Assembly (NCBI GenBank): GCA_043228905.1
Contig: JBHGNT010000001.1
Location: 25,730,001 to 25,794,000 of the forward strand
Reading direction: 5' to 3'
DNA from: Azolla caroliniana
Lineage: Eukaryota > Plantae > Polypodiophyta
DNA: 64,000 nucleotides
The number at the start of each line of letters is the position of its first letter. Positions within the stretch are counted from its first letter, which is position 1. The position numbers were made by a program, and so were the translations under genes. Below, piece after piece: positions 1 through 64,000 of this stretch. The notes under the pieces are model-generated. The model searched no databases. It was not told the DNA's origin and worked only from the letters and a program-made list of their open reading frames with translations.

Positions 1-250
1 GTTCTAGCCGAAAGCCGATCGGACGAGATTGATCCGGACAAAAGTTAATCCGGCTCAACCGAAGGTCGAAGGTCAAGGCCGGTTAACACGAGGAAAAGGA
101 AGCCAACCAAAACCAAAACCGAATCGGAAGGGGGCCGACTCGGTCAAAACCGATCGACCGAGTCCGATTCGGCCAAACGCGAATACGAATTCGATCGGAA
201 GCCGATCCAACCAAAAGCTTATCGGACCAAAAGCCGACACAAACACACGC

Positions 251-992
251 TGTCGTGCCTTTCGGCTCCGGATCGTTTGCGTGAGTCGGGTGGGAACCAC
301 CGGGGTTTTGGACTAGGAGGAGGAAGAATTTGAGACTATTATAATTATGAGTAGATTATTAGAAACTTGTGAATCCCACAAGTATAATGTATTTTATTGA
401 TTAATATTTATGTAAGAATATGTATTTAGATTGATAGAGAAAGATATAGAAATCTCGTGAATCCCACAAGTATAGATTATATTATTTTCGTGAATCCCAC
501 GATTATATTAATTGGTGTTTTAGGAAATATATCCAATTTCCCAAATATTTTTCACACAATTACATTGTGCTTCCCATCCTTATGTAGTGATGAGGAAGTC
601 TTAGTAATCCATGCTTTTTCTCTAACTATAGACCCCATGCTTTTCCTATAGATAGACTATATGCTTTATCTAAAGTGATCATGCTTTTTTCTAACTTGTG
701 CGTTTTTTATCATGCACGCTAGATGTGTATGTGTAGCTTTTTCTTTTGTTATGCGTTTTTCTAATGTTTATCCTAGCGTGAATTTACCTTTCTATGTGGG
801 ACATCTATGCTTTAACACTAATGAAATGCTAGTGTAATGGTAAGACATTACATTATTAACATGGAGGTGCAAGGTTCGAATCTTGCCCTATGCATGTTCC
901 ATTTATTTTGCTATTTTCTTCTATTTCTTCATTTTTTATTGAATCTAATACTATATACGTTTTTCACGTAGTGTACAAAATACACTACGACA
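251..992 (-). repeat. 3' LTR of gag-only element
   Basis: Direct repeat of 3054-3795; TG...CA termini; adjacent PPT. Confidence 0.95.
823..894 (+). promoter_or_regulatory. tRNA-like Pol III cassette (A-box/B-box) inside LTR
   Basis: A-box TAGTGTAATGG 830-840, D-stem GTGT/ACAT, B-box GGTTCGAATCT 873-883 inside a GCAAG/CTTGC stem; 43-nt A-B spacing; acceptor stem does not pair. Confidence 0.7.
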
Positions 993-993
993 C

Positions 994-3015
994 TCACCCC
1001 CTCCAAACCCGCACATCCTCCGGTATGTGCCGAAGTTGTTGGTGTTTGTTAGTCTCCTCCGTCCGGTCTCTACCCGATTGGTTTCGTTGCCGGCTCGTAG
1101 TACCCTCGACTTCTCTTGTTATGTTGACTTTGTCTCTCCATTTGGAGCACATCCATTCTTTCCACCCGAACCATTGTCGACATCCGATCCACCATAGTCT
1201 TCGTTCGCTTTTTGCATGGCCCGCTTGGTCCTTGTCATCCGCGGTAGTATCTTTTCTTGCCCTCTTTCTTTTCTTCATCAATCTCGACTTCTTTTCGGAT
1301 TTTCGGTTTAGTCGGATTAGCTTACTTCCGATTCGGTCTCGTCGGATCGTCTTTCGTTTAGTTCGGCTTCCTTTCCGATTTGTATTCGGTCGATCCGGAC
1401 TCGGTTGATCGGTTTTTACCGATTCAGTGCTCTTTCGGGTCGGTTTCTTTTCTTTTCTTTTCGTCCGGATTTGCTTTCTTTTCTTCGTTTTCACCTGCCT
1501 TGTCCGGTTCGACTTTCGGCACTTCTTTCCGTTGTTCGCTACGTAGGTCCTCCGATATGTGCTCGTTGTTCGGTCCTCGTGTGGTTGTAATGCATGCTTC
1601 TTTTCTCGCCGTAGCGCGTGCTTCTTTATTCGCCATAACACGCGTTTCTTTATTCGCCGTAGAGCGTGCTCTGTATTACGCGCTTCTCCCGTCGTAGACC
1701 CGACCTCCGCATTGTCGCACTTTCTTTTAGATTGGAATTTCGGATGGATCATTTTCCATCCGAACCGACTTCCGACTTTACCTTCCTCGCCGCCATCTCC
1801 CGTCTCTCCGGTCTCACGTTGGTTCTCGGACACAACCGCCGAAGTCTCTAGATATTGTTGGCATGAATCCTCGGTATTACCTTCTTTCGTAGTTTCACCC
1901 TTAGCATTCTTCTCGGCTATCTCTTCATCGTATTCGTCGGCTTCGACATTCGTTTTCTCTCCGCCACCTTCCGTCTCTTCGGTCTCACGTTGCCTTTCGA
2001 TCGCAACCGACGGAGTCTCTAGAATCAGTGGTGGGGAAGTCTCAATATGGCAATCCGCCATTGATTCGTCCATAGCCACCTCCGATTCGATTTCGTCTTT
2101 TGTGGCTACCTCCTTAATCACATCCGCTTCACACTCTTTATCTGCATCAATTATGCAAACATCTATTATGCTTACCCCTTTTTGACCCGATGTCTCGGGC
2201 ACTTGTATCCCGAAATTTCCTTCTACACTTGAATTATCGGCCTTATCCTTCGCCATCGTTCTTTCACAAGACGAGTGGGTGTCTTGTTCCACTCTTTCTC
2301 CCGTGGTACCATCATGTTGTATTTCGGCCTTCATATTGGCTTCATCGTTTTTCCTCAATCGACCATCCTTCATGGGCCATGTCGTTGTTGACGAGATTCT
2401 CAGCTTCCTTTCATCATGTCTTTGGCATACCCTTTCGACTTTAGCCCAATCCTCGGTAAGGCCGTTCGCACCGTCATCATCTTCGAGTTCGATCCCAATG
2501 TCCATCCTTTCTTTCCGATCGATCGATCTTACGAACATTAAGACTTTATCTTCTCCCACCAATCTTCGTTCCCGCTCCGAGAGTCGAGCAAAACGATGCT
2601 CGAACTCTAGGAACGCTTGCGTTGCACTTCGGTGAGTCTTCTCCGACGCCACCCATTCATCGAACTCTCGCCAATCTCGTCCCTTCGGTCTATCGTAATC
2701 ATATGCCTCTCGTAAAGCTTCTTCGAATGACCCCCATGTCGAGTTTTGTTGTTGTATCTTGTGGATTCTCCCTTGAAGCCCGTCGGTCGCCACCCGGTTA
2801 AAGGATGTCACTTGCAGTCCTTCCGAAGCCCGGCACCGGAGCATCTCCGCCTTGTAGTCCTGCAAATATCGCGACACATCCTTACCATTAAATTCCCCGT
2901 TTCGTCGCAGAAGCCGCTCTACTGCCGCCTTCATCTCCGACATCGCACGTTGTTCTTGTAGCATTCTCTCGAACATCATCATCATCATGTTCATCGCCTC
3001 TTGTTGATTCTCCAT
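994..3015 (-). CDS. Retrotransposon Gag-like protein (~673 aa) with acidic then highly basic C-terminal extension
   Basis: Uninterrupted ORF (first ATG 3015; ORF track starts at GTG 3036); N-terminal Ty3/Gypsy capsid-like FNGKDVSRYL...TWGSFEEALREAY; stop lies in the PPT. Confidence 0.8.
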   Translation of the reverse strand: MENQQEAMNMMMMMFERMLQEQRAMSEMKAAVERLLRRNGEFNGKDVSRYLQDYKAEMLRCRASEGLQVTSFNRVATDGLQGRIHKIQQQNSTWGSFEEALREAYDYDRPKGRDWREFDEWVASEKTHRSATQAFLEFEHRFARLSERERRLVGEDKVLMFVRSIDRKERMDIGIELEDDDGANGLTEDWAKVERVCQRHDERKLRISSTTTWPMKDGRLRKNDEANMKAEIQHDGTTGERVEQDTHSSCERTMAKDKADNSSVEGNFGIQVPETSGQKGVSIIDVCIIDADKECEADVIKEVATKDEIESEVAMDESMADCHIETSPPLILETPSVAIERQRETEETEGGGEKTNVEADEYDEEIAEKNAKGETTKEGNTEDSCQQYLETSAVVSENQRETGETGDGGEEGKVGSRFGWKMIHPKFQSKRKCDNAEVGSTTGEARNTEHALRRIKKRVLWRIKKHALRREKKHALQPHEDRTTSTYRRTYVANNGKKCRKSNRTRQVKTKKRKQIRTKRKEKKPTRKSTESVKTDQPSPDRPNTNRKGSRTKRKTIRRDRIGSKLIRLNRKSEKKSRLMKKRKRARKDTTADDKDQAGHAKSERRLWWIGCRQWFGWKEWMCSKWRDKVNITREVEGTTSRQRNQSGRDRTEETNKHQQLRHIPEDVRVWRG

Positions 3016-3031
3016 CTCCTTGCCACCCGCC

Positions 3032-3049
3032 TTCACGTCGGGTTCACCA
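3032..3049 (-). promoter_or_regulatory. Primer binding site complementary to tRNA-Trp
   Basis: Plus strand TTCACGTCGGGTTCACCA matches the 3' 18 nt of plant cytosolic tRNA-Trp(CCA) as recalled; lies 4 nt from the 5' LTR. Confidence 0.85.
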
Positions 3050-3053
3050 ACTG

Positions 3054-3795
3054 TGTCGTGCCTTTCGGCTCCGGATCGTTTGCGTGAGTCGGGTGGGAAC
3101 CACCGGGGTTTTGGACTAGGAGGAGGAAGAATTTGAGACTATTATAATTATGAGTAGATTATTAGAAACTTGTGAATCCCACAAGTATAATGTATTTTAT
3201 TGATTAATATTTATGTAAGAATATGTATTTAGATTGATAGAGAAAGATATAGAAATCTCGTGAATCCCACAAGTATAGATTATATTATTTTCGTGAATCC
3301 CACGATTATATTAATTGGTGTTTTAGGAAATATATCCAATTTCCCAAATATTTTTCACACAATTACATTGTGCTTCCCATCCTTATGTAGTGATGAGGAA
3401 GTCTTAGTAATCCATGCTTTTTCTCTAACTATAGACCCCATGCTTTTCCTATAGATAGACTATATGCTTTATCTAAAGTGATCATGCTTTTTTCTAACTT
3501 GTGCGTTTTTTATCATGCACGCTAGATGTGTATGTGTAGCTTTTTCTTTTGTTATGCGTTTTTCTAATGTTTATCCTAGCGTGAATTTACCTTTCTATGT
3601 GGGACATCTATGCTTTAACACTAATGAAATGCTAGTGTAATGGTAAGACATTACATTATTAACATGGAGGTGCAAGGTTTGAATCTTGCCCTATGCATGT
3701 TCCATTTATTTTGCTATTTTCTTCTATTTCTTCATTTTTTATTGAATCTAATACTATATACGTTTTTCACGTAGTGTACAAAATACACTACGACA
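3054..3795 (-). repeat. 5' LTR of gag-only element
   Basis: Direct repeat of 251-992; followed on the minus strand by the PBS. Confidence 0.95.
3626..3697 (+). promoter_or_regulatory. tRNA-like Pol III cassette, second LTR copy (B-box C>T)
   Basis: Same as 823-894 except GGTTTGAATC (T3680 versus C877). Confidence 0.65.
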
Positions 3796-4468
3796 ACGCA
3801 AGAATGCTCGTACGCCTTTATGAGGAGGAGAGGTGCATAGGCACGCCCGAAACGCTCCCTCGTCACAAGACGGCCGAACATACAAGTGGACGAGAACAAA
3901 GAAAGAAAGAAAGAAAGAAAGAAAAACACGAATGATATTGACTAAAGAAATAAATACTTGTTCGATTCCAACACAAGAGGACCCTTTATAAAATAGGGTT
4001 TGATTACAATGTGGCAACTTCTAGTTAACCACAAGCTCAACAAAACATAAATACTAAATGCCCTTAGAGACAAGAGAAAATCTGAATGCGACGAAGATGA
4101 ACACACGAGCACCACAAAAATGCCAACCCCAATGAACCACGACCACCCGAACGGTAAGCACACGGGCTCGCAATGACGAACGGGGTGAAGCAACATCAAA
4201 CCAACGAAGCTCGGGCTCACGAGCACTTCGAGTGCCAACGCGAAGAAGATGAGCACGTGGCGATGAGGGGATGAAGGGGTATGAGATGAAGAGAAGTGGT
4301 GAAGAAGAAGATGAAGAGCTTCGAAGGAAAAATGGCGATAGTCTCCTCCTCCCAAAATGTCCTCCTAAATGAGCCCCCCTCGACCTCCTTTTATAGGAAA
4401 AAAAGAAGGGGGTTCGCCAATTTTGTCTTCAACGCAAAAGGAATAAAATTCCTTATGTCACGCTACAT

Positions 4469-4538
4469 TGTAAGACCGGATTTGAACCGCGCACCTCTAG
4501 CTAGAAGTCAATGTGATTATCCACTAATCCATTAACTC
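4469..4538 (-). pseudogene. tRNA-derived sequence (tRNA-Arg(UCU)-like) just upstream of the LINE
   Basis: Minus strand TGGATTAGTGGATAATCACATTGACTTCTAGCTAGAGGTGCGCGGTTCAAATCCGG: perfect D-stem GATT/AATC, CTTCTA anticodon loop, B-box GGTTCAAATCC (4478-4488); acceptor and anticodon stems broken. Confidence 0.7.
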
Positions 4539-4596
4539 TCTCTTATATAATATATAATTCTATCTCTACAAATTCAGAGCTTGTCTCCCCTCTACT

Positions 4597-4599
<3 letters not shown>

Positions 4600-4644
<45 letters not shown>
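4600..4644 (+). repeat. (CT)n microsatellite
   Basis: Pure dinucleotide run. Confidence 0.95.
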
Positions 4645-4650
<6 letters not shown>

Positions 4651-5000
4651 AACGGCTCTTTCTGGTGCTGTTGTCGTCGTCGTCTGTTGTTGCCGTCATC
4701 TGACGACTGCCGCCGTCTGCTGTTGTTGTTGCTGTCGTCGTCGTCTGCTACCGTCGTCGTCGTCGTCGTCTTCATCGCCCTCGCCCTCGCCCTCAGTGTC
4801 GTGGCGTGTTTCTTCTCTTTCTTTTCTTGATGTTATCGAGTGCCGTTTTTCTTGGCGCGTCCGTGGGTGGATTCTTTTGGCGTGCTCATCTCATGCTACA
4901 TCGTCGCGTGCAAAATGCCAATGTGATTGCGACATACACACAAACTCAACTAAGTCTCGAACCCATTTATTTTATCTTTTTTTTTCTTATTGACACTACA

Positions 5001-5812
5001 ATGACGTCTAAATGAACTAAGGAATATAAGGATACACAAGACAAGGGTATAAGTAAGGAGGACTTTTTAGATATGTTTAATCGTTTAATAAAAATAGAAA
5101 TGGATATGAAAAAATGGGTGAAAGAAGCCGAAACCAACAAGAAAAAAGATAGAGAGGAAAAAGACGCCCTCAAGGCCGAAATAGAAAAACTTAAAGTGGA
5201 AAACACCAACCTTAAAAAACAACTTAATGACATCGAGGTATCTTGAGAGGACGGTGAAATATCCTCCATAGAGGATATAAAGGACAAGATTAAAAAGTTA
5301 AAGAGGAAGTTAAAAATAACATAGAGTTAGCTAAAACAGGTTGGGTAGACGTAGTTAAAAGAAACATTAAAAAAGAAATAAAAGATGAAAATATTGTTAA
5401 TACCACCCTTGAAGAAGAGAAAATGCGTCAAGCCCGACGCTTAAATGTACGTGTCACTGGGCTCAAGGAAGTTGCATCCCTAGATGAGGATGCACAAACA
5501 CTTGGGAAAATGTGAGGGTACACAAAGGCCCTACTTATCACCAAAGCATGGAGGGCTAGACGTGACACAACAAGGAAGAGAGCCTTAGTCCTTCAATTTA
5601 AAGACTTAGACTCTAGAATCACTTTCTTTAAGAAGAGACCAATTCTTCGAGGATTGGGTGGGGACCCTATCTATCTCGATGAAGACCTCACTAAGATGCA
5701 AATTGAGCATCGCAAGAGTTGTATGCCACAAGTTATGCAAGCTCATAAAGAAGGGCATCGCGCCTTTTACCAAGACGAGCGAGTGATCATAAATGATCGC
5801 ACTACTAATTGA
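5001..5812 (+). pseudogene. LINE ORF1 remnant (coiled coil plus C-terminal domain)
   Basis: Translates with stops and frameshifts to an E/K-rich coiled coil then LVLQFKD...PIYLDEDLT, typical of non-LTR ORF1. Confidence 0.7.
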
Positions 5813-7240
5813 CGGCATGTGGCCCATGTGACAGAAAATGCACTTAGTGTTACCCGTAAAAATATACGGGGAGGCATAAGGGTAGGTGTAATGATGTGGT
5901 TGATGTGTATGTGTAAAGTAAATGAGTGTGTGAGTATGTGTATGGACACATGCACAATTATGTGCATGTGTACAAGAATGCGTAACGGTCTTATTTATAA
6001 CGATAATGTAACCGTTACATTGGATGTATTATATAAACCCCTTATGGGCATGTAATGATATACATTTTTCCCCTCTTATTTTTGTGTCATTTTGTATTTT
6101 CACTTTCCTTCTCTCTCTCTCTCTATCGTAACCCCCTTGGGAGGGGGGTGAAGCCATTCTAAGCTTCACCCCCCACCCCAACAACACTTAGGATGACCTT
6201 ATGGAATTGTAACGGCGCACTCTAGACACACCCCAGCCGCCTAGAGGAGATATTAAAGGTATCAGATATACTTTTCTTGGTAGAAACACACCAAAGCCCA
6301 AATAGAGGACTCCCACAGGTTGAAGGATTTCGTTGGGAGTCCGCTTTTAGACAAACCTCACGTCGACACACTACCAGGGGATCTAGAGGTGTCGCGATAT
6401 TGTTTCGTAGAGAGCTACATAATAGGATAGAAATACTGAGGACAGACCCAGAAGCTCGTTTTATGTGGGTGAAAGTCTCCACAAGCAAGGACCAGGCAGT
6501 ATTTTTCGCCATTTGTTACTTTCCCCCAAAAGGACCCCGTTATAATATTGCTGGCTTGGCGAGATTAGTCGATGAAGGAATGCCACATGGGCCTTCCCCA
6601 TACGAACCTTTATCGGATGACATAATCCGATATTCTTCCCAAGGAGAAGTATTCCTTGTAGGAGACTTCAATGCGAGAACCCAATTCCGACAATGCACAG
6701 TATTTCAGATGAATAGAAACCTAGAAACGGTAAATGTCGATTGTTTAGACATAGGCACCATACGTACATCAAAGGATCAAGGTGCAGACGCCACGAGCTT
6801 CGGCCATCATCTGCTCGAACTTGGCAGTCGGCACCAGATGGTCATATATAATGGTTTAGCCAAGTGGTCGAGCTCGGAAGAGCTCACATGTTTCCCACAT
6901 GGAGTAGGGGAAAGCACAGTTGATTATCTAATAGGACGCCTTGAAGCTACCCACATGATTAACTCCTTCCGGGTGGCCCTATGCCCTATTGGCGCAGACC
7001 ATAGTTTCTTATACTTCGAGCTAAAATGTGATATCTCTAAGGTCACCAACTCTAGTCAACCACGTCATCACACCACAATACATTTCACACATGAGCTCTC
7101 TGACATATACTCTCAACATGTTCAGGCCCATCTGTCCTCCCTTGATCCCTCCCTACCTTTAGAAAGCCTTAGTACGAAATTCACACACATCCTTCACTCC
7201 GCAGCAACTAGCAGTTTCCCATATACAAAATACTCAAATC

Positions 7241-7822
7241 TGTTGGGATTACGGTCCCTTCGCATGGGATGGTCGGATATCGGAGATGAATGCCGACAAG
7301 CCCGGTTCCGGTTTCAGTACCGGATGACGAATGTACCCGGAGAGCGATTCGGATGCAGGGACATACCCGTAATATGTTCGCTATGGGCCCCTGAGGCTAT
7401 AGTTGTAAATAGCCCAAAGTCATATAAGTATAAATATGACTTAGGGCAAACCTGTTTTATGTTGCTTCTTATTTTTCTGTTTTCCCACTTGTGAGGAGAC
7501 AGAGAGAGCAGCCGTGAGAGAGAGATATAGAGCGCGAGAGAGAGAGAGGAAGAGGTAGACGCCTCTGTGTATTTCCGCCGCCTGTGGCGAGAACAGTGAG
7601 CTCAAGGTCGTTGCCTTGCAGCTCGCCATTGTATATTTCTCTGTGCATAGTTTGGTTTGGAGTCTCGCACTCCCGTGGTTTTTTTTTCCCGTATAGGGTT
7701 TTCCACGTTAATCCCTGTGTATCGTGTCTTTCTCTGTATTTCCTATTTTCTGCTGCATTGATCCGCGATTAATCGGTTGTGGCCGAGAGGCGAAGGTGAA
7801 TTCAAGCGTTGATTTCCTTACA
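7241..7822 (+). repeat. Copia 5' LTR
   Basis: TGTTGG...TTACA; differs from the 3' LTR by one visible substitution and one T in a poly-T run. Confidence 0.97.
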
Positions 7823-7851
7823 AACTGGTATCAGAGCGACTGTTGCAGAAA

Positions 7852-10800
7852 ATGGAAGGCGGCGGCAGCGGGCAGCCGATGATGATGGTGCTGAATGCAC
7901 AGAATTACGCCGACTGGAAGATCAAGATGGAGGACCTTCTGATTGTTCGGGACCTGTACGAACCGATTGACAGGTCGGAAATACCGAAAGGGGTACTTGA
8001 GTCGGAGTGGAAGCTCCTGAACCGGAAAGCCGTAGCGACAATCCGACAATACGTCGACGTGAGCGTCCTACAACATGTGGCGAACGACACCAACGCATAT
8101 GAGATGTGGAAGAAGCTGTCGGGCCTCTACGAGAGGAAGAATGCGTTGAACCGGACCTCCCTGATGAGGAAGATAGTGAATCTCAAGTACCGGGACGGCG
8201 AGAGTATGGTGGAACACGTAAGCACGTTCATGGGATTCGTGAATCAGCTTGCGGCGATCAAGTTCCCGTTGGAGGATGCAATGCAAGCCATCATCCTGAT
8301 GTGCACATTGCCGGAAAGCTGGGAGAACTTGGTGGTGACTCTCAGCACCTCGTGCACCGAAGATAACTTGTCCTTACAAACGGTAAAGACAAGTATTCTG
8401 AATGAAGAAGCGCGTCGGAGAGATAAGGAACCGGCCTCCGACTCGAAGGCGCTGCTTACCGAATCGGATCGGGGAAGACAATGGAACCGGAGTCCGCAAA
8501 GACGGGAGAAGTCGGGGACCCGGTCGCAGTCAAGAGGAAGACCCACATGCTTCCACTGTGGGAAGCCGGGGCACTTCCGAAAGAATTGTCGGCATTACCG
8601 AAAAGACAACGGAGTCGACGACACCGACTCGAAGAAGTCACCGGAGAGAAACGGTGCATACCGGGGAGCCACGGACCGGAGAGGTTCGGATCGGCGAGGG
8701 CAGGACCGGAAAGGAACAACGGCACTCGCGGCAAGTGAGGAAGAAATCATGCTCATCACCGAAGAAGGTGAGCTAAACGTTGCCGGCGATGAGACGACCT
8801 GGGTGGTTGATTCCGGAGCATCGTTCCACCTGACCCCGGAGAGAAGATACTTCTCATCCTACACAGCCGGTGAGCATGGCTGTGTTCGGATGGGAAATGA
8901 AGGTACGTGCCGGATTGCCGGCATAGGAGACGTGTGGTTGACAACCCCGACCGGATGCAAAATGCTGCTGAAGGATGTCCGACACGTTCCGGAGGTTCGA
9001 TTGAACCTGATTTCGGCCGGGAGGCTAGACGATGAAGGCTACACAGGTAGCATCCGGAACGGTGTCATGAAGTTCAGCAAAGGGAGCCTGATAGTGGCTC
9101 GGGCCCGGAAAGACAACACACTGTACCTGATGAATGCCCGGTTATGTCCGGAAGAGTTGAATGTGGCAGCCGACACTGCCGGTGAGCTGTGGCACAAGAG
9201 ATTGTGCCACATGAGTGAGAAGGGGATGAAGAGGCTTGCAGAAGACAACCTTATCCCAGTGAAGCATGTGCACCTGGAGAAGTGCACTGATTGCCTGGCC
9301 GGTAAGCAGAACCGAACCTCCTTCCACTCAAGGCCACCGACGAGACGTAGTGCACCATTGGAGTTGGTGCACACCGATGTGTGTCAGGTAGAAACGAAGT
9401 CACATGGCGGAGCTCAGTACTTCGTAACTTTCATAGATGATCATAGCCGAAGACTGTGGACGGCACCGTTGAAGACAAAGGACCAAGTGTTGTGCGTCTT
9501 CAAAGAACTCCACGCGAGAGTGGAAAGGGAATCCGGCAAGAAGCTGAAAGCGATACGAGCGGATAACGGAGGGGAATACCGGGGGCAGTTCCAGGAGTAC
9601 TGTCGCTCGAAGGGAATCCGGCTCGAGTTTACTGTGCCGAAGACGCCGGAACTGAACGGGCTGGCCGAGAGGATGAACCGGACCATAATGGAGAGGGTCC
9701 GGAGTATGCTGGCGCATGCGAAATTACCCAAGGGGTTTTGGGCTGAGGCAATGTCGACGGCGACATATGTGATAAACAGATCACCCTCAGTACCTTTGGA
9801 CGGAGACATGCCGCAGAAAGTGTGGACCGGTAAGGAAGTGTCCTACCGGCATCTGAAGGTGTTCGGGTGTCTCGCATACGTGCACGTGGCAAAGGACCGG
9901 AGAGGAAAGCTAGATCCAAAGACCCGGCCATGCATATTCCTCGGTTACGGCGATGACGAGTTCGGCTACCGAGTATGGGACCCGGTCGACAAGAAGATAT
10001 TCAGGAGTCGAGACATCATCTTCATGGAGGACAAGACACTCGCCGACTGGGAGTCGGAGAAGAAGGTAAAAAGCTCCAAGTCGACCGGTGAGGATCAACT
10101 CTACAAGGAGCAGTCCCGACCGGCAAGGGACCGGTTAGCACTCGAGGATCCGGCCAAAGACGGTGAAGAAACAGAACCGGCCGAAGAAGATGAAAACGAT
10201 ACCGGAACCGGCCCCGATCCCGAAATGGATTCGGATGAAGAAGAAGAATCGGAAGAACCGGTTACCGAAGCTCCCGAACGGAGATATCCTCTAAGAGAGA
10301 GAAGGGCCCCCCGGAGATTTCCGGAACCAGAGCACGTGCTGCTAACCGACGAGGGGGAGCCGGAGAGCTTTGAAGAAGCAAAGCATAACACCCAGAGCCG
10401 CAGGTGGTTGAGTGCCATGCAGGACGAGATGGATTCCCTGCATGAGAACCACACATATGAACTTGTGGAGTTGCCGAAAGGAAAGCGGGCACTTCGAAAC
10501 AAGTGGGTGTTCAAGCTGAAACCGGGAGATGCCGGAAACCCCCCGAGATACAAAGCCAGGATCGTGGTGAAGGGGTTTCAGCAGAAGAAGGGCGTCGACT
10601 TCGACGAGATATTTGCCCCGGTAGTGAAGATGACCTCCATCCGGACGGTGCTGAGCATAGCGGCAAGCATGGACCTCGAGGTAGAACAGATGGACGTGAA
10701 GACGGCATTCCTTCACGGTGACCTCGATGAAGAGATCTACATGCAGCAACCGGAAGGATTCGAGAAGAAAGGGAAGGAGCACCTGGTATGCCGGTTGAAG

Positions 10801-11928
10801 AAGAGCCTTTACGGACTGAAGCAGGCTCCCCGGCAATGGTACCGGAAGTTCGACTCCTTCATGACCGACGAAGGGTACCTCAAAACGCAGTCCGACCACT
10901 GCGTGTTTGTGAAGAAGTTCGAAGGAGGAGACTTCCTAATACTCCTCCTGTACGTGGACGACATGTTGATCGTCGGACGGGACCAGGTCAAGATACGGAT
11001 GCTGAAGAAGGCTCTTCACCGAACCTTCTCAATGAAGGACTTGGGTCCGGCGAGGCAAATACTAGGGATGCACATCATCCGGGACCGGAAGAAGAAGCAG
11101 TTGTGGCTGTCACAGGAGAAGTACGTGACGAAGGTGCTTCACCGGTTCAACATGTCGGAAGCAAGACCGGTCGGATCGACCCTCCCGGCAAACTGCAAGC
11201 TGTCCAGCAAGCAAAGTCCCAAGACAAAGGCTGAAAAGGAGGATATGATGAAAGTGTCGTATGCCTCAGCCGTCGGGAGCTTGATGTACGCCATGGTGTG
11301 TACGAGACCGGACATCGGATACGCAGTCGGAGTGGTGAGCCGGTACATGAGCAATCCCGGTAAAGAGCATTGGAACGCGATCAAGTGGATACTCCGATAC
11401 CTGAAGGGCACAGCAAATGTGTGCCTCCGATTCGGCTCCGGGAAACCCGAACTCGACGGCTTCACCGATTCGGATATGTCGGCTGATGCAGATACCAGCC
11501 GGTCCACATCAGGGTATGTGATGACGTATGCAGGGGGAGCTGTTTCGTGGCAGTCGAGGCTGCAGAAGACGGTTGCGTTGTCAACCACGGAGGCAGAGTA
11601 CATGGCGGCTGTTGAAGCCGGCAAGGAAATAATATGGATGAAGGACTTCATTAGAGAGCTTGGGATCCGGCAGGAGGAGTACCGACTCTACTGCGATAGT
11701 CAGAGTGCCATCCACCTTGCGAAGAACGCGGCCTATCACTCCCGGACGAAGCACATCCAGCGAAGATATCACTGGATCCGGGAAAGGATAGAAGACAAGG
11801 AGTTCATGCTGACGAAGATCCACACGGACGAGAACGGGTCGGATATGCTGACCAAGGTACTCACACCCGACAAGCTGGAAGCATGCCGAAGGAGGATCGG
11901 ATTGGAGAGACATCCCATGCCGAAGTGA
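7852..11928 (+). CDS. Copia gag-pol polyprotein (Gag, CCHC knuckle, protease, integrase, RT, RNase H)
   Basis: CFHCGKPGHFRKNC, WVVDSGAS, WHKRLCH..CTDC, integrase HTD/DNGGE/AER, YVDD, FTDSD, KHI, SDMLTK; no stops. Confidence 0.97.
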   Translation: MEGGGSGQPMMMVLNAQNYADWKIKMEDLLIVRDLYEPIDRSEIPKGVLESEWKLLNRKAVATIRQYVDVSVLQHVANDTNAYEMWKKLSGLYERKNALNRTSLMRKIVNLKYRDGESMVEHVSTFMGFVNQLAAIKFPLEDAMQAIILMCTLPESWENLVVTLSTSCTEDNLSLQTVKTSILNEEARRRDKEPASDSKALLTESDRGRQWNRSPQRREKSGTRSQSRGRPTCFHCGKPGHFRKNCRHYRKDNGVDDTDSKKSPERNGAYRGATDRRGSDRRGQDRKGTTALAASEEEIMLITEEGELNVAGDETTWVVDSGASFHLTPERRYFSSYTAGEHGCVRMGNEGTCRIAGIGDVWLTTPTGCKMLLKDVRHVPEVRLNLISAGRLDDEGYTGSIRNGVMKFSKGSLIVARARKDNTLYLMNARLCPEELNVAADTAGELWHKRLCHMSEKGMKRLAEDNLIPVKHVHLEKCTDCLAGKQNRTSFHSRPPTRRSAPLELVHTDVCQVETKSHGGAQYFVTFIDDHSRRLWTAPLKTKDQVLCVFKELHARVERESGKKLKAIRADNGGEYRGQFQEYCRSKGIRLEFTVPKTPELNGLAERMNRTIMERVRSMLAHAKLPKGFWAEAMSTATYVINRSPSVPLDGDMPQKVWTGKEVSYRHLKVFGCLAYVHVAKDRRGKLDPKTRPCIFLGYGDDEFGYRVWDPVDKKIFRSRDIIFMEDKTLADWESEKKVKSSKSTGEDQLYKEQSRPARDRLALEDPAKDGEETEPAEEDENDTGTGPDPEMDSDEEEESEEPVTEAPERRYPLRERRAPRRFPEPEHVLLTDEGEPESFEEAKHNTQSRRWLSAMQDEMDSLHENHTYELVELPKGKRALRNKWVFKLKPGDAGNPPRYKARIVVKGFQQKKGVDFDEIFAPVVKMTSIRTVLSIAASMDLEVEQMDVKTAFLHGDLDEEIYMQQPEGFEKKGKEHLVCRLKKSLYGLKQAPRQWYRKFDSFMTDEGYLKTQSDHCVFVKKFEGGDFLILLLYVDDMLIVGRDQVKIRMLKKALHRTFSMKDLGPARQILGMHIIRDRKKKQLWLSQEKYVTKVLHRFNMSEARPVGSTLPANCKLSSKQSPKTKAEKEDMMKVSYASAVGSLMYAMVCTRPDIGYAVGVVSRYMSNPGKEHWNAIKWILRYLKGTANVCLRFGSGKPELDGFTDSDMSADADTSRSTSGYVMTYAGGAVSWQSRLQKTVALSTTEAEYMAAVEAGKEIIWMKDFIRELGIRQEEYRLYCDSQSAIHLAKNAAYHSRTKHIQRRYHWIRERIEDKEFMLTKIHTDENGSDMLTKVLTPDKLEACRRRIGLERHPMPK

Positions 11929-11938
11929 AGGGGGAGTT

Positions 11939-12519
11939 TGTTGGGATTACGGTCCCTTCGCATGGGATGGTCGGATATCGGAGATGAATGCCGACAAGCC
12001 CGGTTCCGGTTTCGGTACCGGATGACGAATGTACCCGGAGAGCGATTCGGATGCAGGGACATACCCGTAATATGTTCGCTATGGGCCCCTGAGGCTATAG
12101 TTGTAAATAGCCCAAAGTCATATAAGTATAAATATGACTTAGGGCAAACCTGTTTTATGTTGCTTCTTATTTTTCTGTTTTCCCACTTGTGAGGAGACAG
12201 AGAGAGCAGCCGTGAGAGAGAGATATAGAGCGCGAGAGAGAGAGAGGAAGAGGTAGACGCCTCTGTGTATTTCCGCCGCCTGTGGCGAGAACAGTGAGCT
12301 CAAGGTCGTTGCCTTGCAGCTCGCCATTGTATATTTCTCTGTGCATAGTTTGGTTTGGAGTCTCGCACTCCCGTGGTTTTTTTTCCCGTATAGGGTTTTC
12401 CACGTTAATCCCTGTGTATCGTGTCTTTCTCTGTATTTCCTATTTTCTGCTGCATTGATCCGCGATTAATCGGTTGTGGCCGAGAGGCGAAGGTGAATTC
12501 AAGCGTTGATTTCCTTACA
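11939..12519 (+). repeat. Copia 3' LTR
   Basis: Direct repeat of 7241-7822. Confidence 0.97.
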
Positions 12520-15500
12520 AAATCAAGGTAGATCAGGATCTATGCCACAAAATAAATGGTATGATGAGGATTGTAGGGACTTACATAGACAACTTACAGT
12601 ATCACAACTCAATGGTAGTATTACCTCAATACAAGCTCGCAAAGAAATGCTCAAGATGACACGCCGTAAGAGATGGGCGTGGGAGGCATCCCAATATTGG
12701 GAACTCTACCATATGCTCATGAGTAGCGATTGCGCCACGGCATGGAAGAGACTACGGGAGCCAAGACCACAAACGCCCATCGAAGATCCCGAAACCTGGC
12801 ACACATATATAGAGAGACTTTACCAAATCCCAAACCAACCACCCATTCCAATGCCTTCCACACCCCAACCTACCAGGGGGACACTTTTCACAACCTCTAG
12901 GGTCGTGAAGGTCATAAAGAAATTACAACATAGGAAGTCCATGAACCACACAGGATTGCGAGCAAAACACATTATATATGCAGGAGAGTGCCTAGCTCCC
13001 TTGCTAATTCTAATCTTCAATCATGCCCTTGCAGAGGGTTTCCACCACAGTGGACTATGAACACAATGGCCCCCATACATAAAGGAGGGGACCCCATGGA
13101 CCCAAATACATATAGGACCATTATGATAGGTCATACCCTTGCTAAATTATATGGTGCAGTAATGGAAGCAGAGCTTAGCGATTATATGGAGACCCTAAAT
13201 CTTCGTGCACTTGAACAAGCTAGCTTTAGATGAGCCTTCTCCACCATTGATCATATCTACACAATTAGATGCTTAATTGACCAAACTAAGGCTCGCAAGA
13301 AGAAATTATATTGTTGTTTTGTGGACTTCCGCAAGGCCTTTGACATAGTCCCTAGAGAGCGGTTGTTTGATAGGCTTAAAAGCTTGAAGATGCCAGATGA
13401 CATGATCTAGGCCATCTACGCACTATAGGAACAAGTGTCCGGGTGTGTCCAATGCCCAGGTGGCCTATCCAATTGTTTCACTATCACTATTGATGTAAAA
13501 CAAGGTTGCCCCCTATCACCGACACTTTTTGGGATCTACATTGATGAGATCACAGATTTTATTGCTCGTAAGGTAGGCAACATAGTAGTCCTTGGGGATA
13601 CGCAGGTTCGTATCTTGCTCTATGTGGATGACATAGTTTTGCTCTCTGAATCCGAACACGACCTACAAAGGCACCTTAATGCCTTAGATGACTTTTGTGC
13701 ACAACGAGGATTGGTAGTGAATCTAGGGAAAACTAAAGTCCTTATCTTCCACACATCGGCCCAAGTTAGAGCTAAGTGTCACCTAACTATCTCCCATAGC
13801 CCAGTTGAGGTGGTTGGATCATACATCTATCTCGGAGTCACTTTCAGTGCTCACTCAGGTAAATTTTCGATGACACGGGCAGCGAAGGATAGATTTACGA
13901 GAGGACGTGCATCCCTCTCACTCCTAGAGAGACAATGCCACCAAGCATAATTTCAAGAACCACGGACTAAAGGGTGGCTCTTTGACTCATTAGTGACCCC
14001 CTCCCTCATGTATGCATCAGTGGTTTGGGCTCCAGGATTACCATCTTTCATGTGGACGCAATTAGAGAGACCATTGGTGATGATGTTATCACACCAACTC
14101 CAAAGCAAATCGACAGTACCACATGACATTATTAGGGTTGAGTTCACGTTACCCCCAATGTTAGTAGAGGCACTTTTCCAACTTGTAGTCTTTCTTCATA
14201 GGATACATAGCCAACCACATGATAGAATATCTCATCAAGCCTTTAAGGCCTCTCGATCATTGTATGAGTCCAGCTATACTAGGTCATGGTATGGCATGAT
14301 GGTGAGTTGGCTTCTTGCGAATGGTCTAGACATTAATAACCTACCTCCCCTTAGGTACAACCACACGATTGATAACACTTTAATCTCTCATGAGGACCGC
14401 AATAAAGTAATACGCCAAGACATATGGCAAATTTAGACTCGGTATAAATGGATCACCCCACGAGAGCCACTCCCATCTAAAATGTTGTACTATAAGGAAC
14501 ACTTCATGCACTTCTCTGAGTTAGATTTTATCATGCGGCCAAAATATCTAGATGTATTCTTACCACATGCACTAAGGGTTGCCATTGGACAACTTAGAAT
14601 ATCATCTCACCAACTTGAGATTGAGAATGGCCGTACTAATGGAGTCCCTAGGGAGGAACGAATATGTAGGTTATGTCACATAGAGATAGAGGATGAGTAT
14701 CACTTTACATGCAAGTGCCCAACCTACGCCGAGATAAGGGCAAAATACCAAGACATACTTGGTTCCTCTCCCACCCTCCCCAAACTATTAGATACTCTAG
14801 ATATAAAGAAATTAGGCAAATACATTCTAGAGCTAAAACAACACAAAGAGAATAAGTTACAAAATGTTGACAATAATGTTGCTAATGTTCACCACCATGT
14901 AACAAATGAAATTTTTCAGGAACAGGGGGAGACAACAAATGTCGACACACTTGCACCACTCGGCCTTTCCCTTGATGAGGTAGAAAACCAAAGAAGAACC
15001 GGACGTCTTCGGGTGCCAGGTTTCAAAGCAACTCGACGTGGTGTGGAAGCAATAATGAAAATAAGGGAACGTGAGCTACACCGCCTAGAAGCCATGGCTA
15101 GGGCACTCTCTATATTGGAACCACGGGTCACACCCACATCAAAACCCTTTGACCCCCCACTTCTTTTCGAGAGGCTTGGGTGGAAATAAAATTAGGATTA
15201 GTGTAAAGTCACTTCCTTTATTGAGTATACCACGTATTGTACACTACTAGAACTCTTTTAGCTTAAGTTCTATGTTTACTTTATTTTATTTTAGTTATGA
15301 TGACTGGATAAATACTGATTTTGTTGTAAACCAATTGTCTCATGGGCCAAATTTGGCTTTAGAAGACGTTAATATATCTTTCTTTCTTTCTTTCTTACTT
15401 TTTACACGAGCTTCTATACATCCTTTCCACCCTTTCTTTTCCCTTTTCTTTTGCATGTACACACATATTGCACATGCACATTTTAACCCCCCCTTTCGCC

Positions 15501-15568
15501 AGTTTTTCCCACTCTTGAGTACGCCACATCACGACATCGCCACCTTGGCGCGAGATACATGATCTTCC

Positions 15569-16385
15569 TTACCATACCAAATTTAGTTGCATACCAATCG
15601 TTGAATCTGATTTATACTTTCTTAGGAGATTGTCCAACATGATAGATTGTACCATGTTGTTGCGAGTAGTACCTGGTTTGCCACTATGATGTGACCCGCT
15701 AGCGACAGTTTTTTCGAACTCCAATGTATCAACTTTTGTCGAATGGAATGGATAACGGGTGCAATCATAGTCTCCGGCGGTATGTTGAAACCAATTTGGA
15801 AACCCAAATATTTGGTGCTCACTCCTTGAGTGATCCATTTGAAAGCGGGATGTGCGTGCCACGTAGGATGTGTTTCATGAGAAAGCCATATTACACAGGA
15901 TTTGTGTCAATTGATCATGGCATTGGATCTCTTGCAAAATACGGCTAACCCACTTTCCAGCTTTTGTAGGTATTCCAAGTCCCCTTGCAGGTAGATCGTT
16001 GTGTCATCTGCAAATTCTATATCCAGGATGCTTTGGTGAGAATGAGGCACGGGAAGACCACGTAGGTTGAGATCTCACAAGTTGAGAAAGCAAGAGAGTG
16101 CTTCAGCGTATAAAAGAAATAAGGATGGAGCTAGTGGGCATCCCTGTCGTACAAATCGGGATATTCGGAAAAAGTGGTCCCTTTCACCTGCCAGTGAAAC
16201 GCAACTGTTGTCGTTTCTATAAAGTTCTGCAATGCCTTTGATCCATGTCCCTTGAAAGCCGAGTTTCCCCATCACACTTTCTAGAAAGTTCTGGCATACC
16301 TTGTCATATGCTTTCTCAAAATCTAGTAGCACCACCGCTACCTTGTTGTTGGTACGCTTGGCAAGGGCTACTACTTCCCAGAATG
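15569..16385 (-). mobile_element. L1-clade LINE RT fragment
   Basis: VLLDFEKAYDKV, RQGCPLAPSLF, ADDT, KYLGFQIG, LSLAG motifs in broken frames. Confidence 0.85.
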
Positions 16386-16449
16386 AGAAGAGGTTGGGAG
16401 TAATGGATTTTAATTATTCCTTACATGTTGGGAGTAATGCTGATGATTC

Positions 16450-19400
16450 ACATGCATATGATGCTTGGTATAAGAAGTATATTTTGTTAACCTGATGCAT
16501 GATGTAATCACATGCTTAAAGACCAGGATTGTAGAGGCAGCTAAAGCGCAGTTGTCAAAAGCCATAGAGGAGGAAGAGATTGTAGCAGGGCTAGATGAGA
16601 TACATAGTATGGCTTGTCCTGGTGCTGATGGCCTTCCCAAAGCCTTCTTCAAGGAGTTTTGGGAGCAAATTTTTCCAAGCTTGGAAGCTGGACTACAAGA
16701 GATGTGGAGAATGGGACAGATGTCGAGCAGCTTCAATGAAGGCTTGATCTACTTGATTCCGAAATCGGAGACTGCGTTGCACGAGATTAGACAATGGAGG
16801 CCCATTACAATTTTAAATCTAATTTATAAAAAAATTGCTAACATACTAGTGCAGAGAATCAAGCCCTTCCTATGAGATATCATCCAATCCAATCAAATCG
16901 GTTTCATGGAGCATCGTTCTATTATGGACAACGTGATTTTGTTTTGGGAGGTTGTTGCAATGGCGAGGGAGACCAATCAAAACTTAGCTTGTCTGATGCT
17001 CAACTTCGAGAAAGCCAATGATCGAGTGCAATGGTCCTTGGAAGAAGTGATGAAGGTCATTGAGCTACCATTGGAGTGGAGGTGTGTTGCCCAAGCCTTA
17101 TATAGGAATGGCTCGAGTAAGGTGTTGATTGCAGGGAGGAAAGGAGCTCGAATCTTTCTAACTCGATCCATCAGGCAGGGTTGTCCTCTTGCCCCTTTTC
17201 TATTCCTTTATATTACTGAAGCAATGTCTGCCTTTTATAATAGTCAAGGGGCAAATCTCCATGGTCTTTCGATCCCTAACTCAAGGAAGTCCTTGCTGGA
17301 CTCGGAGTTCGCGGACGATACGATGTTATACCTCCAAGGAAATGAAGTGAATCTTGAGAGGGCACAAAGTGCTATTGATCTCTTTTGCAAAGCATCGGGA
17401 GTGTCCATCAATTGGAATAAGTCCAAGGGTTTCTGGATCAGCTCGGAGTTCGAGCCTTTTTGGAAGACAAATGTTGAATTCAAATGGATTGCAAACGGGG
17501 AAGCCACTATGTATCTGGGAACGTGGATTGGGGTAGATATTGACAAAGGAATTCAGTTGCAACAAATTCAAAGCAAAATCTGTGACAAAATTCGCAACTG
17601 GTCAGGGATGAACTTATCATTGGCTGGTAGGATCATAGTAGCTAACCATGTGCTCTTGTCTACGTTATGGCATGCAGTTTCAGTGTGGATGTTTGACAAG
17701 CAAGCTATTCGTATTGTTAAAGTGTGTATTAGGGGATTCCTATGGGTTGGGATGAGGAAAGACAACACAGCAGCCAAAGTATCATGGTCTACGTTGGTTC
17801 TTCCCAAGAGTAAGGGGGGTTTAGGATTGATTGACCCTGGATTGCAGAGTCAGGCATTGTTATGTAAGGTATTGGTAAGGAGCTTGCTACCCGGTAACGA
17901 GTTATGGAAAACATTGATACATAATAGGAGCATTCTCTGGAGTCCAAGACTGGGTGGGCATGGAAGTCACACAAAGCATGCCCTTTTTGTATGGACTTAA
18001 AGTTGAGGAAATCTAACCGGTTGGCTGATCGTACTTGTATGTCAGTGATGCAGGCATGGAGTATGCTCCGTGGGCATCTAAGTCGGAATCGTCCAAGTAC
18101 TAGTGCTGAATGGATGTGCTAACCCCTATTGTGGAACGAGACCATACAATCGCTAGAAGGAACGATGCTTGGACAAAGCAAGCATATGCCATGGGAGATA
18201 TTGTATTGTCTAGGGATTCACTCAGTGGCAGATTGGAGGCAGTTGTCCGACAATAATCGTGATAAATTATATGAAGACGTGGGAAAGGTCAAAAATGGTA
18301 GAAAAATGCTTGACCTAGTCAATACAGTTGTCTTCTCATTTCCTATTGGTAATGAGGAAGAGGGTGAATGGTCCAGACAATGTGATGATACCGGAAAAAT
18401 TATTAATGTCAGGGGTCTAGGAAAGAATGGGAAGATCGTCCAGATGGGATTAATAGATGAAAGTGCATGCTGGTACCCGATTAGAATTGTGACAAGAGAC
18501 GAAAAGAAATGGAAGGTGAATCCACCAGTCGAAGAGGTTGAGGAGGACTGGATCTTGTATGTGGTTGAAGGCAAGCCTCTCAAGTGCTTAGAATGGGATC
18601 CCTCTGAATATACGTGGAAGGGAGAACAAGATAAATCATTAGGTTTCTTCGAATACTCAACGCATTTGGGGAGAAAGTTAGGTTCGTATCGTGAGAAGTG
18701 TGCCAACAAGTGGGCCCATGCAGTTGTCGATTCAGTCTTCGTGGATAGAACCAGGAGAAGGATATGGGACTCATCCCTTCCCGAGCGGATCAAAGTGTTT
18801 TTCTAGTTAATCACCCATCAGGTTGTCCCAACGAGAGAGTGGCTTGGGAATAGAGGCGGCATGAGTGGTTGCAAGGCCTGTAGTGCGAGCTTGGAGGACA
18901 TCGCTCATTGTTTGTGGTGCTGCCCATGAGCGCAAGAAATTTGGCTGAGGAGCTTAAGAATCTTAGCTCGGTTCGGGGTTGAGGTTCATGTATCAAGCGC
19001 AGCAGTCACTTGGTTGGCCACTGAATCGGCTTCGTGGTTTCAAGGGTGGAATGGAAATAGTCCTTCTTTTAAGGTGATGCAAGGATCTGTGCAACCAGTG
19101 TAAGGAGGTTCATTCGTCTTACAAGAACGCTACGTGGACATATGGTTATTAGTGGTCAGCCTTACGGTCTGGCAAGTGTGGGTATCTAGGTGCAAGGAGA
19201 CTTTTGCAGGTAAACGAACCCCACCGGCTGAGAATTTAATGATGATCTAGTTTAATCTTATTTCTACGTTACGAGGAGAGTTTGAAAGTCTTCAAGGGCC
19301 CTCTGACACAAGTGAAGAAGCTAAAGCTCGTTTCCTTCTTAAATGAAGTGGTTTGTCGATGCTGCAGATGGTGGATGGTAAAGCGAAGTGGAATTATCAA

Positions 19401-19682
19401 CCACTATGGTGGTTGTTCCCCCCAAGTGTACCTAACATCTACATGGGTGTTGCCATGAGAAGTGAATGGAGGACATCTATGTTGAATTCTGTTTGTAGAG
19501 TATGCGTTCGGGTAATGCTATGCGCATCGAATGATGTGGTGTTTTGGAGTTGTTCTTTTGTTGTTTCATCTACACATATTATTTTCTTTTGACATACAAG
19601 ATGGCTTGTAAGATATGAGTTGTAAATTATCCCTTGTACATTGCCTTAACTAATGGAAGTAGTTTTTTTTTTGTAAAAAAAG
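16450..19682 (+). mobile_element. 5'-truncated degenerate L1-clade LINE (RT plus C-terminal zinc-binding region)
   Basis: CPGADG, WRPITILN, RQGCPLAPFLF, FADD, YLG, KGGLG; CKAC...HCLWCC near 18870-18925; A-rich end at ~19675. Confidence 0.88.
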
Positions 19683-20349
19683 AAGTATATTGTTTTTTTG
19701 AAATAAATAAAATTGTAAGCTTCTAGGCAAACAAGCTCAAGTTGTAGCCTTTGGGTGTTTTTCGTTAATACTACTGAAGAAAATCTTTGAAGGAAAAAAA
19801 TATGTCAATGAAGATCATAAGATTCGAGTATATATAAACCAATTAATGAAGAAAATAATATTCTAGAATATATATATAATCAATATTAATTAAGGCTAGG
19901 TTGGAAGTAGATAAGAATGTATTTGTTGTAATCAAGACATTACAATTGGGTATGGTAACTTTTGACTTGGAAAGAACTTAGTTTTGTTTAAATAAATATG
20001 AATAAGATGACTTTCAGCTCCAAAAATATTCCATCATGTTAAACTATTAAAAATACAATGTTGTTTTGGGTGCTACTTTGTAAAGAGTATCTTAAATTGT
20101 TACATTTATTACATATCATCTACCTGTCAATTTGAATTGAGGTTTGTGCATATTTCCAAGCTTTTCATATGTTAGTTAAGTGATAAATTATTTATAAGTT
20201 TCTTTTTCTATTCTTGACTCTGAGCATATAAAAATATAGTAGAACTACCCAATCAAGACATGCATTGATTATATCATCGCAAAAAATATTTATGCTTTCC
20301 TAACAAAATATCTAAGGTTTTGTAATCGTATATAAGGTATGCAAACCAT

Positions 20350-21950
20350 GCTATTCGTACTCCTATACTTTTGTGATCCTATTGGATTTCATATACAATG
20401 GAATTAAGAAACTGGTGGAACATGGAGTATAAAGGAAGGGATCACCAGGAAATTTAGCTAAACGTGCTCCAACATTTCCCAATCACGTTGATAGAACACT
20501 CAAGATGGAAGGAGTAGTCGTCGGGGAAACATGAAATTATGATTTACCAAAGAATCATTAGAACTACAACAAATTTTACAAGAAGAAGAAATGGCATTCC
20601 TAATTATATGATCTCATGATCAAGAGATTCAAATGAGCAAGTGACACATTGTTAAGCATATAGATTTCCAAGTACCTATGCAACTAAAGATATACTATTT
20701 ACAAAACGTTCATGATTGGAGAGTCCAACTTACAAGTAAAAAAGAGAGGGGAATGGAGAGAATTCATGGAGAGGACATGTTCTCTTTGCAAAAAGTGAAA
20801 ACGAGCACATCCTTAGCAACATTATATGCAAGGATGGATGAGGAGACATGGTTAGGAAAAAATGAGAAATGCCCAACATGCATGAAAGTCAAACATTCGT
20901 CTACAAACTGCACATTGAGGAAACAAGATTGAATAAGTAGCATGCACAAGTTAATAAAATGGGAACCAATAATAACAAAAGAAGATAGGAAAGTGTATAA
21001 AGATTGTCGAGAAGGTACACCAAATGGCCAAACCTCGACAAGAATGAGAAGGACAAAGGGTGGATGGTGAACCTTATAGAACTAGAAACTAACGATCGAT
21101 GTTACTATAAGTCACATCATAGTAATTTAAGGTAGCAATGGTCTAACCTGAGAGATCTATGGCATGAAAAATAATGCATAGGAGGAAGAAAGAGTAAGCA
21201 ACCAAGTCCAAGAATGGACCAAGACCATCGACAAGAAAACTTTTGAGTGGATATTCACAAATAGTAAAGAAAGATGACTTTTGAGAAGGGAGAAAGTTGA
21301 TGGACACAACCAAAGATTAAGAATCGGAAATGGTAAAAAAGCATACTTGAAACAAGGAAACAAAGAAAGACATGATCATGAAGCATTATGGAGTTGTGAA
21401 TGAAGGCTTGATTACAAAGTATTGTCTCCTATCAAATATCCCTTAAATTTAGTGGATTGTTTCAATTAGAAAATGGTGGAATGAATAATGAAGGAGCCTA
21501 TTTAGGTCACTCAAGAGGAAAGAGAAAAAGTATGGGTAGACAATTGCGTTTGATTATGATCATGATTTTCAAACTAAATATGGCTTTGATCATCTTCCAA
21601 TTAAAAATTGTGGAAGACTTGAAACTTACTTACGAAATTTTATTTAAGACTTCCTAAATGGTTTCATTATGTTTGGAGAAGTGGAGTAACATCTAAAGAA
21701 GATGGTACTATGTTTTGAGAAATAAAGGAAACTGTGGTTGAGCTTGAATCTACCAAAATGTATTCACCAAATCAAGTGGAATGCCACTTGCCCACTCTAC
21801 TTAGCCTTCACATGACTACTTACAAGATTTCATCACGCAAGTAGCATGAAGTGAGCAAATTTTGGGACAATCTTAGGCAAACATTTGGTGTTACCACTTT
21901 GCTACATAACCATAGAGAGTAATATTTAGAAAACAAATGAAGCACATGTG
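20350..21950 (+). mobile_element. Highly decayed retroelement relic
   Basis: Exact CX2CX4HX4C knuckle CPTCMKVKHSSTNC at ~20870-20911 in purine-rich, stop-ridden coding-like sequence; boundaries approximate. Confidence 0.4.
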
Positions 21951-22042
21951 GTTTCACCCTATGCAACTAATAGTAGTTATTTTCTTGCAACATTGTTTTC
22001 GGGTTCGATCATGGGTTTGTGTGTTGGCCTTTTGAGGACGTC

Positions 22043-22255
22043 AAAATATCATCAATATATCTCTCACAGACACACTCTTGGAGCCCGTTGTTTTATTATT
22101 TGGATTGAAAATTTCGTAACTATGGCAACATGGTGCATAAAGGTTTAAGTTAAAATATCATCAACATTTCTCTCACGGACACACTCTTGGAGCCCATTGT
22201 TTTATTATTTGGATTGAAATTTTCGTAACTATGGCAACATGATGCATAAATGTTT
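22043..22255. repeat. Tandem duplication, 2 x 109 bp
   Basis: AAAATATCATCAA...GCATAAA at 22043 and 22152 with few substitutions. Confidence 0.9.
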
Positions 22256-25200
22256 GACCCTTTTACCTTTCTCAAGAGTACCTACAACCTTCATTAACAT
22301 GTCATAATATTGTTTTTCATCAAGCTCAATGAAATATTATAGTCTTGCTAGCTTACCCTTACAATGTACTTTTGGATGTTTTTGTTATATGGTCGTAGTG
22401 GATCAAACTTCCCTATTTTCTTTGGAATTTGTACCATGTTGACACTTGAGTCTGGTTCTTGAACTCTATGACCTAGCTTCCTGCCTATGCAACATAACCT
22501 TGACATAAAGTTTTTATTGGGATAAAAAGTAGTTATGCCATGTGTCAACGTTTTAACATTAGTCGTACTCATTCCACAAACATAAAGAGACATTTTTATT
22601 CCCACGTTTTCCTTGTAAATAAGTAATTGCAATTTGCCCACTTATTTTGGTGATCCTCATATGAATCACATCAATTTTCTTACTGCATGTCAAGTCATCA
22701 TTCATCAATTGATAGTGTGCGCAACCATTCTAGTGTATATAGTCTTGTTTATGGCTTTTTCGGAATTTGTTGAATGTAAGTGCCATTTCAAGAATTATGG
22801 TAAGCTAGAGTGGGGTATTGATTTGCAAAATATTTGTAATTAGATGCACATAAATGTAAAATAATAAATTGCATCAATTACACTATCATATTACAGTTAT
22901 GAGATGTTGAATTTTTAATACTTAACATAATTGCATTCAAATATTCGTGATTATTTAAACAAATAAATTTGTAAAACCACATGCGCAAGGAGGGAGAAAT
23001 CAAATTACAAAATATGTCCAAGTGCATTGGATTAGACTGATTGTGCCACAATTGTAATACTCCAACTAAAGCACATTGATGCAAACTACTTTATGGTTGG
23101 ATTCAAATATTAGTGGAAATGACTTTGCTTGAACCATGTTAAATAAGAGGCATTGAATTGCATTACATCATATGCAATCACATTATATTAAGTTGTGATG
23201 CTAGATGTTAAGCAATGTGGAGGTATCTTGAGTAAGTCTTTAGCATAAAGACATGCTTGGTAATATATATGTATCATGTATGTATATAAATTGTGATACC
23301 ACAAAGATCATTGTGTAAAGTAGTAATAAAGGTACATGTTGCATTTTAATTGTTATGACTCATCTACAGTGTGCGGAATGTTCTTGTGTAATTGGCCTTT
23401 TGTTAACATGGCAACGATAATGCAATGAGGTGGAATGGTGCATTGTGTGGCATGAACTTATAAATCAGGTTATCCATATCTACGGGATGTTGACTGTTCT
23501 TGTGTACTTTTCATAATGTTTAAGCATTGTGAAATGCATGTCTAGTTGCTAGATGCGGGATCTAAATGCCCATTAGGCTATGTGCTTGAGATTAGATTTG
23601 GATCCACTCTTGTATAGCATGTTTGTGACCTCTCGTAGAGTTGAGAAAAGAACATTAGATGGACAACCTTATTTGAGGACACAAACATAATAAGAGTTTT
23701 TATACACACATAATTTGTACCTCCAATAAATTCATAGAAGATATGATAGGAGAAATGTAGGCATGTGATTTCCCATCATATCCATCCAATATGTAGTCAT
23801 CCCTCTGACATGGGACATAGCCCAATAATAGCTACATATAATATACCAAGCATTCATTGAACTTAGACAACTATGTTGCAAATTAGCCATAGTTAAGATG
23901 GCTATACCTACACACATAACTTTCCTCCTATAGGATAGTCATGAAACAAAATTTCACACTACCATCCATTATTATAGCCATCCTATGCCAATTTAGGCTA
24001 TCCATCCTAACATTCATTGACCTTGGACAAAATACCTTGGTTCACTTGGCTATGTTTATATGAATAATAGTGTTGTGAAGTTATTTTCACCCTACCAATA
24101 TGGTTCATAATTGGCATATGCATGGGGGTATTGTTCATCTTATTGCATCAATATATACCATTCACTAAACCTAGACAACCCCTTAATTTTTGGTCTAGTT
24201 CACATAGACATATGATGGTCCTCTAAACATTGGGAGGGCATTTGCCACTCGACAACATAGAGTTAGGAACCACCTCATATACTCAATGAGCCTATACTAT
24301 GATTATGTGCAAGTTTTTTTGGGTTATGGTATTGTAAGTGCATGGCTTGTTTGGGTCTTGCCACATGTCTGGTTCACTATTGTTAGAATGCAAACAAGTG
24401 CCATCTTCATGACAAAATCTTGTTGATATGTCACTACCCATCTTAATATTATTTAAGGAAAATCACCAAATTAACCCAAAATTCGTAGCTAGTTACCAAG
24501 GCACTCGTTTTTCCTTGGCAAATTTCCTTGAAATATCCCTACGTTTCCAAAGCTACCAAAATATCCCTACTTCCCCGTAAAGCACTTTTAACTATAGTTG
24601 CCTAATTTCATTAACTCTTGTCTTAACACTAATCAATTGTCTCATTAAAACTAGCGCATGAAAAAAAATTCACACGAATGGAATAGGGTTAAGTGCTAAA
24701 GACACGCATAAAATTTAGATTAGGTGAATTAAAGAGGGATCGGTCAAAATAAGCCTTAACAGAGCCCCAATATATTAGAGACAAAGAGGTGTTTTGAGGG
24801 TGGGGTTGAATGCAACAGACCGGCTATTGAGTTCGATCGACAAATACACACACATGCACACACAGACACACACACACACACTCACTCACTCACTTCTACA
24901 CACAAACTTGGGGAAGAAGAACCATTGTGTTCGATCGACACACACAAACACGCTTAGGGAAGAACGACTTGTGTTGTGAGTGACAATTATGTATATGTCT
25001 GGATCATATGAAGAGGAACAACAACAACACACACACACACACAATTACTTCAGTCTTCAATAAAAAGAAAAGAATAAAGAAAGAAAGAAAGAAGAAAGGA
25101 GAAAAAAAAAAGAAGAAAAGAGAGAGAGAGAGAGAGGGAGGGAGAGAAGTAGTGTTGTCATGATGAACATGACCACCATTTGATTGATTGTTGAGATCAA

Positions 25201-26528
25201 AAATAAAAAATTAAAATCCTTGTCTTCTTTTAATCTTTACTTTACTTGTTATTTTTTGCTTTCCTTCTTTCTGGTTTTTTTTCTTTTTTTTTGCTTTTTT
25301 TTGTTGCTTTTTATGGGGTCCAAGAATGAGAGAGTAAAATTTGAAGCAACACATCCATCCCCTTCCCTTCCACTGTCCTTTTTTTTTTTCCTCTGATTTT
25401 TTATTAATTGCTTTTTGATTCTCTGTCTCTCTCTTCCCAAAAGTAAAAATCTCTCCTTGCCTCAGAAAATTAATAATAATGTAAAAAAGCAATACACATT
25501 TACATACATATGTACATTACATCATACATGTGTTTGTGTGTGTAGATTATTGATTTATTTGAGTAAATAAAGAAATAAATCATTTGATTTTTTCTTTGAG
25601 CATGTGCATATATTTTTGTGTGTTGTCTATAAATATAAATTTGCAGGCCTTCCTTCCTCTGCTTCAAATTTGAAGGAGAAGACAGAAGCAGCTGCTGCAG
25701 ACCAATTTCATCTTCATTATCATTTAATTTCACCTCTAATCTAAAACCTTCACAATCCCTTCATTACCCTACCACCTCCACAGGTTTCCCATCTTTTTGA
25801 AACCCTTCTCCTCAAACCTCTTTTGCCCCATTCTTTTACCCCCTTCGATTTTCTGCAGGTCTCTCATTTGATTGGATTTCTTTCCTGTAAGCATTATGTT
25901 GATCATGTCTTTTTTTGGGGGGGGGTTCATTTGATTCTTTCCTGGAAGCATTATATCTATGTCTTTTTGTTGTTTCTTTCTAATTATAATTCTTTCCTAC
26001 TGAATTCTATTTGAATAAAATTATATAATTCTCCTCCTCTCTCTGTCTGTGAATGTGTATTTATCAATCCTGAAGACAAATCCCCCCATACAGACCTCAC
26101 CCTTTTCGTAAATTATGTCGCTCAAAAATGATTTGCTGCAAAAATGTTATGGGGCTTTATACCGTTAAGTGTGTGTGTGTGTGAGTGAGTTAATTTTCTG
26201 CAAGGAATGTTGGTACAGAAGTTTTTGGCGAGAATTCTGTGCGGGGAATGTGATGCCTAAAAATAGTTCATTTCGTTTTCTCTGCATCAATCTTCTGAAT
26301 CGAGAAAATTTCTCCTTCTTTTTTTTTTTAACCTGTATAGAGATCAATAAGAATTTCTTTTTTGTTTTAAATGGATCTCCCCATTATGTATATATAGTAG
26401 CTTCACAACAAATTTATGTTTAATTATTATAATCATGATGTTAAAAGAAAAGAAAAAGATCAAATCAAATGGTGTAAGAAACTGATGGGTTAGTGATGAT
26501 ACATTCAATCAAAACAGAAGAGAAGAGG

Positions 26529-30170
<3,642 letters not shown>

Positions 30171-31099
30171 AGAAGACAGGTGAATATAGATTGAAACCAT
30201 CTCAATTCTAGCTCTAATTCTGATTGATTCTCTATTTTATCATTGTTTTGACATATAAATTTATTTCTTTTTGTTATGATCTCAATTTAGATATTTTGTT
30301 ATCAGGGTCATCATAGACAGAGCTCCTGGTCCTACTACAATACACAACCCAGATTGACAAAGAAACATTTGTCTTGGTGAAGTCTATATTCAGCATTCTC
30401 TAGAAAACAAAAAAGCAAACAAAAATAAAGACCATTGTATGTATTTCCAAATGCAAATGCACATATTCTTATGTATGTATGTATAAAACTGATGCCCTTT
30501 GGATCGTCCGGGGAAAGAACTCTAGTCTAAGTGTATTTTGGGTAACCCTTTGTTTCAGGCGAGAGCGGTTAGTGTGTTATCAATCATTCGCACATATATA
30601 TGTTAATTGAGCCTCTTGTAAACTATCGTTTGCAAACACACGCCCAAGGCCATCTTCTATTTTTGTTAGCGTGTGGATGCTTTGTCAAATCGTCGTTGCA
30701 ATTCATCTTTTGCCACTACGAAGGGCATCTATTTTTTTTTGTTAGTGTGCAAATCTAGTGGTTAAGATATAATGCTCCTATTGTACACATGCATATATGC
30801 ACGTTCACTTGCAGACATTTGTTAATTTGCTTATGGAATAACACATGTTAGGATGTAGATTGCAATTCGTGAACCTAAAGTGTTGAATAATACCACTTCC
30901 AAACTATGGTAGTTGTTAATATGTTATTGCATAGTGGCGTCAAATATATTGCATGATATTCTTAATGTCGCAACAATGTGAAGAGACTATTAGATTTGAA
31001 TATGTATTTTCAATTGTCAAGTAAAACTCTGTGAAAGTGGATTGATTCCTTTTTTGTAGGATGGTATTGCATGGGTGGCATTTGTGGTTAACCCATGAA

Positions 31100-31173
31100 T
31101 CTTGAATTACAAATACTAGTTCATAGTTCTTGAATTACAAATACTAGTTCATAGTTCTTGAATTACAAATACT
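31100..31173. repeat. 28-bp tandem repeat, ~2.6 copies
   Basis: TCTTGAATTACAAATACTAGTTCATAGT repeated. Confidence 0.9.
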
Positions 31174-32010
31174 TTTATTCTTATGTAATGTCATAAGTTG
31201 GAGATTCAAACTTTCACATGATGTGTCCATAATATTCCTTAACTTGATATGTTTCTTTTTCATTTCATCTTTTAAGTTACTCGAATTCCAACAATCTCAA
31301 TCCTTTATAAAATTGCAGATAATTCTACACCATAAAAAAATATTTGCCTCGTCAATAGCCCATCTGTCTTCGTTCACTCACTCCTCATTCCTGACATAAT
31401 TGTATTTTACCAGACCTTCATGAGATGGTTTAATTTCTTCTTGTATTCATTCTACCAACTTGTCATAATTTCACATTGATCAAAGTGTTTTACTATTTTA
31501 TTCACAATCTCAAAGATAAAATTTTATAAGTACTCCATAATGAAATTCATTATCTCACGTTCACAATTTGATTACATCACTTGGCGAAAACTTTTTTACA
31601 TCTTGCTAGGGGAAACATGGGCTCTCGTTCGTTGTTTCTAGAGCATCAAAATTACAGATTAATTTTTAAAATATACATTACAACAATATAAAATAAGTCT
31701 ATATACTCATGTTTAAGAATATACATTATGACAAGATATAATAATAATTCTATGTATAATCATTTGTTGTGATCAAAATGGTAACCATGTGATTTAAAGA
31801 GAAAAAGCAGACAATAAAGAGAAAGGTTACCAAACTTGAATTTCTTACATAAATTTCATACAAAGTAAAAATATAGAGATATTTACAAAAGAATCTACAC
31901 ACACATGACAAGCATAATTTGTAGCAGTCTTGCTGTAAACATGCATTGAAATGTGTAAATACTTTACTTCTTTAGCAATGTCTGCCGCCCAACAGACACA
32001 TGGAGACACA

Positions 32011-32012
<2 letters not shown>

Positions 32013-32078
<66 letters not shown>
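32013..32078. repeat. (AC)n microsatellite
   Basis: Pure dinucleotide run. Confidence 0.97.
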
Positions 32079-32080
<2 letters not shown>

Positions 32081-33399
32081 TATGTGCACATTAATAACAT
32101 ATTAGCATCAAGTCTATGTTAAACTGTTAAATTTTTAAAGACTAATTCATATAGATGCTCTATGGCTTTTCTGGGTGCATTGACCATGACAATATCAATC
32201 AGTTGATGATTAGTACATGTGCAAAACATGTAAAGGACAAAATGTTTAGGTGTAATTTGCGATCGATTTTGTCGACGCATCTTTAAAATCTAAATTGAAG
32301 TTTGAGGACCTTATGGTCTAACTTCTAAGCATCTTGCCAAACATACAAAGATTTTTCAGATGTATATTTCTAAAGTTCAAATATCTGAAGCATAGCATCT
32401 TTATACACCGCTAGTAAATATGCATACATTGACAAAAGTTGTGAAGAAAAACTTATTTTATGTTTCCCCATTTGTTGTGCTTTGTATGGTAACTTTTCTT
32501 TAGTCGTGCACATGTATCATGCATTTGCTAGCTTACTTAACTCATAAACAATGTTTTGTGTTTACATCATTTTATTGTCTTTTATTTTTACATCAATACA
32601 GTGGCGTTGTTTTCTTTATATAGATATAGATATATATACAAACAGAGAGAGAGAGGGAGGAGTGGACATGTTAGGTAAGCGAACTCTAATATCTGAAGTC
32701 AAGTTTCTCATTCAATGTCATTGATAAACAATATCATGGAATGTATTGTGATACCAAATATACATAATCACATCATGCAAAAAAATAGTTTAGACATCAT
32801 TTGTTGGTGGTGCGGTAAAGCTTGTGTTTTGCAACATTAAGGTTGCGGGTGGAAGTCTCAAGCAATGGGTTTGACATTGAAATGAGATCATGCCACTAAC
32901 AATTTGCTTCCAATAAATGGCTTGACATTGACATCTTTCAACAATGCATGGAGAGGTAAGGATAGGTGAGAGATGTGACAAGACAAACAAAAAAGAGTCT
33001 TGTACTTGACACATATATGTGAGGTGGGCATAAAGGAGCATGGTTTACATCTGAAAGATTTTTCAAATGTACATCTTAAAGACTCATTCCTTTTGTATTA
33101 GGGTTGTCCCATGGGCCATAGTGATACATGTATGTATATATAGGTGAGATATTGACAAGACACTGAAAAAGTGTCACATACTTTACACCTATATGTGGGG
33201 TGGATACAAAGGAGTATGTTTCATTGTTTTTATATTGCTTTCATATCATTACTCTTGTATTAGGGTTGTACCTTAGTGGTAAGGCATATTTTTATCACCA
33301 TGTGCATTGGACTTAATATCTTACAACTTTCACGACATGGCTCAATGATGCACTGTAATGTAGAAGTTGAACCGATGGACACCTTATGAATTATGCCCT

Positions 33400-34900
33400 T
33401 ACTCTCCCTCTAGCTCGTGCACACACCCACATAATTTAAGAGGCCATTCTTAACCATATCACCTTGGAAGTACAGACAAGTAAGGGGCACATGGTGTCTC
33501 AACATTTGCATTACTAATAGCAAAGATTAGCTTGGTTCCAAACTCAAAAAACATAGAAGAACTATTACTACCGCACTTGGCTCCAATGTTGAGGATCCTC
33601 GTTTTTTAGTTCTATTATGAGTTTTCATGCTCTAAAATAAAAGTGTTTCGCACCACTAGGCATTTCTTATATTCTACATACTTCTCCCTTCACTGAGTCA
33701 TTTCTCTACTACACTGCCAAATTAAAATCATATTGTGCAGACTAACTAGTCTATATAATTTTTAATACTTCTAAATAATGAATAGTCCTTGTTTTTCTTT
33801 GTGGATGAACACATCATTTAAAAATATTAAACACATTTTCAACGCATCTTCAATCAATTCCACATCCTCCAATGTCATTATCTATTGAACAATAGCCCAT
33901 TTCTCTACCATAACCTACTAAAAGGACTTAACTCAACCATTCCATGGCATCAAGGGTGGATATAGATATTTCCATGGCCACCTTGACGCATGTCTTAGAC
34001 TTTATCAAACATGTTGCCATTATCTAAAAAATAATTCTTGTAGCATATGCATTATAGCTAGGTGTCAAGCTTGGGGCACTATGTTAGGGAGGTTCTAGCA
34101 CCACAAAACCAATTTGGTTCAACATCAATATTTGAAACATTGATTTGAATATGCTCTTGCAATTCTTTGTTATAGGAATAATCAATTGTATCGCTAATTC
34201 CAATTGTTTAAGGGTACGACGAGCGAGGAACATTTATCCTATGACTTGGTTGACACATTGTTGAGAGTCTTTATGTTCAACTCTTGTCCTTTCTCATGGA
34301 GTGGTTGGTGTAATTGGAGTAAGAAAATCCACTCTTTTGTAATCTTTAAAAAAGTGTTTAATGCTTATCATCACTATTCAATTCATAATATTTTTGTATA
34401 TAAACTAAGATTTCCTTTTTCTTTCGTTTTTCCAATTTAGTGTTCATTTTGGTGTAAGCCTTATCAACTTGAACTAGAATGTTCTTTTTGGGGCAATCTT
34501 GTCAAGTCTTCTAGTATTTATGGCCTCGCTTGAGTTCGTCTACAAGATTGCGTCTTATATAAAGATCAAGAGTGCTTCAAAACCAAATTCATGGGACTCG
34601 ACCAATGATATTATAAGTAACTTGGGAATTTGCAACAAGTGAGTACCAAGAAGGCACAACATCGTATATACTATTGATATCTCAACAAGTTATGCTCTAG
34701 GGGCAATAGCCCCCCATTTAGGCTTGCTAACATACCTACCCCCATTCATATGGATTACCCCACCCTGTTGAGGTTGATGTTGCATGTCATTGAGGGTCTC
34801 TACCAAAAGATGAAAAGTTGTGATGTCCAACCACTTGTTTATGTTTATATTACAAAAAAAGAAAATGATTATGTTTGTTGTATTACCAACTCCGTCCAAC
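33400..34900 (-). mobile_element. Possible ancient LINE relic
   Basis: LDITTFHLLVET resembles the APE motif DILFLVET, and a PNWF linker-like motif occurs near 34110; heavily decayed. Confidence 0.25.
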
Positions 34901-36420
34901 CAAACTACAGAAGTTAAAGGCCCAACTTCTAGCGATTTACCAAGAGATTAAAAATGTTTGCAAGCTACGACATGCCTTGTGCATCATCTTTAAGGTTATC
35001 CAATCAATCTGCAACCATGTAAAAAATGTAAAAAACTCCAATAGGAGCTCATTTCAATATTATGTGAAAATTCATAGGAAAATATTAAGTGCTAGGTTAT
35101 GGAGGGGATCCATGTTTTCTGGAGACGAAATGAACTTTCTCCACAATATCTCAAGCAATTTTGGAAATGGTTGTGGAACATAAAATGAGTTGGAAATTGT
35201 CTGTTTTTTATGGTTGTTGATTTCTAGAGCTATACCAGTTAATGGTTGGCCAAAAAAGGGTGAATTTAGACAACGTGTATCCTTTTTGTACAAATCTAAT
35301 AGAGATTGCTAAGCATTGTTTGTAGAGTTATGATTTTGTGATGGAAATATGGAAAAGAGTCATAATGTTGTTGTTACCAATATATCCTTGAATGGTGTAT
35401 ACATGGGGAGCGGTATTAAGGGCGATGGTACAAGATCAACCAATGGTATATGAGATATGGTTTGATGCAAAAAACAAGTATACCTCTAATTCCACAAATA
35501 GAGACTGGTAAACCTAAAATGTGGCAATTGGTAAGTAGTATCACAATGTGGTATATTTGAAAGGCCAAAATGTTTGAAGGTATTCCAAAATGTGACCGAA
35601 AGACATGCCTAAATAATTTCTAGGATTTGGACATAGATTGTGCATAATCTCAAATATTCGTTGGATAACATAAAAGGTAATACACAATAGGCAAAGTTAC
35701 AACGATTGGAGTTTCATGCCATATGGACAAAGGAATATTTTATGGGAGGATTTCTGCCAATATGGAGTAGTTCTACTCTACACCAAAGTATTTATTTAAA
35801 CCCCCACTTAGAACTTATCACATGGGTCATTACCTATATGTACATGCTTCATGTATAATCTTAAGGCGTTTCTTAATACTAATACACTATCTTTCTTGGC
35901 AAATAATAATAATAATTAATTAGAATTAGATCTTTTGTGATGTATATCCATGGGGATTTGAGCAAATGTATTTATCCAACATTTTAGAACCCTTCTTTGT
36001 GTAACAAACTCCTTTGTGTGAATTATCAATGGCTTAACAATGTCCACATTCAAAACAAATATGATTTGTAATTTATCTCAAGTGTGTTAATGCATCTTAG
36101 TGGTGTAAAGAATCTCACAAAAAATTATTTCCAAGATTCCTTTAATATTGTCTAAATTCGTTCAAGGGATGAGTAGAAACTTTTCTTTGACACTCAAGAT
36201 TGGCATTTTGAGAACACAATGAAGAACATGTTATAAAAAGAGACTTAACCTATTGTACCACATTTACTTAGTCACTTAGTTAAACATTGAGTTAAACACG
36301 AAATCAAGATTAACAAGGCTTATCCATTTATTGGAAAACCAACCACAATCAAGTATGTTTGGCCATATGCTTTATATGTTTTACACACATTTATTAATAT
36401 AATTGTGTGTTTTTGCCAAG

Positions 36421-38125
36421 GGGAGAGAGAAAGAAAGATATGTAACCATTCAGTTAAGTGCGCGCCACTTAAGTGCATCATTCTATTAAGTGTGCTTTTT
36501 TTATAGAGGTCAAAATCCCGATCAAAAAAATTACATTGTTCATGATGAAACTACATCAAACAAAATAAAAACTATGTTCCAAACATTCAAAAAACAATAA
36601 AAGAAAGGAGTTTCTAACAAAAAAAAAATTTAAAAGAATTTGTTACGTGATGGTGGGTGGGGTCTCCTGGAAATGCACAAAGAGAAATGCAAGGAAAAAA
36701 GAACCAAATCTCAGAATTGGTCTCTCCCGTCGTAGCGTTTGTGTGCGTGTTATGTGTTGTATGTGTGTGTGTAGAATGGTGAGTAGGTAATTTTGATTCT
36801 CGTTAAAGAAAATAAACTTTCCTACTTAACCCAATTATCCATTTCCTTTTCCGTATTCATTCAATCTTAATTATGTTTCTTTCTTTCTCTCCCTCTCTCA
36901 CTTTCTTAATTTTGTTTCTTTCTCTCCATCTCTCCTCCTAAACATTTCAACAAGAGTATGCTGAAACCATAAACATTTCAGGTCAATTATATCACATTAA
37001 TCAATCACTTTTCTAATGAAGAAACATATGATACGAACAGAGAAGGGGAAAATTTCAGGAAACCCTAAAAAATTTCAAAAAGCCCCAAATTTTTTCAAAA
37101 AACCCCTAAATGCGCAGCTCAGTTAAGTGCGAACTTAACCGAATGGTTACTGTATATTAAAGTCTTGTAAGACCAAAATTGACCCATGAGACAATTGTTT
37201 CACAACAAAAAAGGGGTGTTTACTCGATCATTGAAAAAAAAATAAAAAAAATAGAACTTATGCTAAAAGAGTTCTAGTATTGTACAAAGCATGTTATGGT
37301 GTAACATATTCAATTGGCTTTGTATTCAGCCTGGTTTCATGTCCATCCAAGTCTCTCGAAAAGTAGCGGGAAGTCAAAGGGTTTCGATGTGGGTGTGGTG
37401 CATGGTACCCCGTCATAGCTTCTAGGCAATCTAACTCACATTCCCTTATTTTTGAATTGCTTCTAGACCATGTCGAGTTGCGTTCAAGCTCGACATCCAA
37501 GGGTGTTTGATTGTTCTTTGGTTTTTTGCTTCAGCACGAGAGAGGCCGACTGGTGCAGGTGTGTCCACATTCATCGTCTCCCCCTATCCCTGAAAAATTT
37601 CATTGGTTACATGTTGGTGAATATTAGAAAGGTTATTGTAAACATTTTGTAGCTTATTCTCTCAATGTTGTTTTAGCTCTAATATATATCTACCTAATTT
37701 CTTTGTATTTGGAGTATCTAATAGTTTAGAGAGGGGCTGAGTATGTCTTGGTATTTTGCCCTTATCTCGGTGTAAGTTGGACATTTGCATGTAAAGTGAT
37801 ACTCATCTCTATTTCCATGTGACATAATCTACATATCCTTCCCTCTCTAGGGACTCCCTTTCTTATCAAATGCACTAAGGGTTGCCATTGGACAATGTAG
37901 AATATCATCTCACCAACTTGATATTGAGTTAGTGCATTTTAGATATTTTGGTCATGTAATAAAACCTAACTTAGAGAAGTGCATGAAGTGTTCCTTATAG
38001 CACAACATTTTAAAAGGGAGTGGCTCTAGTGGGTTAATCCATTTATATCGAGTGTAAATTTGTCATATTTCTTGGCGTATTACTTTATTATGGTCCTCAT
38101 GAGAGGTTAAAGTGTTATTAATCTC
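36421..38125 (-). mobile_element. 5'-truncated second copy of the RTEX LINE family
   Basis: 37153-38120 is a diverged reverse complement of ~14370-15378; CT-rich tail continues at 36421-36440 beyond the inserted MITE. Confidence 0.88.
36440..37152. mobile_element. Tc1/mariner (pogo-like) MITE inserted in the LINE tail
   Basis: TIRs GTAACCATTCAGTTAAGT (36442) and ACTTAACCGAATGGTTACTG (to 37152), TA flanks; left terminal CA degraded. Confidence 0.75.
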
Positions 38126-38427
38126 GTGGAGAGAGAGAGAGAGAGAATGTGGGGATCATTTCCTCAAATGCATATTCAAGTTTTTTAATAGCATTACAGA
38201 ACGTCCCTCTTCCTACATAGGCATATGATAGGCAGAGAAGACTAAGAAGTGTTGTAACTAAATGGATTTTACATACAATTAATATAATTGTGTGCTTTTA
38301 CCAAGAGAGAGAGAGAGAGAGCTATGGAATGTAGCATCTAGTTAAATAAGAGATATCTATGGGGAAATAGAGAGTTGAGAAAATTGGGTTCAACGACTTA
38401 CCTCTAGGGTAAGCTAATTATGATGAG

Positions 38428-38429
<2 letters not shown>

Positions 38430-38473
<44 letters not shown>
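38430..38473. repeat. (GA)n microsatellite
   Basis: Pure dinucleotide run. Confidence 0.95.
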
Positions 38474-38474
<1 letters not shown>

Positions 38475-39572
38475 CCATGGATTAAACCCCTACAATCCAC
38501 AATGGCATATAGTAAATTAAGAGGATCTATTTAGAGTAAATAGAGAGGAGAGAGATTTGAGTTTCAAACCCAAGACCTAGGGTGAGAGATCACTAGGGTA
38601 AGGTAAGAGAGAAAGAACTTTATAATGATTTATATTATTTGTGATCTTCTAGACTATAATTGCCACAATCTCTTCAACTCTTCTTCTTCTCTCCTTTTTC
38701 CCTGATCTAGACTTAACAAATACAGTACTTACAACTGCAGGAATTAACTCAAGATCCAAGACAAAGAAATTCTACCCTTCGTGGATACTTTTGAGCAATG
38801 TTATTATAACTTCCCGCCATATCATTCCTTGCCTGTAATAAAAGAAAAAGAAACTCAAATACTTCCAGACTCGGCTCAATTCTAGATTGACAGCCACCTT
38901 GAAAAGCAAAGTTTCACATGTTGTGCAAGATGGTTGTCCAATCACAAGTTACCCAAGATTACAGCAAGGAAAAGTAAATAATATATATCAATTCCTCTTT
39001 GTTCCAATCATAACTATCAAGATATGTATGAATGGTGATTACAGATGTATCCTGTCATATTAACAGGTGCAGCTTGTTCAGTTTCTCAATGAAAAGATGA
39101 AAGATCCATTCAGACAAAATCACGTAGGGAAAAAATGAGTTTCTTCTTGGGGTTTATAAATCATCACAATATTCATTCAATATGCTGCACCAGCAGACCC
39201 ACTGTTTTGTGAGCATGATGGCGCATTACTCAAAAGAACAACTTTCATCTAGCAGCTTTGGAACATTGTGTCTCCAAGACGAACTGATAAATGTTCCAGA
39301 CTAAGAAACAGAAGGTTGCAATGATGACCATTGATGCTGAAATTTGAAGGTTACCAATGTAGTATTCAAGTAGATGTCTATGAATTAAAAAAATAGAACT
39401 AGCACCCTTGAACAACAAACCATCCGATAGGGCTTTTAGCTTTCTCACAGGAAGCTCTTCAGTTATAGCAAACATTAACTTTATACAATGTAATGAAGAC
39501 TCCCTCACACACATTGATGCTGGCCAGTACCTAACCAGCTTTCATTAGAAGCAGCAATCAGCAAATATTTTA

Positions 39573-42500
39573 TCAAAAAACATCAGGATGGAAACGCCCA
39601 GGAATAGATGATCCTTCTTGAGCTTTTCGAAGATGCAAATTCAGAGCATAGTTGTTCATCTGACAACAAGGGAACAGAAGTTATCAAAGGGAAGTCCTCA
39701 TCAACAATAAACTCTTTATTAGCATCATAAGAATAAACCAAAGAAAATGGGTTAGCATCATCTTACTTCCAAATTCCGGATCTGCTCTTGATACTGAGCC
39801 ATTAATTGCTTGAGTTGCTGCAATTCTTGTGAGGAGTTATCATGTTCAACCTGCCGCTCATGTTGAATAGCAACCGCCCGTTTTAGAATGTGATTGTCGC
39901 GAAGCAAGCACTGCAGTTGCTCTTTCAGCAAAGTATTCTCCTGCAATATAACCCCTTTGCAAGTCAAAAGAGAGTATTTCAAAGAGAACAATGTTGTGGT
40001 TGTGCCTCCGCAAATTTTGCAACAATATTGAATGCATAATTGTCGCCTCATTCACCTACCTTTGAGAAGATTATTTGTATATGTATATGGTCAAAAAAAT
40101 GTGACTGTGCCCTAAGCAAATTTGCCAACAATATTGAATGCACAATTATTAGCATACCTTCTGCAAATCTTCAAATAATGAGCCACTTCTAGACAGGGTA
40201 GCTTTCTCAAATGCCTCTAAAGCCCGTGCTGCACGTTCCTTAGCATCATCAAGATTTGAGGCACTGAGCATTTCTTGTACAAATAGTTCAACCCACTTTG
40301 TGCCTTCTACTAATGAGGGAGCTTCTTGGTTTGTACCATCCATGGAAGATTCAGCACCCACTGGCTGGGATCCAATTTCTATAATTAATTTCCATATAAA
40401 AAAGAATCAGGTCTGTCTTTTAAAACTTTGTCAGAAGGATTTGTCCATCAGAATATTAGAATGCCATATATCATACCTTCTAAAACTTTGTCAGAAGCAT
40501 TTGTATGGTTGGGTAAGTGGGAAGAGTCCTCTCCATCACAGTTGAGTTGGAGTTCATTGAGCCTCTTAATAGCAAAGTCCAGGTTATCTCCACTTTCCGC
40601 CAAAACTCTTCCAATCAACTGGAAATGGAATACAAATAATTCAATCTAAAGATGTGTGTGTGCTGCAAAGAAAATACAGAAAATACGGCTTCATATGCTA
40701 AATGGACTAGGGACTTTGATATAGCCCAGAGGCAGCCTCCACAAAAAAATCAACATCATATTCACAAAACAATAAGATAAGGCATACTCTTCAGGACTTT
40801 GACATGATATATAAGAAGAATGTGCACCAACCTCTATTATTTGAAGAATGCGGTGTTCGTCACTGGGTACAACAGTCGGATAATCAATTAAGTGTGGAAG
40901 CAACCAAATGAAGGTGCATGTATATACAATGACAAACAAAGATAGATTGAAGAAATGGAGCTTTTACCAAATAAATTAGCTATCCCCTATCTGTAGATTA
41001 TGGTACAAGTTTACTGTCTCAAGGTTGCAGTCACAGTAAAATATGGTGCAATTGTTTTAGATCGGATTATACACGAAGAGACATCTCATAAAACCAAATA
41101 GGAGACAGATTTTGTAAACGAAGAGACTTATAAACGAAATTAGCCATGACACAGGTGTGATCCTACATGGTGAATGTACAAATTGCATTATTCACACATT
41201 GAGAATCTATTGCATTTGCATTGTATGGTGATGCCATACAATTAAGAGTGGTTTATAAAACCAAACAATCATTTTGTTTCTCGTCGTAGAAAGCTTGCCT
41301 GAGTTGCGTTGAATTTCATATATTGGCTGCTTCTGTCCTTCCAAACCACTACACGCATTCTTATTTTGCATTTGACAAGCTATCTGAAGGAGCCTCAAAA
41401 TAAGGATCTCTTTTTACCCAAAGAATAGTTCGTGAAGAGCTCATCTTTGAGACTATTTTTTGCCTTTCTTTGCAACTCCCTTTCATTGATAACTTGAGGT
41501 CTATAGCTCAGCCATGGCCAGGTGCCATTCTCTAGCAGTGACAGTGAGGCTTAGGTCAACTGTGATCTATTTTTATTTTTTTGTCTTTTCTGCCCAAACA
41601 TCCTTTCATCAATAACTTGAGGCCTACAGCTCAGGCATGGTTCGAGAACCAAAACCCCAGCAGTAACGGTGGGGCTCAGGTCAATTGTATGATCTATTTG
41701 TTTGCCTTTTTTGCCCAAACTTCCTTCATCAATAACTTGAGGCCTACAGCTCAGGCTTGGTTTGGAAGCCAAGCGCTAGCAGTACAGTGTGGCTTAAGAC
41801 AAGTGTATGAAAAGTTGTGATAGACTGTGAAACCATTATAACACAGGGAAAAAGATGTCATAGGGACAGAGGTTTAATCAAATTGTTACACCTGAAGGAT
41901 ATGATATTGGTAAATACAGGACCGAATGGTTGAAATTATAGCCTCAATCTTATTGGAAAACTAGCTTTAGGCTTTCTTGACAAACAAATATGGACAATAC
42001 GACAGAATTTGCTTGCTTGCTTGTTTGATTGATTGTAAGGAACCAGTAAGGTCGTAGATGAGCCTGCTGGTTCATCAGTTCAATGACGATAATTAACACT
42101 ACTTATTGATTATGGCCACGTCAGATGACCAATAGGGAGTTGGTAGCAGAAACCAGATAATTACAGCACAACCCCAAAAGAAAAGAAAAGACGGGAATTG
42201 ACATGACCACAGTCATTCAACCTCCTCATGCTATCTGTGTGGATGAACCTCATATCCTTCTACTGGCTACCTGAGGACTGGATAAATGCGACTCGCCTTG
42301 ACATTGGTGGTCCAGCTTATGAAGAAGAGACAAACTGTGGCCTTTTCCTGACCTTGTTTCATCTTATTTTTCACTTCTAACATTGTTATTCTATTATTAG
42401 TACAATAGATACTAAACTCGTCAATCTACTTTTTTTCCAGTAAAAAATACAAAGCAAAGTAAAATTTAGAATGGATGTTCCCAAAAAGTTTCAAACCATG

Positions 42501-43320
42501 CTGGAACTCCCACTCCCACTCCTAGTTACTTCCCAAGATGAGAGTTCTGTATGCCCTGTTAATTTTTTATGAACAAATTAATTATTTTGTATTTGAATTA
42601 CTAAATATTTATAGAATTGATTCATAAGTGTTGTTTCAGGAACAAGTATTTTTTTGTTGTTTCTTCTATATGGAAGTTTCCTCGATGTTGCAGATGTGTT
42701 AAACCCAAATCCTGCACATCATGCATATATCTTGCATACACATCATGCATATATATCTTTTTGGATTGATCCATATATAACATCTTACAACCAGATACTG
42801 ATGATGTATTCCCGACTTGGTCTCTTAATTTTCTAGTTTTCTAATGTATTTAATGGCTTTATATCTCATATTAATATGAGCCTTGAAACCTTTATGAAGT
42901 GATTAAACCATAACTATCTTCTATCAAGAAAACAGTTTACATATTTATCAACATGAAGAGAAGTAACTAATATGATCTAAAGAAAAGCATAACCCACAAG
43001 AAGAAGAAAAAAGTATCCATATATCTACATCAGAAAAGAATGCCTCAAGAAATATCTAAAAATAAAAAATGCATTAAAACCTAAAGCCAAAAGCCAAAAT
43101 GGAAAACTTAAAAGACAAAAAAGCAGAAAAATACTTGTTCATCCATGTCAGGAAAGAGAGCTTTCAGCTGAAGAAATGGATCGATGACAGAGGTATCAAT
43201 CCGCAGGGCTGGGAGACGGGAAGGAGAGCCCCCCCCTCCTCCGTTGCACCGCAACCTCTTCTGGGTGGGAGGGTGGGTTTCTTCGAAGAGGGAGCGCTTG
43301 CCACAGACAATAGCCGACAT
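39573..43320 (-). CDS. Plant CUE (ubiquitin-binding) domain / coiled-coil protein, 5 coding exons, 269 aa
   Basis: GT-AG exons 43135-43320, 40477-40618, 40158-40378, 39767-39940, 39573-39659 sum to 810 nt in frame; MSAIVCGKRSLFE, LKALFPDMD..DNLDFAI, WVELFVQEM, ILKRAVAIQHERQ, NNYAL..HL..PGRFHPDVF. Confidence 0.9.
41452..41800. repeat. Three diverged ~120-127-bp tandem units in CUE-gene intron
   Basis: ATAACTTGAGG(T/C)CTA(T/C)AGCTCAG core at ~41489, 41612, 41732. Confidence 0.85.
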
Positions 43321-43524
43321 GGCAACACACGGCAAAGAGTTCAATGCCTCTGTTGTGTATCAGATACACCTCAATCTAAGATTTCTCTGTTATTCCTTTC
43401 TTCTTCTGATCAGAAACAAAAATCAATTGAATCTTTCTCTCCTCTTGATTCCTGCAACAACAACATCATCAAGAACACATTTTCTGAAAAAACGAAATAG
43501 GATTCTTCTAGTATATGGCAGATA

Positions 43525-43683
43525 GCAATCAGCAACTGTTCAGTATGCGCCAAACCAAACCACAAAAACCACAGCCTAATGGCTTAACTGATTAACAGTT
43601 TGGTTCAGTTTAGGTTTACGAATTTGCAAACGGTTCCGTCAGGTTTTCCTTTGGCTTGGGTGTTCAAAGATTTAGTTCAAGTC
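43525..43683. mobile_element. Left arm of a decayed hAT-like MITE related to 47884-48347
   Basis: GCAATCAGCAACTGTTCAG..., GGCTTAAC and GTTCAGTTTAGGTTT resemble 47884-47990. Confidence 0.5.
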
Positions 43684-44474
43684 TTTATCAGCTTAACAGT
43701 TTGAGGTTTAAACAGCTTCGTTGCAGATTTAATGGATTAATGGTTTAGGCTTAGGACATTTTTCAAATACTATTAAATATAAATTAATTTTATAAAGTTA
43801 AGAGCTATAGCCAATTACCATCATAAGTTATAACATTTATCAGCTTAACAGTTTGAGGTCTTTATCAGCTTCGTTGCAGATTTAATGGATTAATGGTTTA
43901 GGCTTAGGACATTTTTCAAATACTATTAAATATAAATTAATTTTATAAAGTTAAGAGCTATAGCCAATTACCATCATAAGTTATAACATTTATCAGCTTA
44001 ACAGTTTGAGGTCTTTATCAGCTTCGTTGCAGATTTAATGGATTAATGGTTTAGGCTTAGGACATTTTTCAAATACTATTAAATATAAATTAATTTTATA
44101 AAGTTAAGAGCTATAGCCATTACCATCATAAGTTATAACATTTATCAGCTTAACAGTTTGAGGTCTTTATCAGCTTCGTTGCAGATTTAATGGATTAATG
44201 GTTTAGGCTTAGGACATTTTTCAAATACTATTAAATATAAATTAATTTTATAAAGTTAAGAGCTATAGCCAATTACCATCATAAGTTATAACATTTATCA
44301 GCTTAACAGTTTGAGGTCTTTATCAGCTTAACAGTTTGAGGTCTTTATCAGCTTCGTTGCAGATTTAATGGATTAATGGTTTAGGCTTAGGACATTTTTC
44401 AAATACTATTAAATATAAATTAATTTTATAAAGTTAAGAGCTATAGCCAATTACCATCATAAGTTATAACATTT
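43684..44474. repeat. Tandem array, 5 x 152-153 bp
   Basis: Units start at 43684, 43836, 43989, 44141, 44294; nearly identical; last unit has an extra 25-bp internal duplication. Confidence 0.95.
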
Positions 44475-45779
44475 GAAATCCAATATTTTCTTTTTTCCCT
44501 CAATTTATATGCAGGAGACTTTTGGTTAGAAAACTCTTTGTTAAAGAAGTGAGCAGATGTTAACACAAAATACTAGTTTGCAACAAACTACAAAACTGCA
44601 GCTTAACAGTTTGCTACGTTTTGTTTGGGAAAGATAGGGCAGAACGTAAAAAAATTAAATGATATGCTGGAAGATTTAGGCCAGAAATAGAAGCCAGAAG
44701 TCTGTTACCATTGTATGATAGGAGAAGCTAGTGGCAGAGACCTGAAAAGAATGAAGTAAGAGGTCCTTTGCACCTTAAATAAAACCTACTCCTGAGTGGG
44801 AAGTTAATCATATCCCTCCCCTTGCTCTAACATAAACTTAGATTGAAGTGACTTGAACAATTTGTGGATCTCTATCCCTTACAGCAGAAAATAATAATGA
44901 TTTTGATGATCAAGATCTGAATATTTAACCCATGAATTGAGCTGTTTACTGCACTTCATGCCCTAAGTTGTCATAAACGTAGATCAAAGGAGTTGTAGGG
45001 GGGTCCTGGAACAAAACAAAAACAAAGAAGAAGGAAAGGAAGTGAAGAAGCTTGCCAATTCTTCAGAAGGGAAGGAAGAAAATGATAATAGTGCAGAATA
45101 GGCAGGGATAAAACAATATTAACAGGGAAAGAATCCACAATGGTGGCATGCTTCGCCGAACCTCAGGGCACCAGAACATATACATTCAAAAAAGAGGAAT
45201 CAAAGGAAAACATATGGCAGAGATGAAAAGAATGGCGTGAGACCAATGGCAGGAACGGGAAGACTGCAGTGAGATATGTGGCCGAAACGAAACGAAACGA
45301 AACGAATTTAGGCATATCGCAGAGAAACGTAAGAACTAAGAGAACAGTTTTGAACATCAGGCCAATGATGTTGGGGGTGAAAGCAACATCGGACCATGTT
45401 GAAAAAGATTAAAAGACTCAGAAGAGACAAAGAAACCCTAAAAACAAAATTCGAAAGGGACGCACGTCGATTCCGGGAACAGCTAAAACCTAGAAATTGA
45501 AGCCAAAAGAAGAAGTAATGACGAGAAGGAGAAGAATCGAGGAAGAAAGGAAAAAAACTCAAAACTATAATTGCGATCCGAAGAAGAAGAAGAGATGGAG
45601 AGAAAAGAAAACCCCGAAAACGTAATGGCGAGCACAAGAAGAACTCAGACGGAAGGTAAGGGAGGGGAGCTATGGAGATCTACGCAGAGAGAAACGGGAC
45701 AAACAGAATACAGAAAATGGAAAAATAAATAAATAAAATTTAACTAAAACAGAAGAAAAAGGGGGTAAGATGAGCATAC

Positions 45780-45900
45780 CTGTAAAGAGTGGTCGACTGA
45801 GAGCTATGGCGCCAGAGAGGGAGAGAGAGAAGAAGAAGAAGAAGAAGAAGAAGAAGAGGGACAGAACGAGCGCGTTCTGAAAGAAGAAGAAGGACAGAGG
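45780..45900 (-). other. Putative non-coding first exon of the CUE gene
   Basis: CT/CTT-rich leader ending in donor TACAG|GTATGC (intron starts 45779); candidate acceptor TTTTTTCAG at 43484-43485. Confidence 0.45.
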
Positions 45901-45938
45901 AAGATCGATCCAACAAATGGAATGGCCGGCCGACTGGA

Positions 45939-46082
45939 CATCATGCATCATATGGATTATCATGCATCATGCCTCCATCATGCATCATATGGATGATCAT
46001 GCATCATCATCCATCATGCATCGTGTGGATCGCCATGCATTATCCATCATCCGGATCACCATCATCCGGATCATCATGTATC
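45939..46082. promoter_or_regulatory. Degenerate CATCATGCAT repeat with six RY (CATGCA) motifs
   Basis: CATGCA at 45942, 45961, 45979, 45998, 46015, 46034. Confidence 0.5.
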
Positions 46083-47739
46083 GGTCGAGAAGTCGGCTCC
46101 TTGTGTCGTCGGTCGGTCGAGGCATCGGACTCCGAGTCTAAACCACTTGCCCGCCCAACCATTGACCACACATGCTCATCGAATTTGCCCTCGCCACCTT
46201 CCCACCAACTGCCCGTCCACCCTTTTGTTTCGACCTTGTATCCCTCTAACGGCCACGATTGGTATTATTATACACATGGGGTTGAGTCGAAAAACATATG
46301 CAATACCTCCAGCCTACCCCACCCCCCCACCATCCAATCGGTGTCCACCCCCCTTGCTTTGATCATTAGCAGGTAGAATAGTATGGTTTGATTGAAGATG
46401 GTTATTGAATGTCAATATGACCATTATCATCACCATTTGGGTGCTCTTTTGTTAAGGTGATATTCAATAAACCAGTGGCACATGCTTGTGCCTGATTCCA
46501 ATATTTGGGGGCCCTAAAAGAAACCCATAACATGTGCGAGTCCTAGATCCAAAGATCCTGTTATAAATTATCTACAATCCCTATTTTTAAAGCCAATTGT
46601 AAATCGCTAGCCCCAAAAGGAAACCTTGGAAAAGAGGTGTGTTGATTTGTCGTCGAGTTTTCCAAGGAGAAATTTATATTATATAGCCTTTTGGTTTGAC
46701 AACCCAATCTATTTAGTGTGTTCACATCGTCTCCATTTCATTGAATCAAATTACTCGTGTTCGATTTTTGCAAAATGTATGTTGACATATTCATATTTAC
46801 TGCACACTTCTTTGTTGTGACTTATACCTTATTACTAATCTTTTCCCATGTCCCAACTCTAAACGTAAACCCTACTACTATGGTGCATAACTCTTAGCAT
46901 TTAAGCTTCAATTCAATATCATTTAAATGATCTACTTCTTACTTTTTCCTCAAATGATCACTTTCCACCAGGATTGGGAGTTATAATCAAATTTGGTTTT
47001 TTCCTCCCATCGTATGCCACATCATGACAATGTTGGATCACCTTTGTCCTCATGCGTTGATCTAGGAATAGGGTGCATCACTCCCCAATGACAAAGACGA
47101 AACATACATCAACACCTATTGACGCTTGCATCTTGACACTATGCAACCTTGGAAACCTTAAAGGCTTCTTAAGTTAAAGTAACATTGACACACACCAAAA
47201 CACTATGGTAATTAGAAAAACATGTTTGTACAACTCAAATAGATAATTAATGGATAAAAATCATACGAGTTGTCTAAATTAAATATATAAAGTATAAGTA
47301 GAAAACGAGTATATACTAGATTAGTTGGTGCATAAATGACCACATGGATGGAGACTATTGTTAATAAATGCTAATGGAAGAGATTGATGACCACAAGGTG
47401 ACCCGGAAGTTGGAGCATCCAAAGTTATGTTTTTCACAAAGAGTATGGAGGGACAAGGAGGTCTTTAGTACTAAATAGGTGGATCAATAATATGGAAGGC
47501 TATTTGGAGAAGTATCAAGTGAAGCCATGCGTGTGGGTGGACATAACATATGGGTTTCTTGAGGATGACATCGAGGACTGGTACCGTGCAAAAAGGCAAA
47601 GAATGCCCTATTGGAGATTGAGGCCATCAGTGCGGAAACAAGAACAAAGTTATGTAATGAAGAACAACAAGTGATGACAAAAGTAAACTATGATGAATTG
47701 ATCAAGAAAGACAACTTAGCAAATATCAAGATCAAAGAG

Positions 47740-48448
47740 ATAGAATGTGTGTGAGAGAGAAAGAGAGAGACATAGAGGCACACAATGTAACTGCTTATTT
47801 CAAAACATTACAATACAAGAATGACACTATCAAATCCCATGAACTAGGTTACAAAGCTAGTTATATACTAATTGGGCTAGGGCTAACAATCGGCAATAGT
47901 TCGGTTTGAACTGAATCAATCAAACCTCGAAACCGCGGCTTAACGGTTTCAACGGTTTAGTTCAGGTTTAGGTTTATTAAAACGGTTCGGTTTCACCAAT
48001 TAGAAACCGTGGTTTAAACAGTTTAACAGTTTTTTATTTTGTATTTTTTAAAAATTAAAAAAAAATTGTTTTTAAACAATCTTTTCATTTTTAAACCTTA
48101 TTCTCACATTTTAGGAACATCTTTAAAATTTTAAAAATTTCAAACAATGAAATATTATAAATTTAAAATTTTAAAATTGACCTAAGTTGAAAACCGAAAC
48201 CAAACCACAAAACCGCGGTTTTAACGGTTTGAAAAATGTTTAACGGTTTCATCATTCGGTTCAGGTTTCAAAATTTTTAAACAGTTTGATTCCAAACCGA
48301 TTCGGTTTTGACCCTCTCAAACCAAACCGAACCGTTGCTGATTGTTAGTTAGGGCAACGACCCTTTGACATATTTACATAATATCCTAAGCCTAGTCTAT
48401 CCAAAGTGGGACAATGTGAATACGGCCATCATAAACCTGTATTCGACA
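47740..48448. repeat. LTR remnant related to 51643-51930
   Basis: TTATATACT..TAGGGCAAC..TATTTACATAA..TGTGAATAC..TTCGACA parallels 51813-51930; left boundary approximate. Confidence 0.6.
47884..48347. mobile_element. hAT-like MITE
   Basis: ~25-bp imperfect TIRs TAACAATCGGCAATAGTTCGGTTTG / CAAACCGAACCGTTGCTGATTGTTA, many subterminal AACCG/CGGTT motifs, 8-bp TSD GCTAGGGC/GTTAGGGC. Confidence 0.8.
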
Positions 48449-49845
48449 TGCCATATGATGGTTAGAGAGATTTCAAACTACAAGTGCAAAAAAAGTTCAT
48501 CCTGATGGATGAAATTTTGAAGTTAGAGAATGAAAGCAAGGGTTTACCCCTAGAGTTTGGGAACTCAAGAGATAAATTTCTAAGTATAAGATATTAATGG
48601 TCCAATTATCTAATATGAACCATTTTGTCAGGTTACACGAGTTTCTTGACGGTTCGTGGCCTTCCATGATGAAGGAGATTAAGAAATGGGGACATGCAAC
48701 TTGGAAGGAAACGATTTGAATCACAGAACGAGTGGGTGATTAGGAGGTTGCCCAAAACGAAAAGACCATATGCAAGAAAGGGATTCCCTCGAGACTCAAG
48801 AACTCAAGTGGAGCTTGAGCAGCAAGAAGAAGAGAAGCCAATTACTGAAGACGAAATAACTTTGATTGATATTGGCTCAACCACAATAGACGAGCCAAGT
48901 TTTAGATGGACGAAATGGTTCAAATGGATGTAGAGTCGAGAGTAATATCAAGATTGAAACTGAGATCGAGATGAAGGAATACCCAACTAAGGAGGTTGAA
49001 CAAGAAGAGATGATGGAAGAAGAACAAGAGCCTAAGACAGAGAAGATTGAGCAAGACACTAAGGTGGAAGAACCCCCAAGGCAAGAAATGAAGATCGAGA
49101 TAAAGGCGGACTCAACCAAGGTGGTTGAGAAAGAAGGACTCCAAAGAACCATGGTGCAAGAGCCCAAGATTGAGGAAGACGTACAAGAGGTGGAGTGCAA
49201 GGGATCACCACCAACCAATGTTGAGCTAAAGATTGAGAGCAGTTCAACAAAGGTAAGCTCGACTTCAGTATGGTTATTTGCAAACAATTGAAGAAGTTTT
49301 TGTATATTGCCTCTGGCCACTTTAATTTTATACCAATGGAGGATATTGTTTCAGGAAAAAAATAGAAAAGAAAAGAAAGGTGAGTTCAACTGAGATGGTG
49401 GAGCTAGAAGTAAAAAAGGAGGAAACCCCTCAAAAGGCTACCACAAGGAATTTTGAGATTGACCAAGGCGAGGAGGTAAAGGAACTCCATCAAGGGGATA
49501 CCAAGAAGATTGAGAGTGACTTGGAGGAGTCGGGGTGGAGATCAAGCCGCATAAGTGCTTGGTACTATATTGGACTCACTGAAGGGCCCAATCCCAAACC
49601 CAATGAAGGCACCACCCTGGGTTGGGACAACCCAATTCCAATGGGTAGTCCCAAGGGACATCCTAATTACTAGTCCCAACGACCATTTTTGGCCCATATA
49701 GGAGGATCCCTCCTCATTTGTAATTCATTCTTTGTTTACCATTTTTCACACGTATCACGTGAAATGTAATATTTTTTGTCTCATAGGTCATACTTTACCT
49801 CCAAAGACGATAATATAATCTATTGATCGATCGATCTATCTATCT

Positions 49846-51642
49846 CAGCAAAGCGAGCAAGCTCAACCAGATCTGGATCGATTGGATAAGCTAGAGCCGA
49901 ATCATATCCGGATCGGTGTCCTGATAGTATCCAGAACCAGGAGCTGAATCGGAGAGCCGAACTCATGTGTGTACCAGTAGGACGTATAAAGGTCTATGCT
50001 TCTAGACTACTAGGCAGTCATGGTCCTTGTAGTTAGTGTCAGTCGCTCATATGAGCATTGAAGTACATAGTACTTCTGTTAGTCCCTTGTGGACTTGTAT
50101 AAAGAGTGCTCACTGAGCACATCCTATGTACTGAGTGTTATTATTTTGAATGGTTTTTATGCTTTCTGCTATCTCTGTCTCTCCTGTGTATTCTTTGTTC
50201 CTAAACTTCCATTAAACCTTTATTCTTTGTTTTCTGTTTTCAGTTGCTATCCGGATAAACCAGTTTGTCAAAGCTTCTGCATATTAACTTTGACATGGTA
50301 TTAGAGCGCAAGAGTTGAGAACCTCCGCAACCGATGAGAGATTACTAAAGACAAACCCTAACACCCGGTAAAGAGCGAAAGATGGACAGAGGCATGGCAA
50401 ACTCGATTCCCACAAAGAAGCTTGACAGACACAACTATGCATCATGGTCATACAAGATGCATCAGTATTTGCTCGGATATGGATATTGGAGTTATGTTGA
50501 GGGTGCGAATGAGATAGGGTTGGAGTCGTCACAAAAGGAGTTTCCAGCATGGGAACAAGGAGGAAGCAGAGTTCTATACTGCCTTGCATCATCTGTGCAT
50601 GACAAGATGATCGACTACATTAGAGATGCTAAGACGCCGAAACAGGCCTGGGAAAATCTGAAAAAGATTTTCGCCGCAAGTACCTCAGCCCGGAAGCTAC
50701 AACTTTGGCAAGAATTGAACAATATCCGACAAAAGGATATGTCAATTTCAGACTACACCGCGAACATAAAGGAGATTTGCGATGCACTAGGGTCCATTGA
50801 CGTCACGATAGACGAGGACGAAATGGTGCAAATCTGGCTTGGTGGTTTGGCTCAAAGGTACGGGCCCATCCGAACCGTTATCCTCACCCAGGAGAAATCA
50901 TTGTCCTTCTTCGACCTGCAATCGATGCTTATGGTCGAAGAAAACCATGTGAGTGGGTCAAGGAACTCAACAGGACAGTCGGATGATGTACATGGAGGCG
51001 GAACAACCTCGTGGGTGTGGAGGACGAGGTGGGTTGGCACGCTATAGTGGGGGCTAGCAAGAGCAGAATTGGAGGCACAGAGATAGTGGCGACTATAGTT
51101 CCGGACCCTCCACAAGCAAGGGGAGTCAAAACAACGCCAAAAACCAACAATCGAAAGCCAATATGGAATGTTGGTACTGTGGCAATAAAGGCCACCGGGA
51201 AAGCGAGTGCTAGAAGAAGCGCGCTGATTCGGATAAATCCGGATCCGGCAAGGCTGAACAAGGGAACTGACAAAGCTCGCACTATGCAGAAGGATCGGAA
51301 GGATCCAGAACTAGGAAGACCGAAAAAGGGCCAACCTTTGTGATGAAGCACAAGGCTTACTCGATGAAGAATATCACTTCCAAATCAGAGGAAGTGTGGT
51401 ATGTTGACTCCGGAGTGTCTAACCACATGACAAGCCACGAAGAGTGGTTCTCATTTCAGGAAAAGTCGGAGCAATCAGGAATTCGCGAAACCGGAGACGA
51501 CACTCCCCACCCAATTGTGCATGTCAAAGAAGTCCCTTTAAGCCATGTTGGAGAAAAGGGAAAGTTGATGAATGTACTACATGTTCCAACAATCACAAAG
51601 AACCTGGTGTCAATCGAGAAGATCGTCAACCAGGGGATGCAA
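49846..51642 (+). mobile_element. Copia family A, copy 1 (LTR, gag, protease; interrupted)
   Basis: LTR ends TTGACA at 50295, PBS TGGTATTAGAGC 50296-50307, gag KLDRHNYASW, WYVDSG; interrupted at 51643. Confidence 0.88.
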
Positions 51643-52325
51643 TGTTGGAGACACGGCATTCTAGTGTGGAACAAATCAACACTCTTCTGAAAGAAGATCA
51701 TAAATAGATACAATCAAGGTAGGTTGATGGCAACAAAAACATAGAACAATGAGCCACTTAGAACGCAAGAGGGAGAGAGAGAGACGTTGGGCACAAGATG
51801 AACTAAAGTCAGCTTATATACTGACTAACTTAGGGCAACTACCCTTCTCACTATTTACATAAATAGCCTAGACCTTGTGTGTACAAAAGGAGACATTGTG
51901 AATACTTCCATTAGAGACCCGCGTTCAACACTCCCCTGTAATGGGCGTATACATCAAAATTCTGTAAATCCAAATAAATGTACAATACATATTGATACAA
52001 AGTTTTCGAATAAATTGAAATTTCGTTCAAGTCGGTGAACTTCGAAAAAACTAAAGGCAGAACTAGCCAAGGTTGGGGAAGCTAAAGCCGAACTTCGAAC
52101 TGTTGAAGTCGATTGTTCGAAAACATCCTAAGTGTTTGACTTAATCGGACTGATTCTTCGTTACGCCCATCTGGTGCTGAAGGGAGTGGAATCAATCCAT
52201 TGAAAGACACTTGGTCATCCCATCTGCGATATTATCGGTTGTAGATATCTTCTTGAGGCCGATTTTCCCTGAAATGACGCAGTCCCGAACAAAGTGATAT
52301 TGAACATCGATGTGCTTCAAAGCGT
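51643..52325 (-). mobile_element. Copia family B 3' end (RNase H C-terminus, PPT, 288-bp LTR 51643-51930)
   Basis: TGTTGG...TTCAACA LTR, adjacent CTCCCC (minus PPT), minus-strand KHIDVQYHFVRDCV...ADGMTK. Confidence 0.85.
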
Positions 52326-52601
52326 TGTCACGGAAATCCGCGAGTACGTGTAGGATCCTAGGCGGGACCACGGGGGTCTTGGACTAGGGAGTAGAGGAGA
52401 AATGGGAGCGTTGCTCAAGAGGAGAGGAGAAAGAACAAGACATTAACATTGAACAAGAAATAGATGGAGGCAAGATACACAAACAAATTATATCAAGAAT
52501 ACGCAAACGATTACAACCATGGCCGCATAGGCCAAACCAAAGACTACAAAAAACCCTAACCGGATAAGTAAAGAAGAAGAGTAAAACCCTAGACAAAACC
52601 C
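52326..52601 (-). repeat. LTR end fragment related to the gag-only element LTR
   Basis: Starts TGTCAC; GGGACCACGGGGGTCTTGGACTAGG resembles GGGAACCACCGGGGTTTTGGACTAGG at 292-317. Confidence 0.6.
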
Positions 52602-55600
52602 TGTTGAGCAAGCAAGCTCAACCGGATCCGGATCGGCATCCGGAAGGATGAGCCCGGTCGGTATCCGGAAACAACCAGCCGGATTGGGGAGCCAGATTCG
52701 AGCGGGAAATGGAAGCCTAGTAGTAGCCTAGAATACTAGGTAATCATTGTCTCGCAGTCAGTGTCAGTCGCATGTGTGAGCATTGAAGTACCTGTCAGTC
52801 CTTTATGGACTTGTATAAATAGTGTTGTTTAGCACGTTCTATGTAAAGAGTTTAAGAGTTAATTTTTTAATATAGTTTTATGTTCTACTCTCTCTGTCTC
52901 CTCCGTGTTTGAAGCTTTTCCATTAAACCTTCATCTCAATTTCTGTTGCTATCCGGCTGAGCTGGTTCTGTCTGACGCTTCCACACATTAACATTCACAT
53001 GGTATCAAAGCGCGAGGGTTGAGAACCTCTGTAGTCGACATTTGCTTCCGAAGACGAACCCTAGAACCCGGTAACAACAAATAGAGAGAAGATATGGACA
53101 AAGGAATGGCGAGTTCACTTACAACAGAGAAGCTCGACTGGAGCAACTATGCGTCCTGGTCATATAAAATGCACCAGTACCTGTTGGGGACTGGATATTG
53201 GTGCTTCGTGGAAGGAACAAATGAAGTAGCACCGAAGTCGTCACACAAAGACTTCCCGGTATGGGAGCAAGGAGCGAGTCGGGTACTATACTGTCTCGCG
53301 TCCGGGTTGCATGATCAAATGCTCAACTACATCAAGGATTCAAAGACGCTGAAGGAGGCTTGGGAAAATCTTCGGAAGATTTTCGCCGCAAGTACCACAA
53401 CTTGTAAGCTGCAGCTTCGGCAAGAGCTGAACAACATCCGGTAAAGAGACATGTCGGTTGCGGACTACACCACCAAGATAAAGGAGATTTGCGACGCACT
53501 CAGGTCCATCAACGTGATGGTGGACAAAGACGAGATGGTACAAATCTACCTCGGTGGTCTAGCGCAAAGGTACGGGCAAATCCGAACAGCAATCTGCACT
53601 CGGGAGAAACCACCGTCCTTCTTCGACTTGCAATCGATGCTGATGGTCGAAGAAAACCACGCGAGTGGGTCAAGGACCACTCAATTGGATGGTCGGATGT
53701 TGTACACGGAGACATATCGGCCCCATGGATGTGGTGGATGAGGTGGGTCGGCACGCAATGGAGGCAGCTAACAAGAGCAGGTCCAAAGGCATAGAGGATG
53801 TGCTGACAGCAGTTCTGGACCCTCCACAAGCAGGGGGAGTCAAAGCGGCGCTGGGAACCGGCAAGGAAAGGCCGAGACGGAATGCTCGTACTATGGCAAA
53901 AAGGGCCACACGAAAAGCGAGTGTTGGAAGAAGCGCGCTGATTCGGAAAAATCCGGATCTGGCAAAACCGGTCGGGAGAACCGGCAAAGCTCGCATTACG
54001 CGGAAGGATCGGAAGTATCCGGAACCGGGAAAACCAGTAAAGGGCTAGCCTTCGTGATGAAGCACAAGGCTAACTCGATGAAGAAGACTACTTCTGGATT
54101 GGAGGAAGTATGGTACGTTGATTCCGGAGCGTCCAACCACATGGCGAGCCATGAAGAGTGGTTCTCTTTTTTGGAGAAACCGGAACAACCGGGGATTGTC
54201 GAAACCGTAGACGACACCCCTCACCCGATTGTGCATGTCGGAGAAGTCCCTTTAAGCCATGTCAGACAAAAGGGGAAGTTGATGAACGTACTACATGTTC
54301 CGACTATCACAAAGAACCTGGTGTCAGTTGGACAAATCGTCGACCAGGGGATGCAGGTGCGGTTTACGCACCTAGGGTACTTCATCGAGGAAGAGGGCCG
54401 GATAATTGCACAAGGGCGCAGAGACGGGAGGATGTTCGTCCTCAACACTAATGATGTCAACACCGCTATCTTTGCGAAAGGGCAAAAGGTCGAATCGGAC
54501 ATCGACCTGTGCCACAAGCGGATCGGCCACGTCAATTATCAGAGGCTTCAAGACCTGCAATCGAAACAAGTCGTTTTCGGTTTGCCGAAATTTAGCGGCT
54601 GGAAGGCCGAAATTTGTGAAGCCTACCAACTCGGGAAGCAACACCGGCTTCCATTTCCCACCGATCGAAACCGGAGCCATAACAAGCTTGATTTAATCCA
54701 TTCGGATGTGTGGGGATCGACACAAAACGTTAGTCTTGGCAGGAACCGGTATTTCGTCTCCTTCATCGACGATTACAACCAACACACGTGGATCTACCTC
54801 ATCGAGAGGAAGAGCGAAGTCTTCAAGTGTTTCTAGAACCTTCAAAGCTTGGTTGAACGGGAAACGGAGAGGAAGATCAAGTGCTTGCGGTCGGATGGCG
54901 GGAAAGAATACTTTTCCGGCCAATTCAACAGTTACCTGCAACAGAACGGAATTCGGAGAGAATTCAGCTGCAGGTACACACCGGAGCAAAACGGTGTGGC
55001 CGAAAGGAAGAACCAATCAATTGTCGACGCGGCAAGGGCAATGTTGGAGGAGAAGAGCATGCTCCATTTCTACTGGGCCGAGGCGGTCCGGACAAAACCG
55101 GATCAGTGACAAGGTGTTAGCACATGTGCTGAATTTCGGGCGAAAGCCAAATTTGAGACACCTTCGGATATTTAGTAGCATAGCATATGTGCACGTACCA
55201 GATGAGAAGCGGAAGAAGCTGGATCCGAATTCGGAGAAGTGCATTCTAGTCGATTACTCGCATGAGCAAAAGGGGTATAAGTGCTATAACCCCCAGACTA
55301 AGCAGGTCTGAGGAAGCCAAGATGTCGAGTTTGATGAGACGACATCATGGTACTCCTTATCGACTCCAACTCCCGACAAAGACCCGATTCTGGAAGATGA
55401 GGCTAGTGAGCCCAAGGAGGTCCAGGTAGAAGATGAAGACTTCGGCACTCTAGAAGAGAGTCCGATCTCATTCCAGTTAAGTGGACCAAATGAGCGGTTG
55501 AGTCAGGATGACCAGTCGGATGAGGAACCGACGAGTAGTGGAGACTCTGTCGTGCTCTCCCCGTGCAAGGAACCGAGGAGATGGTTCATGCACAAAGAGA

Positions 55601-56973
55601 AGGGGAAGAAGAAGATGTCGGAATACGAAACCGGCAACGTTGAGTCAGATCGGAGCGAATCCGACTCCGGAAAGGATGAAGGCGGATCTTCAAGAACGAA
55701 GTCCGACTTGGCCAAGAAGGGCCCCAAACTGGGTAATACCCAATTATGCCAGTCTTCCCACCTAAAGAACCCCGTTACGTGGTACGGGTACAATGAGCAC
55801 ATGGCGCATCATTATGCGTTCATGACTAAGGTGGCGGAAGTGCGTGAGCCGGAGAGCTACGCAGAAGCGGCAAAGGACGCAAATTGGCGTGCCGCTATGG
55901 AGGAAGAAATGTGGGCACTAGATGCCAACGACACATGGGACCTCGTTGACCCTCCTCGACATTGTAAACCAATCGGTTGCAAATGGGTGTACAAGGTAAA
56001 GTACAATGTCGACGGTTCGGTTAACCGGTACAAGGCCCGGTTAGTGGCGAAGGGATACGCACAGACCCAGGGAATCGATTACAACGAGACCTTCGCCCCG
56101 GTAGCGAAGATGACGACGGTTCGTGTGGTACTGCGGTTGTTGCGGCAAGGGAGTGGCATCTTCACCAGATGGACGTGAAGAATGTGTTTCTTCAAGAACG
56201 GGCCTATAGGATCCAACCTCTTGGCTTTCAGTCGGAAATGAACAAGTTGGCAGTGTGCCGACTCAAGAAGTCGCTTTACGGTCTGAAACAAGCCCCCCGA
56301 GCTTGGAATGCGAAGATCACGCACCGGTTGTGTAAGATGGGGTTTGTGACCTCTAAATCTGACTCGTCGTTGTTCATCCGGCAAGGTCCGGACGATTCGG
56401 TTTGCATCCTACTTTATGTTGATGATGGGGTTTCCATCCTCTAAATCCTACTTGTTGTTGTTCATTCGGCAAGGTCCGGACGACCCGGTTTGCATCACGG
56501 GACCCAGACTCAATGAAATCGGCCGAGTAAAGTCCCAGCTGTCAAACACATTTGAAATAAAGGACCTGGGGGACCTTCATTATTTTCTTGGGATCGAGGT
56601 GATCCGAACCCCCGACGGCATATTGCTCTCACAACGACACTATGTGTTGAATATGTTGTACAAGTTCGGTATGACGGAGTGATGACCTATCTCCACACCC
56701 CTGAACTGAAACTAGAAGCTCTGTCCCAACTTCAGACCGGCCTGCGATGAGAAACGGTTCCGAAAAATCTTCGGAAGCCTGATATACTTAACAATCACTC
56801 GACCCGACCTCAATTGCCCGGTCGAAGTGATCAGCCAGTTCATGCAGAAGCCGACCGTCGAGCACCTTTAGTGCGCACACCGGATACTCCGGTATGTGAG
56901 CAGCACAAAAGACCGGGGACTCTTATACCAGCATGGTATAACCGAAGAACTAGTCGGATATACAGATGCCGAC
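52602..56973 (+). mobile_element. Copia family A, copy 2 (degenerate, 3'-truncated at start of RNase H)
   Basis: LTR 52602-52999 (TGTTGA...TTCACA), PBS TGGTATCAAAGC 53000-53011, gag, WYVDSGAS, integrase HSD/DGGKE/AER, RT YVDD, ends at GYTDAD; many stops and frameshifts. Confidence 0.92.
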
Positions 56974-57537
56974 TCGAGACCGATTTTCCCTGAAATGACG
57001 CAGTCCCGAATAAAGTGATATCGAACATCGATATGCTTGGAGGCATTTTGGTGAACCGGATTTTTTAACAAAGCAATAACACCCTGACTGTCGCTGTAGA
57101 CAACTGGAGCCGAGTCGAGGTCGACTTGTCGAAACGTGTGCGCCAGCCTACCGAGCCATAAAGCTTCTTTTGCCGCGTCGGACGCAACTACATATTCCAC
57201 TTCGGTCGTTGAGGTGGTTGTGCACTCCTGAAGTTTCGACTTCCACGAGAGTGCTCCATTGCCGAATTTTAAACAATATGTGGTTGTTGATTTCCGACTG
57301 TCCACGCAGCCGGCGAAGTCCGAGTCGGTGTAACCGTGTACGCCTGAGGTTGAGTTCAGGCCAAAAAGAATGTCGTGGTCTTTTGTGCCAGCTAGATATC
57401 TGAACACATGCTTGACTGCGTTCCAGTGCGATCGCCTGGGTTATGCATGAATCTGTTGACGACTCCTACGGCGTGAGAAATATCAGGCCATATCGCAACC
57501 ATCGCGTACATAAGGGAGCCGATTGTCAGTGCATACG

Positions 57538-57930
57538 GTACCGACTTCATATCTTCCCCCTCCGGACCGGATGTCGGGCAGTCTCGCTGAGACAGCCAAA
57601 GGTTAATGGGGAGTGGGGTCAAAGCAGACTTGGCTGAGTGCATGTTGAAGCGTTCCAAGACACGACCGATGAAGTCGGTTTGAGACAAGAAAAGTTGTTG
57701 TTTATCGCGATGCCGACTAATCTTCATACCAAGTACCGACTTCATATCTTCCCCCTCCGGACCGGATGTCGGGCAGTCTCGCTGAGACAACCAAAGGTTA
57801 ATGGGGAGTGGGGTCAAAGCAGACTTGGCTGAGTGCATGCTGAAGCGTTCCAAGACACGACCGATGTAGTCCGTTTGAGATAAGAAAAGTTGTTGTTTAT
57901 CGCGATGCCGACTAATCTTCATACCAAGTA
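57538..57930. repeat. In-frame 195-bp tandem duplication inside Copia B RT
   Basis: 65-aa block LGMKISRHRDK...EDMKSV repeated; units start at 57538 and 57733. Confidence 0.95.
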
Positions 57931-58457
57931 TGTGTCTTGCCGAACTGAGGTCCTTCATGGCAAACTTCAACTGCAGTTTTCAAAACTTCGGTGAGCTCTC
58001 CGGCATGTCGACCAGAGAATAGCATGTCGTCCACGTAAATGATGAGGAAGACGGGAGACCCGTCTTGAGCTGTTTTGGTGAAGAGACAGTGGTCCTCATC
58101 ACTCTTGGAGAAGCCGACCGACTGGATGAAGTCGTCGAACTTCTTGTACCACTGTCTGGGTGCCTGTTTCAGGCCGTATAAACTCTTCATGAGTCGGCAG
58201 ACTAGATGTTCTTGGCTGGATGCCACAAAGCCTTTCGGCTACTCCATATAGATTTCCTCCTGTAGGTCACTATGGAGGAATGCCGTTTTTACATCTAGCT
58301 GAATCAGCTCCAAGTTGTTGACAGCCAAGATGTCGAGCATGAAACGAAGGGTTGTCATTTTCACCACTGGTGAAAAGATTTCGTCGAAGTCGACGCCATA
58401 TTCTTGTTGAAATCCCTTTGCAACAAATCTGGCCTTGTACTTTGGGTTGGTCGAGTC

Positions 58458-59182
58458 CATAGATTGATATATTCGCATTCGTGGGATTTTCTATTCGAAT
58501 GAAATCGAATACGCATACATTCGTGTGGTCAAGTATTCGTTTAAAAAAAAGAAGGAAAAAAAGGAGATGAAGTCCCTCCTTTTAGTTTCTTAGGAAAAAA
58601 AAGGGGGACTTGACAATAAAAAAGGGATAATAAAATAGAGAGTTGAGAGAGACTTGACAGTAATAAATTTTCATTGGAGATCTTGATTCTTTACTAAATA
58701 AATAAATAAAATAAAATAAATTTTCGTTTTATTTTTAATAAATAAGTAAAATAAAATAAAGGTTCATTAATTCTTCACCTTTTCTTTTCCCAAAATTTAT
58801 GGATATTTTTACCTGAAATTAAAATTGAGACTTCACATTAATCATGTTTTCATAGTAAAAATAAAAATATTCGTTTTTTTCAAATAAAAAAATCAATTAT
58901 TTAAATTAAATAAAGGTTCATAAACTCTCCTCTTTTTTTATTTGACACTAGAAAGGAGAGTTTATACTAATCATATTTTTATAATTTATTAATGAATAAT
59001 TGCTCTTTTTTTTAGTGAATTAAATTTATTTATTTTTAAATTAATTAATTAATTAATTTTTTGTATATTTATTTTACAAAACGAATGGTTTTTAAATATT
59101 CTTAGGGCCATTTTGTATTGTTGAATATTGCGAATACCACGCATGGAGAATCTGACGAATATCACGCATGTGTCAATCTATG
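58458..59182. mobile_element. hAT-like MITE (725 bp) inserted in Copia B
   Basis: TIR CATAGATTGA/TCAATCTATG; perfect 8-bp TSD GTCGAGTC (58450-58457, 59183-59190); AT-rich non-coding core. Confidence 0.93.
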
Positions 59183-60679
59183 GTCGAGTCGAATGTCTCT
59201 TTTAGTCGATAGACCCACTTACACGGAAGAGCACGTCGATTCTTCGGTAATTTGACCAAGTCCCAAGTCTTGTTTGCGCGAATGGAGTGCATTTCCGACT
59301 CCATCGCCGGATGCCAGGTGGCTGAGTCGGCAGATACCAATGCTTCTTCATAAGACGTTTATTCGCCGGTGTCGGTAAAGAAAATTCCGGGAGAGTACCT
59401 TTCCGGAGGTTGCGACGGTCTCTCAAATCTTCGAGGTATGACTGGACTGATCGCACCGGGTATAGGTGTCGGATGGTCGGAAGCCGAGCCATTCAGCTGT
59501 GCTGAATTGGTGGATTCAGGACGAGAGGTGTTGGTTACCCGTGAAACTGATCTCGTGTTGTGGGTTGGGCCTTCATGAAGGGTTGGCACTTCGGAAAATA
59601 TTACCCTTCGGGCTTCAATAAGCCTTTCGACCATTTTATGCATAGCCGACTCGTTGAACACGACGTCCGAACTTCGGACGATTTGTTTGTGCTTGAGGTC
59701 CCAGAGTTGGTATCCGATCTTGCCATCGGGTCCGTATCCAAGGAAACTACATTTCCTTGATCTTGGTTCGAGTTTCCGGCGGTCGTCTTTCGGTATGAGG
59801 GCATACACCTCGCAACCGAAGATCCTCAGCTTGTCATAATTCGGCTTACTGTCGGTCCATGTTTCCTGAGGTATTTTAAGTCCTAGAGGTCTACTTGGCG
59901 ACATATTTATTATGTGTACTGCCATAAGTAGAGCCTCCACCCAGAAACCATCCGACAATCCGGAGTGTTGGAGCATGGATATTATGCGTTCTTGAATCGT
60001 CTGATTCATGCGTTCAACAATTCCGTTCTGCTCCGGACTATAGGGTGTCGTATATTGACGTCGAATGCCGCGTTCCCGGCAAAATTTGCCGAATTCTTCT
60101 GACTTGAATTCTCCTCCATTATCGGTTCGGAGACATTTTAGTTCCCGACCAGTCTGGCTTTCGACCATTGCAAGCCATTCGGAGAATATCGAGAACACTC
60201 GATCTTTGGTTCTAATGGGGTAAGCCCACACCTTCTGAGTCGAGTCGTCAATAAAACTGACGAAGTACGAAGCACCGCTGAGAGACTGATGTGGCATTGG
60301 GCCACAGACGTCTGTGTGAACCAAATCGAGGGGACTCGATTCTCTTGGTGCTAATGTCGGGTGTGATGCAGCTACCTGTTTGCCGTACTGGCAATCCTCG
60401 CAGAATTGGTGATCCGAGAAGGAGAGCTTGGGGATGTAACCAGCTCTGGATAGGTGCGTTATGCCGGCCTTCCTAAGGTGTCCAAGTTGTCTGTGCCATA
60501 ACAATGACACAGGGATATCAACCAAAAATAAGTCACCCTCTTTGAGTGTGACATATAAAGGGTACAAAGAGTGTACCTTTGGTCCTTGAGCAAGCAGGAG
60601 GTTCCCTTTGTGGAGTGTCCACCCTCCTGATCAGAACCTGGCATCGATGCCGGCTTCGTCAAGTTGTCCGACTGAGATC

Positions 60680-61140
60680 TGTCATGATAAAAGTCACATC
60701 ATGCATCGAAAGGATCATGACACTCACATTATGACTCGAAAGGATTTGAACCCACGACCTTATTGTACACATGTCAAATCCTTAACCATTGTATTAATAT
60801 TCTTATATGTATAGTCGCTAGAATATGAAATCTAATATCATAGGAATATTCTATATTACTCTACATTCTAGAATGACCTAGAATATTCTAGAGTGTTCTA
60901 TACCACTAGAACCTTCTAGAATACTCTAGAGATCTTCTAGATTACTCTACATTCTAGGATAACCTAGAATATTCTAGAGTGTTCTCTATTACTTATAAAT
61001 AGGGATCTACCACCCATCCCAAACCTAAATTGGTTCAACGCCATTTTGTAGCCTACTCTTTGTAATCCATTTTACGCTTCAATATAATAATTCTCTTTCA
61101 ATTATCTCTCTATCTCTTTTTCTCTCTCTCAGTCTTGACA
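60680..61140 (+). repeat. Gypsy 5' LTR (461 bp)
   Basis: TGTCATGA...TCTTGACA termini; internal TCTAGA-rich repeats 60855-60988; TATAAATA 60994-61001. Confidence 0.88.
60733..60803 (-). promoter_or_regulatory. tRNA-like Pol III cassette inside Gypsy LTR
   Basis: Minus strand TAATACAATGGTTAAGG...AGGTCGTGGGTTCAAATCC; A-box 60786-60796, B-box 60742-60752, 44-nt spacing. Confidence 0.65.
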
Positions 61141-61142
61141 GT

Positions 61143-61154
61143 TTGAACCAATTT
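61143..61154 (+). promoter_or_regulatory. Self-priming PBS
   Basis: TTGAACCAATTT is the perfect reverse complement of AAATTGGTTCAA at 61027-61038; no TGG tRNA-type PBS. Confidence 0.85.
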
Positions 61155-61228
61155 TTTTCCTTTCATCTCTTCGTCTTCCACAAACCCTAACAAGTTCTCT
61201 TCTTCCCTCTCCTCTCCCCTCATAAGCT

Positions 61229-62353
61229 ATGGAGTCCGTGAGCAAACAAGAATACATGCGTGTTCTTTCTGAGCTCGACATGCTCACGAATAAATTTGTG
61301 GCATTAGAGCATGAGAATCAAAGGCTACTTGGAGATCTACAACACGTGAGCGTCGAAAAAGCTCAACAATATGAAGAGTTATCACAGTGGGTTCATCAAC
61401 TTGAGGCGACTATATTGTCATTACGAGAGCAAGCGTCGGGGGCTCAGAACTCCCCTAGAGAGCCAAAGATCAGCCTCCCTACCAAGTTTGATGGTACGAG
61501 GTCTTTATTTCGAGGCTTTTTGAATCAAGTTCGTCTAGTTATTCAGCTACATCCCAATCGGTATCCAACTGATGCTGCTCGTGTGGGATTAGTGGGAACT
61601 TTGCTATGCGGTACGACGTTAGCATGGTTCGCACCACTTCTCGAGAAGAAATCGCCATTGCTAGAGGATTTCGAGGCATTTGTTAAAGAGTTTCAAGCTA
61701 GTTTCGGAGACACCGACAACACTAGGACAGTGATAAACAAGATTCGAAGGCTCCGACAAGGAGATCGTCCCGCGTCGTCTTATGCAGCCGAGTTCCGTCT
61801 CTTGGCATGCGATATCCCTTGGGATGAGGCAGCTTTAATGGATCAATTCCGTCAAGGTTTGAGAAATGATGTCAAAGATCTTCTTCTTACTTTCCCTGAA
61901 GATCTGAAGTCACTTACAGAAGCCATTAGTCGAGCTGTGCGATGTGATAATCGCCTATTTGAGCGACGTTCTGAGCGCCAACAAATGTTACGCCGCCAAC
62001 CTGAGCAGACTTACGCTTCCGTAGTCGCAATGCCTCCACAAGTTTCTAGACCCATTACAAGGGATGGCCCAACTCCGATGGAAATAGAGTCAACACAATG
62101 TCGTGCGCCGTTATCAGATGCTGAGAAGCAACGACGTCGAGCGCATCGCCTCTGCCTGTATTGTGGCGGTCCAGGACATATAGCTGTAAATTGTCCACAT
62201 AAACCTAGGCGTCAAGTATACCAAGTAAGTGCCCATGAAAACCCTACATCGAGTTCTATTGTTACTTCTAATAACATAAATAAGCCTCATAGTCCATGTC
62301 ATGAGAATAGATTTGATGTCTTGAGTCAATTAGAGGATGTGTTAAACGAGTAA
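61229..62353 (+). CDS. Gypsy Gag (PEG10/sushi-like capsid plus CCHC knuckle), 374 aa
   Basis: [35 protein letters not shown]. Confidence 0.92.
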
Positions 62354-62392
62354 GTCCGGCCAAAATAGGAGCCATTTGGCTGGACCATCCTA
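62341..62392 (+). promoter_or_regulatory. -1 ribosomal frameshift signal (slippery heptamer plus pseudoknot)
   Basis: G_TTA_AAC 62341-62347, 6-nt spacer, 11-bp stem 62354-62364/62375-62385, loop TAGGA pairs with TCCTA 62388-62392; pol is open in the -1 frame. Confidence 0.82.
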
Positions 62393-64000
62393 GCTATGTA
62401 GAGTTAGTTCCTAGTCGTGGTTCCATTTCATCAAATCAAGTGAGTCGAGTTTTTTCAGCACAAGTTGAGCTTACCACATCTACATGTCATCGAGTCCTAG
62501 CCTCTGCCCTTCTAGATTCTGGAGCCAACTCTTGTTTCATGGATCGTGAATTTTCCTTGTCACAAAACATCCTCTTGAATAAGCTTCCCAACCCAGTAGC
62601 CGTAGGAGTCATTGATGGACGTCCCATAGCATCAGGAGATATAGTCGAGGAGTCCGAGCCAATTAGGATAGTTCTTGGCAATTTGGCAAGCATAATCTCT
62701 TTCAATATTATTCGTAGTCCGGACCACCCAATAGTTCTAGGTCTCCCCTGGTTTGAACTCCATAACCCGAAGATTGATTGGATGAAAAAAACAATTGAGG
62801 AGACCCGGGAAAAAAGCACAAATCTTGCATCCCTCTCTCCTACATGTGCTAATAGATCCCCGGAGTTATCGCCCATCTCTTTACAACAGTTGCGGGAGGA
62901 AGGGGGGAGTGAGGCCATGTTCGTCTTCGCAATAATAGCAACTCCATCATCCACTTCACGTGAAGCGGATATTAAACTACCAGAGAAATACAAGGAGTTT
63001 TCAGATGTCTTTGATAAGGTGAAGGCCAATACATTGCCGGAGCATCGGCCATACGACTGCCCTATTGACTTACAACCAGGGAAAGAACCTCCATGGGGCC
63101 CAATTTATAATCTCTCCCATGTAGAGCTAGAGACTTTGCGGGAATATATTGATGAGAATCTGGCAAACGGATTCATTCGGCATTCTAGATCCCCTGCTGG
63201 TGCACCTATCTTCTTCGTTAAGAAGAAGAATGGGACTCTTCGGTTGGTCATGGATTATCGAGGGCTAAACAAAGTGACTATCTGAAATAGATATGCTCTA
63301 CCATTAATCCCGAATCTTTTGGAACGTCTCAGTGGTGCAAAATATTTCACGAAGTTGGACCTTCGCGGAGCATATAATCTAGTTTGGATTTGCCCGGGGG
63401 ATGAATGGAAGACAACTTTCCGCACTCACTATGGACATTTTGAGTATACAGTGATGCCATTTGGTCTCACGAATGCACTTGCTGTTTTCCAACATATGGC
63501 GAACGATATTTTTCGAGATTTTCTTGATATCTTCACTATAGTTTACCTAGATGATATTTTAATCTACTCAAAGACCCAAGAGGAGCATGATGAACATGTT
63601 CGTCAAGTATTGCGCCGACTCCGAGAATATGGTCTCTACGCAAAATTAGAAAAGTGTAGTTTCGGCCAGAATCAAGTGGAATTTTTGGGGTATGTTGTAT
63701 CGTCAAATGGTATTGCTATGAACCCCATGAAGGTACAAGCAATTTTAGAGTGGCAAACGCCCCTTTCAGTGCGTGATGTGCAATGTTTTCTCGGGTTTGC
63801 AAATTTTTATCGAAAATTTATTAAAGATTATTCCAAGGTTGTGCTTCCGCTTACTCAGCTCACACATAAAGATCAACCATTTATATGGAGTTTAGATGCA
63901 GCCGAGGCATTCGAAAGCTTAAAACGAGCATTTACAACGGCACCTATCTTAGCACATGTCGACCCAACAAAACGCTTCATCCTCAAAGTCGATGCATCCG
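62341..64000 (+). pseudogene. Gypsy pol (protease, RT) with one in-frame stop
   Basis: [33 protein letters not shown]; TGA at 63283-63285, probably from CGA. Confidence 0.88.

What the first reader, a model, noticed from the sequence alone, without database searches (positions are those of the whole stretch)
823..60803. Outward-facing tRNA-like Pol III cassettes at the 5' edge of three unrelated retroelements
Seen: the gag-only LTR (823-894 and 3626-3697), the LINE 5' flank (4469-4538) and the Gypsy LTR (60733-60803) each hold an A-box and B-box 43-44 nt apart (tRNA geometry), with AGGT just before the T-arm. The sequence between the boxes is dissimilar among the three and the acceptor stems are lost. 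Each cassette is antisense to its element and lies within ~170 nt of the element's 5' end. Known: TFIIIC binds A/B boxes, tDNAs can act as chromatin barriers in yeasts and mammals, and Cassandra TRIMs carry 5S Pol III cassettes in their LTRs. Inference: independent capture of tRNA-type promoters, possibly as a portable insulator or anti-silencing module, or as a source of antisense RNA.
Basis: partly seen in the sequence, partly recalled or inferred. Interest (0 to 1): 0.85.

Follow-up and report, generated by a model that had tools for sequence, protein, structure and literature searches.

The report
Backward tRNA promoters guard retrotransposon ends
A family of complete plant jumping genes keeps, at the outer edge of each end-repeat and facing outward, the two promoter boxes of a tRNA gene while the rest of the tRNA has decayed, which likely gives each copy a portable docking site for a host factor that would shield its own promoter from silencing.

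Summary
The four cassettes are real (4 hits at 2 or fewer mismatches; 0-1 in each of 8 shuffles). The picture needs correcting. The 'LINE flank' cassette belongs to the high-copy repeat upstream of the LINE, and its orientation to that repeat is unresolved. The two LTR cases hold up and are family traits, not SINE debris.

In relatives of the Tcn1-like chromovirus, 10 of 14 LTR clusters, found without using the motif, carry an antisense A/B-box pair 43-44 nt apart near the LTR edge (sense 0 of 14). Boxes, spacing and AGGTC are conserved. Spacer and flanks are at background identity, and tRNA stems and a terminator are not kept. One subclade has a second antisense cassette inside pol.

Best reading: a DNA-level TFIIIC site, likely a chromatin barrier upstream of the Pol II promoter. 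No occupancy or RNA data were available. The closest known elements are Helenus and Cassandra, which are short non-coding TRIMs; the Helenus LTRs seen carry sense cassettes. This scan noted Helenus-like and backwards tRNA relics in LTRs of other genomes before. Verdict: new variant of a known kind.

The parts
251..992 (-). 3' LTR of element 1 (non-autonomous, Gag-like ORF only; Phygy-like by target site)
   Evidence: 742 nt, one difference from the 5' LTR; polypurine tract at 993-1010
823..894 (+). tRNA-type cassette 1a, antisense in U3; A-box 830-840, B-box 873-883
994..3015 (-). Gag-like ORF without RT or integrase
   Evidence: 17 relatives, of which four longer ones match DUF4100 and show a protease-like motif; no Pfam hit itself
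3032..3049 (-). primer-binding site 4 nt inside the 5' LTR (tRNA-Trp type is recalled, not tested)
3054..3795 (-). 5' LTR of element 1; 4-bp target duplication ACGC at 247-250 and 3796-3799
   Evidence: an NCGN target motif is reported for Phygy in PMC6317226
3626..3697 (+). cassette 1b, antisense; the single LTR difference (C to T at 3680) falls in its B-box
3796..4588 (.). high-copy repeat unit (continues at 1-250) into which element 1 inserted; LTR or internal region of another retroelement, not resolved
   Evidence: minus-strand TATA at 4396; PBS-like stretch at 3838 on +
4469..4538 (-). cassette 2; A-box 4531-4521, B-box 4488-4478; part of the repeat unit, not of the LINE
4992..15370 (+). 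decayed LINE (ORF1 from about 4992, ORF2 from 6226) split by an intact Copia at 7241-12521; not linked to cassette 2
60681..61138 (+). 5' LTR of a Tcn1-like chromovirus
   Evidence: alignment with L041 and L008
60733..60803 (-). cassette 3, antisense in U3; A-box 60796-60786, B-box 60752-60742
60844..60974 (+). nGAAn/nTTCn repeats resembling heat-shock elements (motif recalled), between cassette and TATA
60994..61000 (+). TATA box of the LTR Pol II promoter, about 196 nt from the A-box and divergent from the cassette
61028..61150 (+). predicted self-priming pair: 61028-61039 is nearly complementary to 61139-61150; no tRNA PBS
   Evidence: self-priming predicted for Tcn1 in PMC6317226
61229..64000 (+). 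gag, protease, RT and start of RNase H of the chromovirus (cut by the window end; this copy has a stop in pol)

Best explanation
These retrotransposons carry a decayed tRNA gene backwards at the outer edge of their LTRs and keep only its promoter boxes, which likely bind the host factor TFIIIC and would act as a portable chromatin barrier protecting the element's own polymerase II promoter. Shown: a fixed antisense position in U3, 110-200 nt upstream of the TATA box; conserved A-box, B-box, AGGTC and spacing, with randomised spacer and no conserved stems or terminator; presence in elements with intact gag-pol and a chromodomain. Inferred from known biology: TFIIIC binds such boxes; tRNA genes and TFIIIC-only sites stop heterochromatin spreading in yeast and mammals; a class I chromodomain steers a fungal chromovirus into heterochromatin. 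Inferred here: an element that lands in silent chromatin gains from a barrier between the flank and its promoter, and U3 copying places one at both ends of every new copy.
For: Cassette-blind set: 27 PPT-defined LTR starts, 14 clusters at 80% identity. 10 of 14 have an antisense pair at 3 or fewer mismatches with spacing 43-44, although 40-50 was allowed; sense 0 of 14; next 130 nt 0 of 12. Over 20 LTRs, mean pairwise identity is 0.61 (A), 0.75 (positions 44-48, not used for anchoring) and 0.75 (B), against 0.38 in the gap-free spacer and 0.31-0.37 in flanks. No stem has more Watson-Crick pairs than column shuffles (p 0.19-0.56). B-box to LTR edge varies from 21 to 72 nt in 16 LTRs while A-B stays 43-44. 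27 of 33 strong hits in 317,742 nt are antisense, 25 of them at LTR edges; shuffles gave 0-2. The cassette is also in the distant L065/L067 lineage (Gag 51% identical). Long gag and pol frames in 14 of 14 loci checked, chromodomain motif in 12 of 14, Pfam Chromo in 3 of 3. Only 6 of 20 have a T4 run before the LTR edge. Barrier role of TFIIIC sites: passages of PMC12409998. Chromodomain targeting: passages of PMC3350952.
Against: No binding, chromatin or RNA data. The plant barrier review read in passages (PMC9540200) cites tRNA genes and TFIIIC only for animals and yeast. Yeast TFIIIC tolerates 32-93 bp between boxes, so the strict 43-44 and the conserved AGGTC are more than TFIIIC alone explains. 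4 of 14 cluster representatives are weaker or broken (4-5 mismatches). The 20-row conservation set was picked after seeing hits, anchored on the boxes, and left out the broken L034 and L018 (L020 used instead), so box conservation is partly circular. With G-U pairs counted, the acceptor stem is slightly above shuffles (p 0.03). The window's youngest element has its one LTR mutation in the B-box. 64 of 79 loci come from one series of assemblies, so hosts are not independent. The Copia LTRs in the window have no cassette. A cassette inside pol is not at a boundary.
Confidence: 0.45

Rival explanations
1. The cassette is an upstream activating element. TFIIIC recruits TFIIIB/TBP on the LTR-inner side and opens chromatin for the divergent Pol II promoter, as tRNA-like boxes do for the Leishmania U2 snRNA gene.
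For: Both boxes are kept, not only the B-box, and the orientation is strictly divergent from the TATA. Precedent: abstract of PMC4950102.
Against: The A-box to TATA distance varies from 111 to 196 nt. The Leishmania target is itself a Pol III gene. These LTRs have their own TATA and heat-shock-like repeats.
Confidence: 0.2
2. Pol III makes antisense RNA from the cassette. From the 3' LTR it would run over the polypurine tract into pol and tune or self-silence the element.
For: Always antisense, including the second cassette in the protease-RT linker (9 of 36 linkers). Intact A plus B geometry is what transcription needs.
Against: No conserved terminator (6 of 20), fold or spacer sequence. Self-silencing needs a benefit to explain its conservation.
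Confidence: 0.17
3. TFIIIC bound near the U3 end of the linear cDNA tethers the integration complex to tRNA-gene clusters or Pol III hubs.
For: The cassette sits 21-72 nt from the integrase-processed end. 2 of 79 loci lie beside a tRNA gene or tRNA-like array (L019, L044). tRNA-gene targeting is known in other chromoviruses (passages of PMC5006619).
Against: The window's copies sit inside other retroelements. Both tRNA-adjacent loci are element fragments in short-read assemblies. A chromodomain already offers targeting.
Confidence: 0.08
4. The cassettes are neutral relics of an old SINE or tRNA insertion carried along in LTRs.
For: Helenus is proposed to arise by SINE insertion into an LTR. 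Some copies are broken.
Against: The spacer is at background identity while boxes and length persist. No target duplication, dispersed copy or depth spike. The same orientation occurs in separate lineages and in pol.
Confidence: 0.1

Closest known systems
Helenus (TRIMp3; Kojima 2024, PMC10886601; parts 1-5 of 6 read, figure legends, one supplement search)
   Same: [quoted passage not shown]
   Different: Helenus was screened among TRIMs under 1000 bp and is non-coding; the cassette is proposed as the element's own promoter, and it reads sense in the three whole LTRs seen in the supplement. Here it is antisense, in U3, in elements of about 5 kb with intact gag-pol and a TATA box. The paper says many Repbase LTRs have tRNA-like parts but analysed only TRIMs, and expects autonomous partners to use Pol II promoters.
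Cassandra TRIMs (PMC7215508 passages; PMC10886601)
   Same: Pol III internal promoter kept in LTRs; present in ferns.
   Different: 5S-derived A and C boxes, used to transcribe a short non-coding element; no B-box.
tDNA barriers and ETC (extra TFIIIC) sites (PMC12409998 passages)
   Same: Box sequence matters, not the tRNA product; proposed mode of action.
   Different: Host loci in yeast and mammals, often B-box only; not carried by an LTR; not cited for plants in the review passages read (PMC9540200).
Leishmania U2 snRNA upstream tRNA-like element (PMC4950102 abstract)
   Same: A non-tRNA keeps boxes A and B and serves a neighbouring transcription unit.
   Different: The target is a Pol III snRNA gene in a protist; the element is not mobile.
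Tcn1 chromoviruses and Phygy elements of seed-free plants (PMC6317226, PMC2864245, PMC3350952; passages)
   Same: Host elements: chromodomain, no tRNA PBS and predicted self-priming (Tcn1); 4-bp NCGN target (Phygy).
   Different: The passages retrieved for tRNA, PBS and LTR terms mention no Pol III boxes in their LTRs.

Membership tests
Helenus / TRIMp3 | tRNA-like sequence with conserved boxes A and B in the LTRs | tested here: met
Helenus / TRIMp3 | short non-coding TRIM (screened under 1 kb; longest 1263 bp) | tested here: not met
   element 1 is 3.5 kb with an ORF; chromovirus relatives have pol frames of 1135-1382 aa
Helenus / TRIMp3 | cassette oriented to transcribe the element's own template RNA | tested here: not met
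   antisense 10 of 14, sense 0 of 14
Helenus / TRIMp3 | Pol III transcription from the cassette | not testable with these tools
   no raw RNA reads were offered
Cassandra | 5S rRNA-derived A/C-box domain | tested here: not met
   no Rfam 5S hit; geometry is tRNA A/B
tRNA-derived SINE | independent dispersed copies with own target duplication and tail | tested here: not met
   no flanking direct repeat above 7 nt and no other copies in the window; no depth spike over cassettes 1 and 2
functional tRNA gene | cloverleaf with paired stems | tested here: not met
Tcn1 chromovirus (host of cassette 3) | Ty3/gypsy pol ending in a chromodomain | tested here: met
   shown in the 95%-identical relative L001; the window copy is cut off
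Tcn1 chromovirus (host of cassette 3) | no tRNA PBS, self-priming complementarity | tested here: met
Tcn1 chromovirus (host of cassette 3) | RT-RH-INT phylogeny with reference Tcn1 elements | not tested
   only a quick Gag tree without reference elements
Phygy (host of cassette 1) | 4-bp NCGN target duplication | tested here: met
   ACGC; PMC6317226
Phygy (host of cassette 1) | RT phylogeny | not testable with these tools
   element has no RT; no DNA of autonomous relatives obtained
tDNA / ETC chromatin barrier | TFIIIC occupancy and B-box-dependent barrier activity | not testable with these tools
   needs ChIP and reporter assays

The most novel reading that the evidence does not exclude
Autonomous, heterochromatin-seeking retrotransposons of seed-free plants have repeatedly captured tRNA promoters as built-in TFIIIC insulators. 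Each new copy would arrive with a barrier at both ends, scattering many mobile tDNA-type boundary elements through the genome: a cis-acting anti-silencing strategy and a natural test of tDNA barriers in plants.
Probability: 0.35. Interest if true: 0.85.

Novelty: new variant of a known kind. Interest (0 to 1): 0.62.

Why it matters
How elements that target silent chromatin stay transcribable is an open question, and tRNA-gene barriers are cited for yeast and animals but not plants in the review passages read. A clade-wide, sequence-constrained, outward-facing A/B-box pair in autonomous LTRs gives a precise, mutable target to test both. It also extends Pol III promoter capture in LTRs beyond short TRIMs to a use other than transcribing the element. 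In practice, such cassettes could inflate tRNA-pseudogene counts and mislead SINE annotation in these genomes.

Tried and rejected
No whole genome is held, so no genome-wide LTR scan was possible. No RNA holder was listed, and all laid runs were contigs, so expression is untested. Viral-collection scans with the Gag alignment and with P0123 found no relative. PBS-pattern scans returned records titled as bacterial genomes or viral contigs (15 and 92 loci); these were not analysed further. The LINE 5' flank reading was rejected. The exact right edge of the repeat unit is hidden because the tool skips the CT repeat from 4589. A functional tRNA or conserved cloverleaf was rejected; three LTRs of one subfamily and element 1 fold strongly, but not as cloverleaves. 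The family-level test of box versus neighbour variation for element 1 was inconclusive (40 of 268 rows shown). For cassette 2, 40 of 53 rows were shown; in runs X1-X3 the common B-box variants fall at tolerated positions. CpG decay in the B-box (14 CG, 5 CA, 1 TG) leans towards selection but is too small to count. The distant JGI group (L061, L068-L079) showed no LTR 5' edge in the scans, and L058/L059 match weakly without AGGTC, so reach beyond this host group is open. The Gag tree is the quick one, with L055 on a very long branch, probably out of frame. Host lineage is unsettled: the best named AGT2 hits are ferns at 88-90% and a conifer at 90%. A recalled statement that a published fern-genome study found excess predicted tRNA-His and tRNA-Arg genes could not be checked: it was not in the text or the 9 held files of PMC6786969, and the main supplement is too large to read. 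Literature searches listed no paper on antisense A/B boxes in autonomous LTRs; only open-licence papers are covered and most hits were seen as listings. Sequence look-ups in earlier findings gave nothing.
Full report
Observation. The four cassettes are at the stated places. With a fixed consensus and 42-45 nt spacing they are the only sites in the window at two or fewer mismatches; 8 shuffles gave 0-1 each. A matrix trained on 16 cassettes from other loci, without the window's own clade, ranks them first to fourth. None is called a tRNA, and they do not match each other by BLAST.

Element 1. LTRs at 251-992 and 3054-3795 differ at one base, which lies in the B-box, and are flanked by ACGC. Primer site, polypurine tract and ORF put the element on the minus strand, so the cassette is antisense. 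The ORF has 17 relatives, of which four longer ones match DUF4100. A 4-bp NCGN target is reported for Phygy (passages of PMC6317226), so it is Phygy-like; there is no RT to test this. Contigs of 4 runs bridge the cassette to both LTR sides and depth shows no spike over it, so it is part of the family LTR.

Cassette 2. It is not LINE sequence. Contigs join it to the repeat upstream, also in runs labelled as two other organisms, and depth falls several hundredfold beyond the CT repeat (the tool warns that depth is no copy number and skips the repeat itself). In organism C, loose ends that diverge beside 4465 still hold a B-box-like stretch. The unit has a minus-strand TATA at 4396 and a PBS-like stretch on the plus strand at 3838. 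I could not settle whether the cassette is sense or antisense to its element.

The chromovirus. The LTR runs 60681-61138, followed by gag, protease and RT, with no tRNA PBS and a predicted self-priming pair. A Gag alignment fetched 79 loci. Long gag and pol frames are present in 14 of 14 loci checked, and Pfam finds a chromodomain in 3 of 3. I defined LTR starts by the polypurine tract alone: 27 starts in 14 clusters. Ten of 14 representatives have an antisense A/B pair at three or fewer mismatches, all spaced 43-44; sense 0 of 14; the next 130 nt 0 of 12. Two more score 4 and two score 5; one of the latter has cluster members with good boxes. Across all 317,742 nt, 27 of 33 strong hits are antisense, 25 of them at LTR edges (near-identical copies included); shuffles gave 0-2. 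The trait reaches the distant L065/L067 lineage.

What is conserved. In 20 LTR cassettes, chosen after seeing hits and omitting two broken ones, identity is 0.61-0.75 in the boxes and in AGGTC at tRNA positions 44-48, which was not used for anchoring. It is 0.38 in the gap-free spacer and 0.31-0.37 outside. Stems show no more Watson-Crick pairing than column shuffles, and folding gives no cloverleaf. The distance to the LTR edge varies from 21 to 72 nt while box spacing does not. Only 6 of 20 have a T4 run before the edge. The cassette lies wholly in U3, 110-200 nt upstream of the TATA and facing away from it; 7 of 12 LTRs have three or more heat-shock-like cores in between. A second antisense cassette lies in frame in the protease-RT linker in 9 of 36 linkers, with spacing 42 or 49; those placed on the tree fall in one clade.

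How it likely works. The pattern is that of a protein-binding site on DNA. TFIIIC reads these boxes, and tRNA genes and TFIIIC-only sites block heterochromatin spreading in yeast and mammals (passages of PMC12409998). Class I chromodomains steer a fungal chromovirus into heterochromatin (passages of PMC3350952), and the moss element RLG1 clusters in heterochromatic islands yet is transcribed (passages of PMC7466625). I therefore favour a portable barrier between flank and LTR promoter (0.45). Rivals are a divergent activator (0.2; abstract of PMC4950102), antisense Pol III RNA (0.17), a neutral relic (0.1) and an integration tether (0.08). Against the favoured reading: there are no occupancy data, the plant review passages give no tDNA barrier (PMC9540200), spacing is stricter than TFIIIC needs, and most loci come from one series of assemblies.

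Comparison. Helenus (PMC10886601) has tRNA-like LTRs with conserved boxes. It is a short non-coding TRIM whose cassette is proposed to transcribe the element and reads sense in the examples seen. Cassandra uses 5S boxes (PMC7215508 passages). The elements here fail the size and orientation tests, so they are not Helenus, though they share the capture of a Pol III promoter in an LTR. Kojima notes that other Repbase LTRs hold tRNA-like parts but did not analyse them. Searches listed no description of this antisense arrangement in autonomous elements; PMC7245038 and PMC2864245 passages add none. Earlier notes of this scan report Helenus-like diatom TRIMs and a backwards relic in a probably fungal LTR; these are unchecked AI notes.

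Verdict. A real, family-level and constrained feature; one of the three examples was mis-assigned. New variant of a known kind; interest 0.62.

Noticed in passing
L033:2913-3134, L036:3185-3427, L037, L039, L040, L044, L045, L053: Second antisense A/B-box cassette encoded in frame within the protease-RT linker of one subclade, in two spacing variants (42 and 49).
   Followed up: partly
window 3793-3870: Very high summed depth and a PBS-like stretch at 3838 on the plus strand; may relate to the 'tRNA end instead of polypurine tract' families noted elsewhere in this genome.
   Followed up: partly
window 59-217 versus 1351-1519: The repeat that element 1 inserted into shares a 69%-identical stretch with the C-terminal part of element 1's ORF.
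   Followed up: no
window 60844-60974 and related LTRs: Arrays resembling heat-shock elements between cassette and TATA in 7 of 12 LTRs; absent in another subclade.
   Followed up: partly
window 61139-61150: The self-priming site just inside the LTR reads, on the minus strand, like a B-box core without an A-box.
   Followed up: no
L024, L027, L038 LTR cassettes: In this subfamily the spacer is partly an inverted copy of the B-box region and folds into a long hairpin (z -3 to -7).
   Followed up: partly
L044:100-6400; L019:128-201: A tandem array of tRNA-like units and an intact tRNA-Asp gene lie next to chromovirus fragments.
   Followed up: no
window 7241-12521: Intact young Copia (1371-aa frame, LTRs 99.7% identical) inserted in the LINE endonuclease-RT region; no cassette in its LTRs.
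   Followed up: partly
window 38550-38580; L003:1480-1530: Weak B-box-like stretches with AGGTC outside annotated elements; possibly fragments of other cassettes or SINEs.
   Followed up: no
window 43661-44507: Tandem repeat of about 153 nt, five copies.
   Followed up: no
window 27587-28132: Exon of a host alanine-glyoxylate aminotransferase 2 gene.
   Followed up: partly
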